A stretch of 64,000 bases of DNA from a virus (Duplodnaviria; Heunggongvirae; Uroviricota; Caudoviricetes). The notes below the pieces were generated by a model. It was not told the origin of the DNA and searched no databases. It worked only from the letters and a program-made list of their open reading frames with translations. Location of the stretch: IMG/VR virus record IMGVR_UViG_3300029740_000003, positions 18,145-82,144 of that record; one strand, written 5' to 3'. A program made the translations under genes and the position numbers. Positions 1 through 64,000 of the stretch are shown piece by piece (position 1 is the stretch's first letter; each line of letters begins with the position of its first letter).

Positions 1-118
1 GGAACTAAACCCGTTTGCCTAATCCAGCCTTCTCAATGAGTAGAAACGTATTCTCCTGTTTTCTATCGTCGGGCTTACACGTGGCAAACCGTTAATTAGT
101 TAAGAAAAGAGCGGTCAT

Positions 119-1009
119 ATGATTGACAATAGCAACGAAGGCTACCTTCTGAAAGTTGCCGACAATCTGAAACTTATACCCATCGCTGGCGTCTTCCCTA
201 TAGAGAATACGGGAGCTGAGTTCTTTGAGAAAAGGAACGGAACGGTCACGGTCAATATTGCCCCGGAAAGAGGAAAGTGGGCTTATGGGAAGATTCCTAG
301 GCTTATTCTTCTCTACTTGAGTTCTTTAATCATGGAAAGGTCTGAGAAAGTCGATTTCGACAAAAAGACTATAGTCTTTAACGAATCATTCCGTTCTTTT
401 TGCAAGCACTCTGGCCTAACATATTACGGCGGTTTGGCCGAAAAAGTAGACGAGATGCTGAATCGTATACTGAATACGACTATCCAGTTTAGGGGCCGGT
501 TCGACGCGAAGGAAGAACGAATACTGGCCGTGGGAAACTATCGGATTTTCGATTACGGAGAATTCCACTTTCACGACGTGGACACTTCTCGGAAAACATA
601 TATCAGATTATCTGACTTGCTGTGGCGGATTCTTACGGAGAATTGCGTCCCCTTGAACAGAGGTATCGCCGCCCAATTAGGACGTTCCCCCAGAGCTTTG
701 GATATCTACCAGTGGCTTGCCTATCGAACATATGCCCTGAAAAAGCCCGTCGTCGTTTCTTGGGAGAATCTTCGGAGTCAGTTCGATTCAGCGGATACGC
801 CGATGTACTCTTTCAGACGGAGGTTTTGCCGGTCGTTGGAGAAGGTGTCGGACGCGTGGCCGGAGCTGGCGACTTCCGTTGGGGAAAAAGGATTGACGCT
901 CTATCCCAGCAGAAGCTCCCTCACTTCGGGAAAAGGAAAGGAAAAGGCTTTCGGACAGGGGGCCGTCTCTTCCGCAAAGGAGTCCGCCATGACGGAAAAC
1001 CCGTTCTAA
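119..1009 (+). CDS. RepA-family replication initiator-like protein (paralog 1 of 3)
   Basis: 296 aa; shares the motif block GKW(A/S)YG..PRL.LLY...LI....SRVDF and ALDIY.WLA(Y/F)RT with the ORFs at 55149-56091 and 40114-40878; the 55-kb copy sits beside parA and iterons. Confidence 0.5.
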   Translation: MIDNSNEGYLLKVADNLKLIPIAGVFPIENTGAEFFEKRNGTVTVNIAPERGKWAYGKIPRLILLYLSSLIMERSEKVDFDKKTIVFNESFRSFCKHSGLTYYGGLAEKVDEMLNRILNTTIQFRGRFDAKEERILAVGNYRIFDYGEFHFHDVDTSRKTYIRLSDLLWRILTENCVPLNRGIAAQLGRSPRALDIYQWLAYRTYALKKPVVVSWENLRSQFDSADTPMYSFRRRFCRSLEKVSDAWPELATSVGEKGLTLYPSRSSLTSGKGKEKAFGQGAVSSAKESAMTENPF

Positions 1010-1075
1010 CAAAAAGCTTGGGGCACCGGTTTTTCGATGCCCCAAGCTTTTTGTTGGGAAACGGAGGGGAAAGAG

Positions 1076-1990
1076 CTATGCGACAACGTCGTTGTACATG
1101 GCGAAGTTTTGCGCGTCGGCCATATCCCATGCTGTGAATTCGACTTCCTTCAAGGACTTGTCGTATCCGCAGTTTCGGAGCGCGTAGCGTGCCGCCGCGT
1201 CGATGCCTTTGCCGTAGTGCCCGTCGGCTTCCGCCTTGTCACGGAGTTCGGCAATGCCATGCAAGGCCGCGCTGATAGCCATTCCGGCCATTTTCGTCAC
1301 GTCATTGTCCGCGCTGATGGAGAACGGTTGCCAATCGCATGCGCCGCTTTTCTCGAACACCCAGAATTGCATAGCCACAGGCTTGCGTCTGGTGCGTTGG
1401 AATGCTTCCGCCGGACAGTTCGCAACCGCCTGACGGTAGAACGACGCCTGAATGTGATAACCGTATTCGATGACATGCTTGTGGAAGTCCGTGGCGCTGG
1501 CACTGCTCGCGGTCTTCAAATCCACGAGATAGTCAACGCCGGTCGGAATCAAATCCGGCTTGGCTTTCAATCCCAAGCCGGTATCGTCATCCGTCCACAC
1601 GATGCACTGTTCGCATGTGCCTTTGCCGATAAGGTCGTACATGTCGGGACGGGAGTCGATGATGTTCTGCTTCATGCGTTTGAGCAACTGCATATCCTTG
1701 TAGGATACGACGATGTTGCCCATCGCCTCTTGCGCTTCACGCCATGCTTTGTTGGCTTTGTTTTGGAAGGTCTGCCCCTCGTCAAGGCATACGACCTCGC
1801 TCGTGTTCAACAGGTAGGCGTGGAATGCGGTTCCGAACTTCATCGCGTCAGTCGGCGTATGGTCGCCCAACAGTCGGTCGTAAGCCCATTCCTTCGGATT
1901 TTTCAGGAACGCTTTCAACTGGCTCTGGTCGAGCGCGTCCATGGCGAAGTATTCCTCGTCGGTCGCGTCGATGATTTTCGCTTGGCTCAT
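1076..1990 (-). CDS. PD-(D/E)XK family nuclease (RecB-like fold)
   Basis: 304 aa; D-x(n)-VDYLVDLKT followed by QASFY (QxxxY), the signature of PD-(D/E)XK nucleases; stop codon cta verified at 1076-1078. Confidence 0.55.
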   Translation of the reverse strand: MSQAKIIDATDEEYFAMDALDQSQLKAFLKNPKEWAYDRLLGDHTPTDAMKFGTAFHAYLLNTSEVVCLDEGQTFQNKANKAWREAQEAMGNIVVSYKDMQLLKRMKQNIIDSRPDMYDLIGKGTCEQCIVWTDDDTGLGLKAKPDLIPTGVDYLVDLKTASSASATDFHKHVIEYGYHIQASFYRQAVANCPAEAFQRTRRKPVAMQFWVFEKSGACDWQPFSISADNDVTKMAGMAISAALHGIAELRDKAEADGHYGKGIDAAARYALRNCGYDKSLKEVEFTAWDMADAQNFAMYNDVVA

Positions 1991-1996
1991 GGAGGA

Positions 1997-2659
1997 TTAC
2001 TCCTCTTCGTCTCCGGTGATGGAAGTGTCTTCGCCTCGCGCTTCGGCGTCGGCCTTGACCGCGTCTTCGTCGGGCAGATGCACTTCGACCTTGTTGGTTT
2101 CGGCGTTCTGGAAGATAACAGGCTCCTCATAGTCGATGGGTTCGCCGGTCTGCGGGTCGAACTCCGGCTGGAGCTTCATGTTGTCAACGTAGTTGTAGGG
2201 GTTTCCATCGGCTTCGGCCTGTGCCCGGTCGATTTCCTCCCACGCGTCCTGCCATGCGGCGTACTCCTCCGCATAACCCGGATATGGTTCGATGTGGCGA
2301 ATCTCCCAGTCGAGGAATTGTTTATCGGTGATGGGCTGGGATGGTTCGAAACTGTTGGTCAGAGAGTCCGGAATCGGAACCGTGTATGATGCTCGGTTCC
2401 TTTCCTCCTCCTCGTCGGTCATCGGTTCGTCGAATACTACTTCGGAGTGGCCGTAATCGGTTGCCATTTTGGTCTTCTTTCTGATTTGCGCGGACATTTC
2501 CAAATATTGGACGGTTTCCAACCACATGCCGTGTGGCATTTCAAGTGGGTTTTTCTCCCACCGTTTATATGTGCTTGTTGACACGTCCAGTACTTCGGCT
2601 GTTTCAGCCTGTGTTTTTCCCGCTTGTATTCGAAGGTTGCGTAATGAGATGTTTCCCAT
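1997..2659 (-). CDS. XRE-family helix-turn-helix transcriptional regulator with acidic C-terminal extension
   Basis: N-terminal LRNLRIQAGKTQAETAEVLDVSTSTYKRWE is a classic Cro/C1-type HTH; C-terminus is Asp/Glu-rich. Confidence 0.6.
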   Translation of the reverse strand: MGNISLRNLRIQAGKTQAETAEVLDVSTSTYKRWEKNPLEMPHGMWLETVQYLEMSAQIRKKTKMATDYGHSEVVFDEPMTDEEEERNRASYTVPIPDSLTNSFEPSQPITDKQFLDWEIRHIEPYPGYAEEYAAWQDAWEEIDRAQAEADGNPYNYVDNMKLQPEFDPQTGEPIDYEEPVIFQNAETNKVEVHLPDEDAVKADAEARGEDTSITGDEEE

Positions 2660-2799
2660 TTTTTAGACAACTCCTTTCCTACAAGTTTCAACCCAACTAT
2701 AGCATTGGTTCACTTTTGAGCCAAATCGTATGATTGAGTATGCTGATAATCCTTGAAATTCAAAGGGACACGCCTGATTTCACAATAGTTCAAATATGA

Positions 2800-2827
2800 C
2801 CTATACTTGGACATGTCCACATAAAAG
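2800..2827 (+). promoter_or_regulatory. copy of recurrent promoter/operator motif (CCTATACTTGGACATGTCCACATAAAAG)
   Basis: -10-like TATACT followed by the perfect palindrome GGACATGTCC, about 110 nt upstream of the 2940 gene; same motif family as 13132, 36747, 59589, 60059, 62612, 62931 and the minus-strand copies. Confidence 0.45.
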
Positions 2828-2939
2828 AACTGACTTCCTCCACTCATGTCAAAGCATGTTCAAACTGTTTTCCGAATGGAAAAGGTTCATGCCTGATATT
2901 GGTGTGAGAGGAAAACGAAAATAAAGGAGAAAGCCAAAA

Positions 2940-4061
2940 ATGGCAGAGCAAGAGCAGTCCGCGTCAGTGCCGTCCACGCTCGACGTGTTCCTCCCCCATA
3001 TCACTCTTGGACGTTGCTCCCTCTTCGAGCCTTACGTTTTCAAGCAGAGCGACGATGACAAGAACAAGGACAAGGTTCCAAGTAAGCCGTCCTACATGTT
3101 CCGTGCGATTCTCGACAAGCGTCGTGACCGCGCCATTATCAAGAAGATTTCCGGCTATCAGAACGCATATATCGAAGAGCTGAAAGCCAAGCGCATGTTC
3201 GACAAGCGTGCCGCAATCCACTTCGCCCTCGTTGACTGCGATAGTGAGGAAGTCGAGGATAAGGACACCGGCGAACTGGTAATCATGTCCGAACGTGATT
3301 CCTCGCTGAGGGGCAAGTACATGCTTTCCGCCAAGTCTCGCGCAACCGAACCGCCGAGCGTCGGCTGGGTCGATGACAAGAACATCCTCCACCCCATGCC
3401 GAAACATTTCATCGTGAACGAGGAAGACCCCGATTCCGTTGAAGAGTACGAACGCCGACTCGACTTCTGGAAAGACAAGGTGTATGCGGGACAGTATGCG
3501 AGTGCCGTGCTTCGTCTTTCCGGCTGGCATCAGGCCAAGATTGGTCAGGGTGTGACCGGTCGAATCAAGAGCGTTGTCATTATCGGCGGCGGTACTCCGG
3601 CTGGCATCATGTCCCTTGAGGATGCTTTCACCGAAGAGCAGATTGCTGAAATGGTCGCATGGCGTGACCAGATGGTACCGGATTACGAGTCGGGCGACGA
3701 CCCGTGGAACAAGCGTGTCAAGCTTCGTTCCAGTTCTGACGTTGACGATTATGCTGAGGATGACGATGTGGAGGAAGAGGAGACTCCGAAGCCGCGTCGC
3801 AAGGCGAAGCCGGTCAAGCCGGTCGAACCGGAACCGGAAGAAGAGGACGACTACGAGTATGAGGAGGAGGCTCCGAAGCCGCGTCGTAAGACCAAGCCCG
3901 CCCGTAAGGTGAAGCCGGTCGAACCGGAAGAGGAATACGACGGCGTGGAGGAAGAGGAGGTTCCCGCTCCCCGACCGCGTAAGACCCGTAAGCCTGTCAA
4001 GGAAACGGTCGAAGACGATTACGACTCCGACTTTGACGAGGGTGCGGACACCGAATGGTGA
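2940..4061 (+). CDS. hypothetical protein with Lys/Pro/Glu-rich C-terminal repeats (PKPRRK.KPVKPVEPE) and acidic tail
   Basis: 373 aa ORF with good codon usage; repeated PKPRRKAKPVKPVEPE / PKPRRKTKPARKVKPVEPE units; no recognisable catalytic motif. Confidence 0.5.
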   Translation: MAEQEQSASVPSTLDVFLPHITLGRCSLFEPYVFKQSDDDKNKDKVPSKPSYMFRAILDKRRDRAIIKKISGYQNAYIEELKAKRMFDKRAAIHFALVDCDSEEVEDKDTGELVIMSERDSSLRGKYMLSAKSRATEPPSVGWVDDKNILHPMPKHFIVNEEDPDSVEEYERRLDFWKDKVYAGQYASAVLRLSGWHQAKIGQGVTGRIKSVVIIGGGTPAGIMSLEDAFTEEQIAEMVAWRDQMVPDYESGDDPWNKRVKLRSSSDVDDYAEDDDVEEEETPKPRRKAKPVKPVEPEPEEEDDYEYEEEAPKPRRKTKPARKVKPVEPEEEYDGVEEEEVPAPRPRKTRKPVKETVEDDYDSDFDEGADTEW

Positions 4062-4073
4062 TTGACTGATTCT

Positions 4074-4124
4074 AAAGAGTTATCCCAACCTACAAGTTTC
4101 TGTTGTAGGTTGGGATAACTCTTT
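4074..4124. terminator. bidirectional terminator: 22-bp perfect inverted repeat with 7-nt loop
   Basis: aaagagttatcccaacctacaa-gtttctg-ttgtaggttgggataactcttt between the convergent stops at 4061 and 4130. Confidence 0.7.
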
Positions 4125-4129
4125 TTAGG

Positions 4130-6814
4130 CTAGAACATCACGCCGCTGTTGCCGTCACCACCGGTGGACGGTTGCGACGGTGTAGCCGGTGTGGATGGAG
4201 TCGATGGTGTGGACGGGGTTGACGGCGTGGACTGCTGTTGCCTTGGAGCCGTATACTGCCGTTGCGGCGTATACGTGTACGTGTATTGCCGTTGCGGCGT
4301 GTAAGTCGGCTGGGACTGCTGTTGCTGTTGGGCCTGCTGATTTTTGGCCTCCTCCTCGGCTTTCTTCTTATCCTCTTCCGCCTTCTTCGCATTATCCGCG
4401 TCGGTCTTGGCCTTGCTGACCTTGCCCACCACATCTTGCAGACTGGACACCGCCTTGTTGGCGTCGGCCACATTGTCAGCCGTCACCTGCGTATCTTTCC
4501 ACTGTTTGACGAGACTGTTCATGGTCTTCTTATCCGACGAATCCGGAGCGTCGCCAAGTTTTCCGGCTTGGTCGATGAGACTCTTCAACTTATTGGACAC
4601 GTCCACGCTCTTCGACTGCAACGCCTTCCGATACGCGTTGTCGGTCGCCTTGTATTGAGCGTTCAACGCCTTCATTTTCTTGCCGATTGCCGCTTCGGTC
4701 ATCGGATTTCCTTCCGTGGCCTTGCTGAGCTTGTCACACTCCCCCAGCGTGGTCTTGTCGTCCTTCACGAGACTGTTCTTGATTTCCTTAATCAGGTCTT
4801 TCGCGTCGGCCACACGCTTGTCCCAATTGTTTTGGGCTTTCGTGAGCGAATCCTGCTTCTTTTGGATTTCAACCTGCCGGGCCTTCTCGGCTTGGGCGTG
4901 AGTGTATGTCGAATAAGCGTAATAGCCACCACCGCATAGAAGCGCGATACCGGCCAGAATCACCACGACCATGATAATGATTTTACGGATTCTGCCACCA
5001 TCGCCTTCACCGTCGGTGGTGTTTTCGGCTTCGGCATCATCCGCATAATCCAGCAGTTCGCCGTCGAATTGTTGCGGCGGAAAACCGGAGGACTGTTCTA
5101 CGGGCGTACTGTCGAACTGGTTTGCCTGTATACTGTCATCCCAGAAACCGTCATCCTCCTGTTGTGGCGCGGATTGTTGTTGCTGGGGTGCCGACTGTTC
5201 CTGACCGTTGGAACCATCCTCCCACCATTGGCCTTCACCATGGTCGTTGAAGATGCTGTTTCGACGGTAGAAGTCATCATCCGGCTGGTTGGACTGTTCG
5301 CCGTTCTGCTGGTTCGCCGGTTCGGTGTCGGATTGGCTCACCGGCGTATTGTCGTACTGGTTTTCCTGTCCGCCGTCGAATGGGCTTGCCTGTCCGCCGT
5401 CATCCGGTTCAGGCTGTTGGGCTGGAATCTCATCTCCCCAAATATCATCGTAGGCTACCGGAGCGGCGTTCTGTCCATACGGCGAATTGTCGTCACTGCT
5501 CCCCCATATATCCGGCTCGTTGGACGGCTGGCTTTCCGGCATACCGTTCAACTGGTTTGCTGTTTCGCCTGTGGGATTGTCTCCCCAAATATCCTGCTCA
5601 CCGTCCGACTGGATTGCCTGTCCGCTGTCCGACTGTTGAACCGGCTGAACGTCGGATTCATCTCCCCAGAAGTCTTGTTCGCTGGCCTGCCTGTCCGCCG
5701 TTTCACCATTCGACTGTTGGACTTGCCTGCCTGTGGGATTGTCTCCCCAGATATCCTGTTCGCCGTTCTGTTGGAACGCCTGAACGTCATCGGACTGTTG
5801 TTCAGGCATACTGGTCTGCTGTTGCGCCGGTTCGCCGGTATTCCAGAAATCATCATTTGACTGGTTTGCCGTTTCGCCGTTCGACTGTTGCGCCTGACCG
5901 TCGGCATACTGTTGTTCCGGCGAATCAACACTCCAAATATCCGCTTGACTGTCCTGCTGGCTGGCCGGATAATCGGCTTGTTGCGGTTCCGCCTGTTGTG
6001 GCATGTCATCCATCCGCCAGATGGAATCCTGTTCCGCCTGTCCAACGTTCTGCCTGTCCGCCGTTTCGCTGTTCTGTCGCCCATCCGGATTGACGGTATT
6101 CTGTCCTACCGTGGAGGCATCGGACTGTTCCCGCATGTTCCACATGGAGAACGGGTCTATGTCATCTTCAGACTGCTGGTTTCCCGCTACACCGGTTTGC
6201 TGTTCTGCCGGTTCGCCGTAAAACTGTTGTTCCTGCTGGAAAGCTGACTGCTCTTCCGTTCCAACAGCCGACTGTCCGACCGGCTCACCGTAGTATTGCT
6301 CAGCCGGTACGCCGTTTTCGACGGGGGACTGTCCGACCGGCATACCGGAATCCTGTTCAACCGTTTCGCCTGTATCGGACGATGGGGAACCCCACGGGTC
6401 TTCCAACAGACTGTCGATATCGATGGAATCCTCATCGACCGTACCATCATTCTGCTGGCTGACCGGTTTCACATCGACCGGCTCCACCGGTTGACTGTTG
6501 AAACGTGGAGGCGGCGTTGTGGAGGACTGGTTTTCACTATCGGACGGTACGGCGTCATTCCGTTCCGCCTGTCCACCGTTCCGCCTGTTCGACGTACCAT
6601 CATCGTTCCGGGAAGACGATTCTCCACTCGACTGCTTCGCCGTCGCACTGTTTTTCTTCCTCACAGTCGAAGAGGTGTTCCGCTTCGCCGGAGACTTCTT
6701 TTTCCTGCCCGCCGGTTTAGCGGCGGACTGCTCCACCGGCATGTCGGACATGTCCATCAAAAGAGACTCATCCAACCGGTTGTTGCCAATCAGAAAATCA
6801 TCCTGCTCAGACAT
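4130..6814 (-). CDS. large single-pass membrane protein: acidic Q-rich N-terminal region with about 10 Trp-containing repeats, TM helix, coiled-coil ectodomain, PSTPST tail
   Basis: 894 aa; repeats such as EQDIWGDNPTG, EPDIWGSSDD, EQDFWGDESD, DDGFWDDSIQ; TM IIIMVVVILAGIALLCGGGYYAY; C-terminus K/A/D-rich then PSTPSTPSTPSTPATPSQPS; last gene of the minus-strand operon. Confidence 0.55.
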   Translation of the reverse strand: MSEQDDFLIGNNRLDESLLMDMSDMPVEQSAAKPAGRKKKSPAKRNTSSTVRKKNSATAKQSSGESSSRNDDGTSNRRNGGQAERNDAVPSDSENQSSTTPPPRFNSQPVEPVDVKPVSQQNDGTVDEDSIDIDSLLEDPWGSPSSDTGETVEQDSGMPVGQSPVENGVPAEQYYGEPVGQSAVGTEEQSAFQQEQQFYGEPAEQQTGVAGNQQSEDDIDPFSMWNMREQSDASTVGQNTVNPDGRQNSETADRQNVGQAEQDSIWRMDDMPQQAEPQQADYPASQQDSQADIWSVDSPEQQYADGQAQQSNGETANQSNDDFWNTGEPAQQQTSMPEQQSDDVQAFQQNGEQDIWGDNPTGRQVQQSNGETADRQASEQDFWGDESDVQPVQQSDSGQAIQSDGEQDIWGDNPTGETANQLNGMPESQPSNEPDIWGSSDDNSPYGQNAAPVAYDDIWGDEIPAQQPEPDDGGQASPFDGGQENQYDNTPVSQSDTEPANQQNGEQSNQPDDDFYRRNSIFNDHGEGQWWEDGSNGQEQSAPQQQQSAPQQEDDGFWDDSIQANQFDSTPVEQSSGFPPQQFDGELLDYADDAEAENTTDGEGDGGRIRKIIIMVVVILAGIALLCGGGYYAYSTYTHAQAEKARQVEIQKKQDSLTKAQNNWDKRVADAKDLIKEIKNSLVKDDKTTLGECDKLSKATEGNPMTEAAIGKKMKALNAQYKATDNAYRKALQSKSVDVSNKLKSLIDQAGKLGDAPDSSDKKTMNSLVKQWKDTQVTADNVADANKAVSSLQDVVGKVSKAKTDADNAKKAEEDKKKAEEEAKNQQAQQQQQSQPTYTPQRQYTYTYTPQRQYTAPRQQQSTPSTPSTPSTPSTPATPSQPSTGGDGNSGVMF

Positions 6815-6849
6815 CTGCGAAACACCTCCAGACTATGATGGTCGGACTC

Positions 6850-8778
6850 TTACAAGCCCTGCTGTGCGGACTCTTTGGCAAGACTACGAGCGGCGGCTAC
6901 CGCGCTCACGTGGGGCACGTCAACTCCAGCCGCATACAGTTTGCTCGCATGAGCTGCGGCGGCGGCACCTTTCAACGGTTCGTCCCGGTCTGCCACGTCA
7001 CGACCGTCTTCACCGAATCCGCCTTCGGTCTCCAACCGGCTGGGGGAGTGGCTGTCATCCTCGTACATGGCACCGTCGTCGGGTTTTTCTGCGGCGGCGG
7101 GCACGGCCACGATGATGTCATCCCATGACCAGTGACCGGCCTCATCATTGCCTTTCGGGGGATTGTTCTCCAACATGTGCTCGCGAAGGATATCGCTCCA
7201 GCTTTTCCCATGCTTGTGGTCGTCCTCGTAGAAGCCCTTGTAAACGCAAGCCTCCTGACCGACAAGCTCGGCTATGCCGCAACCACGGGACACTCCAGCC
7301 TCGATAAGATAACTCGGCACAGTCGGAGCGTTCTTCGCATCATTCAGCACGGTGCCACGAACGGTATCGTTGACCTTGTCGCCCAACAGAATCTTCGACG
7401 GAAGATTGGTCCGGACACTCGGGTCAAGACCATTCTGGCTGGTCGCGGACTGGGCCGCATACATGAAGAAGATACCGCTGAAACGAACCGTCTGGCAGAT
7501 TTTCAGCAACGCCATATAATTCATCGCACGGATACCCTTCTCGTATTCGGCTTTGATACGGGTCGGATTATCCTTCGACAATCCCGGCGGAACGGTCAAC
7601 GGTGCCGCCCATTGCGCAATCTCATCGCACACCAACAGAATCGGCGGATACTGTTTACGGACATCCTCCGGCAGACCCCACCAATTCTCCTTGCCATACT
7701 GGTTGATGACATTCGCACGAACCGCGCTCAAGTCCAGAATGTGTTGCAAGGTGGCCGCGCAGGATTCCATGCTGTCGCAACCCCAACCATGGTCGATGAC
7801 CCACGGACGGCACCATTTGAAATCGACGCTCTTGTACTTGTCGTCGCATACCGCGAGTTGGCATCCGGCTGATACTGCGGCATATACAAGACAGTTGATG
7901 ACCACGCTCTTACCGCCATTGGAAGCGCCCGCGACCAGCACTCCGGACGCGTCCTTCCAATCGTTGTACAGCAGGTCGCCGGTCTCACGTCCACGGTCGG
8001 GAAGCTTCATACCAAAGTAGGCGTGGCGCAAATCGCTTTTCTTCCAGAACTCCTTCGGCGGATTGATGACCGCAGGGAAGGTCGGCGGCACTCCCGGATA
8101 CACGGTGATGACACCGTTCTCGGCATCAGCCTTGAAGAACCAACCTTCACCGCCGATAATCTCAACGGTCTCCTGAATCTTCGTATCATGCTTGGAAGGA
8201 CGATACGTGGCCGCATTGCCTTTGATACGGATTTTCCAACCACCCTCAGCGGTCGGCGTCAGACGGATAAGCCACGGATACTTCTGCAAACCCAACGCCT
8301 CAGCGAACTGTTGGCGAATCGAAATGGTCTTATCGTCCATCAACTGCAACAGCACGACGCTCTTGGAACTGGTGCGCGGAATGAAATCGATTACCTTCCA
8401 TGTCATGCCCGACACATGTTTGATGGTTGGGTCTGTACTGTTGGCATAATTCAGTTCGATACGGGCGACGGTATCCTTCTGACGGGCTTCGCCCATACAG
8501 TCGGCGGCGTCGATTTCATCACCGTGCGCCATGCCCTCCGTGAGAAGCTTCTGCATCTCCTTATCGTCGGTAGACATAGCCATCGGAGCGATGTAGGCGT
8601 AGAGTCCGTCCGGGCTGATGCTGTCGATGAGATAGCCTTCATATTTTTCAGGCTGGCGTGCGGCCTTCTCCTGAATTTTTCGGGTCAACCGCATCATATC
8701 GTCCGGATTGTGCGCGTCGAACCCTTCGGGGAACATTTTGGACAATCCGATTTTGATTTTCGGTCGTGTCTCAGGCAT
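6850..8778 (-). CDS. FtsK/SpoIIIE-family P-loop ATPase (putative conjugative DNA translocase/coupling protein, TcpA/TraB-like)
   Basis: 642 aa; Walker A GASNGGKSVVINCL, Walker B LLVCDEIAQW; strong RBS GAAGGAGGAAACCACA upstream of ATG at 8778; 8-nt overlap with upstream gene. Confidence 0.65.
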   Translation of the reverse strand: MPETRPKIKIGLSKMFPEGFDAHNPDDMMRLTRKIQEKAARQPEKYEGYLIDSISPDGLYAYIAPMAMSTDDKEMQKLLTEGMAHGDEIDAADCMGEARQKDTVARIELNYANSTDPTIKHVSGMTWKVIDFIPRTSSKSVVLLQLMDDKTISIRQQFAEALGLQKYPWLIRLTPTAEGGWKIRIKGNAATYRPSKHDTKIQETVEIIGGEGWFFKADAENGVITVYPGVPPTFPAVINPPKEFWKKSDLRHAYFGMKLPDRGRETGDLLYNDWKDASGVLVAGASNGGKSVVINCLVYAAVSAGCQLAVCDDKYKSVDFKWCRPWVIDHGWGCDSMESCAATLQHILDLSAVRANVINQYGKENWWGLPEDVRKQYPPILLVCDEIAQWAAPLTVPPGLSKDNPTRIKAEYEKGIRAMNYMALLKICQTVRFSGIFFMYAAQSATSQNGLDPSVRTNLPSKILLGDKVNDTVRGTVLNDAKNAPTVPSYLIEAGVSRGCGIAELVGQEACVYKGFYEDDHKHGKSWSDILREHMLENNPPKGNDEAGHWSWDDIIVAVPAAAEKPDDGAMYEDDSHSPSRLETEGGFGEDGRDVADRDEPLKGAAAAAHASKLYAAGVDVPHVSAVAAARSLAKESAQQGL

Positions 8779-9493
8779 TGTGGTTTCCTCCTTCGAATGC
8801 GTGAGGTTGACTGATTGGTTTCAACGCTCCGAACCGGTCTTCGTAGAATCCTTGTCCGGGTAGCAGTTGGAAGCTGTGGTCGGCGAGACGGGTGATGAGA
8901 TGGCTCGCCTGTTCCCTGTTGGATGGGAGTACATATTTCTCGATGGGGGAGTACCCCAAGTGGACGTGACCACTATGGGAGATGACGTTCTTCAAAAGGG
9001 AATGCTCCTCCATGGGGAACGTGGATGATACAAGCACCAGATACACGCGCAGTCCGGAGATTCCGGTTTCGACTTCCCGTAGGCGTTCCTCGACGGCACG
9101 CAGATAATATCGGTCTTCGGTCTCCATGAGCGTATCCAAGTCCTCGAAGACAAGCAGAAGCGGACGTGGGGTCGGCTCTCCTTCCACTCCATGCTTTTCG
9201 ATGCATGTTCCACGCCGTCTGATTTCAGCCACCGTCCGGTCAAGCACCTCCAACGTTTCGGCCTTTGCTTCATAGTCAACCTGACTGACGATGGGGGAGG
9301 GGAGCGGCTTGCCCTCGAAGTCGAAACGAATGACCGCATACTGTGCGGCCAAAGCCTGCAACATGATGGAATCCGCAAGCATGGTCTTGCCCGAACCATG
9401 ATTGCCGCTGATGGTCAGCATGTTCTGATTGCCTTCTTCAGTACGCCATTCGACCGGAAGGCCGTGAATATCATCACCTAGAATGAACGACAT
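8771..9493 (-). CDS. P-loop NTPase (Walker A/B) of unknown role
   Basis: Walker A ISGNHGSGKTMLA, Walker B LLLVFEDLD; start chosen at ATG 9493 (MSFILGDD) with RBS AAAGGAGGGG, rather than the longest ORF start at 9562. Confidence 0.5.
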   Translation of the reverse strand: MSFILGDDIHGLPVEWRTEEGNQNMLTISGNHGSGKTMLADSIMLQALAAQYAVIRFDFEGKPLPSPIVSQVDYEAKAETLEVLDRTVAEIRRRGTCIEKHGVEGEPTPRPLLLVFEDLDTLMETEDRYYLRAVEERLREVETGISGLRVYLVLVSSTFPMEEHSLLKNVISHSGHVHLGYSPIEKYVLPSNREQASHLITRLADHSFQLLPGQGFYEDRFGALKPISQPHAFEGGNHNA

Positions 9494-9555
9494 TTTTTTT
9501 TGGAATTCCCCTCCTTTGGGATTGTTGGAAAAGACGAGCCGGAAGAGCGGGATGA

Positions 9556-12500
9556 TTACCATTCCTCTTCCTCCACGTCCTCGTCCTCGACGTTTTCCGA
9601 ACCGTTGTTGGAAGTGAAGATTTCCTTGATATCCTCCACGTCGAGCTTTGTGAACTGTTCCGCCGCTCGCGGCATGTACTGCTGGTAGTCGATGGGTTCC
9701 GGGTTCGGAATGTCGGCAACGAGCTTAGCCAGTTCGTTCTGACCGCCCGAATACCATGTCTGCACGGCCATCAGAGTGCCTTGCATGCTTTCGTACATTC
9801 CACGACCGACCGGGATTAGACCATCCTCGTTCTTCAACGATTTCTGGGTGCGGTTCGCTTCGGAGAGATTCTGGGCGCTGACCACGCCTGCGGGGGAGTC
9901 CATTCCCAAGAGGATACGTCCCAACGAACGGAAGAACGCGTTGCCGTTGTACTTCTTCATATCGTCCATCGTCAAACGCTGAGCGCCGAAAATGCATCGG
10001 ATGCCAGCGGTACGACCCTGCACGATAATCTTGCTCAACGCGCTCATCGTCCGGGCGATGGAAGCGTTCGTGGCGGACACGGCGGCATTGTCGTTGGCAA
10101 TCTGCATGTCCTTCTGAGGGTTCTGCGTGGTCTTGCCGGTCTCCTGCAAGTACGAGTTGAACTCATCGAACAGGATGTTCAACGGTTTCAGATGCTTGCG
10201 GTCGGCTTCCTCCACGTCGTCCGGGTTCAGTTCGAAGATGTTGCCCACGCCATACTTGTTGTTGATGCGCACGCGTTCGGCCATCTCCTCACGTGCCCAA
10301 GAAATCACAGCCTCCGTCTCACGCAACTGGTACAGGCCGACGAACGCCAGAGCCTTCGGCTTCGCCCACTGGGTGAAATCGATGCAACCCTTCGACGGGT
10401 CGATGAGAATGATGTCCTCGCCTTTCAGCAAAGCCTCCGCAATGACAATCTGCGAAGCGGACGACTTGCCGCTACCGCTCTTACCGCTGATGAGCAGATG
10501 TGGCGTGGTCTTCGTATCCCAGTACACGGGATTGCCCAAATCGTCCACGCCAATCGGGAACTTGCGACGGTCACACTTCTTCGCCGTCTCCCAATCCGCC
10601 ATGACGCTTGTCGGGAACGGACTCTTCTTCGCCAACACCATGGAGAAATCCGTGCCGTAGGCTTGGATGATTCGACCATACGGATAGTTCGCTTCGGTGA
10701 GGAACTTGCCGAGATTGTATTGCGGCTTGTCCAAATCCAATCCGCCCGGAATCTGGAATTTGGCGAGCAGGACTTCCTTGTTGTTCGGAAGCACGCCCAA
10801 CGATTCGACGGTCGGCGTCTTGCCGGAACTGTCCTGAACTCCGGCAACACCCCAAGCGTCAGACAAGGCTAGTTGAATGAGTTCCTTCTGGGCGGCTCGA
10901 ATCTTCCAATGGGCCACGCTGTCCGGGTCTGTTCCCAGATACGGGTTGGAGCACAGCCATACTGTCGCACGGTCTGCCGATTGCCAATCCCAATACACTC
11001 GTTCGGAACCGACGGCGGCGCTGATGTTGGCGCTTTTCTTACGCACGTCGGCAACGGTTCCGCCACGACCCAAATGGAAGCCGATACGCCAGATGGCCGT
11101 GTCCTTGCCCATCTGCTGACAGGAGTCGATGACCACCTCCGCCCGCGATGGCATCACGTCCATGAGCGCCTTGTAGATGAGCGCCTGAGCGTAACGACGG
11201 TATTCGGGACGGGAGCCGGTCAGACGGTCGATTCTCAAAGGGGCGTTGTCCGCCATGACCAGCGAGGTGATGCTGTTCTCCTCGATGAGTCCGACGAAAT
11301 CCTTGGACGGGTCGAGACTCGATAGGTCGTATCTCATGAAGTCGGACGTGCGGTCTGGTGCCGTCAGCATTTCCGGCATGAACGAGATAGACCAGCCCTC
11401 ACTGGTTTCGACAATCTTCTCTTCGTCGTAATTGCAGACGGGAAGATTCAGTTTCGACCCGACGATATCCTGCCAAGCCTTCTGGTCCTGTTTGAACCGG
11501 CGGGACAGTTCGATATACCGGTTGAACGATTTGCTTTGCGTCAAACCCGCCGGACGATACTTGTTGCCTTTGTCGTTCAGTTTCGTTTCGGGTTGGGCGG
11601 CGAGCATGAACGCGTTCTCCAAATCGGAGAAGATAGGCATTTTGATGATGTCAGCCGGACTGAACGGGTTCGCCAACCATTCCAATCCCAACTGGGTGAT
11701 GAGAGCACCACCACTGGGAGGATTGTGCAACAGCATCAGCCATGCCGCCTCTTCCTCATCGTCTGCGGCGGCGTCGATGACCTGAACGAGCGGCGGACGT
11801 TTATGCCATTCGTTCTGGGCGCAATAATCGTAGGCGATGTCGGCAACCAGTTGGGCGATTTTCGTCCCGACCTTCTTCTTGGTGATGTCGGGAATGCAGG
11901 ACTCGTCCTTGCCGTATACGATTCGCACTAGGCTTGGGTCGAACTGCCAGCCGTTCTCCTTGATGGTTTTGGCGGCGAGCAGGGCTATGAAATTGTATCC
12001 GCTTGAGGTGGCGGAGGAACGTAACGGCTCCACACCGGCTTTCAATACCTTTTCATTGCTTCTTGGAGCGTCATACTGGTCTTGCAAGCGGACGCGCATG
12101 ACGTGCATCGGATTCTTGCGATGGCCGACCTTCTTGACTTGGGTGACGTAGGCTCCTCCCCACATCTTCGCCAAGTCGTCGCTTTTGACCCAACCGTCCA
12201 GCATGCGTTGCGCTTTTACAAGTTCACGCCAATACGCGGTCTGCTTCTTCTTGTCAAATTTCGTCACGAGCAACAGGAACAGAAGTGCGGGAAGACTGAG
12301 CGTCGTTGGAATATCCACGAACCCCAAATATGCGCAAGCTCCCAGTATAACAAGAAGAACAACGGCGGAGACGATGGCGGTGGTCTTCTGCGACGGCTTA
12401 CCTTTTTGCAGGAAGGCGAACACGCTCACACCCTGATAGATATGCCGACGGTCTACAAGACGGTCACGCCAATGAATGACGCCCATGACCGACATGAAAC

Positions 12501-12960
12501 CGAATATCATGTTGAACGGTATCGTCCACAAGCCGCATCCACGACTGGCGTACAGGCCGACGAACCAGCCGACCCACCATGAGACCCTATGCACGGCAAG
12601 CCAATCGGACTTGGACATGAGGTCTGTGAATGTCTCGGGGTTCTCATCGAACTCGTCGTCCTTTTCGGGACGGGAGTAAGGTTTCAGCCCGGAGAACATA
12701 TCCTTCCAACGGTAGTAGACGTTGAGTTTCTTCGGGTCTACGGGGTCTGTCTTACGTGCGGGCGTCGGATAGGTGGCCGTGGTTCCTCCTACGAGGATTC
12801 CCAGCCAGATGAACGGCATGAGCGGAAGTCTCAGTAAAGTACAGAGGATTACGCCGATGATGATTATGAGTCCACACCAGAAGCCGCTCCAGATATGGGT
12901 CGGCTCTTTGCTCCTACTGCGGCTTCGTCCACCGCGATTCTGTGCCATCGAGGACTCCAT
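9556..12960 (-). CDS. large polytopic membrane FtsK/SpoIIIE-like ATPase (putative T4SS coupling/translocase component)
   Basis: 1134 aa; 3-4 N-terminal TM segments; Walker A LLISGKSGSGKSSASQ near aa 820, Walker B ILFDEFNSYL; first gene of the operon 12960-4130. Confidence 0.55.
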   Translation of the reverse strand: MESSMAQNRGGRSRSRSKEPTHIWSGFWCGLIIIIGVILCTLLRLPLMPFIWLGILVGGTTATYPTPARKTDPVDPKKLNVYYRWKDMFSGLKPYSRPEKDDEFDENPETFTDLMSKSDWLAVHRVSWWVGWFVGLYASRGCGLWTIPFNMIFGFMSVMGVIHWRDRLVDRRHIYQGVSVFAFLQKGKPSQKTTAIVSAVVLLVILGACAYLGFVDIPTTLSLPALLFLLLVTKFDKKKQTAYWRELVKAQRMLDGWVKSDDLAKMWGGAYVTQVKKVGHRKNPMHVMRVRLQDQYDAPRSNEKVLKAGVEPLRSSATSSGYNFIALLAAKTIKENGWQFDPSLVRIVYGKDESCIPDITKKKVGTKIAQLVADIAYDYCAQNEWHKRPPLVQVIDAAADDEEEAAWLMLLHNPPSGGALITQLGLEWLANPFSPADIIKMPIFSDLENAFMLAAQPETKLNDKGNKYRPAGLTQSKSFNRYIELSRRFKQDQKAWQDIVGSKLNLPVCNYDEEKIVETSEGWSISFMPEMLTAPDRTSDFMRYDLSSLDPSKDFVGLIEENSITSLVMADNAPLRIDRLTGSRPEYRRYAQALIYKALMDVMPSRAEVVIDSCQQMGKDTAIWRIGFHLGRGGTVADVRKKSANISAAVGSERVYWDWQSADRATVWLCSNPYLGTDPDSVAHWKIRAAQKELIQLALSDAWGVAGVQDSSGKTPTVESLGVLPNNKEVLLAKFQIPGGLDLDKPQYNLGKFLTEANYPYGRIIQAYGTDFSMVLAKKSPFPTSVMADWETAKKCDRRKFPIGVDDLGNPVYWDTKTTPHLLISGKSGSGKSSASQIVIAEALLKGEDIILIDPSKGCIDFTQWAKPKALAFVGLYQLRETEAVISWAREEMAERVRINNKYGVGNIFELNPDDVEEADRKHLKPLNILFDEFNSYLQETGKTTQNPQKDMQIANDNAAVSATNASIARTMSALSKIIVQGRTAGIRCIFGAQRLTMDDMKKYNGNAFFRSLGRILLGMDSPAGVVSAQNLSEANRTQKSLKNEDGLIPVGRGMYESMQGTLMAVQTWYSGGQNELAKLVADIPNPEPIDYQQYMPRAAEQFTKLDVEDIKEIFTSNNGSENVEDEDVEEEEW

Positions 12961-13131
12961 TCATTATCTGTTTTTTGAATGTCGGAAATCTATTAACGAC
13001 ACTAATGGACTGTTTGTTGTAAACCTTTTGAAAACAGGAAAATTGTTTGGGGGAGGTTGGGGCTGGTTGGGGTGTTTTCTTGGCGTGTCGTCGTCTTGGG
13101 TGGCGAGTTATTATAGAAAGTTTAGGTTCAT

Positions 13132-13159
13132 GCTATACTGAGAATGTCCACAAAAAAAG
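13132..13159 (+). promoter_or_regulatory. copy of recurrent promoter/operator motif (GCTATACTGAGAATGTCCACAAAAAAAG)
   Basis: nearly identical to the 36747 copy (TTATACTGGAATCGTCCACAAAAAAG); about 50 nt upstream of ATG 13208. Confidence 0.45.
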
Positions 13160-13207
13160 TCGCCATAAGGAAACAAATTATGACCTAAAGAAAAAGGAGA
13201 AAACAAA

Positions 13208-13675
13208 ATGGCAACGCTACTTATCTCGATTGGCACGTTCATCGTCTACTCGATTTGCGTCATCGTCCTCGCAATCGGAGGACTGTCCATGACCAGTGCA
13301 GGACAGACGTTCGAAACGATGTTCAACAACTTCTTCGGAACAGTCATCCCCTCAATCGCCGTCGGAGCATTCGACATCTTCACGTTCCTCATCTTCGTTG
13401 CCATCCTCCAAACCATCATCTGGTGCTTCCGAATCGAATTCCATGAGGGCAAACTGCGTGACATCCCCATCGACTGCGTGCTCATGGCAATCGTTCCAAT
13501 GCTCTACGTTCACTGGAACCCCGGAGATAATTTCTGCCTCCTGCTCGCACTTATCGGATACCTCATCCCCACGGGTGTCATGTGGATGAACACCATCCTG
13601 CTTCGCCTCGGAAAGAACGGGTTGGATGGAAGGGAATCCCAGTACAAGAAGGCTGACGGCAGGGTTTCTCGCTAA
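13208..13675 (+). CDS. small polytopic membrane protein
   Basis: 155 aa; 3-4 hydrophobic helices; downstream of the motif copy. Confidence 0.5.
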   Translation: MATLLISIGTFIVYSICVIVLAIGGLSMTSAGQTFETMFNNFFGTVIPSIAVGAFDIFTFLIFVAILQTIIWCFRIEFHEGKLRDIPIDCVLMAIVPMLYVHWNPGDNFCLLLALIGYLIPTGVMWMNTILLRLGKNGLDGRESQYKKADGRVSR

Positions 13676-13730
13676 GATTCTTCTAGATGTTCGAACACCC
13701 GTCCGAACTTCCTAGCAAAAGGCTGAACTC

Positions 13731-14729
13731 ATGTCCCACAACAAAAAAACCATCACCATAATCACAGCAGTCGTCCTAGTGTTGGCGCTCGTCATCGGAT
13801 GGTGCGCATGGCGCAAGCACGTCACGTCCACCAAAGAGACCCAAGCCAGCGCCAACACCAGCTCCTCCAGCTCCACCAACAAGACCAAAAAGAAGAAAAC
13901 CCCAGTCTTGTCCGACAAACAAAAGGAACAGAACAAGACCATCGCCCTCCAAATGGAAAAGGACATGCGCAATTGGGGAGTGGACTCGCTCGCAGACCCA
14001 CACCAGTGGGCCAAACAGCCAGCAGACCAAGTATTGGCCGCATTAAGAACACCGGACAATATCGAGACTCCGGCGGACATGCCAACTTCCGTGAAAATCA
14101 ATCAGGGATGGGGAGGCAACGCCCCCTCCTACGTGTGCAACACCTCCGACTACCAGTCCTTATGCGACACCATGCCCACCTCCCAAGTGTGGTGGAAGAA
14201 CGAAGTATGGGGCACTGGAACCAGATGGGTCAAAGACCCGACGGCCACAGTGCTCGAAAACGGCAAGGTAAGAGTCAAAGGCAAGGTTCGTTCCATCCTC
14301 GTCACTAGCGGCGACACTTATTCGATGGGCGGCTACAATGCGCTCACCCCGGCATGGCGGGATTATCAGATTGACGACATCCTCACCATCAAAAATGGAA
14401 AGGTCTCCGACATCGAATATGTAGGAAACCAGAATTGGTGGATTAACCCGTTCCTGACCGCATGGACTCCCGACCGGGTGGCCGACAGTATCGGTGAGGG
14501 CAACAGAATCGCCATCCCGGTTTCAGGCGCATTAAATTGGAATGGTATGAATCCAACCGGCATCACCCGCGTACTGAACGCGCCCACCAGCATGGGAGGC
14601 ATGGATGGAAAAGTCGATTGGAGCATGTGGGACGATTTGATTCAGGCCGGAAACACAGCCAACGGTCAGCAACAGGCACCAGACCTTGACCCGGCGAAGG
14701 ATGCGGCCACCATCCACGACAGAGAATAG
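13731..14729 (+). CDS. membrane-anchored extracellular protein (N-terminal TM, Ser/Thr/Lys-rich linker)
   Basis: 332 aa; TM IITAVVLVLALVIGWCAW then SSSSSTNKTKKKK linker; candidate T4SS surface component (TcpC/VirB8-like role is speculative). Confidence 0.45.
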   Translation: MSHNKKTITIITAVVLVLALVIGWCAWRKHVTSTKETQASANTSSSSSTNKTKKKKTPVLSDKQKEQNKTIALQMEKDMRNWGVDSLADPHQWAKQPADQVLAALRTPDNIETPADMPTSVKINQGWGGNAPSYVCNTSDYQSLCDTMPTSQVWWKNEVWGTGTRWVKDPTATVLENGKVRVKGKVRSILVTSGDTYSMGGYNALTPAWRDYQIDDILTIKNGKVSDIEYVGNQNWWINPFLTAWTPDRVADSIGEGNRIAIPVSGALNWNGMNPTGITRVLNAPTSMGGMDGKVDWSMWDDLIQAGNTANGQQQAPDLDPAKDAATIHDRE

Positions 14730-14790
14730 TGCATTACACAAGCAAAAAGAGAAGGAATCTACATTCCTTCTCTTTTTGCTATAACTCAAA

Positions 14791-17124
14791 CTACTTCTTC
14801 CAGTTGGAATTACGGAAGAATTGGCAGTCAGTGCTGGAAAGCTGGGATTTCGTCAGCCATCGAGAACCATAGGAGGAGAACGACGCGGAACCATCACGGT
14901 TGCCTTCACTAATACGAATCTTCCAACCGGACGGGTCGGAGGACACTTCCTCAACCACGGCCACGTGACCACAATCACCACCACCGGCGAACGGGCTACC
15001 ACGACCTGATATACCGTCACCGGGTTTAGGGTTCCCATCGACCGTCCAACCGGATTGGCCTTTCAAATTGTTGGCGATGTCACCACCGTTACCCATAACC
15101 CAAGACCAGCCTTCGTTGCCGTGAATCATGGCAAGACGGTTCCATGCATACCAGACGCACTGATGACCATATTCCAAATGCGGGTAGAACACACCAGCGT
15201 CAGACGCGCTACAAATCTTCTGATTGCCCGAACACATCCAAGAAAAGTCCCCATCCTTGGTAGGCGCACCGCCGACGGAACCATACGAAGTACTACCGCT
15301 ATCGTCACTCACAGGGCACGTGGTGTTCGCGTCGGAATCGTCTGAGGAACCGCTTGAGGAACCACCCGTGTCAGCCGGGGGAGCGGAATCAAACTGCACT
15401 TCTGACGATGGCGGGAACTTGTTTGTCTGCTTGATGTAAGCAATGAACTGTTGTGTCACACCCCAAACGGTCGAGACGTAATTATTGTCCGTGGCATATC
15501 CGGCATTCTTTAACTCCTGAATGTACGCGTGAGGGTCGGTACGCTTCTGCAATGCCGTCGCATAACGGGAATTCTCGGTGATGAACTTGCCATAACCGGC
15601 GAAACCATCCTCGTCGGAATCGTAGACCGCGAAATCACCGGTCGTATCGTAACATCCACCTTGATTGCATTCCTTGGTGGCAAGCTTGACCGACTTTTGA
15701 CCATTGACCGCCTTGATGCCAAAGAAGTTATGATATTTGGTCGTCAGATTGGAAGCGCCCCAAGCGCTTTCCACTGCGGACTGTCCAAGAATCGCCTCAT
15801 ATGGGATACCGTACTTCTTGCCAATGTCAAATGCGGCCTGACCATACTTATCCGTATATGCTTGAACGGAATTGGTTACTGTCACATTGGCCGACGTGGT
15901 ATCGGTGGTTCCGTCCGTATCGTCGGATTGTGTGCAACATTGGGAACTGTCATCATCGGAGTCTCCACTCTTGCCGTTGAAGGAGATGTCGTTCAATCCT
16001 TTGTCGTAATAGTTCTTGGCTACCTGTTTTCGGTTATCCTCATTACGGGATGCCCAATTTGGCCTTTCCCATCCGGCCATCCATGCGACTGCGGCCACTT
16101 CCGGGTCGCTGGCTTCATGCCAAGTATCATACAGACTGTCGTTCTTGACGATTATCTCGGCCTTGGCTTCCGACAAGTAATGATTGTTGAAGGAGCTTTT
16201 CGCGGTTGCCACAAGCATTTTTATCTGCCCGTCCTCGTCCGAATCAGGCGTGCCCTCCAGTCCGTTGGCGTCCATCCAAGTGCGGATTTTGCTTCGGGGA
16301 GTCCATTGTCCGAGACCGTATCCATTGTCGGGGCTGCTTCTGTCCGCTACGAAACCGGATTCGGCATACACATTGCCCAATACTCCAGCCGTGGCCGCTT
16401 TGGAGAATCCCGCTGACGCGAACGCCTTGGCGATTTTGATTGCTACATCATTGGTTTTGAAATCAGAAGATGAACTGGAGCTACTGGAGTCCGAAGAGGA
16501 GGAGTCGGAGGAGCTGGACGCGGAAGAGTCGGAAAGACGATAGTAGGAAGTGTATTTACCGCCACCGTAATCAAACGGGACTTCCGACACCTCGTCCCCC
16601 TTGCTGTCACCATCCTTGCCATCGGTATCCTCGTGAGCGCCAACGGTCTTATTATCCCCGATATAGATTTCCGTATGGCCGTCCCGCCATACAACATCAC
16701 CTTTCTGGAGCTTGTCTGCGGAACCATCGAAGTCGGTTTTGGTGAAACCGGCCTTGCTCATCGGGTCATCCATACTGGACGTATTAAATGGGGAGTCGCC
16801 CAGATTCTTGACGCCACCCTTTGTCAGCGCATAGTAGACGAAACTCGAACAGTCAACATCAGGATTGAGTTTTCGTTTCGACTGGCTATAACCGATTTTG
16901 TCGTCCTTAGCCATTTCCTCGGCCTTGGCTATGTACTTGTCTATGAGACTGTTCCCACTGTCCGAACTGCTTTGGGCAGAGGTCTTCTTGCATCCGTTGG
17001 AGCGAATGGACATCATGGTCGTATCGGACACGGTACTCATACTGGTCACGCCGACCGCTAGCATCATGTCGAAGAGGAGTAGGCCAGCCATCCCCGTCGC
17101 CGCCATTTTTCCAAAACTTTGCAC
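14791..17124 (-). CDS. multidomain cell-wall hydrolase: NlpC/P60-like + lysozyme-like (GN.Y.ESG...GLGQW) + glucosaminidase-like (ESAWG...NFFGIK) + CHAP
   Basis: 777 aa; motifs DCSSFVYYAL...H (NlpC/P60 Cys-His), GNVYAESGF...GLGQW, GQSAVESAWGAS...YHNFFGIKA, C-terminal CHAP (CVWYAWNR...GHVAVVEE); N-terminal signal/TM; PrgK/CwlT/TcpG-type conjugation hydrolase. Confidence 0.75.
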   Translation of the reverse strand: MQSFGKMAATGMAGLLLFDMMLAVGVTSMSTVSDTTMMSIRSNGCKKTSAQSSSDSGNSLIDKYIAKAEEMAKDDKIGYSQSKRKLNPDVDCSSFVYYALTKGGVKNLGDSPFNTSSMDDPMSKAGFTKTDFDGSADKLQKGDVVWRDGHTEIYIGDNKTVGAHEDTDGKDGDSKGDEVSEVPFDYGGGKYTSYYRLSDSSASSSSDSSSSDSSSSSSSSDFKTNDVAIKIAKAFASAGFSKAATAGVLGNVYAESGFVADRSSPDNGYGLGQWTPRSKIRTWMDANGLEGTPDSDEDGQIKMLVATAKSSFNNHYLSEAKAEIIVKNDSLYDTWHEASDPEVAAVAWMAGWERPNWASRNEDNRKQVAKNYYDKGLNDISFNGKSGDSDDDSSQCCTQSDDTDGTTDTTSANVTVTNSVQAYTDKYGQAAFDIGKKYGIPYEAILGQSAVESAWGASNLTTKYHNFFGIKAVNGQKSVKLATKECNQGGCYDTTGDFAVYDSDEDGFAGYGKFITENSRYATALQKRTDPHAYIQELKNAGYATDNNYVSTVWGVTQQFIAYIKQTNKFPPSSEVQFDSAPPADTGGSSSGSSDDSDANTTCPVSDDSGSTSYGSVGGAPTKDGDFSWMCSGNQKICSASDAGVFYPHLEYGHQCVWYAWNRLAMIHGNEGWSWVMGNGGDIANNLKGQSGWTVDGNPKPGDGISGRGSPFAGGGDCGHVAVVEEVSSDPSGWKIRISEGNRDGSASFSSYGSRWLTKSQLSSTDCQFFRNSNWKK

Positions 17125-17207
17125 TGTACCCGCCTTACAAAAAACTTGGAAGAGATTTTTGCCATCTCTTCCAAGTTAACAGAATTTTTTAGGTAAGGGG
17201 AGGGAAA

Positions 17208-17978
17208 TCAGTGGAATGGTTCGAATGGTATGCTGAACACCATATTGTAAAGGTCTTCCACATCGCCCGCCGCGGTCTGCGCGTCGGATAGAATCTGTTG
17301 CGGTTCCCGTTCCTCCCCCCAAAGGTCGAACAGGTTCACGACCGTATCGACTTCCTTCTCGCTTTTACTGTTGATGGCAAAACCCAATAGTCGGCCACGA
17401 TTAAGGTCGGACAATGGTTTGCTGATTTCCTTAGACCATTCGCAAGCGGTTTTCCACGCGTCATCGTCCATCGTATAATCTCCGTCCACACCATAGGTGA
17501 GCAGGTCTCCTTCGGTGCTTTCCTGAGCAATGTCATGGATGACGAACATGTATTCGATGGCGAGGAGATACTCGTCCAGACTGATTTCGTCCGCATTCCA
17601 GTCATGGTTCGTCGGGAAATGCAGATACGGATAACGGTTCACTGTCTCATTGCCGATTTTGTCTCCCTCATGGAGCAGTGCCACGGGGAGTGTGAAGATA
17701 GGCGACAGGTAGACCCTTCCCTCGACCCCACCATATTGGTCGTTCTCCGGAATGGCGATAATCTGCTTCATCGAATTGACGATACGATTCACATACTTGG
17801 TGGGCCGTTCCAACAGCAACGGTCTTCCACTGGAGAAGCCTTGGAAAGACATCACATCATATTTTTCAACGACCGGCGTGGTGTCGAACGTCGGCGGAGA
17901 CAATGGTGTGATGTTCTGCTCATCCTCCGTCTTATGGGGCATCGGACGATTCTCTCCGAAGAAATCCTTGTAACTCAC
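17208..17978 (-). CDS. hypothetical protein (T4SS operon member)
   Basis: 256 aa ORF between virB4-like and the hydrolase, overlapping the virB4 stop by 4 nt. Confidence 0.5.
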   Translation of the reverse strand: MSYKDFFGENRPMPHKTEDEQNITPLSPPTFDTTPVVEKYDVMSFQGFSSGRPLLLERPTKYVNRIVNSMKQIIAIPENDQYGGVEGRVYLSPIFTLPVALLHEGDKIGNETVNRYPYLHFPTNHDWNADEISLDEYLLAIEYMFVIHDIAQESTEGDLLTYGVDGDYTMDDDAWKTACEWSKEISKPLSDLNRGRLLGFAINSKSEKEVDTVVNLFDLWGEEREPQQILSDAQTAAGDVEDLYNMVFSIPFEPFH

Positions 17979-20635
17979 TGTTCTTGTCCTTCCTGCGTTT
18001 CTGACGCTTGCATTGCTTTCTTCTTTTCCTCTTCACGGCGAATCTTATCGGTTGCGGTCGTGGAGATTTCCTTCAACAGGTCTGGCGGAATGATGACTTC
18101 GACGGGTACCGGCTGTTTGCTGGAATCCTTGAAGTAGGCGACGGCACCACGAATGGTCTTGTCCTTGCCGGTCTCCTTGTCCTTGATACGCAGACGCCTC
18201 ATGCCAGCCCAGTTCGGCTCATCGTTCTCCTTCGTATCACCCATGCTCATACGGGAGCGGATACGATTGCCGGAATCCTCAATCTGCAACAGTCGCAAAG
18301 CGTCACGGGCAGGAGAATCCTGAATCGGGTCGTCCAAAGCCAGCAGGAACGCTCGGCCGATACCGCCTGTCATACCAGCGTTGATGAACTCCTTGACCTT
18401 CTGGGAGGCGAACACCGGAGTGAAACGGCGGGAACGTGCGGTACGCATCCACTCGTTCACCTTGGCGGCACCCTTGTCCTCGCCTAGGATTGCCCAAGCC
18501 TCATCGATGCCGACCATTCCGTCTCGTTCGCTTACTGCGGCACCCGCGCCGAACACAATCATACGAAGCACCCAACGTTGGATACGTCCTGTAACGGTGT
18601 TCTCGGCTCCCTGTTCCGGAATCATGGAACGGTTTCCAGCGTTGATAAGGGTAAGGTTCTGACTGACACGCAAAGGGGTCACGTTATCGTTCGTACCGAA
18701 GATAAGACGCAACGACTGGTTCGTATTGACGCTCATCGTAATCAGTTTGAACACGTCCAACGTGTCCGGATACAAGTTGTATTGCGAAGGGTCTTTCCCC
18801 GCTTGCTGGAGAGCACGGAAGTCGGTAGCCGCCTTGTACAGGATTGTCCCGCAACAGCGGCCACCCTTCTTGTAACCGTAATCCAGCATGGCCTTAACGG
18901 TAAGCTCATAGGAGGTATCGCCGTCAGGTTTCAGAATATCGGAAATCATGATAGCGGCCATATCCTTGGCCTCTTCCTCGCTTCGGAGCACATTGTACGG
19001 GTCGAATGTTCCGTCAGCGATGTCGGAATCCATTCGGAGCACTGTTCCGTTACGGGACAGGACGGCATCCTCGAAGTCGTTGCCTTCCTTCGGGTTGACG
19101 AGAATACAAGGCGTTTTGCCCTTGCCGCTACGGGAGTCAATCAGCATCCACTGGAGGAACAGGCTCACCAACAGCATGGACTTTCCGGAACCGGTTTCAC
19201 CGATGACCAGAATGCCCGGTCGGGTATCCTTATCCTGCACGGTGGTAGTGCCCACGTAAACGGGTTGCCGGTTCGCTTCGGTCAATCCGACCAGTGCTCC
19301 AGTATCATCACCGGCCTTGGCGAAACTACTCACGCCGCCACCAGCCACGCAGGTCGCAGACCAGTGAATCTCATACGGTGTCATACGCACCGGAGAACAC
19401 GCCTGCATGCTTTTGAACGCCATCAACTGTTCGTTGGCCGTGGTCAGATTCGTGAACTCGAAATTCTGGATGTTCTGCAACGAGTCCACGGCAATCTGAG
19501 CGTTACCTGCCACACAGGTGGCGACACTCAAATCGATGATGCTCGGCGGCATTTCGGGAGAATTGTAAATGGCCTTCTTATAGTCCAGACGATATTTCAA
19601 ATCGGTCATATCGGCGGAAGCCTCACGGCCATGCTGATAACGTTCCTTGATGTTCTCGTCAATCGTGCGGGCGTTACGGCGAATCGTGTCAGCCGTCACC
19701 TTGCCGGGTTCGACCTTGCCGCGAATGGACGTTCCGACGGCGTTCGCGCCACCCGCCGTAGCGACTTCCATCAGTTTCGCAATCCACAGGTTGGACGGGT
19801 CGGTGATGTCCGATTGTGCGAACTGGGTTGTTCGGGCGAAGCAGATGGACGCCGGATACTCGCTGTCGATGTTCCACTGGTCGCAATCGATTCCCTCATC
19901 GTATAGTCGTTTCGCGTTCTGGCAGACCTTACTGTTCGGGAAGAAATGCAGGTGGTCGTTCTCGGCAATGATGGGAAGGGCGGACGCGGACGCTCGACTC
20001 ACCCACCAAGTCTCCATCATCGCAACCATCTGCTCGCGTTCGCTTTCCTCCATGATGGTGAACGGGATAAGACCGGCGTTCAACATGATGCGTTCGATAC
20101 GATGCGCGTCCGGCAGATACTCCTCAAACATGGCGTAACCGTTCGCCATGGAGAAGCTAAGCTGATTGAACTTCGTGGTGACTTTCCGAAGAAGCGACTG
20201 TTTACGGCCTTTCCTACCGGCTTCGCCACCCAGTTTCAACGGGACTCCGATGACAGCGAACTGCTTGCACACGTTCAGATTACGGTAATAGTAAGCCTGA
20301 TAGCTTTTCAAATCATCCTGTTGCATTACCGGCGGACGGTAGGGGATAGGCATGGAACCCGTAAGCAGATGGAATTCACGGTATTCGCTTTTCAGCAAAT
20401 CCCTGTAGCGCATGCCCGCCACGCTGACCTCACCGGCCAGCCCGTCGAAGAAAGCCATGAAGCTTTGCTCGGCTTCCTTCCTTTTGGAGTCGCCCGCACC
20501 ATCCAATAGTGCGCTCGTCCAAGGAATCTTCGCATACAGCCATACCGTTCTGTCCGGTGTCGCCGCTCGGAGCAGACCGTATTCGCTACCGGGGCTGATG
20601 AAGCTTTCCGGACGATAGAAACCGTCTCTTGCCAT
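17975..20635 (-). CDS. VirB4/TrsE/TcpF-family conjugative transfer ATPase
   Basis: 886 aa; Walker A GETGSGKSMLL, Walker B VGIDEAWAIL; size and architecture typical of VirB4. Confidence 0.7.
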   Translation of the reverse strand: MARDGFYRPESFISPGSEYGLLRAATPDRTVWLYAKIPWTSALLDGAGDSKRKEAEQSFMAFFDGLAGEVSVAGMRYRDLLKSEYREFHLLTGSMPIPYRPPVMQQDDLKSYQAYYYRNLNVCKQFAVIGVPLKLGGEAGRKGRKQSLLRKVTTKFNQLSFSMANGYAMFEEYLPDAHRIERIMLNAGLIPFTIMEESEREQMVAMMETWWVSRASASALPIIAENDHLHFFPNSKVCQNAKRLYDEGIDCDQWNIDSEYPASICFARTTQFAQSDITDPSNLWIAKLMEVATAGGANAVGTSIRGKVEPGKVTADTIRRNARTIDENIKERYQHGREASADMTDLKYRLDYKKAIYNSPEMPPSIIDLSVATCVAGNAQIAVDSLQNIQNFEFTNLTTANEQLMAFKSMQACSPVRMTPYEIHWSATCVAGGGVSSFAKAGDDTGALVGLTEANRQPVYVGTTTVQDKDTRPGILVIGETGSGKSMLLVSLFLQWMLIDSRSGKGKTPCILVNPKEGNDFEDAVLSRNGTVLRMDSDIADGTFDPYNVLRSEEEAKDMAAIMISDILKPDGDTSYELTVKAMLDYGYKKGGRCCGTILYKAATDFRALQQAGKDPSQYNLYPDTLDVFKLITMSVNTNQSLRLIFGTNDNVTPLRVSQNLTLINAGNRSMIPEQGAENTVTGRIQRWVLRMIVFGAGAAVSERDGMVGIDEAWAILGEDKGAAKVNEWMRTARSRRFTPVFASQKVKEFINAGMTGGIGRAFLLALDDPIQDSPARDALRLLQIEDSGNRIRSRMSMGDTKENDEPNWAGMRRLRIKDKETGKDKTIRGAVAYFKDSSKQPVPVEVIIPPDLLKEISTTATDKIRREEEKKKAMQASETQEGQEQ

Positions 20636-20721
20636 TTCGGGTCAACCACTTTCGATTCTGTGGAATCTTTCCTGTATCACTGGTTTCGACTCTAATGGTT
20701 TCGACTGTTGTCAACCTTCGG

Positions 20722-20770
20722 AAAACGGAAAAATCCCTCCCCCAACGGATATTCCAATAGGGGAGGGATT
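20722..20770 (-). terminator. rho-independent terminator after the 125-aa gene
   Basis: atccctcccc ... ggggagggat 10-bp stem; on the minus strand followed by TTTTTCCGTTTTCC. Confidence 0.5.
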
Positions 20771-20788
20771 CAGAATCGGCGGATTGAA

Positions 20789-21166
20789 TCAGTCGTTCAG
20801 ACCGAAGTATTCCATCGGGTCGAAATCGGCGCTCATGTATTTTCCGGGATTGTCGTCTTCGACCGGCTTGGCCGGTTTGAATGGCTTGTCGATAGGTTTC
20901 TCACCTTTCTGCTTCAATCCGGAATAAGCCAACTGTCTCACGGACTTATCCGAATCGTGGGACAGTTTCTTCAACGTTTCAACGGACGTGTTCGAGTTCG
21001 TCGCGATAGCACGCTTCACATGGGGACTCCACTGGTCGGACATATAGTCCAATGTTTCCGTCGAAGTATTCGGATTACCGGCGACGTTGATGCGGGTCTG
21101 AGTCCAACCGTCATCGGCCAGAACGTTCAATGTTTCCGGCGAGGCATGGGGAGTCAACGACCGCAA
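20789..21166 (-). CDS. hypothetical repeat protein (NPNTSTETL / NSNTSVETL units)
   Basis: 125 aa; two helical repeat units reminiscent of LRV/HEAT-like repeats. Confidence 0.4.
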   Translation of the reverse strand: MRSLTPHASPETLNVLADDGWTQTRINVAGNPNTSTETLDYMSDQWSPHVKRAIATNSNTSVETLKKLSHDSDKSVRQLAYSGLKQKGEKPIDKPFKPAKPVEDDNPGKYMSADFDPMEYFGLND

Positions 21167-21169
21167 TGA

Positions 21170-21400
21170 CGAGCATTGCGGCTTGTCCCTGTCCGGTAGT
21201 GCCAGTGAACGGCTGTAACCGTTCTCCTACCTTTAATTGACGGAACATCATAGGGTGGTTGACTGCACCCTTACGCCGTCAGTCATGCTGGCGGCGTACT
21301 GCGAGTTCAAAAGGTCGTAGCCTTTGTGTCGCAGGTTCATCGCGGCTATCCGGTCGTCGTTGGACTGGTATCCGCAGTTGCGGCAGACATACAGGTGGCG
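21170..21400 (-). ncRNA. putative omega RNA (TnpB guide RNA) overlapping the tnpB 3' end and IS right end
   Basis: inferred from where omega RNAs lie in TnpB systems; a hairpin lies just downstream of the tnpB stop; no direct structure or sequence match done. Confidence 0.25.
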
Positions 21401-22459
21401 TTTCTTGTCACGGTTGGCTTTGCGGATTTTCCCGCATTTCGGGCAGGTCTGGCTTGTGTAGGCCGGGTCAACGAACACGACTTTCTGACCGTTGCGTTTC
21501 GCCTTGTATTCGACCATCTGCCGGAATTGGTGGAAACTCCAACTGACCTGAACATACCTGTCCTTGACCTTGACCTGTTCGGTCGCATTGCGGATTCCCG
21601 TAAGGTCTTCGAGAACGAACATCGTATCCCTGTCGTAATGGTTGACGAGTGCCTTAGACGCCTGATGGTTCACATCAGTCATCCAACGGTTTTCTCTGTC
21701 GCCTATGGTCTTGAGTCGTCTGCGGGAGCTTCGGGTGCCGCGTTTCTGCAACTGTTGACGGAGCCGCTTGTATTTGCCGCGCTTGCTTTTCACCTCCCCT
21801 CCATGTTGGAAGACGGTGGTTTCGCCGTCATAACTGGTGGCGAGCATTCGGATGCCCAAGTCCACGCCCACTATGTTTTTGGGGCTTGGGGTTGGGTCGG
21901 GAACCTGTAGGATGATGGGAATATGCAGGTACCATTTGCCTTGTTTCGATATCAGTCGGGCGGTACCGAAACGTGCCGTACGGTATTCGTCCGGGATTCC
22001 CTTCCATTGGGCTTTCACTTTGATTCTCCCGTCCATGACGGGAAGGCTGAACATTCCGGTCATGGACGAATAGGAGTAGTCGCGGTTCCACAGCAGGTCA
22101 ACACCGGCGGACGAGTACTTTGGTCTGGTGGAATAGTATGCCGTCCTCTTCCTCTTGGGGTTTTCTCCGTTCCGGCGTTCCATGCGCGAGTGAATTGCCT
22201 TGTAGGACGCGATGACCCGCCGTATCGAAGATTGGGTCATCTGGGCTAACAGTCCGTATTTGTCGCGTAGCGGGTGATAGACAGCCTCGTTGATTTTCCT
22301 CTGGCTGAGGGTGTGGTGTTCTCCAATCCAATCGGATACTTCGTTGCAACAGGAGGTGTAATTGTCACATAGGCGGTTGAGGGCTTCAGACTCGTGTTTG
22401 TTGGTCGTGAGCTTGACTTTCATGGTCAATGCGAGTTCCACCATATGCTTCACCTCCAA
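21248..22459 (-). CDS. tnpB: TnpB (IS605 OrfB) RNA-guided RuvC-like endonuclease
   Basis: 403 aa; RuvC-I VGVDLGI, RuvC-II FVLEDLTGI, zinc finger CPKCG...CRNCG, RuvC-III NDDRIAAMNL. Confidence 0.8.
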   Translation of the reverse strand: MEVKHMVELALTMKVKLTTNKHESEALNRLCDNYTSCCNEVSDWIGEHHTLSQRKINEAVYHPLRDKYGLLAQMTQSSIRRVIASYKAIHSRMERRNGENPKRKRTAYYSTRPKYSSAGVDLLWNRDYSYSSMTGMFSLPVMDGRIKVKAQWKGIPDEYRTARFGTARLISKQGKWYLHIPIILQVPDPTPSPKNIVGVDLGIRMLATSYDGETTVFQHGGEVKSKRGKYKRLRQQLQKRGTRSSRRRLKTIGDRENRWMTDVNHQASKALVNHYDRDTMFVLEDLTGIRNATEQVKVKDRYVQVSWSFHQFRQMVEYKAKRNGQKVVFVDPAYTSQTCPKCGKIRKANRDKKRHLYVCRNCGYQSNDDRIAAMNLRHKGYDLLNSQYAASMTDGVRVQSTTL

Positions 22460-22688
22460 TAAAAAACATTATATCATAATGTTAGTGGAAAGGAAAGGCA
22501 TTCACCCACAACCACAAGGGTCGTGGCACCCTGCCTAAAAATTATGGGCGTCGTATCCGTGCCCGTAGTATTTTCTAACGAACGTCGCTTTTCGCATTAT
22601 TGCCCCTCTTGTGAATGGTGGGGCGTGTCTGTCATGGCACGCCCCTTTGCGTTTTGACGGGTATTGCGCCGTGGGAAACCGTATGTTT

Positions 22689-23012
22689 TTAAGCTTCTAC
22701 CAGCTCCCACCGGTCTCCAGCCTCTTCGTCGAATTCGCCTAATCGGAAACCATATGCGGCAAGCCTCCTGTCCGCCGTGGCCTCCCATTCGTCCTCGTCA
22801 TCGCCGTATACATCTTCGACCCTCTCGGCATCGGAGTAGGAGTCGGCGCGTCCCAAGTTGATAAGCCATTGGGAGGAGTCAGCCCCCATCCAGATGCCAT
22901 TGCCGGTGATGGCATCGACGATAAGAAGCGTGTCGAATGCATCGCTCCCGTAGACGGCTATCGGCTGAACAGTGACGGTCTCGTTGGTGTTGATGTCAAG
23001 TGCGGTAAACAT
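22689..23012 (-). CDS. hypothetical protein
   Basis: start moved to ATG 23012 (MFTALDINT...) so that the conserved motif at 23039-23060 lies upstream. Confidence 0.4.
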   Translation of the reverse strand: MFTALDINTNETVTVQPIAVYGSDAFDTLLIVDAITGNGIWMGADSSQWLINLGRADSYSDAERVEDVYGDDEDEWEATADRRLAAYGFRLGEFDEEAGDRWELVEA

Positions 23013-23038
23013 TTCGGCTTTGTCTTTTCTTGTGTTTT

Positions 23039-23060
23039 TGTGTGAACAATTCCAGTATAC
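23039..23060 (-). promoter_or_regulatory. copy of recurrent promoter/operator motif (minus strand GTATACTGGAATTGTTCACACA)
   Basis: 22/22-mer shared with 24049-24071 and 24986-25008, each about 30 nt upstream of a minus-strand start. Confidence 0.5.
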
Positions 23061-23133
23061 ATCATGTTGGGGCACGACACGCCAAACAAAAAGCGCCCCA
23101 CCCACCCAAGGGAGAGGCGCTAAAACCCGACGG

Positions 23134-23520
23134 TCAGAACTCATGCTCGCAATCGGAATCGAGATACCATTTGTCCCCGTAACCCCAAAGAACACGACGG
23201 ATGGTCGCAGGGTCGTTCAACTCCACGAACTTGGACGCCAGTTCATCCACCGACATGGCGGAAAAAGCCTTGCCAACGGAAGCATAGAATTCATCCCATT
23301 CCGCCTGTTCGGCGTCGGAATCGACCAGCTCACGGAACCGTCCGGCAAGCTTCTCGTCCGGTAGGGAGGCTTCCGCAAAATTCGTGTCCTCTATGTCCAG
23401 CCAAGTGTTGAAACACTTGTCGGCCAACGCTTCAACCGGAATGGTGAGGATGCTGGAATACGTGCCCTTCCAAGCGTTTTTCTTGAAGAAGCTAACGTCT
23501 CGTGCCTTCATTTTTCTCAC
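23134..23520 (-). CDS. hypothetical protein
   Basis: 128 aa ORF 4 nt downstream of the preceding gene. Confidence 0.45.
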   Translation of the reverse strand: MRKMKARDVSFFKKNAWKGTYSSILTIPVEALADKCFNTWLDIEDTNFAEASLPDEKLAGRFRELVDSDAEQAEWDEFYASVGKAFSAMSVDELASKFVELNDPATIRRVLWGYGDKWYLDSDCEHEF

Positions 23521-23523
23521 TTC

Positions 23524-24018
23524 CTATTCTTCGTCACTGTCCGCCTGACGGAGCGGAACGATACGGTTCCACTGTTCCTCATACTTGTCCTCCACATCCT
23601 TGGGACCATTGTCCAGCAGTTCGTTCAACGTGGCTCGTCCTACGTCGCTGAGACGGCTGATATTGCGGAGGATGTTCGCCACGTCGTCGGCTTCGTATAA
23701 TTTGTTGCGATTGTCCAAAAGTTCCTGATATCGCGAGTCGGAGAGGTTCCAAAGATAGTCTTCCAGCAGTTTCCAGTCCTCCTTTTCGGCAGAGGGTACT
23801 GGAATCGGCTTGGTGAGCCGCCAATCTTCGAGAATGTCCGCCCAAAGGTCGGTCTTGACATTGTATTCGCCAAGGTCTTCCTCGTGGGTGAGTTTTTCGA
23901 TTCGCTGTTCTTCGCCATCCTCGTCCAAGTAGTCTATTGTGAGATATTCCCTATCCACTGACAAGGTGGAGAGTTCGCGTAGTTTGGTGATTTTGAGGTT
24001 GACGATTGTGTTAATCAT
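23524..24018 (-). CDS. hypothetical acidic protein
   Basis: start set at ATG 24018 (MINTIV...) with RBS AAGGAGG 7 nt upstream; the tool's TTG start at 24060 would include the promoter motif. Confidence 0.5.
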   Translation of the reverse strand: MINTIVNLKITKLRELSTLSVDREYLTIDYLDEDGEEQRIEKLTHEEDLGEYNVKTDLWADILEDWRLTKPIPVPSAEKEDWKLLEDYLWNLSDSRYQELLDNRNKLYEADDVANILRNISRLSDVGRATLNELLDNGPKDVEDKYEEQWNRIVPLRQADSDEE

Positions 24019-24048
24019 TTTTTGTTCCTCCTTGTTGGAATCTATTTT

Positions 24049-24071
24049 TTGTGTGAACAATCCCAGTATAC
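24049..24071 (-). promoter_or_regulatory. copy of recurrent promoter/operator motif (minus strand GGTATACTGGGATTGTTCACACAA, with TGnTATACT extended -10)
   Basis: ATGGTATACT gives TG one base before the TATACT hexamer. Confidence 0.5.
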
Positions 24072-24132
24072 CATGTTTGTTGTGAAAAACAAAAACAGCC
24101 CACTCCCCAAAGCAAGGAAGCGGGCTGAAAAG

Positions 24133-24957
24133 TCAGGCATTCAGCAAAGCGTGGGACGAAACACCCATTTCAGACAAACCCAAACCCACATTGTTCGCGT
24201 CACTCACACCACGGGCAAAACCATCCTTGCTACCACGAGCAGTGGCCGCATGACCCGACACCAGCTCAAGCTTGTCAAAATACTCGTTCAGACGCTGACT
24301 CTTACATGACACCAGCTCACGACCGGAAGGAATGGCGAGACTCTGCTTGCGAAGCTCCTCGAAACGTTCGCTCAAACGTTCGTTGAATCCACCGCGATAA
24401 CCATAGTAGAACTTGGCGCGTGGATAATCACGACGCATGTACTGTTTGCATTCCGTCAGCGTCGGATAGGATTCACGTCCGTAATGCGTTTCGACGTATT
24501 CCTTGTTGTCCTCATAGTACGCTTTGGCGTGCTTGTCAATCATGTCCGCGTAGCTAGTACGGGCGTGGACTGAGCAGTATAGGTCGATGCTTTGGAAGAG
24601 AAGGACTGCGGCGTTCACATCGTCCTCCTCGCCTACGAACATGACGGCACGTTCCTCAATCCTTCCGCCACACCGGCTTTCGTGAAGGTAGGCGCGGCAT
24701 TCGTTAGCTTGGGCGATGATGGTCGCAAGGTAGCCTTGCTGATGGTAGATGGTGGTTTTGCTTACGTTCACGCCACGTTCGATGATTGGCTTGTTCGTGC
24801 GGGTGCGGTCGCGTTTCCAGTCTTCGATACGATATTCGTTAATGAGTTTCTGTGCCCGCTCGAACGCCATTTGCGCCTCATTGTCGCTGGATGCTTCGTT
24901 TTCGGCTATTGCCATGAGGTTGTTGATGCGTTCGATGATGCTGTCGATGTTGCTCAT
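24133..24957 (-). CDS. hypothetical protein with DUF2786-like N-terminus
   Basis: 274 aa; N-terminal IDSIIERINNLMAIAENEASSDNEAQMAFERAQKLI helical motif. Confidence 0.4.
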   Translation of the reverse strand: MSNIDSIIERINNLMAIAENEASSDNEAQMAFERAQKLINEYRIEDWKRDRTRTNKPIIERGVNVSKTTIYHQQGYLATIIAQANECRAYLHESRCGGRIEERAVMFVGEEDDVNAAVLLFQSIDLYCSVHARTSYADMIDKHAKAYYEDNKEYVETHYGRESYPTLTECKQYMRRDYPRAKFYYGYRGGFNERLSERFEELRKQSLAIPSGRELVSCKSQRLNEYFDKLELVSGHAATARGSKDGFARGVSDANNVGLGLSEMGVSSHALLNA

Positions 24958-24985
24958 TTTTTGCTCCTTGGTTTTTCGACTTTTC

Positions 24986-25008
24986 CTGTGTAAACAATTC
25001 CAGTATAC
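24986..25008 (-). promoter_or_regulatory. copy of recurrent promoter/operator motif (minus strand GTATACTGGAATTGTTTACACAG)
   Basis: upstream of the 24957 start. Confidence 0.5.
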
Positions 25009-25244
25009 CTCAAGTATGAAAACAACACAAAAAAGAGGAACGGAAACCGAAACGGGAACCGTCCCTCAATGCCTTTTAGAAAAGTGACCTTATCTCAAAC
25101 AAGAATCTATTTTAAACCACTTCCGTTTAGGTCGTCAACCTCTACTCTCGACAAAGCTCGCCCATTATCGAACTTAACCTCTTGGTACATGCTTTTTTAA
25201 AGTATTATACTTATTATAATTATTATAAAATCAAGGAAACAGAC

Positions 25245-26402
25245 ATGACCAACCCATTCAAACCAACCGCCGGACGTATCCCACCGATACTCGTCGGACG
25301 AGAAGAAATCATCGAAGACTTCGACTATGCGCTGAAAGACGGTGTGGGAAGCCCCGGACGGCTGATGTTCCTCACAGGAGCCAGAGGAGTCGGCAAAACA
25401 GTCATGCTGGACACACTGGGAGAGCACGCCCAAAAACAAGGTTGGCAAATCTACAACGAAAGCGCCGACAAAGGCTTCACCCGAAGACTCGTGGACGCGC
25501 TCACCGGCAAGGACACCACCCGCATATCCGCATACGACATGCCCAAAGTAGGATTGAAAGGGGACGTCGGGAATCTTGAACTGAGCTTAGGGAGAATCGA
25601 ACTCGAACATAATGAGGAACGTTCCCTGACACTCCGCCAAGCGGTCGGAAAACGATTGGACAAAATGAACGAGACCAAACAAGGAATCCTCATCACATTG
25701 GATGAGGTGCAGTCCGGTTCCATGGACGAAATCAGAGCACTGTCCACCGCAGTGCAGCATCTCATCCGGGAAGGACGGAACATCGCGTTCGTTTTCGCCG
25801 GACTGCCGTCCGCAGTGAACGACGTGCTGTCCGACAATGCCATCACTTTCCTGCAACGGGCGGAACGATACCATTTGGGGTCTGTCCCCACGGAAAAGGT
25901 ATTGAAGGCGTTCGAGGAATCCTTCAGCGGCGAGAAGAAAGCCGGAATGGAAACGCTGATACGGTTGACCAACGCCACTCACGGTTATCCGTTCATGATT
26001 CAGCTGGTGGGCTATTGGGCTTGGCGGATGTCCGAAACCAACGGTCATGTGAATCAAGTGACCGAGGAGGACGCGGTCAAGGGTATCGAAAAAGCCCAAG
26101 CCAAACTAGGGGATATGGTTCACGCCCCAGCATTGCATGGCTTGCCATCCCATGCGGTGAACTATCTACTTGCCATGTCGGTGGATGATACGGTGTCGAA
26201 TACAGGTGAAATCGCCCGTCGGTTGAACCGTTCGCCACAGTTCGCCAACGTGTATAGAACCAAGCTGATTGAGAACGATTTGATTGAGCCGGTCGGTTAC
26301 GGTGAAGTCGCTTTCAAAATGCCGTATTTGCGGGATTACTTGCGTGAGCATGGGGCTTATTTGCAGATGCGGGAGAATATCAGCGAACGCTCGGAGAACT
26401 AG
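25245..26402 (+). CDS. AAA-family ATPase with C-terminal winged-helix domain (ORC/Cdc6-like / archaeal-ATPase-like)
   Basis: Walker A LTGARGVGKTVML, Walker B ILITLDEVQ; C-terminal HTH-like NYLLAMSVDDTVSNTGEIARRLNRS; start ATG 25245 preceded by an unusually AT-rich 60-nt promoter region. Confidence 0.6.
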   Translation: MTNPFKPTAGRIPPILVGREEIIEDFDYALKDGVGSPGRLMFLTGARGVGKTVMLDTLGEHAQKQGWQIYNESADKGFTRRLVDALTGKDTTRISAYDMPKVGLKGDVGNLELSLGRIELEHNEERSLTLRQAVGKRLDKMNETKQGILITLDEVQSGSMDEIRALSTAVQHLIREGRNIAFVFAGLPSAVNDVLSDNAITFLQRAERYHLGSVPTEKVLKAFEESFSGEKKAGMETLIRLTNATHGYPFMIQLVGYWAWRMSETNGHVNQVTEEDAVKGIEKAQAKLGDMVHAPALHGLPSHAVNYLLAMSVDDTVSNTGEIARRLNRSPQFANVYRTKLIENDLIEPVGYGEVAFKMPYLRDYLREHGAYLQMRENISERSEN

Positions 26403-26509
26403 GTTTTGTTGTTCTGGGCGGTTTAGCATGGACAAGCTGGAAGAATTCAATCCCGACACCATGTGACATTTACTGAAAAAGCCCCTCAGTCGAGGGGCTT
26501 TTCTTTTTG

Positions 26510-27517
26510 CTATCCCTTGTGCGTTTTCTCATACCATTCCACGAATCCCAGCATGGCTTGCTGGAATGATGGTTTGAATTCGCCGTTTACGGGAATGTTT
26601 CGGTTGAGTGGCGTGGTCTTATAGTTTTCCGGTAAGGGTGTGGCGCACCATTCGGGTGGTATCCGGTCGGTGAATGGTTCCTCGCAATCGTCGCTGAACA
26701 TGAGTCCTACCGGCTTGCCGTTGAGGAGGATTGTTGCGTGGGGGCTGATTTGTCCTTTCGCCAACCGGTATTCTCCTCTTGTCGTGTGTATTGGATAGTG
26801 GAAGGTTTCAGGTAGTCCTCCCCGCCGGTATTCGTCGCGTAATAGTCGAATCGGATTATAGTAGCGTTCCAATGCGGGGTATGCCCATTCGCATCCGCTC
26901 CAACAGTCGCGTACCCTGTCCATTCCGTCCCAGTTTTCTTTCGGATTGGGTTGGATGCTGAGTTTGCGGTATCGGTCGGTTTGACACCAGCGGGCGGGAT
27001 TGTTCAGGGCATAGTTCGGCGTGGTTTGTTCGGCTAACCGTATGAGAGTGCTGAGGGTGCATGAAGCATAATGTTGCTTGTCGTATCGTGCGACAAGCCG
27101 ATACGGGTCGGCATCATCCTTGTTAAACACAGGCTTCAACACGCGTAAATGTTCCTCCGTTACGGGAATATCAAGGTCGGCTGGTAAACCCAACACTTCC
27201 ATCCAACCTCCAAGCCTGTTCGTATCCCACTTGTAATCCTTGCAGTATTGCGCTTGCAACAGCCAAACCATCCAACGGCGCACATTCCGCATCAGTACGG
27301 GATGGGACGCGAATTCGAGAGGACGCCCCAGCATGTCATGATTCACATTATCCGGCGTGGTAATACTGGTTCGATTACCGTACTCGTCCACTGCCGTCAC
27401 GACGATATTGTGTCCGGCGTCCACAGCCTTGAACATGTCGCTGATGTTGTCTTCCACGAACGTGGGCGGAATGAGACGCGACTGGACTTGACCATTAATC
27501 GGCACGGAGAGCATCAT
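26510..27517 (-). CDS. hypothetical protein (downstream of the DGR RT, same strand)
   Basis: 335 aa ORF overlapping the upstream gene by 4 nt. Confidence 0.5.
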   Translation of the reverse strand: MMLSVPINGQVQSRLIPPTFVEDNISDMFKAVDAGHNIVVTAVDEYGNRTSITTPDNVNHDMLGRPLEFASHPVLMRNVRRWMVWLLQAQYCKDYKWDTNRLGGWMEVLGLPADLDIPVTEEHLRVLKPVFNKDDADPYRLVARYDKQHYASCTLSTLIRLAEQTTPNYALNNPARWCQTDRYRKLSIQPNPKENWDGMDRVRDCWSGCEWAYPALERYYNPIRLLRDEYRRGGLPETFHYPIHTTRGEYRLAKGQISPHATILLNGKPVGLMFSDDCEEPFTDRIPPEWCATPLPENYKTTPLNRNIPVNGEFKPSFQQAMLGFVEWYEKTHKG

Positions 27518-28140
27518 TCACCATCCTCACTATTAGAGGCGAGTCGGGTTCGGAGTTCCCTCAACCGGCCTAACCGTTCCTCCACAGCCTGAATACGAAC
27601 GTCAACCGCAGTCAACGTGTCACCATCCGGCTCAGACAACTCATACTTGCCGGACGACAGTCGTTCCAGAAAACTGGTGGGAACATCCCATACCAATAAT
27701 CGGAGTTTGTCGGGACTGAGATTCAACCCCGTATACAAGCCGGTTTTAGGCCACATGCCATCCACGAGAGCCACATTCGGCATCATGCGCGGTGGACGGT
27801 CGGGCTGATATTTTTCGACTAGGATTCGACCAGCGAACCAGATAATGTCGCTATCCTGCTTGGAGTACGCGTACAAGTAGTCGTAGGGGTCGATGGTGAC
27901 TGTGACACGCTTTTCAGCGTCCACGCCCTTATGCCACCAGAAATATTTGTCTAAAGCTTCGAACACCAGCCTTTCCACACGCATATCGAACGTCCAAGTC
28001 TTCAACTTGTCATCAAACGTTCCACCCAACGCGCGGGAGCGACGTGCGAACAACGGATTATACGGAGCCTTAACCTTCAAACGGACATCACTGCGAGTGA
28101 CCGTAATATCATCAAACCTACCATGACAGTTTCCTTTCAC
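27514..28140 (-). CDS. hypothetical protein
   Basis: 208 aa ORF. Confidence 0.5.
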   Translation of the reverse strand: MKGNCHGRFDDITVTRSDVRLKVKAPYNPLFARRSRALGGTFDDKLKTWTFDMRVERLVFEALDKYFWWHKGVDAEKRVTVTIDPYDYLYAYSKQDSDIIWFAGRILVEKYQPDRPPRMMPNVALVDGMWPKTGLYTGLNLSPDKLRLLVWDVPTSFLERLSSGKYELSEPDGDTLTAVDVRIQAVEERLGRLRELRTRLASNSEDGE

Positions 28141-28394
28141 TCAAACGGCATACTCTGACCAATGCGCTGATAACCTCTAAAGCCCCACATGGGCGAAGTC
28201 CCGAGGAAGGAAAATGCAAGTAAACCCAGTGTAACACCAAGCTGGGAAGAAAAACTAGCCGACAAGCATGCCGAGTGAAATACGATACAATCCAAGCCTC
28301 ACGAAATCTCATCCAAACGATTGAGGAAGCGGAAGATTCTGCGCCACCGCTTCCAGCAGATTACACCCCTCCACCAATCTGGAAAGTCCGGAAA

Positions 28395-29657
28395 TCACGG
28401 GTGAAAAGCCAGCTTCCGCATTTCACAATGCCTCCGATACCACGCTTTCTCCCGAGCGCACAGTCCACGACGGTGAGTTAGACCCGACAGTGTGCTCTCA
28501 TGGCTCGTCCAAGAATCCTGAACTGTCCGCAATCCCACATGCACGCCATCATATGAGCGGATAAGGTTACGCGCATGCCGTCGGCTTGCACGCAACGCCT
28601 TATGGTGCATGCGGATAAGAATACTGCCGTCATCCTGTACGCTGTATACGCGTTTCAGGAATGTGAGTTGACCGGTGCGACAGTCCACTATGCGGGTCTT
28701 GCGCTTGTTCAACCGCAATCCCAATTGATTGACATGCCGCTCGTAACCGGCCAGCACACGTTCGGCCTGTTCACGATTCTTGCAGAAACAGTAGGCATCA
28801 TCCATATACCGTCCGTAGAATCCTTGCGACATGCACCAGTGGTCAACCTTGTTCAAATACCAGATAGCCATGGTTTGGCTTGTCTGATTGCCTAAACCCA
28901 AGTGAGGTTCGTCCAATACGAAGATTCTCAATACGGTTAGAATCCGTTCCACATCCTGCTTCTCCCGTCCGGTGCGGGCGATGCTCCGGTACAGGGTGGA
29001 AATCATATCGAACGCTCGTTGGGAGCTGATACTTCCGAAATAGTTGGAACAGTCGAAGATGACAGCATACGGATGCTCCCATTTGCCCAAAGCCCGCTTA
29101 TAGTGTAGTTCGAACCGTTTTCGGGCGAACGATGTTCCACGTTTCGGTAGGCTTGCCGCATTATCGTATATCAGTTGGCTTTCCACGATGGGGACGAGAC
29201 TGTTGTCGCATAAGGCGCGTTGCACCACCCGGTCTCGGAAGGATACCGCGCTGATGTGGCGGAGTTTGCCTCGTTCGGAAATGTCGAATCGGATTGGCGC
29301 TCTCTTCTTGTATGTGCCGTCCTCTAATTCTTGGGCGAGTTTCCAACAGTTGACGGCACGCCTATTGTCGAAGTTCAACACTGTGTTTTTCCATGTGACG
29401 CCGCGTTTGCATTTTCTTGCGGCTTGGTAGAGCGCGTCGAATCCGAATGTTTGTTGGAAGTCGATGTAACGGTGGAGCTTCCTGTACTTATCATCCGAGC
29501 GTTGTTGCAGTCTGCGTTGGCGTCTTCTACGTCTTTGACTCGCATTCACGATTTTAATGCTTCCTTCACTAGGGAAAGAGAAAAGAATGGTTGAGGGCAG
29601 GTCGTCGGCAACAACCCAAGACATGCAATGATGTTGGACGCCCAGCTTAAGGGGCAA
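28395..29657 (-). CDS. diversity-generating retroelement (DGR) reverse transcriptase
   Basis: RT motifs: DRVVQRAL (domain 2), FDCSNYFGSI (domain 3), LGLGNQTSQTMAIWYL (the LGxxxSQ variant of QGxxxSP diagnostic of DGR RTs), YMDD, LGLRLNKRKTRIV; flanked by TR/VR pair. Confidence 0.8.
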   Translation of the reverse strand: MPLKLGVQHHCMSWVVADDLPSTILFSFPSEGSIKIVNASQRRRRRQRRLQQRSDDKYRKLHRYIDFQQTFGFDALYQAARKCKRGVTWKNTVLNFDNRRAVNCWKLAQELEDGTYKKRAPIRFDISERGKLRHISAVSFRDRVVQRALCDNSLVPIVESQLIYDNAASLPKRGTSFARKRFELHYKRALGKWEHPYAVIFDCSNYFGSISSQRAFDMISTLYRSIARTGREKQDVERILTVLRIFVLDEPHLGLGNQTSQTMAIWYLNKVDHWCMSQGFYGRYMDDAYCFCKNREQAERVLAGYERHVNQLGLRLNKRKTRIVDCRTGQLTFLKRVYSVQDDGSILIRMHHKALRASRRHARNLIRSYDGVHVGLRTVQDSWTSHESTLSGLTHRRGLCAREKAWYRRHCEMRKLAFHP

Positions 29658-29818
29658 GTATCCGTCGTTTCCGACAGTCTTAATATCTCCCTCAACCTAT
29701 TTCACACGCAACCCATTTTTCGAGGGGCCGCGCATTCGACCATATCCCCTTCCCCTTCGGGAGGCTTTCACCCATTGGGCTACTGGCCTATCTGATGTTA
29801 GTTTTTGGTAAGAGGAAT

Positions 29819-29972
29819 CGGGGACAACGGAGTAGCGATTGTTGGCATTGTTGTTGTAGCTGGGGTCGCCGTTCGAGTTCACTTGGAGGAAATTGTTGTT
29901 GTTGTTCGGGTTGGGCGAACGCTCCCACCAATTGTTGTTGTTAGCACCAAGAGGAGTGGAACCGGAAACGGT
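29819..29972 (-). repeat. DGR template repeat (TR)
   Basis: 154 nt, 131/154 identical to 30617-30770; all 23 differences fall where the TR sense (minus) strand has A; encodes runs of AAC/AAT (LGANNNNWWERSPNPNNNNN). Confidence 0.85.
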
Positions 29973-30014
29973 GTCACCATAGTTTGGATATGGCCGATTT
30001 TGTTCAATTATATT

Positions 30015-30530
30015 TTAGGCTTGCGCCCGAGTATCCATTATAGTGTTCGTTTTCGACTCGGCGTTTTTAGCTTTCTTCAACTGGTCTCGCTCATACTTGA
30101 CGGCTCCGGTGAACACGCCCATCGCCTTGTAGAGGGTTCCCGCATAGTTCACGAATTTCTTCTCCTTGACGACGGGATTGTATCTGGGGTCGCCTTCCGG
30201 ATATTTCCTGTAGGCTTCCAAGTCTTTTTCCCGTGGAGGAAACTCCATCCAATCGTCCACAAGACCGGAGAGTGAGTTCAGCATGCCTTGGGCCTTGCAC
30301 AACAGTTGCAGTTTCATCTCATGCTCTTCTACAGTGCTTGCATAAATGATGTCGGCACTGTAGGCGGAGGAGTACATTTCGTAGGCGATATGCATGACAT
30401 GCACGGTTTCAATGCAGTTACGGCTTTTAGGCCATTTGCGGAACAGATTTCTGGTAGCCAAGAGCACGATTCTGGCCTGATTCGCATATTCGCTTTTGGC
30501 TTTTGTACGTTTGCTTGCGGGAACCGTCAT
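30015..30530 (-). CDS. putative DGR accessory protein (Avd-like small basic helical protein)
   Basis: 171 aa, basic and helical, positioned between the target gene and TR as in canonical target-avd-TR-RT cassettes. Confidence 0.45.
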   Translation of the reverse strand: MTVPASKRTKAKSEYANQARIVLLATRNLFRKWPKSRNCIETVHVMHIAYEMYSSAYSADIIYASTVEEHEMKLQLLCKAQGMLNSLSGLVDDWMEFPPREKDLEAYRKYPEGDPRYNPVVKEKKFVNYAGTLYKAMGVFTGAVKYERDQLKKAKNAESKTNTIMDTRAQA

Positions 30531-30562
30531 AGGACTCCTTTTGTGTGAGATTTGAGTTTGGA

Positions 30563-30590
30563 GGGGTGGTGGGGATGAACCCCACCACCC
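30563..30590 (-). promoter_or_regulatory. GC-rich hairpin immediately 3' of the VR (DGR target-recognition stem-loop)
   Basis: GGGGTGGTGGGG-ATGAA-CCCCACCACCC, 13-40 nt downstream of the target stop, analogous to the stem-loop flanking the IMH in the Bordetella phage DGR. Confidence 0.55.
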
Positions 30591-30602
30591 AAGGATTGGG
30601 GA

Positions 30603-31649
30603 TTAGAAGGAGAAAGCGGGGACAACGGAGTAGCGATAGTCGGCACCGAGGTAGTAGCTGGGGTCGCCGTCCGAGTACACATGGAGGAAAAAGGTGTAGT
30701 TGCCCGGGTCGGGCGAACGCTCCCACCAACGGTCGTAGTAAGCACCAAGAGGAGCGGAACCGGAAACGGTCTTGTAGATGCCGGAGAGAATGCTATTACC
30801 CGACCAGTTATTTGTCACCTTACCGTGGAAATACTCGTATTGGCTTCCCTCCTGATTCAACGCTTGGAAACCACCAGAGGTCTTCCAACCATCGTATAAG
30901 GTTGGTACGAGTTCACGGTAGGAGACGAGCCATACTTTGTCTGCCGTGGCTGACGCGCTTGAACCGACTGTGCTTCCGTAGGCCATGTTGTTGGTTTGTT
31001 TCAGCACGGTTGTGACGTTGTTTTGGAAGTCGGTTGGGAATTGGTTCCAGATTTCACCATTGTTCATCTGATTGCGGAGAAGACTGTCACGCCAGCCGCC
31101 ATTATTGGTGTGACTATTGTTCATGGCATACGCTTTCGGTAACGCGTTCCAAGCCATGAACGTCAATCCTGCTTTTCGTCCACTTCCGTCGGCTTTGTCG
31201 TCGTGGAGGATGCCGATGAGTCGGAATGGGAGGTTCGAGCCGTCTGATAGGGTGAGCGTGCCTTTGACTTCGGTCGCGTGTGCGTCCGCGTCGGCTGTGG
31301 ATTGGATGGCCTGAGCCTCCTGCTGGCGTAGGTACAGTTCCGCGTCGGCGTGTTTTTGGGTTGTGTACATTTGCGCGTCGGCCTGCTGTTCGGCGGCGTA
31401 ACGGTCGGCGTCGGCCTTCTTGCGGATGGTCGCGTTCAGTTTTTGCTCTTCGATTTCGGCGTTCTTCTGTTCGAGGACTGCCTTCTTTTCGGCGGCGGCG
31501 ATTTCAGCCTCTTGCTCCTTGACTTTGAGAGTTTTGGACTGTTCGGCGGCGGTGATGCCCTTCACCGCGTCGGCCTCGGCCTGCGCCTTGTCAGAGATGG
31601 ATTGGAGTTCGGCTCGTTTCAGGTCGAGCTGGTTCTGACGGACGGCCAC
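30603..31649 (-). CDS. DGR variable (target) protein: coiled-coil N-terminal region and C-terminal C-type-lectin-like variable domain
   Basis: 348 aa from a GTG start; the C-terminal 50 aa are encoded by the VR; the N-terminus is A/E/Q/K heptad-rich like a flotillin coiled coil; in frame with the upstream SPFH ORF across a single TAG. Confidence 0.75.
   Translation of the reverse strand: MAVRQNQLDLKRAELQSISDKAQAEADAVKGITAAEQSKTLKVKEQEAEIAAAEKKAVLEQKNAEIEEQKLNATIRKKADADRYAAEQQADAQMYTTQKHADAELYLRQQEAQAIQSTADADAHATEVKGTLTLSDGSNLPFRLIGILHDDKADGSGRKAGLTFMAWNALPKAYAMNNSHTNNGGWRDSLLRNQMNNGEIWNQFPTDFQNNVTTVLKQTNNMAYGSTVGSSASATADKVWLVSYRELVPTLYDGWKTSGGFQALNQEGSQYEYFHGKVTNNWSGNSILSGIYKTVSGSAPLGAYYDRWWERSPDPGNYTFFLHVYSDGDPSYYLGADYRYSVVPAFSF
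30617..30770 (-). repeat. DGR variable repeat (VR) at the 3' end of the target gene
   Basis: cognate of the TR; in frame, encodes ...LGAYYDRWWERSPDPGNYTF...; ends 4 codons before the stop at 30603. Confidence 0.85.
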
Positions 31650-31652
31650 ATC

Positions 31653-32294
31653 CTATTCCGCGTTGATGGACGCGAGCTTCGCATTCCGGCTGATTTCGGC
31701 GGCCATTTCAGCACCCATGTTGGCGATGACGTTCTGACGGTCGGTGAAGTCTTGAATGTTGAACGTGGTCAATTGAAGGCCAAGCCGTTCCATATCCACG
31801 CGGGCGGATTCGTCCACGGTCGCGGCGAACGTGTCCCTGTTCTCCATGAGCTCCTTCAACTCGGTCTTGCCGATGACCTCGCGCAGCTTGCCCAAGAGCA
31901 CCTGCGTCACGTCCTTCTCCATTCGCTCCTTGGACTGGTTCAGATAGTTCTTGGCGGCGTTCTCCAACGCCTTCACCTGTTTACCGTTCTCGTCCACGGT
32001 CATGGTCTCGGACGCTATCTGGAAGTTCGCGACGGCGTTCACGTCGATGAGGATTGCGTCCTTCGTCGGAATCGGCGTGTCGGTTCTCAGGAGCGACTGC
32101 ACCGCTCCGAGGGAGAGCCAGTCCACGCGCATGATGAAGGGTATGATGAATGCGCTTCCGCCGGAGACGAAGCGTCGTCCGCCCGGCCCGGTGATGACCA
32201 TTACCCGGTCGGCGGGGCAGACCTTGTAGCTTGCGGTCGCGAGCAGGATGATGAGTATCGCCACTGCCGCGACGATTAGCAATGTTGTTGGCAT
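31653..32294 (-). CDS. SPFH/band-7 (flotillin-like) domain protein, N-terminal TM; possibly the N-terminal part of the DGR target gene
   Basis: 213 aa; TM LLIVAAVAILIILLATA then typical SPFH core (VMVITGPGGRRFVSGGSAFIIPF..., IDVNAVANFQIA); TAG stop verified at 31653-31655, followed in frame by gat gtg. Confidence 0.65.
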   Translation of the reverse strand: MPTTLLIVAAVAILIILLATASYKVCPADRVMVITGPGGRRFVSGGSAFIIPFIMRVDWLSLGAVQSLLRTDTPIPTKDAILIDVNAVANFQIASETMTVDENGKQVKALENAAKNYLNQSKERMEKDVTQVLLGKLREVIGKTELKELMENRDTFAATVDESARVDMERLGLQLTTFNIQDFTDRQNVIANMGAEMAAEISRNAKLASINAE

Positions 32295-32345
32295 TGACTT
32301 TTCCTTTCTTTTTTTGTGGGCATACCCACTATGACAGAACTTGTT

Positions 32346-33686
32346 TCAGAACTCGTTTTCGAAACCTGCGGCCATGTCCGCGAATTTGGAGCATTCGCCC
32401 ATGAACGCGAGATTGAACGTTTCGGTAGGCCCGTTGCGATGTTTGGCGAGAATCACGTCGGCTTCGCCCGGACGTTCCTCACGGTCGTAGTATTCGGGAC
32501 GATGCACGAGGAACACCATGTCGGCGTCCTGTTCGATGGAACCGGACTCTCTCAGGTCGGACAGTTCCGGCTTCTTGTCGGCACGCTGTTCCGCATTACG
32601 GTTCAACTGGGAGAGCACGACCACGGGGCATTGCAGTTCCTTGGCGAGCATTTTGCATTGGCGGGAGAAGTTCGACACTTCCTGCTGACGGTTCTCGACG
32701 GTTTTACCGGAGGACATGAGTTGCAGGTAGTCGATGACGATAAGCTTCAACCCGTTGACCTTGCGGCTGAGAGCACGGCATTTCGCACGGATGGTGCTCA
32801 TGTTGATGATGGCGGAATCATCAACCCACAATGGTGTCTTCTCGACCTGATGGCAGAGCGCGTTGAGTTTGTTCCAATCATTCGAGTTCAGATTCTCGGG
32901 ATGTTGGAACGATGCGAGACGGATGCCTGTTTCGGCTGCGAACATGCGTTGCATGAGTTCGTGACCGCCCATTTCCAGACTGAAAATCACAGTCGGCAGA
33001 CCCTTGTGCAGTGCGGCGTTACGCGCGAAATCCATGCCGAGAGTACTCTTGCCCATGCCCGGACGGCCCGCGACTATGACCATTTGTCCGGCTTGCAATC
33101 CGTGCGTCAACGCGTCGATGTCACGGAAGCCGGTGGGTGTTCCGAACTCGTTCGGATTCTGTGACATTTCATCCAACTGTTGGAGCATTTCGTCGGACAG
33201 GCGGTATGCGGTCTTCAACTCGTCGTCTTCGGAACGGCTTGAATCCTCCAACGAGAACGCGGCCTCCAACGATTTGCTGAGCACATCTTCGGCTGACGCG
33301 TCGGATACGTTGCTCATCTGTTGCAACTGCTGTCCGACCATGTTGATGTGGCGGAGGATGGCCGCGTCACGAATCTGCTTGATGAAATAGTCACTGTTGT
33401 TCGACGTGGGCGCGGAGCCGACAAGCTGGGCGATGTAGTCGATGCCGCCGACCTGTTCCAACTGTCCGTTGTCCATCATGTGCGAGGACAGCATTTGCGC
33501 GTCCACACGGTTATTGTCTGCGGCCAGTTCCTTTATATTATGGAAGATGGTCTGGTTGGTCGGCTGGTAGAAGTCCTCTTCGGAAAGTTGGCTGATGACC
33601 TTGTCCAACGTTTCCGCGTCTTGAAGCATGGCCCCCAACAATACTTGCTCGGCCATGTCCTTGTGGATTGGTGTGGGGACGCTCAC
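32346..33686 (-). CDS. dnaB: replicative DNA helicase DnaB
   Basis: 446 aa; N-terminal DnaB domain (EQVLLGAML...), Walker A GRPGMGKSTLGMDFA, Walker B LIVIDYLQLM, arginine finger region. Confidence 0.85.
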   Translation of the reverse strand: MSVPTPIHKDMAEQVLLGAMLQDAETLDKVISQLSEEDFYQPTNQTIFHNIKELAADNNRVDAQMLSSHMMDNGQLEQVGGIDYIAQLVGSAPTSNNSDYFIKQIRDAAILRHINMVGQQLQQMSNVSDASAEDVLSKSLEAAFSLEDSSRSEDDELKTAYRLSDEMLQQLDEMSQNPNEFGTPTGFRDIDALTHGLQAGQMVIVAGRPGMGKSTLGMDFARNAALHKGLPTVIFSLEMGGHELMQRMFAAETGIRLASFQHPENLNSNDWNKLNALCHQVEKTPLWVDDSAIINMSTIRAKCRALSRKVNGLKLIVIDYLQLMSSGKTVENRQQEVSNFSRQCKMLAKELQCPVVVLSQLNRNAEQRADKKPELSDLRESGSIEQDADMVFLVHRPEYYDREERPGEADVILAKHRNGPTETFNLAFMGECSKFADMAAGFENEF

Positions 33687-34081
33687 TTGTCGTTGTTCTC
33701 CTTCTTGCCGGTGTTGGTCTGATTCTTGTTCAACGTCTCATACAGGCGGTGTTCCGTTTGCCAACGTTTGACACGGGATTTGCTGGGATGGTTGACCCAC
33801 CGGTATACGCAACGTTCTATGCGCTTGTATCCGAGGACTTCCGGTCCGAGATTGTGACTGCGGAATATCTCCGAGGGACGTTCCCCTTGCAGATATCGGA
33901 GGGTCACTTCGTCTTGGAATTGGGTGGTGAAGATTACCCACCATCCGTGCTTGTTTTTCAAGACGTTGACGACTTCCGGCCGTCTTCCCAAGGCCAAAGC
34001 CTCGTCTGCGGTCAGAAGCTTCGCCGGGGATGTGTTCGGTTTTTTCGGTTTTTCGACCATGCTTTTGTTCGTCCTTTCCAA
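33683..34081 (-). CDS. hypothetical protein (overlaps the dnaB start by 4 nt)
   Basis: 132 aa, translationally coupled to dnaB. Confidence 0.45.
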   Translation of the reverse strand: MERTNKSMVEKPKKPNTSPAKLLTADEALALGRRPEVVNVLKNKHGWWVIFTTQFQDEVTLRYLQGERPSEIFRSHNLGPEVLGYKRIERCVYRWVNHPSKSRVKRWQTEHRLYETLNKNQTNTGKKENNDK

Positions 34082-34083
34082 GG

Positions 34084-35847
34084 TCAGATTGCGTCCGGGA
34101 ACTGTTCGTTCGGAGAGAATTTGAGGAGTTTCACAGTCGCTCCCTCACGCCATTTGTTCCACGCTTTGATGGTGATTCCGACGATGCGTCGGCGGGTTGG
34201 ACGGTCGCTGTGCGCTCCACGCTTATTGATATCGAACAGCGTGTTGCGGAGTACGAGAATGGGGCTTCCCTCGTCAAGGTTAGCGCCGGAGGCGAGCATG
34301 TCGAAGAACCGTTCGCACGCCTCACCGTCGATTTCGTTGAACGTCCAGTAGAGGAGCGCGGCCATGCTGGTGGACATGAGATGATTGCTTTTCGTGTAGA
34401 ACGTGCTGGCCTGTCGTAGCGTATCCTCCAATTGCGGAGTGCTTTCGATGAACGTCAGCAGTTCATTTCGGGTCGGTGACATGTTGTTGACGCATGCGGC
34501 TTCCACACCCAACTGTTCGCTCAGATAGATGGAACGGGCCACGGTGGAAAGCTGTTTGGCGTTGTTACGGCCTTTCAGTTCGAGCACGTTAGCCATGGTG
34601 CGGACCTTGCCCGCATCCATGGTCTCCTGCGTGTCTTCGGGCAGTCCGCGAATGACCAGAGTGCGGAACGGAACACCGGATTCGACGCATGCGAGGAGCC
34701 TGTGCTGTCCGTCCAACAAGCGTCCCGTGTTGCTGAATTTGATGGCTTCGCCGTTCATTTTCCAAGCCTTCTGCGCCATGGTTCGGGCGAACAGTTCGAC
34801 CTGTGTGCGGCTCACGTTGCGGTTGTTGGTGTTCACGCCGAGCATTTCCTTGGCAACGTCCGGTGTGATGGTTTCGACCCGTCCGGTGATGCTGTCCCAA
34901 TCGTATTCGTCGGTTTCACTGGCGTAGGATGGCGTGGCCTTGGGTGCTGGCTCTTCCGGTTTCAAATGGATGAGCAACGTGGTTTTCGGAGCGCCGGAAT
35001 GCCGTCTGATTTCGGTTTTCGGTGGTTTCACTTCGACCGTCTCGTACTGTTCGGATTCCTCGACCTGATTCATGGCGAACGCGAACGCGGTCATGGTGAA
35101 CGCGAGCATGAACCTGTCCACGCTTCGTTTCGGAGGGAACTGTTTCATTCCGTCGATGATGCGGGTGGCGTCCGAATGGGTGATGTATGGGCAGTGGTTC
35201 ACAACCGTGTCCAGTCCGCCCTCGTATTCCTTATGGGTGAGGAAGACGAATGGTGCGAGGGGAGTACGCGCCTGTGCCATTCCCTTGAAGCATTGGCCGA
35301 CCTCATTGTAGATTTCACCAACCTGACGGTAACGTGAAACAGTGTCGATGCCGTACTCGTCCACGGGGTTCGTGTACTCGTATTCGTTGTTTTTGAAGAT
35401 GCGTTCGTTGTATCGGCTGGCCTCACGCATTCCGGAGCAACGTCCGAAACCGAGCGTGGTTCCGCTGCTTTTCGTACCGTCAGTCCGTTTCAGATTGTCT
35501 TTGCTCAGCCAGTAGGCTTCCATATCCGCGATGAATGTTTTCGCCGCGACTTTCTTGGTGAGGTTCCGTCCGGTCATACGGGCGAAGTATTCTCCTTCGA
35601 CGCCGGTGAGGACTGGCAGTCCGGTTCCGACGAACAGATTATCAGGCAGTAGGCCGTACCATTCGGGGTTGATTTCATGGTCGCTCATGTAGGAGAGAAT
35701 CCGTCCCACGCTGTCACGGTCGATGAACACTGTCCGCGCGTTGGCGAATGAGTCAACGTCGAGATTCAACGCCTTGCATGTCGGGAGGAGGTCTTTCTGA
35801 ATCATGGTCATGAACCGTGGTTCGGTTTTGATGTCTTTGTTAGGCAT
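34084..35847 (-). CDS. DGQHR-domain (DndB/ParB-like nuclease fold) protein with large N-terminal domain of unknown function
   Basis: 587 aa; C-terminal FSNTGRLLDGQHRLLACVESGVPFRTLVIRGLPED matches the DGQHR/ParB-like motif. Confidence 0.5.
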   Translation of the reverse strand: MPNKDIKTEPRFMTMIQKDLLPTCKALNLDVDSFANARTVFIDRDSVGRILSYMSDHEINPEWYGLLPDNLFVGTGLPVLTGVEGEYFARMTGRNLTKKVAAKTFIADMEAYWLSKDNLKRTDGTKSSGTTLGFGRCSGMREASRYNERIFKNNEYEYTNPVDEYGIDTVSRYRQVGEIYNEVGQCFKGMAQARTPLAPFVFLTHKEYEGGLDTVVNHCPYITHSDATRIIDGMKQFPPKRSVDRFMLAFTMTAFAFAMNQVEESEQYETVEVKPPKTEIRRHSGAPKTTLLIHLKPEEPAPKATPSYASETDEYDWDSITGRVETITPDVAKEMLGVNTNNRNVSRTQVELFARTMAQKAWKMNGEAIKFSNTGRLLDGQHRLLACVESGVPFRTLVIRGLPEDTQETMDAGKVRTMANVLELKGRNNAKQLSTVARSIYLSEQLGVEAACVNNMSPTRNELLTFIESTPQLEDTLRQASTFYTKSNHLMSTSMAALLYWTFNEIDGEACERFFDMLASGANLDEGSPILVLRNTLFDINKRGAHSDRPTRRRIVGITIKAWNKWREGATVKLLKFSPNEQFPDAI

Positions 35848-36391
35848 GGTTTCCTTCCTTCAATCGTTTCAGCATCCGGTAGGTTTTGGGGGCGCAACCG
35901 GATGGATTGTGTTCCTCTTTCCGATACTGTTTTTCGAGTTCGCTCCAATGGTCGATGATGGTTTTCCAATCGTCCGACACGTCGCGCATGAGACTCAGAT
36001 AGGCACGTGCGACTGGCACCATGTCGAACATTCCGAGTATCCGACGTAGGTCTCCGGGGTCTTTCGGAGTGTCCTCGCAACCATGTTCGCGCGTGCCGTT
36101 CACGGTCATTGTGATTCCGGTGAGCCGTTGGACGATGGCGAGCGAGCTGAGGCCCACGTCACCGTTGGCGAGCCATGCGGCGAACAGTTCCAACGGAAGT
36201 CTGGGACTGTCCGTCATGCCGTCGGAGGCTGGGTTGAGGTTGGCAACGAGCCTGTTCTTCGGAACGTCCGCGATGATGTCCGGCTGGGTTTCGGAGTCTG
36301 GTATTCGACCGTAGACGAGATGGTTGTTGACGAGTATGGACGGTTGTCGGCCACCATATACGCCGATGGTGCAAACGGTGTCTTCGACCAT
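35840..36391 (-). CDS. hypothetical protein
   Basis: 183 aa ORF in the same operon. Confidence 0.45.
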   Translation of the reverse strand: MVEDTVCTIGVYGGRQPSILVNNHLVYGRIPDSETQPDIIADVPKNRLVANLNPASDGMTDSPRLPLELFAAWLANGDVGLSSLAIVQRLTGITMTVNGTREHGCEDTPKDPGDLRRILGMFDMVPVARAYLSLMRDVSDDWKTIIDHWSELEKQYRKEEHNPSGCAPKTYRMLKRLKEGNHA

Positions 36392-36394
36392 GGT

Positions 36395-36619
36395 TCACGC
36401 TTCCATCCAGTGGATGCTTTCGTTGAGGAAGTCTCTGATTTTGCGGAGGGTTTCTATATCGTTGACGACGACGCTGGTCGCGGTGTCGCTGTCGGTGATG
36501 GTGAACATGAGTTCCTTGCCGAAGCTGGGGGATTGGAGGATTGTGAGCTTGTTGGTTCCCTCGTTGCCGACGATTTGGAGTGCGGATGTGTTGCCGTTGT
36601 CGTATTTGGTTGCGCTCAT
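36395..36619 (-). CDS. hypothetical small protein (first gene of the dnaB operon)
   Basis: 74 aa. Confidence 0.4.
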   Translation of the reverse strand: MSATKYDNGNTSALQIVGNEGTNKLTILQSPSFGKELMFTITDSDTATSVVVNDIETLRKIRDFLNESIHWMEA

Positions 36620-36746
36620 TGTTTCTGTGGTCTTTTCCGTTCCTGTGGAATGTTTTGTGTGGGCGAGGTCAGCTTAACACACTAGGTGGGGGTATGCAAG
36701 CGTTCGGGGATTCGCGGTCGGATGATTTGCGTTCGACCATACCCTT

Positions 36747-36777
36747 TGTTATACTGGAATCGTCCACAAAAAAGGGA
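36747..36777 (+). promoter_or_regulatory. copy of recurrent promoter/operator motif (GTTATACTGGAATCGTCCACAAAAAAGGGAG)
   Basis: upstream of the ATG at 36819. Confidence 0.5.
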
Positions 36778-36818
36778 GTCGCACACCTCCCCAACACGCC
36801 AGAACAAAAAGAAGAAAC

Positions 36819-36996
36819 TATGAGCAAACAGACGGAAAACAACATCAACTTGACACTGACACTCATCACAATCGTCAGCGCATTCCTCATGTGGAGACAG
36901 GATTACGGCCACGTGGTAATGGCAATCACCAGCATCACATTCCTACTCAGCTCCACCGCACTGTTCGCTCACTTCATCAAGAAACTCGACGCCTAA
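36819..36996 (+). CDS. small membrane protein (58 aa, 2 TM)
   Basis: MSKQTENNINLTLTLITIVSAFLMW...; followed by a GC hairpin GCCCCAGCCCG-AA-CGGACTGGGGC at 37009-37033. Confidence 0.4.
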
Positions 36997-37066
36997 AAAC
37001 AAAAAAGGAATGCCCCAGCCCGAACGGACTGGGGCATAGGCATGTTCGCAAGAACGAAGGAAACCA

Positions 37067-37447
37067 ATGGACGATAAAAACAACACCGAACGAGAGCCGA
37101 GAACCGAAGTGGAACGACTCCTGTTCAAGAACGAACGCATGCAGGACGCGCTGCTCGACCTCAAGGACACCATGAGCAGAATGATTGGCGAAGGCCGACT
37201 GCCAAACGACGACGAGGTACACCAATGGTTTGAGGGAATCGACCGCAAACTCGAACACGAGGCCGCTGACCGTGAGGTGTTGCTGTTCAACCATGGGGCC
37301 ATGACCACAGTGCTCCCGAAGTCCACTGAACGATACCAACCCGACCTTCAAGTCCGATATCAGGAAATTCTCACCACATGCAACAAAGCGTATGCGGACG
37401 CCGACTACAAATATTGGATTGGCCGTTTCCAACAGGCCGGACTCTGA
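37067..37447 (+). CDS. hypothetical protein
   Basis: 126 aa. Confidence 0.45.
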   Translation: MDDKNNTEREPRTEVERLLFKNERMQDALLDLKDTMSRMIGEGRLPNDDEVHQWFEGIDRKLEHEAADREVLLFNHGAMTTVLPKSTERYQPDLQVRYQEILTTCNKAYADADYKYWIGRFQQAGL

Positions 37448-37506
37448 CCTGAAAAACGCAATCCGAGCACAGTGGACAACACTGAAAGGAGTATTCGGAC
37501 AGGACA

Positions 37507-37848
37507 ATGCCGGAAACCATACAGACATACCATCCAACGTTCGAGAAGGCCAAGAAGCTCTTCAATCTGCGTAAAAGATTGTGGGAGATAGCCGACGGTA
37601 AAAGCGACGGAACAATCTCATATGAGGAGGCGAACCATCTCGCCGTGGACGCGGTGGCGACCGCCAACGGAGGAATGCCACGCGCCACGAGCGGCCCCAT
37701 GGTAAGACTCTGCAAGCTTTGCACCAACGGTTGGATTCGTGAAGCGGCAAACGAGATGGGCTTGGTTTACCCGGACTTGGACAGCCCGGAACGGTGGGGC
37801 AAACATCGAGACCATAGCCGTAAAAAGGAAAGGAAGGCAACGGTTTGA
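37507..37848 (+). CDS. hypothetical protein, tandem paralog A (C(T/E)NGWIREA motif)
   Basis: 113 aa; paralogous to 37845-38186 (LCKLCTNGWIREAANEMGLVYPDLDSPERW vs YLERICENGWIREAVRKIPKLYPYLDHPDLW). Confidence 0.45.
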   Translation: MPETIQTYHPTFEKAKKLFNLRKRLWEIADGKSDGTISYEEANHLAVDAVATANGGMPRATSGPMVRLCKLCTNGWIREAANEMGLVYPDLDSPERWGKHRDHSRKKERKATV

Positions 37849-38186
37849 GCGGCAACGGATTCGGCAAGGAAGACATAAGCAGAACAGCCATTCCGGCACG
37901 CCCATACGCCAAGGATATGGCTACCATCAACCGTCTGATAGCAAGGTTGCAAACCATTTCGGACGATAAGGCCAAAGGGAAAATCACATTCCAACAGGCG
38001 AACAAGAAGGCTGTGGAAGCAATCCACAAGGCACGGAACACCAAGTCGAAGTCCCTGCAACGCAAGCCATTAGATTATTTAGAACGTATCTGCGAGAACG
38101 GTTGGATTCGGGAAGCTGTGCGAAAGATTCCCAAACTGTACCCGTATCTCGACCATCCAGATTTGTGGCTTCGTAAAGGCGCCTGA
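37845..38186 (+). CDS. hypothetical protein, tandem paralog B
   Basis: 113 aa; overlapping start/stop with paralog A. Confidence 0.45.
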   Translation: MSGNGFGKEDISRTAIPARPYAKDMATINRLIARLQTISDDKAKGKITFQQANKKAVEAIHKARNTKSKSLQRKPLDYLERICENGWIREAVRKIPKLYPYLDHPDLWLRKGA

Positions 38187-38416
38187 TGTATTCCAAAGAG
38201 CAGATATGTTGCATGGTTTCTCTCATAATATTGTCGGCGTTGAGCTTGACCGCGCTGGTGCATTACGCTCGACTGTCGATAGGAAGAATGAGTCGGATGC
38301 CTGACGAGAAATCCCGTTCAGACCTGTTCAACTATCGGCTGATGACCGTCGTGTCACTGCTGGTGTTGTCGGTTTCGGTGGGTTCCATCATCGTCTACGG
38401 TTCCTCTCTCAAATAG
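38186..38416 (+). CDS. small membrane protein
   Basis: 76 aa, two hydrophobic helices. Confidence 0.35.
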   Translation: MYSKEQICCMVSLIILSALSLTALVHYARLSIGRMSRMPDEKSRSDLFNYRLMTVVSLLVLSVSVGSIIVYGSSLK

Positions 38417-38518
38417 ATTGGATTGGAAGACTGCCGTATTTATACTTCCTTCTACTTCTCAAACATTGACCATAACGTTTATTGACAAGAATCATTTTCA
38501 GAAAGCAGGAAGGTCAGT

Positions 38519-39475
38519 ATGTTAAACAGCACGGAAATGCTTCGACTGGTCAGAGCCGCATGCAACGGAGACCATTTGAAACTGTCCCAGCAAATCGACT
38601 TGCTGGCCGACTCGGTGGAGAAAGCCAAGCCGACCGCTTACACCACGAATCTACGTCGGCTGGCGGAGTCGGAACGAGAGAAGGGACTGGCTGTCAATGC
38701 GAGTCTGGCACCGGTTGACGGGTTGACCGAACCGTTGCTCCCACCGGACGGTACTCATAAGCCTGTGTGGGATAAGACCGTGCGGGAACTGTTGGACGGA
38801 CTGGTTGCCGAGTATAAGAAACTGGATGTTCTGACAGCGCATAATCTCGCTCCCCGTAATCGAATCATACTCACTGGAGCGCCCGGCACGGGTAAGACCA
38901 CCTTTGCTTCCATCCTGTCGAAGAGGCTTGGACTGGACGGTGTTATTCTTCGTGCAGACCGTGTTATCAGCAGTCAGCTCGGCAAGACGTTAACCAATAT
39001 CGCCTTGGTGTTCGACCGGCTCCACATGGAACGAAAGCTCCTGTTCATAGACGAATGCGACATGCTTCTTGCCCGACGCGACAACTCCCATGACGTTGCC
39101 GAAATGCGTCGAGCCACCAATCTCGTACTCCAGAAAATCGACACGCTACCAGATGATTGCATTCTCGTCTGCGCCACCAACATGAGCAGTCTTATAGACC
39201 GTGCCGCATGGCGTAGGTTCGACGTCCGGGTTCATATGACACTACCGGACAAGGCGACTTCAAGACTTATCATCATGCACCGACTCAAGGAGTTGAACAT
39301 CCAAGCCGACGGTCAACCGCTCGACATCGACATAGAAGATGTTAGTCCGGCCCTGCTTGTCCAAACCGTGGACAATCTGGCCCGCAAGACTTTGATTTCC
39401 GGTTCGGAAACCATTCCGACCGACCTGTTCGTCAATGCTTTCAACTCTCTGAAGATGGAGGTTCCCAACCAGTGA
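38519..39475 (+). CDS. AAA+ ATPase (classic AAA family)
   Basis: Walker A ILTGAPGTGKTTFA, Walker B LLFIDECDML, sensor-1 CATN, arginine-finger region AAWRRFDVRVHM. Confidence 0.65.
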   Translation: MLNSTEMLRLVRAACNGDHLKLSQQIDLLADSVEKAKPTAYTTNLRRLAESEREKGLAVNASLAPVDGLTEPLLPPDGTHKPVWDKTVRELLDGLVAEYKKLDVLTAHNLAPRNRIILTGAPGTGKTTFASILSKRLGLDGVILRADRVISSQLGKTLTNIALVFDRLHMERKLLFIDECDMLLARRDNSHDVAEMRRATNLVLQKIDTLPDDCILVCATNMSSLIDRAAWRRFDVRVHMTLPDKATSRLIIMHRLKELNIQADGQPLDIDIEDVSPALLVQTVDNLARKTLISGSETIPTDLFVNAFNSLKMEVPNQ

Positions 39476-39738
39476 ACCGTGACGGATACAAGTTCGATAT
39501 CAATGTCCGCAGAAACGGTTTCATGTCATATCTGTGGAGCGCCGAAGTGGAAGATGAAGGATTCTTCACTCCCATTGCGAACGGTACTGCCCACACTCTC
39601 AACGGCGGCAAGAAAGCCGCTATGAAACAAGCGAGAAAGTGGGCGCAACACCAGCTCGCCCACCCCAGTGAAAAGGAAAGGTGGGCGGAATGTACGACGA
39701 TGAGCAACACCAAAACCAGACACCGGCGAAGTCACTGA
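39472..39738 (+). CDS. hypothetical protein (ATGA overlap with the AAA+ gene)
   Basis: 88 aa. Confidence 0.4.
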   Translation: MNRDGYKFDINVRRNGFMSYLWSAEVEDEGFFTPIANGTAHTLNGGKKAAMKQARKWAQHQLAHPSEKERWAECTTMSNTKTRHRRSH

Positions 39739-39989
39739 AACGTTCCGGAAGGCAACCGAAACTATCCGACGTCGTCATGCTCGACCGGGGTTGTCAACTG
39801 TGGATTCGTGAAGCCCGTAAAGGGAACATCACTGACACGTCGAAGACCTTGGAGAAGATTCGATACCAGCTTCGATTGGAACGTCGTGTGGCCGGACAAT
39901 CCGGCTCTGGACTTCGTAGACCTGTGGGTAGGGATAAAAAACCCGATACGGATGGGAACGGTTCAAAGCCGGATAGGAAAGACTTATAA
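39681..39989 (+). CDS. hypothetical protein with weak LWIREA motif (possible third member of the 37507 family); start uncertain (ATG 39777 is an alternative)
   Basis: GCQLWIREARKG resembles GWIREA in the tandem paralogs; overlaps the previous ORF in another frame. Confidence 0.3.
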   Translation: MGGMYDDEQHQNQTPAKSLKRSGRQPKLSDVVMLDRGCQLWIREARKGNITDTSKTLEKIRYQLRLERRVAGQSGSGLRRPVGRDKKPDTDGNGSKPDRKDL

Positions 39990-39997
39990 CCTATAAG

Positions 39998-40035
39998 GGT
40001 GCCGGTTGACGATGCTGTCAACCGGCACCTTTTGG
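39998..40035 (+). terminator. rho-independent terminator
   Basis: GGTGCCGGTTGAC-gatgct-GTCAACCGGCACC followed by TTTTGG. Confidence 0.65.
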
Positions 40036-40113
40036 TATCCGACCTCACAATACTGGGGGTATCATTATGTTATCGACGGAACCACACGCCCGTCATTTTT
40101 ATAAGGAGACACA

Positions 40114-40878
40114 ATGAACGAAGGTACCTATGGGCTGGAGACCCTGAAAGCCGACTATCATACGATACTCGGCTACGATATCGGCTATCTCACCGCGGAA
40201 TCCTATCCGCTGTTCGCACCCTATCGTGCGAAAACCAAGAACAGTTTCTCCGGTAGAGTACCGAGACTGTTAAGCATAATCATCACCACTCTCATCAACA
40301 CGCCAAGCCGCGAATGGGATGCGGAAACCCGCACGCTCACCATCGGTGACGACTTCTTCTTCCTCGCCAACAAATGCGGGTTGAACAGTGGAGGAGACGG
40401 ACGCACTACCGTCCGGAACCAGCTTCTCATGCTCTCGTCAATCCAGTTCACCGGAGCAGACGGAGTCAAAGTCACGCCGGTCGAACACACCGAAATCACC
40501 GCCGACAGTCTCACTATCGAGCATCGGAAAATCACGTTCACGGAACCGTTCGTAAAAATGATGACAAGGAACGTCCGGCAGATGCCGTTGAAGTGTCTGT
40601 ACCCCAACGCGGGTAGCGCCATAGCGATAGACCTGCTCGTATTGGCGGCATTGTATTGTCCGAACGACCATAGGCTCATCATCGAACGGGCAGACCTTCC
40701 ATCACTGCTTCCAGCAAGCAGGCAAAGCCTCTCCAAGCAGAATCTTCTAAATAGATTCAAGGAGTTAAACGACAGGCAGAACGAGTGGACGTATCGTATA
40801 ACGAAATACAGCGTGACCATCAGCCCGTTCGGAGTGTACTCGTCCGAAGACGCTTTGAGATTACGTCGCAGACAATAG
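40114..40878 (+). CDS. RepA-family replication initiator-like protein (paralog 2 of 3, divergent)
   Basis: VPRLLSIIITTLIN and AIDLLVLAALYCP correspond to PRL.LLY..SLI and ALDIY.WLAYRT of the other two. Confidence 0.4.
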   Translation: MNEGTYGLETLKADYHTILGYDIGYLTAESYPLFAPYRAKTKNSFSGRVPRLLSIIITTLINTPSREWDAETRTLTIGDDFFFLANKCGLNSGGDGRTTVRNQLLMLSSIQFTGADGVKVTPVEHTEITADSLTIEHRKITFTEPFVKMMTRNVRQMPLKCLYPNAGSAIAIDLLVLAALYCPNDHRLIIERADLPSLLPASRQSLSKQNLLNRFKELNDRQNEWTYRITKYSVTISPFGVYSSEDALRLRRRQ

Positions 40879-40944
40879 TTCGAGTATGAACAGAGGGGAG
40901 CCGACCGTAAGGACGACTCCCCTCAATGATGTCGGAATGGGAAC

Positions 40945-41667
40945 TCAGATTTTCAGCTCATCGATAACGGAAAGGTCAACACCGTCACCCCAATTATCGA
41001 CAATCTTGCTCAGGTTCTTACGCATTCCGGCAGGAGACTGGTCGTCAACCGGACGGCCGAAATTCTTCTCCGGCGCGACCGCGTTCAGCACGGAGAACAG
41101 CAGGTTGGTCATATCCTTGCCCTGCGCGAACACCAACGTCACCTCTGCGGCAATCATGCCCGGCTCGGCTGTAGCCAACCCTTCCAACGCGGACGCGAAC
41201 TCGGAGATTCGACGTTGGTTCTTCGGCTCGGTCAATGCGTCCAGCACTGCTTCCGGAGTGCTCTTCTTCGTATCGGTCAACGCCTTGGCGAGAGAAACCA
41301 CACGCTCGTCATCCAACGATTTGACAAGAGGAATCAGCTTCTTGCCGAACTGTTCCTCGATGTGCGGCATGGTCTTCTCACGCGGTTTGCGGTTGGAACG
41401 GCCCTTACCTTTCCCCTTCGGCTTGTCTTCGGTTTCAGTGGACTCAGCGTCCACGTTCATGTCCTCACCATCAGCCGGTGCGGACACGTCAGCGACAGGC
41501 TCCGAACTCTCCTGATTAAGAGAATCGGATTCCGTCTGCGACTCCTCGACAGAAGACTGCTCCGGTTCAGCATAATTGTCGGAACCGTAACCATTGTCCT
41601 GCTCCGACTGCTGGTTGTTGTTGAATCCCCAATTGGTGAAGTCTGGCATCATACCTTCTTTCGTCAT
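40945..41667 (-). CDS. hypothetical acidic protein
   Basis: 240 aa; Asp/Glu/Ser-rich N-terminal half, KGKGKGRSNRKPREK basic patch. Confidence 0.45.
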   Translation of the reverse strand: MTKEGMMPDFTNWGFNNNQQSEQDNGYGSDNYAEPEQSSVEESQTESDSLNQESSEPVADVSAPADGEDMNVDAESTETEDKPKGKGKGRSNRKPREKTMPHIEEQFGKKLIPLVKSLDDERVVSLAKALTDTKKSTPEAVLDALTEPKNQRRISEFASALEGLATAEPGMIAAEVTLVFAQGKDMTNLLFSVLNAVAPEKNFGRPVDDQSPAGMRKNLSKIVDNWGDGVDLSVIDELKI

Positions 41668-41819
41668 ATCCAGAGAACACTCCGGTCGTACAGGCTGTTA
41701 ACAGTCGGAACGAGGTGTTCTGTATTTTCAATTCACGAGTGTAACGCCCGACGGCATCCCTAAACGAGGAAAACGGGAAAAAACAATTCCCCGCGCCGCC
41801 CGCGCCGGTAGGCCAACAT

Positions 41820-42470
41820 GAATAGCGGATTCAAAAAAAGAAAAGAGGACCAAAACCAAAAAGACAAAAAGATAGAAAACACTCCCCACCAAAAATCAGA
41901 AAACAAACACCATCACATCAAAAAGAAGAACCAAGAAAACCAGAAAGAAAAAAGAAAAAGAAGAACATAAGAGAAATAAGAGAAGACATCCTAAGCAAAT
42001 AGAAGCAACAGAAGAACAGGACAACACCCAGCAACATAATCAGGAAAAGAACAACAGAGAAAAGGACAACAGAAGAAGAAACGCCTACCCCTAAATCGGG
42101 AATACAACGTATGAAAACAACAGAGGCAACGCAACCATCCACAAAAGAACAGCACATCAACCCATATGACATACAGAACAGAAGAACGACATCACCAAAC
42201 ACCCCAAGAAACAAGAAAAGCAACAAGCCACACCATCACAAGACAAACCGAACATCAGTATCAACACGACGGCACACAACAACCACAGCACAAAACGACA
42301 ACAGCGAAAAGGTCAATAGTCTCACTAACAAGGTCAACGACAATCAAAACAAGGTAACATCAATACAGGAACAGCCAATGCAATGAAAAAAAGCAACAGC
42401 AGAACCAACAAAAAAACTAAATATCAAAAAACTATAAATGCCAGAACTCGGACAAAACCGTAAACGTTCC
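41820..42470 (+). other. about 650-bp strand-asymmetric A/C-rich, T-depleted non-coding tract in a divergent intergenic region
   Basis: the plus strand is almost all A and C with rare T across 41820-42470 in an otherwise roughly 58% GC replicon; ORFs called inside are low-complexity artefacts. Confidence 0.6.
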
Positions 42471-42487
42471 GATGAAAACAACGGAAC

Positions 42488-43702
42488 ATGACCCATCAGG
42501 AGGCGGTCTTATTGGAAAAACGAACGATTTCCCTGATAATCGGCTCCGGAGGGCTTCTCACAACCATCAAAAAGGCCCTTACGAGAGCCGGAAACATGCG
42601 TTGGCAGGTGCCCGCCGCAGACAATATTCAAGCACAGGCCGACTATCTGATAAGACATCCGGTGCCCTCCGGGTTCAAAGGAATCATCTTCACCGACAGG
42701 GCTGGAAACTGGCTTCCGATAGCCAACGCCGGATACATGGTCTACTGGTGCAACACCGGTCAGATACCGGTCGGAGCCATGGGCATGAGCGAACAGATGT
42801 TACGCATGAGCGTGGCTGATTTCGCACGGACTTATTGGGGAATCCAGCTTGCGGACAAGCGTCTCGTAGTCGATATCCTCCAAAACAAAGTGAAGGAGAC
42901 TGCGGTTCTCCTACCCATCACATCCAACACCGGAGGAGTGGGGAAGACCACGTCCAGCCGACAGTTGGCAGACCGTGCGTCGCAAGCCGGATTGCGTGTT
43001 CTACTCATCGACGGGAACATCAGACAGTCCAGCCAACGTAGTTTTTTCGACCCGAGACAGGACAAGCCATTGCATACGATAGCCGACTGGCGACCGGGCA
43101 TGCAGGTGCAGGTCGGAGCCAATCGAGGACGTGACCTTGGGGTTCCATACGACATCTGTTTCGCACCTCCAGCAGGCGTCGGAGTGGACTGGCAGATATA
43201 CCGTCAGTACATCCAAGCGGCACGCCGACTGTGGGATTTCGTCGTGCTCGACCTTGACCGAATCAGCGCGGACGATTTGGATGATAGGGAGAATATCGCC
43301 AACGGTTTACTGCTTCCATACATTCAATCGGGAGACCCTTGTCTGGTTATCGTCAAGGCTGGAAGGCAGACGCAGATAGACGCGTTGAATCTGCTGACGG
43401 CCTTGGCTGAGCATCATCTTCCGAAGGAACTCATCGGCATCAAGGACACTGTTCCGGTCGGACTGCAAGGTTACAGACGGCTCGACTATACGAGATATGG
43501 GACGTTTCTCGGAACCGAATATCAGACGGTCGAGGCAAGCAACCATATCGCCAACGGTGATGTCAGATGGGATGACCCCGGTCTTGCTTTTGCTAGGGAG
43601 AACATTCTTAACTGGGCTTTGCCCGACCGTGGTTTCAATCCGGAAAGATTCAATCCGAACGCTAAGAACAGTGAAGGAAAGAAAGGTCGTGGGCGTAAGT
43701 GA
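42488..43702 (+). CDS. ParA/MinD-superfamily ATPase with N-terminal receiver-like domain (CpaE/TadZ-like)
   Basis: 404 aa; deviant Walker A SNTGGVGKTTSS mid-protein, Walker B FVVLDLD; N-terminal 130 aa receiver-like. Confidence 0.55.
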   Translation: MTHQEAVLLEKRTISLIIGSGGLLTTIKKALTRAGNMRWQVPAADNIQAQADYLIRHPVPSGFKGIIFTDRAGNWLPIANAGYMVYWCNTGQIPVGAMGMSEQMLRMSVADFARTYWGIQLADKRLVVDILQNKVKETAVLLPITSNTGGVGKTTSSRQLADRASQAGLRVLLIDGNIRQSSQRSFFDPRQDKPLHTIADWRPGMQVQVGANRGRDLGVPYDICFAPPAGVGVDWQIYRQYIQAARRLWDFVVLDLDRISADDLDDRENIANGLLLPYIQSGDPCLVIVKAGRQTQIDALNLLTALAEHHLPKELIGIKDTVPVGLQGYRRLDYTRYGTFLGTEYQTVEASNHIANGDVRWDDPGLAFARENILNWALPDRGFNPERFNPNAKNSEGKKGRGRK

Positions 43703-44895
43703 CATTCGATGACCGTTTTCTTTTCGACCCGAACGACGAGAATCTTTGGAAGACCGGAAGCATTGCCGACTGGTATAAAGGCAACGACATGTTCGAGATG
43801 GAGCATCCCGGATTGTTCGCGCAGACCCACCCGTGGTTCGTTGCGAACAAACTGTTCGCGGAGACAATGGTGAAAGCGAACAGCGAACTCGTTTCGAGTA
43901 TCCTCGGAGCATTGTTCACTTGGAAGACATGCACGGTTGACCAACTGCGTGCGGGACTTTCCATCAAAGGCGCTCCCGCTTTCGAGCGTGACGAACCGAA
44001 CCTGTATGGTGCGATGAACCGTTTAGGAATCATCAACGTCGGTTTCAGTCAGGCGGAACGATTGTACGGTCAGACCGTGAATCATGTTTGGCTTTCACCG
44101 TCGAACAGTCCACGTCTTATCAACCGTGCGATGAAATTGTACGGGATGGAAAAGTGGATGCGTGAGACGATGGCGGTTTCCTATTACGCGGGGAATCGTT
44201 TCCATGTTCGGCATAACACTTATGCGGCGCACGCGGGATTGATGTTGGCACGCGATTCACGTGTGAAATTTTCATCCGGTGATGGTTGGGGGAAATTCCG
44301 TAGCGTTGACCCACAGGCTGTTGCCGAATCGAAAGTCGGCAAGGCTTGCGCTACCGATGTGGTGACGTTGTGCCGGAACAATGTGTTGGCGGGTATCGAA
44401 ATCCAAACGTCGAACAGCGAATTGGATAAGAAGATGCAGAACTGGGCGAAGATGCTCGCCTACTCTCCGATGAAACGTCGCGGACTCATCTGCGTATGGT
44501 TGCAGATACCGAAGGCGAACGAAGGTTACGAATCGTTCAATGCGGTGATACAACGCACGCAAGGCATGACGGAAATGGTCGTGGGCAATCCGACCGTGTC
44601 GCAACGAATGGGAGTCGCGGTTTGGGATGAATGGTTCGAGCATGGAATTCCAACCGACAGGTTCGGTGAATATACGGACATGAGTGGAACACGGCGCAAC
44701 ATTTTCTCCGACGAGTGGGTGCAATACACTCCGCAAGTTCGTGACGTTCGCAAAGTCAGCGAATGGGGTTGGGACGTGACGCGGGACATCATCAAAAAGG
44801 ATTGGGGTTGGGACGTTTCCGGTTGGACGATGCCGGAAGCGTACCGTGGCGGTTTCTACGGTTTCATTGGAAAGGATTGCGATGGTCTCCACTGA
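43699..44895 (+). CDS. hypothetical protein with wHTH-like N-terminal region (possible replication-relaxation family; speculative)
   Basis: 398 aa; ATGA overlap with the upstream ATPase; ILGALFTWKTCTVDQLRAGL...LYGAMNRLGIINVG resembles a winged helix. Confidence 0.4.
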   Translation: MTFDDRFLFDPNDENLWKTGSIADWYKGNDMFEMEHPGLFAQTHPWFVANKLFAETMVKANSELVSSILGALFTWKTCTVDQLRAGLSIKGAPAFERDEPNLYGAMNRLGIINVGFSQAERLYGQTVNHVWLSPSNSPRLINRAMKLYGMEKWMRETMAVSYYAGNRFHVRHNTYAAHAGLMLARDSRVKFSSGDGWGKFRSVDPQAVAESKVGKACATDVVTLCRNNVLAGIEIQTSNSELDKKMQNWAKMLAYSPMKRRGLICVWLQIPKANEGYESFNAVIQRTQGMTEMVVGNPTVSQRMGVAVWDEWFEHGIPTDRFGEYTDMSGTRRNIFSDEWVQYTPQVRDVRKVSEWGWDVTRDIIKKDWGWDVSGWTMPEAYRGGFYGFIGKDCDGLH

Positions 44896-45322
44896 GGAAT
44901 CATTCCAACAGACACAGGACGCGTTGGATGTAGCAAGATTGGAACGTGCGCGGGCTTTGCAACAGGTTCAGACATTATGTGAGACGGGACGTAGACATTT
45001 GGTCATTCCGTTTCTGATGGCGAACATGCAACGTGTTCCCGCATTACGGAAGATACGACTCTGGCAGTTGGATTCGATAATGTTCAACACTTCCCGGCGG
45101 ATTGCGAACAAAACAATCCGCGTCATGCGTGAAACCATCAACGATGATTCGAGTGTGAACGATGGTTACGTGACATTGGGTTGGGCGTTGGAGTCGAAGG
45201 AGAAAACCGTCCGGATGACGACGTGGCTTCTCCAATTGTCGTTACGTGAGAGGCTTTCCACTTTCCAGAAGCCGGAAGGTTTCCCATACGCGCAGTTGTA
45301 TCAGCAGAGCACGGATGATTAA
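44882..45322 (+). CDS. hypothetical protein
   Basis: start set at ATG 44882 (MVSTEESF...), overlapping the upstream stop. Confidence 0.35.
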   Translation: MVSTEESFQQTQDALDVARLERARALQQVQTLCETGRRHLVIPFLMANMQRVPALRKIRLWQLDSIMFNTSRRIANKTIRVMRETINDDSSVNDGYVTLGWALESKEKTVRMTTWLLQLSLRERLSTFQKPEGFPYAQLYQQSTDD

Positions 45323-45347
45323 ACAAAAAAGGAAAGGAAGGTAAAAC

Positions 45348-48008
45348 ATGGGTAATCCGAACTGGTATCAGATAACCAGAACGTTGCAACAGTTAGACCC
45401 GGACGAGCAACGTTCGAAAGTGGAGAGCATTCCCGCCGAACTGGATGGTTGCACCCTTCTCCTCATCAAGAAGGGCGAGGAGCCGGTCAAGGAATATATT
45501 TACGGCGACGGCGAGGGAATCGTCAACGCCGGACAGTTGGCTGGTTTTGACGCGAGACTGGTCGAAGGTGATGAGGAACCGGTGTTGCCGGATGGCGTGA
45601 ACAGTGCGGCGCATCCTCTCATCCCGTTCCGTGCCCGGTTGAACTCGAAAAGCAACATGGAGAAAATGCGGACGAACTATTCCGGCGTTCGTACAAGCAT
45701 CGAGAAGGTCATGCCGCCGGACAGTTATGTGAGCGTCACGCTTCGCAATCAGGGATACTTCGAGCAGATTCGTATTCGTAATTGGATTAGCGACGAATAC
45801 AATGCGGTCGAGGATTCAAGCGAACTTGCTTCGACCAACACGATGTGCGCCCGTGTGAGTTTCGGTTGCCGTCAGGTTTCGCGTAACCGACAGCTTGCGC
45901 AGAAGATTGGTCAAATCATCTGCCCGCTCATATCCAACATGTCCAGTCATGCGAGCCGTCCGAAATTCGGTTTGCTGTTCGTCAGCATGCTGTTGGAAGT
46001 GTTGTCCGTGATTTGGAGTGTGTGCGGTCTTGCAAGAGGATACGTGATGGATGGCGTGTTCCCATTGTTCCATTCCGCTTGGGGTTTCGGAATCGCGCTT
46101 CCACTGCTTGCGGTGACGTTGGTCGTGTTCCTGTTCCTCATGCTGTTGTCGTGCATTCCGTTCGTTTACATTCCGCGACCTCAGATTGCTGGTGGAGCGG
46201 TGGCGCTCATGCTTTACCTGCTGTTGGGGTTGCTTCCGCTTCCGACGTTCATTCCGATTCTTTTCGTTCCGCTTCTTGTCTTCGCGTTCATCCGTTGGAA
46301 GAATTGGACGTTGTGGGATGATATTTTCCAAACGCCACGCAGATATTATGCGATTGCGAACGACCGTGGCGCGAACGAGTCCGATAATCAGACCCGTCTT
46401 GGCGTGCGCACTCATAAGGAGCGCGTGTCGGCTTATGGTGCGCAACGTACCACGTTGATTCTTTCCCCGATTATCGTAAGTTCCGTGTTCACTCCGGTCA
46501 CTCAGGGAGTGGCGATGAAACAGGAGTTGCATCCGGTTCCGGAAGTATTGTCGCATGATGGCATCTTCCTTGGGAAGGATGATACGGGACGTAACTGTTA
46601 TCTCGACCCGTCGCAATTGTTCGGCGGTATCGCCATCAACGGCGAGGCCGGTTCCGGTAAGACCGTGCTCACCCATGGCATCAGCCAGTGGGCCATCAGC
46701 GCACGCGAGACCACCAGTCCGAAAATCTGGGGACGCGACTCCCGTATCATCCATTTTTGGATGAAGGATGATACCGGTGTTAACGTGTTGGAACGTTATC
46801 GCAAACGTCACGGTTTCACCAGTCCGCAACGCGTCGTCTATTTGGCAGACCCGAACAGTGTGTGCTTGGACATGCTTGGCATGAAGGACGGGAACAATGC
46901 GATGGAGACTGCGGCGAGCGTGGCGAAGACCATGCGTTACTCGTTCGATGACGGTGATATTCTGAACGACTCGCAGAACATCATCACCCAAGCGTTGACC
47001 ATCGGCGTGGCGGTTGACCGTTACGTGCAGGAGGAGCGTAAGCATAATCCCGAATCCGCGAACAAGGATTGGGAAAGCGAGATTGTGAAACGTTGCCATC
47101 AGCTCGAACAATCGTATCCGGGTGCGGAACAGTTGCGAATGCAGTTGAGTCCAATCGGATGGGCCGTCGTCGCATTATGCGGTTCCGACGGTCAGGCCGG
47201 TTCCGCGAAAGCGTTGGGTCATGTGTGCCGCGCGTTGAGCATGGAATTGAAGAGTGGCTACATGTTCGAGGAGATGACGTATGCCGCCCGTGCCGCCGAG
47301 CAATTATATGGCCGTCCGGACGCGGCTGGTCATACGGTTCGTTCCGACCGTGACATTCTCGCCAAGACGAACGCCTCGTTGAACAAGGTGAACCAGTTCC
47401 TTCCCATCGAACACATGTTCACGGCACGTCGCGGCAAGGTGACTTGGACGAACATTCTCGACCATGCTGGCGATTATCACATTGTGCTCGCACCGCATAA
47501 TGGTTATTCGTTGCCGGAACGTATGGATAAGATTCTCGGCGGCTGGCTCATGTACCGTTTCTGGAATACGGTGTTCGCGCATTGCAAGGATTGGGACAAG
47601 GCTGGCAAGTGGACGATGCTCGTATGCGACGAGTTGAGCCTGTTGGCTAACGGCAATGACGGTATCATGCCCGCGTTGCGTGAGCAGGGTCGTTCGTTCG
47701 GTCTTCTTCTCGTGTTCGCCACCCAGTATCCGACCCAGTTATCCGACGCGATGTTGGATTCGTTCATCGGCTATTCGACGTTCATCACATACAATACGAC
47801 GATTCCGCGTATTGCCGATATGACGGCGAAACGTTTGACGAACAATGATGGTGAGGATGGTTGGCGTTCGGGCGCGGTGATGAATCTTCCACGTTATGCG
47901 GCGGCTGTTCGCACTCGAACCCAAGAACAGTTGCAACCGACGTTCCTTGTTCATGTGAACGATTTCGATAACGGTTATCGCAATGGTGACATGGATGATG
48001 ATGACTAG
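45348..48008 (+). CDS. membrane-embedded FtsK/TraG-like P-loop ATPase (putative T4SS coupling protein)
   Basis: 886 aa; central block of 4-5 TM helices (aa about 200-330); Walker A INGEAGSGKTVLTHG, Walker B MLVCDELSLL. Confidence 0.55.
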   Translation: MGNPNWYQITRTLQQLDPDEQRSKVESIPAELDGCTLLLIKKGEEPVKEYIYGDGEGIVNAGQLAGFDARLVEGDEEPVLPDGVNSAAHPLIPFRARLNSKSNMEKMRTNYSGVRTSIEKVMPPDSYVSVTLRNQGYFEQIRIRNWISDEYNAVEDSSELASTNTMCARVSFGCRQVSRNRQLAQKIGQIICPLISNMSSHASRPKFGLLFVSMLLEVLSVIWSVCGLARGYVMDGVFPLFHSAWGFGIALPLLAVTLVVFLFLMLLSCIPFVYIPRPQIAGGAVALMLYLLLGLLPLPTFIPILFVPLLVFAFIRWKNWTLWDDIFQTPRRYYAIANDRGANESDNQTRLGVRTHKERVSAYGAQRTTLILSPIIVSSVFTPVTQGVAMKQELHPVPEVLSHDGIFLGKDDTGRNCYLDPSQLFGGIAINGEAGSGKTVLTHGISQWAISARETTSPKIWGRDSRIIHFWMKDDTGVNVLERYRKRHGFTSPQRVVYLADPNSVCLDMLGMKDGNNAMETAASVAKTMRYSFDDGDILNDSQNIITQALTIGVAVDRYVQEERKHNPESANKDWESEIVKRCHQLEQSYPGAEQLRMQLSPIGWAVVALCGSDGQAGSAKALGHVCRALSMELKSGYMFEEMTYAARAAEQLYGRPDAAGHTVRSDRDILAKTNASLNKVNQFLPIEHMFTARRGKVTWTNILDHAGDYHIVLAPHNGYSLPERMDKILGGWLMYRFWNTVFAHCKDWDKAGKWTMLVCDELSLLANGNDGIMPALREQGRSFGLLLVFATQYPTQLSDAMLDSFIGYSTFITYNTTIPRIADMTAKRLTNNDGEDGWRSGAVMNLPRYAAAVRTRTQEQLQPTFLVHVNDFDNGYRNGDMDDDD

Positions 48009-48040
48009 TTTTTAGCGTTCATCATATCGCTTTTCAGAAT

Positions 48041-48080
48041 CCGTTCGGAACTTTCAACTTCCGGACGGATTTTTTTAACC
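48041..48080 (+). terminator. rho-independent terminator
   Basis: ATCCGTTCGG-N12-CCGGACGGAT (1 mismatch) followed by TTTTTTT. Confidence 0.55.
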
Positions 48081-48174
48081 TAAAAACCTTGCTATGACTG
48101 GAAACAACCGCGTAGGTTGATAGGATGAAAAATGCAGGAGAGTTCCGTTTGGAAAACGAAAGGGAACTCAAAAA

Positions 48175-48519
48175 ATGGGTGGAACCATTACCTTGGCTGG
48201 AAGCAGCCTTGAGAGCACCTATCATAAGATGTTCGACACCATTTTGAGCAGTAGCGCGGGAACCGTGTTGACCAACATCGGTCTTGCCGCCGCAGTGCTT
48301 CTCGCATTCGGCCTTATCGTCGGTGGCATTTGCAAGGCGTTGGGACGTCAGAACAAAGTCGTGCAGATGTTCTGCCCGACCATCGGTCGTGTTCTCGTCG
48401 TCCTCGCAGTCGGATTCATTCTCGCTGGCCCGACCATCACCATTCCGGCAATTCTTAAGTTGATTGACTGGTTCGTTGACGCGTTTGGCAGCAGTGGAAA
48501 GACCTATCTGGGAATCTGA
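48175..48519 (+). CDS. small membrane protein (possible VirB2/TrbC-like pilin-type component)
   Basis: 114 aa; two hydrophobic helices separated by a short basic loop. Confidence 0.4.
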   Translation: MGGTITLAGSSLESTYHKMFDTILSSSAGTVLTNIGLAAAVLLAFGLIVGGICKALGRQNKVVQMFCPTIGRVLVVLAVGFILAGPTITIPAILKLIDWFVDAFGSSGKTYLGI

Positions 48520-48623
48520 CATCCGCAGAAGGAAACCGGAGTGGATATGCGAAGAGGACCTTTCCGGTTCTGTTCCCACTCCGGTTTTCTTTTAAGAACC
48601 TTACGTACGAAAAGAGTTGAATC

Positions 48624-49046
48624 ATGAGCGATGAGGAAGACGAAGGATACAAAGGTCCCTTGCATCCGAGGTTGACGATGGACGACATCACGGAAGTGTC
48701 CGGCCCGGAGGAAATCGAACGGAAGAACACGTTCCAGATAACCAAGAACACTGAGGCCCGTTCCAAAACCGTGTTCTCCGTTATCGTCGGCGCATTGGCG
48801 GGCTTGGCTCTTTGCCTCATATTCGCCCCGTTGCTCGGATACATGTTCAGCTCGTTCTTCGTACTGTTGGGCGGAATACTGGCTCCGTTCTTCGCAGTCG
48901 GCACCATTAGAGACCGCACCCAACAGACACGGTGGAAGAGAACCTTGCAGGATATGAAGAGCCGCAAGATTGAAGGGCAGGTCTTCTACCCGAATTCCAC
49001 TCAGCCGGAAAACATTATCGACCTTCAAGAAATGGAAATCCGTTGA
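48624..49046 (+). CDS. membrane protein (possible VirB3-like)
   Basis: 140 aa; acidic N-terminus then two TM helices; overlaps the next gene by 4 nt. Confidence 0.4.
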   Translation: MSDEEDEGYKGPLHPRLTMDDITEVSGPEEIERKNTFQITKNTEARSKTVFSVIVGALAGLALCLIFAPLLGYMFSSFFVLLGGILAPFFAVGTIRDRTQQTRWKRTLQDMKSRKIEGQVFYPNSTQPENIIDLQEMEIR

Positions 49047-52000
49047 ATACAAAATATCGAGACCCAGTGAAACGGGCGGGTAGAAGGAACCTGCTCGTCA
49101 TTCTGATGTTGTGCGTGGTCATGACATTGTTCGTCTTGCCGTCCAGCGTGTTCGCCGCACAGGTCAACGATTCGACCACGACGATAACATGCGCCAACGG
49201 TGGAACTGACAGTGCTACATCAGACATCTCTAGTTGTCTTCCTTCCGGACGTTGGGGAAACTACGTTGGGGAAATCACTTCGCGTACGGAACCGTACAGT
49301 GGCAGCGATGTCGCCGGTTGGTTCTCGAACGTCAAGCAGACCATCAGCTCGCAGACCCATATCGTCCTTCCCAACATTCTGATGCAGTTGACTCAGGTCT
49401 GCTGGTCTTCCGCATTGTCCATCAGCCAGTTCGCCGCTTCGTTCGAGCCAATGAAACAGGCTGGTGCGAACATCGACTCCGCAGTGTCCACCATGGTGAC
49501 AAGTCTGATGGACGGCGGCATCCCCGCCACCATCGCAGTGCTCGGCATCGTGGCTTGGGTTGGCGCGGCTGGATTCCAAATCGGCACCGTCAAAGAGGCG
49601 AGCAAACGAATCGTCATCATGGTTCTCTGCTTCGCTTCAATCACGATGCTTGGAGCTGGAGCGGCCAAGACCGGGAAGAACGCCACAGAACCGGCGACCG
49701 GAAGCCCATGGTGGGTCGTGCAGACAATCAACAACACCATCAACAAGCTTTCGGTCAACCTCGACCTTGACGGTATGGCCGACAGTGATAAAAACATGAT
49801 GTCCTACCATCATGCGGCGAACGGTGCGAAAACCAATTGTCAGGATTACCTGTACTTCATGCATCAGGCATATGACGAACAGGCGAAGTCCAACGGCAAT
49901 CAGGATACAAGCAACGTCACCAAGGCCATCAACCGTATTTGGGAGGAGACCTCCCTTCGCTCGTTCGTGACCATGCAGTACGGAAACCCGCAGACCACCG
50001 GAACATCCTCGTTCCGTATCGCGGAAAACGCCCGGCAAGGTTACTGCCACGTGTTGGAGATGAAAGCCAACACGAACACGACCATCCAGAAGGATTTGAC
50101 CAACAAGGCCATGGCGTTGCACATCAGCGACCAGCGAGCCAAATGGCTGTTCTCCGTGGACGGTTGGGTAGACCCGCGTAATCCTTACTTCACCGACAAG
50201 CCGTTGGAAAGGGAGAACGCGACATATCTCAGCCGTGCGGGCGTGTTCTGGGAAACCTGTGGCACGAAACGCAATCAGGAAATCTACGCGCGAGCCGGAT
50301 GGGCGACACTCATCAACAATCTCGGTGACACAGGAACCAAGAACATCAAGAACGGCAGTACGAAAGTACGCGTCAAAATTGACGACTTGGACAATGTGAA
50401 ACCGACCAACGGTGGCAAAGGCGTGATGGACGCGAAACAGAACGGCAGCGAAGACGAAACCATCCAACAGACCACTTCGGTCTGCCAGACGATTCTCAAA
50501 CAGGGTTCCGTAATCTTCTCCCGTTCCACCGATATCAACAAGGAGGATGACGGAACATATAAAGACCAGCAGAACGACACCAACTGGGGCGACTCCGCCA
50601 CGGTCGGATGGCGTTTCGACGTGCCGAACGTTTCCGGAACTTGGAGTGAGGCGAATCTTCGTGACGCTCAGGATGATTCCACGGTCACGGGCGGTGCGAA
50701 GAAAACCATCGACTACATGTATGGCAACAACAACGTCGATACGTTGGGTGCTTGCGGAACACTTATCGGAGGCATCGTCAATCTCGTGGTCTGGGGATTG
50801 TTGAGCCTTGTTCTAATACTGACGAAGCTCATGCTGATAATGATGGCGTTGTTCCTCGTGGTCACGTTCCTTGTCCAAGCGTTCCCGATTGGCGAGAAGC
50901 CGAAGACGGCGTTGAAGAACTGGGCGACGTACACCTGCCAGTTGAGTATGGTAGGAGCGTTGTACGGTGCGCTCGGCGCTCTCGCAACATTCATTTGTGG
51001 CCTGACGTTGAAGTTCACCTCTGCCAGCAGTGGTTCGTTCACCTACCAGTTGATTGCGGGATTGAGTCCGGTGTTGGCTCTCGCCGCAATCGGCATGTTC
51101 TGTTCGAAAGTGTTGAAGTGTGGTAATCCGTTCAGCGTCAACGCTCTCATGGGAATGGCGGGTGGAACCGCAATGGCGTCCGGTCTTCGCAAGGGAATGC
51201 ACATGATTGGACAGTACCGTATGATTCGCGCCATGCGTGGCGGATTCCGTCGTGGCGGCAATGGTGTCGGACGTTTGTCCACGAACGGTACCGGCGCTGG
51301 CATGGCCCATAACGGAGCACGTCAAAGCGCGACCGTCCTGAGCAAGATGAGCCGCGCGCAACAGGATTCGTTGAGTCAGGGCGATAGGAATCTGATGAAT
51401 CGTAACGCCAAGGAGTTCGAGGCGATTCAGACGCGTGGACGCGGAAGCAAGAACTGGGCACGAATGGACAAGAGCACGGTGAGAGGAAGTCTTGCCGGTA
51501 CGAAACTCCATTTTGAGGATTCCACGGGCAAGTTCAAGGAACGGTTGAACGAAGCCGTTTCCAAGTTCCATGGAGAGGACAATACGGAGGCGTTCGCCCA
51601 TAGTATCGCTCAACGTCACCCGGGCATGTCCCTCAACGATGTGCAACGCAAAGCACAAAGGATGAACCATCTGAACAATGCCGGACGCAAACTTCAAGGC
51701 GCGGCAAGAGTCGCCGGAGCCGGAGCCGCAATGGCCGGTGCCGGTCTCGCTTTCGCCGCACGAGCCGCGAAGAGCGCTCCTTTGCGTAACGTAGCCGCAC
51801 GCGGAGCGAAGGTCGCCGCGAAAGCCGCTGTCGCAGGAGCTTTGTTCTCCAATCCGATTACCGCACCGTTGGGATTGATTGCCGCAGGAAAGCTAGCTAC
51901 CGACCGTAACCTCCATCATGGCCTAGCGGTGGGTGCGGGAGCCGCGATGGACAAAATCCGCGACATCAGGAACGCTGCTCCCGGCAGTATGAGGAAACGC

Positions 52001-53074
52001 GACCAGTGGCGTCGCGACGTGTTGGGCATGGCTAATGGTGACGCTCCGTTGTCGTCTCCGTTCTCCGGCACCGGTAACGGTGGTTCCGCCGATGGTGACA
52101 GTCCTATGCCTTCCCCGACGGCTCCGACTCCGAATGCCCCGACCCAAACCGGTGGTGCCGGTGGCGCGTCGCCTATTCCGACTGACGGTCAGACCGAGAC
52201 GATTCCGACTGACGGTCAGACGGAAACGATTCCGGTGGACACTCCAACTGAATCGGTTCCAGCCGACGCTCAAGGACAGGCTCCGGTGTTGACCGAACAG
52301 TCCGCGTTCAATCAGGTTCGTGAGGGAATGATGGCCGACTTCGTGGATAACCAGCACATGTCCCAAGAAGAAGCGGAACAAGCGTTCCAAGAGGCCGTCT
52401 CCTCCGGTGAAGTCGATAATTCCGTCCAAGCGTACATGCGCCAGAACAATCAATCTCCTAATGAGAATGCGACAGCTCAACCCGAAACGAACGCCAACCA
52501 GCCGGTGTACAACACTGAGACAGGTGAGATTGTTGGTGAGACCCTACCCTCCGGAACGATGGACGCCGCCGTGTCCTCCGCCTCCACTTGGCAGAAGGCA
52601 ACCGACAATGCGACTCCGATGCCTGAATCGGTGAACAATTCACTGCAACAGGCGTACATGCGCGAGAATCCGGTGCAACAGTCTCCGGAGGAGCATTTGC
52701 GGATGGCTCAGGAGGAATGGACCGCGACGACCGGACTGCCGGGGTCTACGATGCCGTCGGGTGCCGAACGGGCTATGAACCCGAATGGAATTCAGCCGAG
52801 TAGAAAATTCACGGTGGATTCCGGGCAGACGCAACAGCAGGGTTCGGTACAGGCGCAAGCTCCGCGACAGCAGTCTCAACCGCAGCCACAAGCTCAGGTA
52901 AGACAACAGCCGTCGGTTCGAATGCAACCGCCAACCACACCTTCCCCGACCGTCAAACAGCCGGTGGACGCCAACCCGTCAAACCTGACAGGTTTCCCCT
53001 CCGTAGGCAATCTTCGTATGAAGAAACCGCCGACCGGAGGACAGCCGACACCCAAACCGCCGTTCATGAAGTGA
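49043..53074 (+). CDS. VirB6/TrbL/TcpH-like polytopic T4SS channel protein with large extracellular N-domain and Pro/Gln-rich repetitive C-terminal tail
   Basis: 1343 aa; signal peptide ...VFAAQ; cluster of 6 or more TM helices at aa about 560-700; C-terminal repeats IPTDGQTETIPTDGQTETIPVDTPTESVP. Confidence 0.6.
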   Translation: MNTKYRDPVKRAGRRNLLVILMLCVVMTLFVLPSSVFAAQVNDSTTTITCANGGTDSATSDISSCLPSGRWGNYVGEITSRTEPYSGSDVAGWFSNVKQTISSQTHIVLPNILMQLTQVCWSSALSISQFAASFEPMKQAGANIDSAVSTMVTSLMDGGIPATIAVLGIVAWVGAAGFQIGTVKEASKRIVIMVLCFASITMLGAGAAKTGKNATEPATGSPWWVVQTINNTINKLSVNLDLDGMADSDKNMMSYHHAANGAKTNCQDYLYFMHQAYDEQAKSNGNQDTSNVTKAINRIWEETSLRSFVTMQYGNPQTTGTSSFRIAENARQGYCHVLEMKANTNTTIQKDLTNKAMALHISDQRAKWLFSVDGWVDPRNPYFTDKPLERENATYLSRAGVFWETCGTKRNQEIYARAGWATLINNLGDTGTKNIKNGSTKVRVKIDDLDNVKPTNGGKGVMDAKQNGSEDETIQQTTSVCQTILKQGSVIFSRSTDINKEDDGTYKDQQNDTNWGDSATVGWRFDVPNVSGTWSEANLRDAQDDSTVTGGAKKTIDYMYGNNNVDTLGACGTLIGGIVNLVVWGLLSLVLILTKLMLIMMALFLVVTFLVQAFPIGEKPKTALKNWATYTCQLSMVGALYGALGALATFICGLTLKFTSASSGSFTYQLIAGLSPVLALAAIGMFCSKVLKCGNPFSVNALMGMAGGTAMASGLRKGMHMIGQYRMIRAMRGGFRRGGNGVGRLSTNGTGAGMAHNGARQSATVLSKMSRAQQDSLSQGDRNLMNRNAKEFEAIQTRGRGSKNWARMDKSTVRGSLAGTKLHFEDSTGKFKERLNEAVSKFHGEDNTEAFAHSIAQRHPGMSLNDVQRKAQRMNHLNNAGRKLQGAARVAGAGAAMAGAGLAFAARAAKSAPLRNVAARGAKVAAKAAVAGALFSNPITAPLGLIAAGKLATDRNLHHGLAVGAGAAMDKIRDIRNAAPGSMRKRDQWRRDVLGMANGDAPLSSPFSGTGNGGSADGDSPMPSPTAPTPNAPTQTGGAGGASPIPTDGQTETIPTDGQTETIPVDTPTESVPADAQGQAPVLTEQSAFNQVREGMMADFVDNQHMSQEEAEQAFQEAVSSGEVDNSVQAYMRQNNQSPNENATAQPETNANQPVYNTETGEIVGETLPSGTMDAAVSSASTWQKATDNATPMPESVNNSLQQAYMRENPVQQSPEEHLRMAQEEWTATTGLPGSTMPSGAERAMNPNGIQPSRKFTVDSGQTQQQGSVQAQAPRQQSQPQPQAQVRQQPSVRMQPPTTPSPTVKQPVDANPSNLTGFPSVGNLRMKKPPTGGQPTPKPPFMK

Positions 53075-53177
53075 CGTCGGTTTGACCATCCGGCGTCGAA
53101 TGTTTTAATCATCTTCCACAGCATTCGACGCCGGTTTCCCTTTCGAAAAACCTTCCAACGTCAAGGAGATTAGAAAA

Positions 53178-53531
53178 ATGGAAGAGGTAGGAAACCAAGC
53201 CGCTGACACTGCGGGACGAACGTTGGGTGACGTGCTCACTGTGTTCTTCTCTTGGGTGTTCACGCCGACGGGCGCAATCCTCACTTTGTTGATGATTATT
53301 ATTTGCGCCGGTAGTGTCGTGTTCGCCATCTTGCAGAAAAGCACCCGCGCGTTGATGACCGCGTTGACCATCTGCGCGTTCCTGTTGTTCGTGTGGATTA
53401 TCACCGGTGTCTTGGAGGTCATGGGTTTGCCCGTGCGTGAATGGATGAAGGATATCGCGGCCCAGATGCCTGATATCGGTTCACTGTTCATGGAGTTCCT
53501 TCGCAAACTGGTGTTCACTGCTACCGAGTAA
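53178..53531 (+). CDS. small membrane protein
   Basis: 117 aa, 3 hydrophobic helices. Confidence 0.45.
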   Translation: MEEVGNQAADTAGRTLGDVLTVFFSWVFTPTGAILTLLMIIICAGSVVFAILQKSTRALMTALTICAFLLFVWIITGVLEVMGLPVREWMKDIAAQMPDIGSLFMEFLRKLVFTATE

Positions 53532-53750
53532 AAACGAAAGAAAGCCGTATCCGTTTCATCGCGGACGCGGCTTTCTGTTTTTCTGTTCCGCCTGTAAACC
53601 TGTACGCCGTTCCATTGTTTTACTGGAATGTTTCTCCGAACGGTTTTCCAGTTCGGCGTGCCGACTTTTCGCCGTTGTTATCATCGAAACAAAAAACATA
53701 CCCCCACCATGATTCCGTCCACACCGGAAGCAGAAAAAGGAAACCAGAAC

Positions 53751-54413
53751 ATGAGAGTCAAAAACCATACGGTCATCATCACCGTCGCAATCATCAAAGG
53801 CGGTTCAGGAAAAACAACCACATCAATGGCATTGGCCGAACTATTGCACAAACGCGGGGAACAAGTCACAGTCTTGGACTCCGACAACACGGGCGGCGCG
53901 ACCATGTGGGAAATGTACGTCGAACAGGAAAACCGCAGACGCAGACAGGACAATCCGGACGCGAAACCATACACGCTCGGCTTCCCCGTCGTGCAAACCA
54001 ACGAAGCCGTATTGAACAATCCGGAACTCATCCGCGAAAAATATTCAGGCTGGGTCATCATCGACACCCCACCGTCCGACGCGGGAGTGGTACAGGCGGC
54101 GATAAACGCGGGCGACGTGGTGATAATCCCATGCCAGCCATCCGTATCCGATTTGACCCACGCGGGACGCACATACGCGGCGGCACGCAACGGCATCGTC
54201 CTGTTGACACGCGTGAAGCCGAGAACGAAACTCGCCCGGAACAGCATCAGCGAACTGGATGAGGAAGGCATCGCACGGTTCGAAACCGTCATCACGGAAC
54301 GTGAAGCCGTCAAGAACATGTACGGCACAACCGAAATCGACAACAAGGAATATTCCAGCGTCGTGCAGGAACTCATCGACTATCTGTCTGAAATCAATCT
54401 GGTGGAAGAATAA
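53751..54413 (+). CDS. parA: ParA-family partition ATPase
   Basis: start at ATG 53751 (MRVKNHTVIITVAIIKGGSGKTTT); deviant Walker A KGGSGKTT, Walker B WVIIDTPP. Confidence 0.8.
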   Translation: MRVKNHTVIITVAIIKGGSGKTTTSMALAELLHKRGEQVTVLDSDNTGGATMWEMYVEQENRRRRQDNPDAKPYTLGFPVVQTNEAVLNNPELIREKYSGWVIIDTPPSDAGVVQAAINAGDVVIIPCQPSVSDLTHAGRTYAAARNGIVLLTRVKPRTKLARNSISELDEEGIARFETVITEREAVKNMYGTTEIDNKEYSSVVQELIDYLSEINLVEE

Positions 54414-54443
54414 AAACAGGAGCAGGGGAGTAAGTAGGCAATC

Positions 54444-54899
54444 ATGGTCAAGAACATCAAACGCAACGCTTTCGCAACCGGAATGCAGGACAAGCGTGAC
54501 ATGCGCCCATTGGAATCACCGGAAAACATTAGCGAACCGAACACGGAGCAGGAACCGACACAGGCCGTTCCTGAAACGCGGGAACCGTCAGACCAGTCAG
54601 TCCAAACGTCCGCCGACATGCATGCCCAAACGCTCACGGAGGAAGAAGCCGACCGTCGGGCACGGCTCATCACCGACATAACCCATCCTGAAACATCGGC
54701 ACCATCCGAAACGCATCAGCCGCCGAAAGAGAAAAGAATCGGCAGCAACGTCACCGTCGAAAACTGGCGTGCGTGGAAGATGAGAAGCATCGAATACGGG
54801 ACGAAGCAGGCTGTATTGTTGAATGCCGCGATGGATTACTGCTTCCAGCAGGGGCACTTCGACCAGACGCTCATCGACAAGTACGAGCAGAAGGATTAG
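54444..54899 (+). CDS. small partition-associated protein (ParG/ParB-like, putative centromere-binding)
   Basis: 151 aa directly after parA; disordered acidic N-terminus with a short C-terminal folded region. Confidence 0.4.
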   Translation: MVKNIKRNAFATGMQDKRDMRPLESPENISEPNTEQEPTQAVPETREPSDQSVQTSADMHAQTLTEEEADRRARLITDITHPETSAPSETHQPPKEKRIGSNVTVENWRAWKMRSIEYGTKQAVLLNAAMDYCFQQGHFDQTLIDKYEQKD

Positions 54900-54944
54900 G
54901 CTCCGGTATACTGATATTCGGATGAACAAAAAGACTCCCAGAGT

Positions 54945-54995
54945 CTTCCAGATGGGGCGGCGCTCATATTAGAGCGTACGCCCCATTGGTTTTTC
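54945..54995 (+). terminator. rho-independent terminator after the par operon
   Basis: ATGGGGCG-N17-CGCCCCAT followed by TGGTTTTTCT. Confidence 0.5.
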
Positions 54996-55148
54996 TAACG
55001 CGGGAAGATTTTTTTGTTTCCGCAGTAAAAAGGTTCTTTACATATATGCTGAGGTGGTTATGGTGTAGGCTTGCCGATAGAAAAGCAAAAGCCCCGCGCT
55101 GGTGGAACAGCCGGGGCAGGGCAACCAGAGGCTTAAGGAAAGTGGTTA

Positions 55149-56091
55149 CATGGGTAATTCTATCAGACCTATCGACAGTGACAGTTATCGGTATGCTCCC
55201 TCCGTGATGTCCCAGCTCAGTTTCTTTCCCGCACGCAAACCTGACGTGAATTACATCAAGAAGACCAACGGGCGTTCCGCAATCATCATCACTCCGACTG
55301 AAGGTAAGTGGTCGTATGGTTCTGTGCCCCGATTGTTTCTTCTTTACATTCGTACTTTGATTAAAAACAAAGACTCTCGGGTCGATTTCGAAAGCATGAC
55401 TGTGAACCTTGGAGGAAGCTATCGTGCCATGTGTGAAGCGATGGGTGCTTCCACTGGTGGGAAAAGCAAACGTCTTCTCCTTGAGTCAATCAAGAATCTT
55501 GCTTGCACCCATATAACATTGGAACATTGGGTTTCGGATGATAGCGGCATGTATGAGAGTTTCCCGGTAGCGCAGAAAGTATGCATTGATTTTGGCGGCG
55601 AGGATAAGGAATCCTATATTACGTTCTCCTCTCAAATGTGGTCTCTGCTAATAGAGGAAGCCGTTCCTGCTCAAATGTCCATTATCAGGAACATATCTAA
55701 TTCTGCACTCGCTTTGGATATTTACATGTGGTTGGCTTTCCGAACAAATAAGTTACGCTCGTGCGGAATGAAAGTCCCGTGGAAAGACCTAACCGTTCAG
55801 TTCGAGGACGGCGACTATCCGGTCAAAGAATTCAAAAGACGATTCACGACAGCCTTGAACAAAGTCAAGGAATCATGGCCTGAATTGAAGGCAAGTCTTG
55901 ATGAATATGGCATAACCGTCTATCCGAGCATTTCGTCCATTCATTCCAACGGCAAGATTGTGGACGCTGTTGTTGTGAAAGAAGAATCGGGTTCCTGCGA
56001 CGGACATGTAATCAAAGCGGATGTCTCATGCAATTCGGGACAAAATGATTCATCGACAGATGATATAAGGAATGCCGCTAATCCTTTTTGA
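55149..56091 (+). CDS. plasmid replication initiator RepA-like protein (paralog 3 of 3; the copy associated with iterons)
   Basis: start at ATG 55149 (MGNSIRPID) with RBS AAGGAAAG; shares motif blocks with 119-1009; immediately followed by iterons and an AT-rich element. Confidence 0.6.
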
Positions 56092-56241
56092 CGGAAGCGT
56101 GGGCGATAGTAGGAATGGAAGAAATGGTTCCACTTCTTCCGACTTTCTGTGTCGAAAGTTCCAATTCGAGAAAATGCCATTTAAAAAAGGCTTCAAATAT
56201 TTTGATTTTTTATTCACGGCATGTATTTTTGCATATTTTCT

Positions 56242-56304
56242 AGTGTGGACTTTTCCCACCAAAGTGTGGACTTTTCCCACCAAAGTGTGGACTTTTCCCA
56301 CCAA
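56242..56304 (+). repeat. iterons: 3 perfect tandem copies of the 21-bp unit AGTGTGGACTTTTCCCACCAA
   Basis: 56242-56262, 56263-56283, 56284-56304; 150 nt downstream of the repA stop. Confidence 0.8.
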
Positions 56305-56346
56305 AAAGTGCCCTCAGTCCTACTGCCACAAGGGGTTTCAGCGCCG

Positions 56347-56470
56347 CAAAAGGTTACAAAAGGTTACAAAAGGTATTAATAACCCTTATATTCCCTTCTT
56401 TTTCAAAAAACAGGTTTTTTCAAAAAGAAGCAAAAAAATCAAAAATCAGAATAAAACCATTTTTCGGATT
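56347..56470 (+). other. short direct repeats (CAAAAGGTTA x about 3) plus AT-rich DNA unwinding element: putative oriV
   Basis: caaaaggttacaaaaggttacaaaaggtat at 56347-56375, then A/T-rich 56380-56470. Confidence 0.5.
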
Positions 56471-56728
56471 CCATGTTTGGGCAGGTCTAAACCCGCTTAG
56501 GGGTATCCTCAATGCTTTTAGAAAAATCAGGTCAACGTGAACGTTTAGGCATGTCCGAATGCTTTCGAAGGAAGAGAGAAAAAGAAAAGTTCCGGAAAAA
56601 GAAAAACAGAGAAGCCGACACCGGCGGCGGACACTTTTCTGAAAACCTCGAAGACGATGAAATCAACCTCCGATGAACGGTAGACTGGAGGATGCAAGTC
56701 AGACGAAAAACGGATTCGGAGCGGGACT

Positions 56729-58009
56729 GTGTTCGGAAGCAAGAAAGACAAGAACGGCAAACAGCCGATGGGACAGCAGAAGGCGAAGCAGAACCCGAAC
56801 AATGAGACCGACCTGTTCGCCGACGAAAAAGAACGCAAGGACGAGATAGAACTCACCGCGTGGAAGAAGGCGTTGAAGAACACCCAGAAGTGGAAGGTTC
56901 TCATCATCCTGTTCATCTGCACCGGTCTGGTCGCCCCGATGATTTCCGTCCGCGCAATCAACACGTTGAACGAAATGGGTTCCTACCTGACGGAGAAGTA
57001 CAAGGAAATCAGCGGCGACAAGCCCGGCAAGCAGGTCGCATTGCAAGCCGTGTACAGTTGGCTGGATGATGACAAGGGCGCTTTCCAATACGGGTATGCG
57101 AACCTATGGTGGAATGGTGCCACCGAGGTCAGCACATCCACTTCGGACGATTCCAACGGTTCCACCACCCAGTATTGGAGTCATCAGATGTCCCTCACCG
57201 ATAAGTCGGATGGAAGTACGAGGGATATCACCCAGCTTGTCGCCGTCACCGATGGTGTGGCTACTGCGGTGGGAACGCCGACCGTGCTTCCAAAGACCGT
57301 CACTTCGAACAGCAATACGGACACGTACCGTCCCGACGATTACATTCAGCTTGACCAGAACACGAGCCTGACAAACGTGGTCAGCGCTTGGTCTAAAGCA
57401 TACATCGGCAAAGACTCCAACGCTTTGACGGTTCTTGTCGGAGACCCGAACAGCGACCACATGTATCAACCCGCAAGCTTGGGTTCTTATCTGAACTCGT
57501 CCCTCGACTGGCTTGTGCAATGCACCAAGGACGGCAAGACCGTTGACAAGCAGAACAAGTCCGACAATCCCGAATGGGCGGCGGCGAGCGTCAGCATCTC
57601 GTTCAAACCCTACGAGAAGAAGGTTGATGCAAGCACGGCCAACGACCCGAACGCGGACACTGGTTCAACGAGCGACGTGGAGACGAGCGTCACCGTCCTC
57701 ATCCATAATCCGACCCGTGGTAGCGCGAAAATCGTTGACTGGGGTGCCGAAGGCAGTCTGACCACGTTGAAGGCGTTCAGCAATGCCATCGACCGTTCGC
57801 TGATTGGCTCTTCCAGCAGTGATGACGATGATGATTCTTCCGATTCCAGTTCATCGGATTCCGATAGCGGTTCCGGTGATGACGGTTCCGACAATGACGA
57901 TTCCGACTCCTCCGATTCGGATTCGTCCGACAACAACGGCAGTAGTTCATCCCAGAATTCCGATGACGGTTCCGTAACCGGCGACCCCAATGAGGGGCCG
58001 AACGACTAA
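56729..58009 (+). CDS. membrane-anchored extracellular protein with Ser/Asp-rich C-terminal tail (candidate T4SS surface component)
   Basis: 426 aa; TM VLIILFICTGLVAPMISV at aa about 55-75; C-terminal 60 aa poly-Ser/Asp. Confidence 0.5.
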   Translation: MFGSKKDKNGKQPMGQQKAKQNPNNETDLFADEKERKDEIELTAWKKALKNTQKWKVLIILFICTGLVAPMISVRAINTLNEMGSYLTEKYKEISGDKPGKQVALQAVYSWLDDDKGAFQYGYANLWWNGATEVSTSTSDDSNGSTTQYWSHQMSLTDKSDGSTRDITQLVAVTDGVATAVGTPTVLPKTVTSNSNTDTYRPDDYIQLDQNTSLTNVVSAWSKAYIGKDSNALTVLVGDPNSDHMYQPASLGSYLNSSLDWLVQCTKDGKTVDKQNKSDNPEWAAASVSISFKPYEKKVDASTANDPNADTGSTSDVETSVTVLIHNPTRGSAKIVDWGAEGSLTTLKAFSNAIDRSLIGSSSSDDDDDSSDSSSSDSDSGSGDDGSDNDDSDSSDSDSSDNNGSSSSQNSDDGSVTGDPNEGPND

Positions 58010-58027
58010 TCCGAAAGGAAAACTAAA

Positions 58028-58162
58028 TTGACAGGACATAACAAGCCCAGTGAGGGTGACAAGTTCGCTGAGTTCATCAACAGCAATGGCCCGTTGACCG
58101 GTGCGATTATCGCCATCGCGTTCATCGTGTGTCTCGTCATCAGCATCATCTTGAACCTGTGA
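58028..58162 (+). CDS. possible small membrane peptide (44 aa, TTG start)
   Basis: not in the ORF track; TTG 58028 after AAAGGAAAA; single hydrophobic helix LTGAIIAIAFIVCLVISIILNL. Confidence 0.25.
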   Translation: MTGHNKPSEGDKFAEFINSNGPLTGAIIAIAFIVCLVISIILNL

Positions 58163-58184
58163 TGAGATTTTTTGGAGGTTTCCT

Positions 58185-59210
58185 ATGGCTAAGAAGAAAG
58201 GCGGAATGTCCGCCGGTTCCCTGCTTGGCGGCATTCTGGTCGTGTTGACGGCCATGGTGCTCATCGTGAATCTTGGATTGTGGACTCCCATGTCGAAGAT
58301 TTTCGGATTGCCGGAAATCAACAGTCTATCCCAGTTGATGCCGGGTGAGGATTCCAAGGTGAAGCCGGATGTGAAATTAGGGTTGAAGGAGCCTTCCTTG
58401 AAGTCGTCCGGCTCCAATTCGCAAACCAATACTCCAGAAGCCGCAGAAACGCCCTCAGAAACGACGCAGACACAAAATGGGGACAATTCCTCAAGTCAAG
58501 CACAAAAAGCCTCCACAAGCGTTCCTGAAGGTGCTTTAAGCCCTATCAGCACGAAACAGGCGCTTGACAAACTCGCTGACATCGAAACCGCAACCCCGCA
58601 CACCAAAGGATACAATCGCAAAACCGACTTCGGCACATGGCAGAACAGCAACCAGCTCTGCGGATACGGCACCACCCGCGACTACATCCTCAAACGCGAC
58701 ATGACCGACGTGACCATGGACAAGAACTGCAAGGTGCTCACCGGCACCCTCCAAGACCCATATACAGGCAATGCCATCAAATTCCAGCGCGACACCTACG
58801 AGACCGTCAACGGCAAACAGAAGAAAACAGGCGGAGACAGCATGGCCGTCCAAATCGACCATGTGGTGGCTGTCAACGACGCTTGGGCCAGCGGACTGTG
58901 GAAGGACTCGCGCAAGGGCGACCGCATCACCTATGCGAACGACCCGGAAGTGCTCGTCGCGTCCGAAGGAGAAGCGAACAACATCAAACAGCAGGGCGTG
59001 AACCTTGTTAAGGACGAGGCGTTGAACGGTTCCTCGACCAAGTGGAAGGACGCAACGCCCAGCATTTGGCTCCCGTCCAACAAGACGTACCAATGCTCGT
59101 ATATGGCTAAACGCGTGTACATCAAAGACAAGTACAAACTGTCCATGAGCAGTTGGGAAAAAGCCGAAACGAAGTCGTTCCTCACGCAATGCGTGGCCGA
59201 CGGGAACTGA
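58185..59210 (+). CDS. membrane-anchored extracellular DUF1524 (HNH/His-Me finger-like) nuclease
   Basis: 341 aa; N-terminal TM; C-terminal DPYTGNAIKFQRD...QIDHVVAVNDAWASGLW...YANDPEVLVASEGEANNIKQ matches the DUF1524 endonuclease signature. Confidence 0.6.
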   Translation: MAKKKGGMSAGSLLGGILVVLTAMVLIVNLGLWTPMSKIFGLPEINSLSQLMPGEDSKVKPDVKLGLKEPSLKSSGSNSQTNTPEAAETPSETTQTQNGDNSSSQAQKASTSVPEGALSPISTKQALDKLADIETATPHTKGYNRKTDFGTWQNSNQLCGYGTTRDYILKRDMTDVTMDKNCKVLTGTLQDPYTGNAIKFQRDTYETVNGKQKKTGGDSMAVQIDHVVAVNDAWASGLWKDSRKGDRITYANDPEVLVASEGEANNIKQQGVNLVKDEALNGSSTKWKDATPSIWLPSNKTYQCSYMAKRVYIKDKYKLSMSSWEKAETKSFLTQCVADGN

Positions 59211-59588
59211 TAGCCGGTTTCTCCATGAGACCCGTCGCCTGTAATCTATGGTTATAGAGATTCCATATGAGGGCGGCGGGTCGTCTTTTTGCGCGAGAGA
59301 TAAGGGTTCATCTAGAAGAGAAAACACCCGTTAAACCCCTTGTTGGGAAAATTTTTCCTGTTTTTCCGGTTTTTCACCAGATGAATGTTCGAGGTCGTTT
59401 ACTGTAACAGTTGAGACCGGGTTTTCGTGGTATATCTTCCACCATCTGGTTTCTTTCCCGGTCTCTGTGGAACGCTCCTCACGGGGAGTGTGTTTCGGGT
59501 TCCGCCACCCGTGTGTGGATTCTTTTTTTGGGTGGCGGAACCATTTTCTTTTCTAATCGACATTGTGGCGATTTGAGAAGAGAATGAT

Positions 59589-59618
59589 GTTATACTAGAA
59601 GCGTTCACACAATAACAG
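59589..59618 (+). promoter_or_regulatory. copy of recurrent promoter/operator motif (GTTATACTAGAAGCGTTCACACAATAACAG)
   Basis: 25 nt upstream of ATG 59643. Confidence 0.5.
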
Positions 59619-59642
59619 AAAAAGCCAGCCAAGGAGAAAAAC

Positions 59643-60014
59643 ATGAGCAACTACTTCAACAGCATCGAACATCAAATCAACCTCATGCTCGACAGGGAAC
59701 AAGACCTCCAAGACGAACAGGAACAGCGCCTACGGGATATTCACGACGGCATCGGAGACTACGTGCTGTTGCCCGAAGGCGACCCGTGGAACATCGATGA
59801 CTACGAGCAAGACCCACAGCCCACCAACGTCAACAACACTTGCAGTCACGGACTCTATGTTGACGAAGGTGTGAAATCTGGAACCATGTATCATCTCAAC
59901 CCTGACCTCGGACTGTGGGCGGCTTGTGACGACTACGAGGACATAGAAAAAATGGTCAGGGAAGGCAAAACGCTCACCCAGCCCATCGACGATTACGATT
60001 CGAAGCTCGCCTGA
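59643..60014 (+). CDS. hypothetical acidic protein
   Basis: 123 aa. Confidence 0.45.
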   Translation: MSNYFNSIEHQINLMLDREQDLQDEQEQRLRDIHDGIGDYVLLPEGDPWNIDDYEQDPQPTNVNNTCSHGLYVDEGVKSGTMYHLNPDLGLWAACDDYEDIEKMVREGKTLTQPIDDYDSKLA

Positions 60015-60058
60015 GAAAGAATTTTTCCTGCAACCTTCCTTGTTTGCGAAAAACTACG

Positions 60059-60090
60059 TTATAGTGGAACCAGCCACAAACAAGGAAGGT
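60059..60090 (+). promoter_or_regulatory. copy of recurrent motif (GTTATAGTGGAACCAGCCACAAACAAGGAAGG), bracketed by a 15-bp perfect inverted repeat
   Basis: AACCTTCCTTGTTTG (60032-60046) and CAAACAAGGAAGGTT (60078-60092) flank the -10 and include the RBS. Confidence 0.45.
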
Positions 60091-60096
60091 TCCTTT

Positions 60097-60429
60097 TTGA
60101 ACACCGAAACGGACATCACGGACAGTCAAACCCAAGAACGTTCCCGTCCACGCAAAGACCTTGACACCGTAGGAGGGTTCCTTGACTCCTGCAAGGACGA
60201 GACGCCAATCCTGCTTTACTTCAACACAAACGACGGAATACAAAGAATCCCCCACATCCTAGGAGACCCGCCCACCGTCGGACAACTCCGACTCAACAAA
60301 TATCTGCGGCCACTGAAAATCCAACGAAGAGTCCGCTACCAGATTGCCGGAACCAGCGACACCGGCTGGGTCATCCGGGTCGATGAACGATTCAAGAAAA
60401 AGAAATACGTCAAAGCGTCGAAAGCCTGA
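60097..60429 (+). CDS. hypothetical protein (TTG start)
   Basis: start moved to TTG 60097 downstream of the motif and RBS AAGGAAGG; the tool's ATG at 60040 would place the promoter inside the gene. Confidence 0.35.
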   Translation: MNTETDITDSQTQERSRPRKDLDTVGGFLDSCKDETPILLYFNTNDGIQRIPHILGDPPTVGQLRLNKYLRPLKIQRRVRYQIAGTSDTGWVIRVDERFKKKKYVKASKA

Positions 60430-60434
60430 ATACT

Positions 60435-61183
60435 TGGAATATCAGAACAACACCGTGAACAAAAACTGCCTATACTCCAACGGAGACCGGGAAGCAGTCT
60501 TGCAGACCATCTTCCGTAGGGGAGTCCTCCCACAGGTCGTGGTGTACGCGCTCGGACTACTGGTGGCGGTATGGCTTCTCGCATATTCGAACTCCCTGAC
60601 GGGAGGATGGAAAATCATCTTCCTGTTCCTGTCCATCCTGAACTTCGTGTCCGGAATCCGAGGACTCGTCAAGGTAAGCGCCAGCTGGACAACGCTCCGT
60701 GACTGCGCGTATCCGAACATCGACGCGAACGCGGCTGAAACATGGGATTTGGCAGTATGGCTCGCCAACAGTCCGCAATTCGGAGGAACCCCAATCCGGG
60801 ATATGCGACAGCAGGAACTACGTGAGGCATTGGATGAGTACGGGCCACTGTTCCAAGCGAACAATCCCGAAGACGTGACCATCCAACTGAACCGGTTGGA
60901 ACGGCTCATGCACGAAGTGGATTGGACAGGCCAATACGTTCATGCTCTCCTTCTATTCCGACAGTTGAAAGACTCGCATCTCAAATATTGGAGCCAACTG
61001 GACGGAGCCTACCGTCAAACGTTAATAAAACTGACGTCAGGCATGCGTTTGGAAAACCTACGCGAAGACGTGCAACTCTCCCCACACCGCATGGTCATCT
61101 TGGACGGATTGCAGATTAACTGCGGACTGCACGGTACCGCAGGAAAGTACACCGTCGGCTATGAGGACGGCGGTGTACTGTGA
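60435..61183 (+). CDS. hypothetical membrane protein (2 TM); start uncertain
   Basis: TTG start 6 nt after the upstream stop; VVVYALGLLVAVWLLAY and IIFLFLSILNFV helices. Confidence 0.35.
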
Positions 61184-61497
61184 ACTATCAGATGCTACGG
61201 GACGCTCGTAGTGGACGAATCCACATGTTCTCCGACAATTGCTGGATGCTCCGGGACTGGGTGGCGAAAAACATCGGGCTGGAAGAGAACGGCGTAGCAC
61301 TCATACGCAGACTCGACCTGTTGGAAATGGAAAAATACTCCACCAAAATGATGGACAATCCCGAATCGTCCAGCGAGGAATACTGGCAAGCGAAAACCAT
61401 GCATGACGGCGTGGTCAGAACCTTCAAAGAACTATCGCCGGTGGCGCTACTCGAATACTGGGACTGTCTGAACGACACTCCCGTCAACATCCTCTGA
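61180..61497 (+). CDS. hypothetical protein
   Basis: 105 aa; ATGA overlap. Confidence 0.4.
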   Translation: MNYQMLRDARSGRIHMFSDNCWMLRDWVAKNIGLEENGVALIRRLDLLEMEKYSTKMMDNPESSSEEYWQAKTMHDGVVRTFKELSPVALLEYWDCLNDTPVNIL

Positions 61498-61534
61498 GCT
61501 TAGAAAAACCCCAAAACCTCTGAAAGGAGCAGCA

Positions 61535-61978
61535 TTGGACGAAGAATCCTCCACCCAACGTTTCCGTGTCCTCATGGCCGGTATCAGCGAAGGTGAGACC
61601 AGAATCCTCTACAACATCGAAAATGGAAGGTTGACCGCCGACATTCTCAAAAGCAACATCGGCAGACGACTGCTGGATGCCGGACTCATCCGACGTAACG
61701 GGCAATCAGCCCCGTCCCTCACCAAGGATGGCATGCGCCTCGTATCCACGCTCGCCCAAGGCGAGGCAGACCGTCCAATCCGACTATACGAGCGCAACAG
61801 CGAAACGCTGCTCCGCCAAGCCGGACAGGGAACGGCCAACGCATACAAGACCGGTTTCGAAAACGCCGCCGTCGAACTGTTGACCGACCGGCTTGTCCGA
61901 CTTGACATCGCCTCCGGAACCCTCACCCTGCTTCCTGCGGGAACGGAACTCCTGTCCAAGCTCGACAAGGCGGCTTGA
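61535..61978 (+). CDS. hypothetical protein
   Basis: 147 aa. Confidence 0.4.
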   Translation: MDEESSTQRFRVLMAGISEGETRILYNIENGRLTADILKSNIGRRLLDAGLIRRNGQSAPSLTKDGMRLVSTLAQGEADRPIRLYERNSETLLRQAGQGTANAYKTGFENAAVELLTDRLVRLDIASGTLTLLPAGTELLSKLDKAA

Positions 61979-61979
61979 C

Positions 61980-62183
61980 ATGCTGGGCTGGCTGACTCAA
62001 CAGAACGTGCTTGTGGCGATTGCTATTGGAGCCATCATCCTACTGCTCATGTTCCTCATCCCCGCCGTCGAGGAACTGGTCGGCACGTATACTCCGTTGG
62101 GAGAATTCTGCGAAAGGCCGAACATGAGATGGGCTGTGGTCATCCTGACCATCGTAGCGGTTCTCACGGTAGTGGTCATCTGA
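61980..62183 (+). CDS. small membrane protein (67 aa)
   Basis: start ATG 61980 overlapping the upstream stop; two TM helices. Confidence 0.35.
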   Translation: MLGWLTQQNVLVAIAIGAIILLLMFLIPAVEELVGTYTPLGEFCERPNMRWAVVILTIVAVLTVVVI

Positions 62184-62197
62184 CTTTTTCCCTTGAC

Positions 62198-62227
62198 GGG
62201 GACGGCTTGATGCCGTCCCTTTTTTGT
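62198..62227 (+). terminator. rho-independent terminator
   Basis: GGGACGGC-TTGAT-GCCGTCCC followed by TTTTTTG. Confidence 0.7.
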
Positions 62228-62298
62228 TTCCCGCATCAAGTATGGGACAGTGTTCCAGCCGACTAATCTAGGAAAGGAAAGACTCGAAAGGTGGAAAC

Positions 62299-62583
62299 GT
62301 GAAAGGCTTCCTAAAGAACCTATTGGCTTTGACCGGGCTGGCGTCCATCATCACCATGCTCGGCTCCCTCGCATATGTGGATAAGAAACTACATGATGTG
62401 GGCAACGGATACAAGTACGGCCCCGCACGGCATCTGGAGTATTTGAGCGCGCTGTTGCACTCCTTCAACCGTTCTATAGATGTTATTGCCGCCGACACGC
62501 ATCGGAAGGTGTGCGATGAGGAGAATCGGAAGTATGACCGTTTGGAGGATGAGCGGGAGAGGGCTTGGAGCGCGGCCCGCTGA
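62299..62583 (+). CDS. hypothetical protein (GTG start), N-terminal hydrophobic segment
   Basis: 94 aa. Confidence 0.35.
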   Translation: MKGFLKNLLALTGLASIITMLGSLAYVDKKLHDVGNGYKYGPARHLEYLSALLHSFNRSIDVIAADTHRKVCDEENRKYDRLEDERERAWSAAR

Positions 62584-62611
62584 GTATTTGGTTTTCTTTG
62601 CGTCTGTCTAT

Positions 62612-62640
62612 GTTATAGTGGAACTGTTCACATAAAACAG
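62612..62640 (+). promoter_or_regulatory. copy of recurrent promoter/operator motif (GTTATAGTGGAACTGTTCACATAAAACAG)
   Basis: 16 nt upstream of ATG 62656. Confidence 0.5.
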
Positions 62641-62655
62641 ATTCGAAGGAAGACC

Positions 62656-62913
62656 ATGAACCAAAAAGTCCTCATCACTCTCAACAACGGAGCGAAACGT
62701 ATCGTATACCGTGACGACCTCTGCCACGAGCTGGCCGACCTGCTCCGGCTCTACCTGCACGCCGACGCGTTGCCGGGAACAGGGGAACGTTGGGAACTGT
62801 TGAGGACGCTTGCATCCACTCTCATTGGTCGCGCTATCGAAAAAGGGCTTTTTGAGGACTGCGCCCGCGTGAACGTGTATCCGGTTTCTTTCCAAATGGT
62901 TCGGCCTGATTGA
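62656..62913 (+). CDS. hypothetical protein
   Basis: 85 aa. Confidence 0.4.
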   Translation: MNQKVLITLNNGAKRIVYRDDLCHELADLLRLYLHADALPGTGERWELLRTLASTLIGRAIEKGLFEDCARVNVYPVSFQMVRPD

Positions 62914-62958
62914 CATATTCAACAAACTGAGTTACAGTGGAACTGTTCACACATATAG
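62911..62958 (+). promoter_or_regulatory. sigma-70-like promoter (-35 TTGACA, 16-nt spacer, -10 TACAGT) whose -10 and downstream GGAACTGTTCACACA are a copy of the recurrent motif
   Basis: TTGACA at 62911-16, TACAGT at 62933-38; shows that the TATAsT part of the motif is the -10 and the conserved GGAAC.GTTCACA lies at the discriminator/TSS. Confidence 0.5.
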
Positions 62959-62977
62959 ACCCAAAGGAGAAAACCAA

Positions 62978-63241
62978 ATGACCGTCAACGAACTCATCGA
63001 ACAATTAAAGAACCTACCCAAGGAAGTACGCGAACGCCCCATCATGGACGGCAATCCGAACAATGAATACTGGTTGGCCGACCTCCGCGCGATTTCAGTC
63101 GCCAAGGTCGTTGTATCCGGCGATGGCGCTTGTAACATGTACGACCCGGTACTTTCCGACGAGGAAAACATCGAAGAACTGGAAGACAGATACGACATGT
63201 CAATGCATGTCGAACATCGGGCATTGGCATTCTTCAATTGA
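62978..63241 (+). CDS. hypothetical protein
   Basis: 87 aa. Confidence 0.4.
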   Translation: MTVNELIEQLKNLPKEVRERPIMDGNPNNEYWLADLRAISVAKVVVSGDGACNMYDPVLSDEENIEELEDRYDMSMHVEHRALAFFN

Positions 63242-63257
63242 GATAGGGGTCGTACAA

Positions 63258-63707
63258 ATGGACGCGAACACTCCCATTAACATTCCCATCCGTCTTGAAC
63301 AGTGGATACATGACAACTACATGGAAGTCGAAACCATTATCATCGATGCCCGGACAATCCTAGACGCAACCGATTTCGATAATCTTCCCGAATGGGAGGA
63401 TTGGGATACGGACTTCATCGCGGAGGACGCTCAAAGAATTGGGCTGCTGAAAATGTGGTCTGGGCCATTCACCGTCGAACTATTCAACTGTGACGAGTAT
63501 CCCGACTATCTCGAATGGCGCAAAACTCATAAGACCGTCGAAGGTGCCGCAGAACACATTCTCGACTTGAGCAAGAAGGAACTACTGTGGCAAATCGAAG
63601 AAACCAAGAAGCAACTAGACAAGTATGTTAGCCAATATGAGGCGTTAAGCGGGGAGAATCCGCGTCAAACTTCTAGAACGGCACTGGTTGGCAGACCACT
63701 CGTCTAA
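63258..63707 (+). CDS. hypothetical acidic protein
   Basis: start at ATG 63258 (MDANTPINIP...). Confidence 0.4.
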   Translation: MDANTPINIPIRLEQWIHDNYMEVETIIIDARTILDATDFDNLPEWEDWDTDFIAEDAQRIGLLKMWSGPFTVELFNCDEYPDYLEWRKTHKTVEGAAEHILDLSKKELLWQIEETKKQLDKYVSQYEALSGENPRQTSRTALVGRPLV

Positions 63708-63734
63708 CATCCGAGAGAAAAGAAGAAAACCAAA

Positions 63735-64000
63735 TGGTATGCAAAAATACCCCGGACAACTGGGCTACCCGCCGAGTCCTCGCAATCTCATACAGTCCGG
63801 ACGGCAGATATAAGGAAACACTATTCGAGCGTGAAGAAGATGGAAACTATTATGCGGGCTGTGGAAGATTCTACGCCAGCGATATCGAGGATAGAACCAA
63901 GTTCTATCCGATTCCGGACGACGAGAAACTATCTCGCTGGGTGTTGAAGGATGGAACGGTAATCACTTCGTCCGAGAATAGTGACATCCTTAACCCGGAG
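63735..64000 (+). CDS. hypothetical protein, 3'-truncated by the window edge
   Basis: open frame from ATG 63735 to the window end (MVCKNTPDNWATRRV...). Confidence 0.3.

Follow-up and report, generated by a model that had tools for sequence, protein, structure and literature searches.

Why does one short sequence recur at gene starts throughout the 64,000-nt stretch of DNA analyzed here (hereafter, the window), and does it act as a promoter, as the binding site of a common regulator, or as both? The original prediction saw in it a repressor or activator site overlapping the start of many promoters, giving a plasmid-wide regulon possibly controlled by an XRE-family protein encoded nearby.

Motif copies in the window and their carrier

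The window holds 11 strong copies and 1 degenerate copy of TG.TATAsT-G(G)A...-GTyCACA.AAAA (Table 1). The ten strong copies first predicted were all recovered, with the same coordinates and strands, and two more (32310-32341 and the degenerate 36653-36684, both on the minus strand) are added here. With a score of -4.7 bits, a supposed weaker copy upstream of parA (53617-53640) does not belong to the set. Allowing at most 2 mismatches, TAYASTGGRAYNGTYCACA matches 9 times in the window against 0.02 expected, and none of 100 shuffles gave more than one such match. The weight-matrix scores are bimodal, with ten sites at 32-44 bits and the next best at 11.6, the maximum on shuffled sequence being ~8-13 bits. 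All 12 copies lie in non-coding DNA, which makes up ~12.7% of the window. Each points toward the next open reading frame (ORF), whose start is preceded by a ribosome-binding site and, the 2794 copy excepted, lies 37-74 nt from the first base of the -10. At least five further copies occur in the flanks (18 kb). Polar translocation signals of the FtsK/TraB type were rejected, as the orientation of the copies tracks the genes and not the replicon and copies are found at promoters only.

Table 1. Copies of the motif in the window and features linked to them, with predicted target genes
Feature	Position	Strand	Properties, targets, and orthologs
XRE-family gene, candidate reader	1997-2659	-	HTH_3 at residues 6-37, then a conserved acidic C-terminal domain; divergent from 2794 copy
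Copy with 7-nt (not 6-nt) spacing	2794-2826	+	-10 TATACT 2802-2807, GTCCACA 2815-2821; one extra base between -10 and downstream block, 29 bits with it removed; 137 nt upstream of Enc34/DUF2815-like ssDNA-binding gene 2940-4061 (Pfam); divergent from XRE gene
Copy TGCTATACTGAGAATGTCCACAAAAAA	13126-13157	+	36 bits; drives 13208-13675 (155 aa), probably also 13731-14729
Copy TATACTGGAATTGTTCACACAAAA	23036-23067	-	42 bits; drives 22689-23012 (107 aa, acidic)
Copy TGGTATACTGGGATTGTTCACACAAAA	24047-24078	-	44 bits; drives 23524-24018 (164 aa) and 23134-23520
Copy TATACTGGAATTGTTTACACAGGA	24984-25015	-	drives DUF2786+DUF7168 gene 24133-24957; orthologous to pMP7017 28272-28290 (-)
Added copy TGTCATAGTGGGTATGCCCACAAAAAA	32310-32341	-	24-32 bits; drives SPFH/Band7 gene 31653-32294, then DUF6273 gene 30603-31649
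Degenerate copy TGTTAAGCTGACCTCGCCCACACAAAA	36653-36684	-	faces operon ending in DnaB (36395-36619 ... 32346-33686); divergent pair with 36742 copy; orthologous to pMP7017 56120 (+)
Copy TGTTATACTGGAATCGTCCACAAAAAA	36742-36773	+	drives 36820-36996 (58 aa) and 37067-37848; orthologous to pMP7017 56052-56070 (-)
Copy TGTTATACTAGAAGCGTTCACACAATA	59583-59614	+	drives 59643-60014 (123 aa); orthologous to pMP7017 35178-35196 (-); conserved in the 88% sub-lineage
Copy CGTTATAGTGGAACCAGCCACAAACAA	60052-60083	+	drives 60097-60429 (TTG start, 110 aa)
15-bp perfect inverted repeat	60032-60046 / 60077-60091		brackets 60052 copy; right arm holds ribosome-binding-site-like AAGGAAGG; partly conserved in the 88% sub-lineage
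Copy TGTTATAGTGGAACTGTTCACATAAAA	62606-62637	+	43 bits; drives 62656-62913 (85 aa)
Copy AGTTACAGTGGAACTGTTCACACATAT	62910-62956	+	consensus -35 TTGACA 62910-62915, 17-nt spacing; drives 62978-63241 (87 aa)

Judged from its sequence, the window is part of a megaplasmid of ~210-230 kb from the Bifidobacterium adolescentis/pseudocatenulatum group. The source contigs measure 207-231 kb, B. breve pMP7017 is syntenic with its backbone (30-66% protein identity), and the exact XRE-family protein is annotated in B. adolescentis. In a metagenome assembly collection, 3526 and 2415 blocks index two exact window-lineage proteins, and no cultured example is nearly as widespread as this lineage; no description of it was found in the literature searched.

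Identity with the pMP7017 promoter motif and its lineage dialects

A 34-bp promoter motif of pMP7017, 5'-AWAYATGYTATACTGAATATGTCCACATAAAAWA-3', has been described by Dineen, Bottacini, O'Connell-Motherway, and van Sinderen (2024, Microb Biotechnol 17:e14405; PMC10832533). It overlaps the -10, was found in 19 copies, and was assigned to 56 genes (~24% of the coding capacity), which were read as a regulon; no copies were found in bifidobacterial chromosomes (PMC10832533). The promoters were mapped by ordinary RNA-seq only, and the motif was found among genes highly transcribed during exponential growth (PMC10832533); it is from this work, and for pMP7017 only, that motif copies are known as active, often highly transcribed promoters. 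The pMP7017 regulon includes ssb, the DnaB helicase operon, recombination genes, methyltransferases, CRISPR-Cas, and many small genes.

In pMP7017, our scan recovered about 25-27 copies whose register is that of the window motif. Common to both motifs are the core TG.TATACT-G.A...-GTyCACA.AAA overlapping the -10, numerous copies scattered within about 60 bp of start codons, and a set of orthologous genes that they serve (DUF2815, DUF2786, the g047 homologue, and the divergent pair at the DnaB operon). The spacing is equal in the two consensus sequences, tatGtTATAcTGGaA.tGTtCACAcAaAA in the window and aaAtATGtTATACTGaAtatGTCCACATAAAa in pMP7017. The window motif is almost certainly that of the pMP7017 family, and the plasmid-wide regulon of the original prediction matches the published interpretation of 56 genes with RNA-seq-mapped promoters (PMC10832533). 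The two differ in that the window reads GGAAyTGTTCACA(C/A) where pMP7017 has GAATATGTCCACAT, in the greater degeneracy of the window motif at +3 and +8, and in their carriers, those of the pMP7017 motif being found in B. breve/longum. Of the IMG/VR stretches matching TGYTATACTGNNNNNGTYCACA, 98 of 102 belong to the pMP7017 plasmid family, and 0 matches to the motif were found in ~100 kb of chromosomal Bifidobacterium DNA (L007-L011, with no B. adolescentis chromosome among it). As such, the window motif is a rediscovery of the published one. What is new is that it is kept at orthologous promoters over at least four lineages, that these lineages write it in dialects, and that its downstream block is tied rigidly to the -10.

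Between the window and pMP7017, orthologous promoters are ~50% identical within the motif versus 24-29% in the flanks. The motif is retained at the promoters of all the orthologous genes named above and survives in lineages of GC 0.52 to 0.62; the 7-nt spacing of the 2794 copy also recurs at its orthologous promoter in a further lineage (L176). Retention of the motif between randomized flanks at orthologous promoters points to purifying selection on it. The motif is kept over deep divergence, yet in two discrete dialects: every pMP7017-type contig has -5A/-3T/+3C/+8T and every window-type contig has -5G/-3A/+3T>C, and the dialect bases hold at orthologous promoters too. Two fixed dialects are what co-evolution with a lineage-specific reader would produce, and they speak indirectly for a trans-acting reader specific to the plasmid. 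Dialects could also be generated without any reader, by gene conversion or concerted evolution among the copies.

Anatomy of the probable promoters

The original prediction placed TATAsT at the -10 and the downstream block across the discriminator and transcription start, and both assignments are supported. In form as well as position, TATAsT (TATAsT or TAYAsT in 11 of the 12 window copies) fits a sigma-70/sigma-A -10 element, with the conserved block extending over the discriminator and the predicted start. The copies are very probably sigma-A extended -10 promoters. TAnnnT occurs at a fixed position in the motif, and TG is present at -15/-14 in 147 of 204 family sites (and in 5 of the 10 copies originally claimed). 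A -35 with at least 4 of 6 matches is found in 31% of these 204 sites, versus 13% in the shuffled control, and a perfect TTGACA in 7, including 62910-62915. The clean -35 claimed for the latter copy is thus real, though an exception, and lies 17 nt from TACAGT rather than the 16 nt first given. An extended -10 that is near-perfect to the host type suffices for sigma-A. Of the 204 sites, 163 have TATACT or TATAGT as the -10 and just 2 have TATAAT, the host consensus; positions +4..+9 are as invariant as the -10.

In 25 of 25 pMP7017 copies, and in most of those in the window, 6 nt separate the -10 from the downstream block. The heptamer G[TC][TC]CACA shows no overall enrichment (38 versus 31.6 expected in the window and 109 versus 102 in pMP7017), and in neither was the block found as an independent site away from a -10. 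Given this rigid spacing and the lack of independent blocks, the whole unit could be a copied promoter cassette and not a promoter plus an operator.

The downstream block had also been described as partly dyad-symmetric. GGACATGTCC at 2809-2818 is indeed a perfect palindrome, present in that copy only and not conserved in pMP7017; across all copies, the symmetry is at or below a column-permutation null. On the best dyad axis (TGT-nn-ACA), complementarity is 0.53 in the window lineage (null 95th percentile 0.60) and 0.67 in pMP7017 (null 95th percentile 0.63, null maximum 0.77). A dyad operator was rejected on this basis, and the motif lacks two traits of a KorA/KorB-type operator, namely a palindrome and sites independent of the promoter hexamers. 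GGAAC.GTTC as a LexA box or an ECF-sigma -35 was likewise dismissed, its spacing being wrong for what we take to be their consensus sequences. The 15-bp perfect inverted repeat predicted around the 60052 copy, which includes a putative ribosome-binding site, is real; as its left arm lies upstream of the predicted start, it would be absent from that promoter's own transcript. Finally, the motif is preceded by a conserved ATG that resembles a type I-E PAM, and CRISPR (CreTA-like) self-repression was considered and rejected: no spacer among the 25 in the two type I-E arrays of pMP7017 agrees with the motif at more than 17 of 35 positions, as expected by chance.

Candidate readers and rival explanations

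In our estimation, the chances are even that each copy is a host sigma-A extended -10 promoter carrying an asymmetric site at which a plasmid-encoded repressor, co-evolving with it, binds. The core promoter would comprise TG at -15/-14, TATAsT at -12..-7, and a G(G) discriminator, with a -35 that is usually weak or lacking. Transcription would begin seven bases past the -10, at the conserved G, and yield a short, A-rich, unstructured leader with a strong ribosome-binding site. Over this core would lie an asymmetric recognition site of ~30 bp, least variable at -15..-5 and in the CACAyA box at +4..+9, and a plasmid-encoded, sequence-specific DNA-binding protein would read it and occlude or lock the promoter, thus acting as a repressor. 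Repressors do bind at sites spanning -19..+12. Dispersed transcription units for DNA metabolism, establishment, and defense, together with many small genes, would come under one control (in pMP7017, about a quarter of the coding capacity) and would fire when the repressor is scarce, for example, just after transfer to a new cell or upon a signal that inactivates it. From the invariance of +4..+9, the near absence of TATAAT, and the dialects fixed per lineage, we infer a reader other than RNA polymerase; its identity, the sign of its action, and the exact start site are likewise our reading of the sequence. As the motif genes of pMP7017 are highly transcribed in exponential growth, any repressor would have to be leaky under those conditions, and an asymmetric motif is atypical for the HTH dimers that are usual as plasmid global repressors.

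Such a repressor regulon would resemble KorA/KorB of the IncP-1 plasmid RK2 and ArdK/StbA/KorA of R388, where one short sequence is repeated at many plasmid promoters, and, as in those regulons, it would give coordinated, probably burst-on-entry, control of establishment and maintenance genes. However, the RK2 and R388 operators are palindromes of variable position with identified dimeric proteins, whereas the window site is asymmetric and locked to the -10. The stoperators of Cluster A mycobacteriophages (L5 gp71) also belong to an actinobacterial mobile element and also have an orientation that follows transcription, the L5-type consisting of about 25-30 copies of an asymmetric 13-bp-class site. 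They lie within and between genes and block elongation, with one operator overlapping Pleft, whereas every window copy appears to be a promoter itself; no gp71-like protein was identified.

No dedicated regulator would be needed if the motif were a self-contained promoter-leader cassette, i.e., an optimal expression module of ~30-60 bp that is copied and kept for high expression and comprises an extended -10, a G-rich discriminator, the initially transcribed sequence, an A-rich unstructured leader, and a strong ribosome-binding site. We consider this possible but lean against it. The strong early promoters of phage T5, with their conserved downstream regions, are its known analogue, and the rigid spacing, the lack of orphan blocks, and the unstructured, A-rich leaders all fit. 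So does the similarity in pMP7017, which extends through the leader to the ribosome-binding site, as well as the place of motif genes among the most highly transcribed of that plasmid. The GGAA after the -10, moreover, resembles the GGGA discriminator, which stabilizes open complexes. A cassette does not, however, account for the near invariance of +4..+9, where RNA polymerase reads no specific bases, nor for the rarity of TATAAT; lineages with congeneric hosts fix different bases at -5, -3, +3, and +8, orthologous promoters included, and in the window lineage the leader shows no conservation past about +12. The same downstream bases could instead act in the mRNA, where GUyCACAyAAAA at the 5' end might serve stability, translation enhancement, a ribosome standby site, or the binding of a protein or small RNA. 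The most invariant downstream positions would indeed be transcribed, and the leaders, rich in A and CA, are single-stranded. Still, we hold an RNA-level element to be most unlikely: the leaders have no conserved secondary structure (z-score about 0 for 10 of 11, with minimum free energies like those of shuffles) and match no Rfam family, and the dialect bases at -5 and -3, like the conserved -19..-13, would lie outside the transcript as predicted. A structured leader RNA or riboswitch was rejected on the same grounds.

As for the reader, the XRE-family protein is an unlikely regulator of all copies. In its favor are an N-terminal HTH_3, weak matches to PHROG repressor families, conservation throughout the lineages examined, and a gene that is always divergent from a motif-bearing DUF2815 promoter. 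Its recognition helix varies by lineage (VS[T/L]STYKRWE, VHVNTYRAWE, and MSVNTYSKYE); for covariation of this helix with the motif dialect, the added lineages gave only 2 convincing sites each. Its tie to the motif is nonetheless one of adjacency only. XRE HTH proteins usually bind palindromes as dimers, and neither does the motif offer a palindrome to a dimeric XRE protein nor does the XRE-DUF2815 intergenic region contain an inverted repeat common to the lineages. The C-terminal domain occurs alone, without the HTH, in relatives and chromosomes, and a scan of genome contigs for the protein returned mostly chromosomal genes with this domain only and no motif nearby. An ImmR-like HTH protein with an ImmA-like protease, encoded just outside the window and conserved in both lineages, is an equally good candidate, and the element encodes many small proteins without assignable function. 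Positive control or altered polymerase specificity, through a plasmid-encoded activator, sigma-like factor, appropriator (e.g., WhiB-like), or separate RNA polymerase, strikes us as highly improbable. Its analogue is found in phage promoters conserved from about -17 to +6: like T7-type (-17..+6) and T5 early promoters, the motif occurs in many copies and is conserved from upstream of the -10 into the initially transcribed region, across the start site. The usually poor -35, the non-consensus C/G fixed at -8, and a WhiB-family protein encoded by pMP7017 inside the presumed regulon also speak for it. Unlike those promoters, the window motif contains a canonical, near-perfect host-type extended -10, and no element-encoded polymerase was found. 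Among 223 pMP7017 features, none is annotated as a sigma factor or RNA polymerase; the DxDGD catalytic motif is absent from the long ORFs of the window, and its sole pMP7017 match lies within a DNA methyltransferase; and the large proteins (1343 and 894 aa) have no PDB or Pfam match, solved polymerases included. An element-encoded RNA polymerase or sigma factor was rejected for these reasons in the part of the window lineage sampled, where no WhiB homologue was found either.

There is a further reading to which we give little credence, namely that the motif is one asymmetric unit (-15..-5 plus the CACA box at +4..+9) for a plasmid-encoded reader of an unrecognized kind, other than a palindrome-binding HTH dimer, with which the dialects have co-evolved. 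Such a reader may act on or with RNA polymerase at the open complex.

For genetic tools, the motif promoters offer a compact, probably strong set from bifidobacteria. Human gut bifidobacteria carry very large conjugative plasmids on which the motif marks a dispersed regulon, and thousands of human gut metagenome assemblies contain megaplasmids of the pMP7017 family. Should a reader of an unrecognized kind prove true, these plasmids would have a private promoter code for about a quarter of their genes.

Carrier plasmid and published motif family

The same sequence of about 30 nt is found at all ten places where the original prediction had claimed a strong motif copy, and on the strands that it had named. 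With up to two mismatches allowed, TAYASTGGRAYNGTYCACA matches nine times in the window against an expectation of 0.02 from dinucleotide-preserving shuffles, in which the highest count was one. A position weight matrix gives ten sites 32–44 bits, followed by 11.6 bits for the next best, and a maximum of about 8–13 bits in shuffled sequence. In the 2800 copy, the gap from the -10 to the downstream block is one base longer; with that base removed, the copy reaches 29 bits. Two further copies, one of them degenerate, had been overlooked (see table). All 12 lie inside the noncoding fraction (about 12.7% of the window), and every copy faces an ORF that is preceded by a ribosome-binding site and starts 37–74 nt from the first base of the -10 (137 nt for the 2800 copy). 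Some details of the original prediction need correction: the "weak copy" before parA (53617–53640) scores -4.7 bits and falls outside the motif set, and the TTGACA at 62910 stands 17 nt from the -10, not the claimed 16 nt. The inverted repeat described around the 60059 copy is indeed present.

Coordinates of features (window numbering unless stated otherwise)
Feature	Position	Strand	Remark
Overlooked motif copy	32310–32341	-	
Overlooked motif copy, degenerate	36653–36684	-	divergent pair with the 36742 copy
Inverted repeat around the 60059 copy	60032–60046 / 60077–60091		15 bp
Partial motif in FtsK/SpoIIIE-like gene	12324–12352	-	TGTTATACTGGGAGC...
Motif-driven gene for acidic protein	22689–23012	-	107 aa
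XRE protein gene	1997–2659	-	N-terminal HTH_3 domain, conserved acidic C-terminal domain
Predicted leader of DUF2815/Enc34-like SSB gene	2815–2953		139 nt; long hairpin, -34.4 kcal/mol, z = -3.7
IS200/IS605-type TnpB element	21153–22553		
RepA_C-family genes	119–1009 and 55102–56091		
ImmR-like HTH (123 aa) and ImmA/Peptidase_M78-like protease, one operon	14243–15460 of L025 (a metagenomic copy of the plasmid)		about 4.5 kb past the window's right end

Megablast against plasmids returned Bifidobacterium megaplasmids as the only matches, with 73% identity in the VirB4-like ATPase gene. The TnpB element shares 98.7% identity with one on the B. longum plasmid CP084013, which points to a recent IS exchange between both megaplasmid lineages or their hosts. 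Compared with the full sequence of pMP7017, the megaplasmid of B. breve JCM 7017 (KM406416, 190 kb), the window genes are syntenic at 30–66% protein identity. Metagenomic contigs of 207–231 kb carry exact copies of window proteins, and the index of the assembly collection lists the exact XRE protein for 3526 blocks and a motif-driven protein of 85 aa for 2415. NCBI assigns the exact XRE protein to B. adolescentis and one member of the ParA cluster to B. pseudocatenulatum. Given this synteny, the contig sizes, the block counts, and the NCBI names, the window is part of a very common adult-type bifidobacterial megaplasmid of about 220 kb, deeply diverged from pMP7017. PLSDB holds no nucleotide-level match for the lineage, many contigs of the family carry a viral label in IMG/VR, and our literature search found no description of a megaplasmid from B. 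adolescentis or B. pseudocatenulatum. The replication regions seem prone to rearrangement: across metagenomic copies, the parA-adjacent rep gene lies on either strand and encodes 289, 313, or 329 aa, and some copies have an IS605 or an additional RepA_C gene close to the other rep gene.

The motif was previously reported in pMP7017 by Dineen et al. 2024 (PMC10832533), initially at six highly transcribed genes, with 13 sites added later, and was assigned to 56 genes (about 24.1% of coding capacity). The authors proposed a transcription-factor site, naming no factor, and observed the motif on homologues of pMP7017 but not on bifidobacterial chromosomes; B. adolescentis and B. pseudocatenulatum go unmentioned (PMC10832533). 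Our scan of pMP7017 gave about 25–27 copies, and the two versions align base for base (TATACT-GGAAyT-GTTCACA in the window, TATACT-GAATAT-GTCCACA in pMP7017). The window motif is thus a new, divergent member of a published family and no new kind of element. The repeated motif of the original prediction is confirmed overall; its interpretation as a regulatory site shared by many promoters is largely the published one (PMC10832533). At 64.5–73.6 kb of pMP7017, type I-E cas genes lie in two separate blocks, each behind a motif promoter (64496 and 68469) and ahead of a CRISPR array (11 and 16 repeats); neither cas3 nor cas2 is annotated in this region.

Anatomy of the motif

Among 204 distinct family sites, the -10 hexamer is TATACT in 143 and TATAGT in 20, and the host consensus TATAAT occurs in only two. 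TG stands at -15/-14 in 147 sites, a number partly biased by one retrieval pattern that demanded TG, and a -35 with at least four of six matches lies 16–18 nt away in 31% of sites (13% of shuffled controls). Because of this TG frequency and the sparse -35 matches, most copies appear from their sequence to be extended -10 promoters. A G directly follows the -10, and by general start-site rules transcription is expected to begin at the conserved G seven bases past it, preceded by T. Numbered from this predicted start, information content peaks at the -10, at the G at -6, and at GTyCACA(T)AAA. When orthologous sites from different plasmids are compared in 62 groups, -12 to -5 and +4 to +9 vary least, and -2/-1 are free.

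By itself, the heptamer G[TC][TC]CACA shows no enrichment in the window (38 vs 31.6 expected) or in pMP7017 (109 vs 102), and all 25 pMP7017 copies and most window copies place it 6 nt from TAnnnT. The motif thus behaves as a single rigid unit and not as a movable operator. The exception is the DUF2815 promoter, with a 7-nt spacing that recurs in a lineage whose XRE protein is 74% identical. The dyad symmetry ascribed to the downstream block was not significant in a column-wise null comparison: the strongest axis (TGT-nn-ACA) reaches a complementarity of 0.53 in the window lineage (null 95th percentile, 0.60) and of 0.67 in pMP7017 (0.63).

Predicted leaders are short, A-rich, and unstructured (z-score about 0 in 10 of 11), the one hairpin being that before the DUF2815/Enc34-like SSB gene. 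Rfam and tRNA scans across the window gave no matches. The partial motif in the FtsK/SpoIIIE-like gene combines a perfect extended -10 with a GGGA discriminator, without the CACA box; it is also kept in other plasmid copies (L015) and may represent an internal promoter or have arisen by chance. Strong acidity and a C-terminal half rich in D/E give the 107-aa protein a character reminiscent of DNA-mimic anti-restriction proteins; it had no match in Pfam or PHROG.

Conservation and two dialects

Where the window and pMP7017 have orthologous promoters, the motif stands out by its identity from otherwise randomized intergenic DNA, as seen at the DUF2815/Enc34-like SSB gene, the DUF2786 gene, the g047 homologue, and the divergent pair before the DnaB operon. 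Across the whole of IMG/VR, TGYTATACTGNNNNNGTYCACA matches at least 102 stretches, and contig identity, GC content, or BLAST similarity places 98 of the 102 matches listed in the plasmid family. The motif is also retained in a sublineage at 88% protein identity and in two further lineages with GC contents of 0.60 and 0.62.

The most informative comparative result is that the family splits into two discrete dialects. In all pMP7017-type contigs, positions -5, -3, +3, and +8 read A, T, C, and T almost without exception; in all window-type contigs, -5 is G, -3 is A, and +3 is mostly T, with +8 open to any base. Orthologous promoters, too, show the dialect of whichever plasmid carries them. Since the retrieval pattern placed no constraint on -5 to -1, the dialects are no product of site selection.

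A proposed second reader and its candidates

RNA polymerase accounts for the TG and the -10, and perhaps for the G-rich discriminator. It does not account for the base-specific invariance at +4 to +9, the near-absence of TATAAT, and the two fixed states at -5/-3/+3/+8, found in plasmids that live in the same genus. These three features point to a second, plasmid-specific reader. Repressors act on sites covering -19 to +12, so a plasmid-encoded repressor is favored; that it restrains intrinsically strong extended -10 promoters is, in our estimate, evenly balanced between right and wrong. An attractive, unproven consequence would be a burst of expression upon entering a new cell. The genes served fit a role in establishment and defense: ssb, the DnaB operon, an exonuclease, the DUF2815 SSB-like protein, methyltransferases, and cas genes in pMP7017, and DUF2815, DUF2786/DUF7168, SPFH, the DnaB operon, and many small uncharacterized proteins in the window.

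Against a repressor speak the asymmetry of the site, the fact that the block is never found apart from the -10, and the first detection of the pMP7017 motif among highly transcribed genes (PMC10832533); gene conversion among copies could also be a source of the dialects. In the main rival reading, the motif belongs to a self-sufficient promoter-leader cassette that was copied and lacks a dedicated regulator; we consider this rather unlikely in view of the features that RNA polymerase leaves unexplained. Weaker still are positive control or a private polymerase, which we hold to be improbable, and a role at the RNA level, a shade more improbable again.

If a repressor is at work, the XRE protein is one candidate. 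Its gene occurs in every lineage examined, each time divergent from a motif-bearing DUF2815 promoter, and its recognition helix varies between lineages; conservation, adjacency, and helix variation are compatible with the XRE protein as reader and are not evidence for it. On the other hand, the motif offers no palindrome for a dimer. The C-terminal domain (YTVPIP...EPYPGYAEE...W..AWE) also occurs alone, as proteins of about 150–180 aa without the HTH, on related contigs and on the chromosomes of B. ramosum, B. reuteri, B. saguini, B. imperatoris, and B. bohemicum.

The ImmR-like HTH is a second candidate; the operon that it forms with the protease is conserved in pMP7017 (36% and 47% identity, respectively). 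In the window lineage, motif sequence stands before this operon, in the form of overlapping back-to-back motif-type promoters, one with 7-nt spacing. The upstream region also contains CGAACACTTGTTCA, which resembles an actinobacterial LexA box, and a second kind of promoter that combines TTGACA with the inverted repeat AGCATA...TATGCT. The locus could represent an SOS-linked switch. The most interesting question about this motif concerns the identity of its putative reader, and the two dialects make that directly testable.
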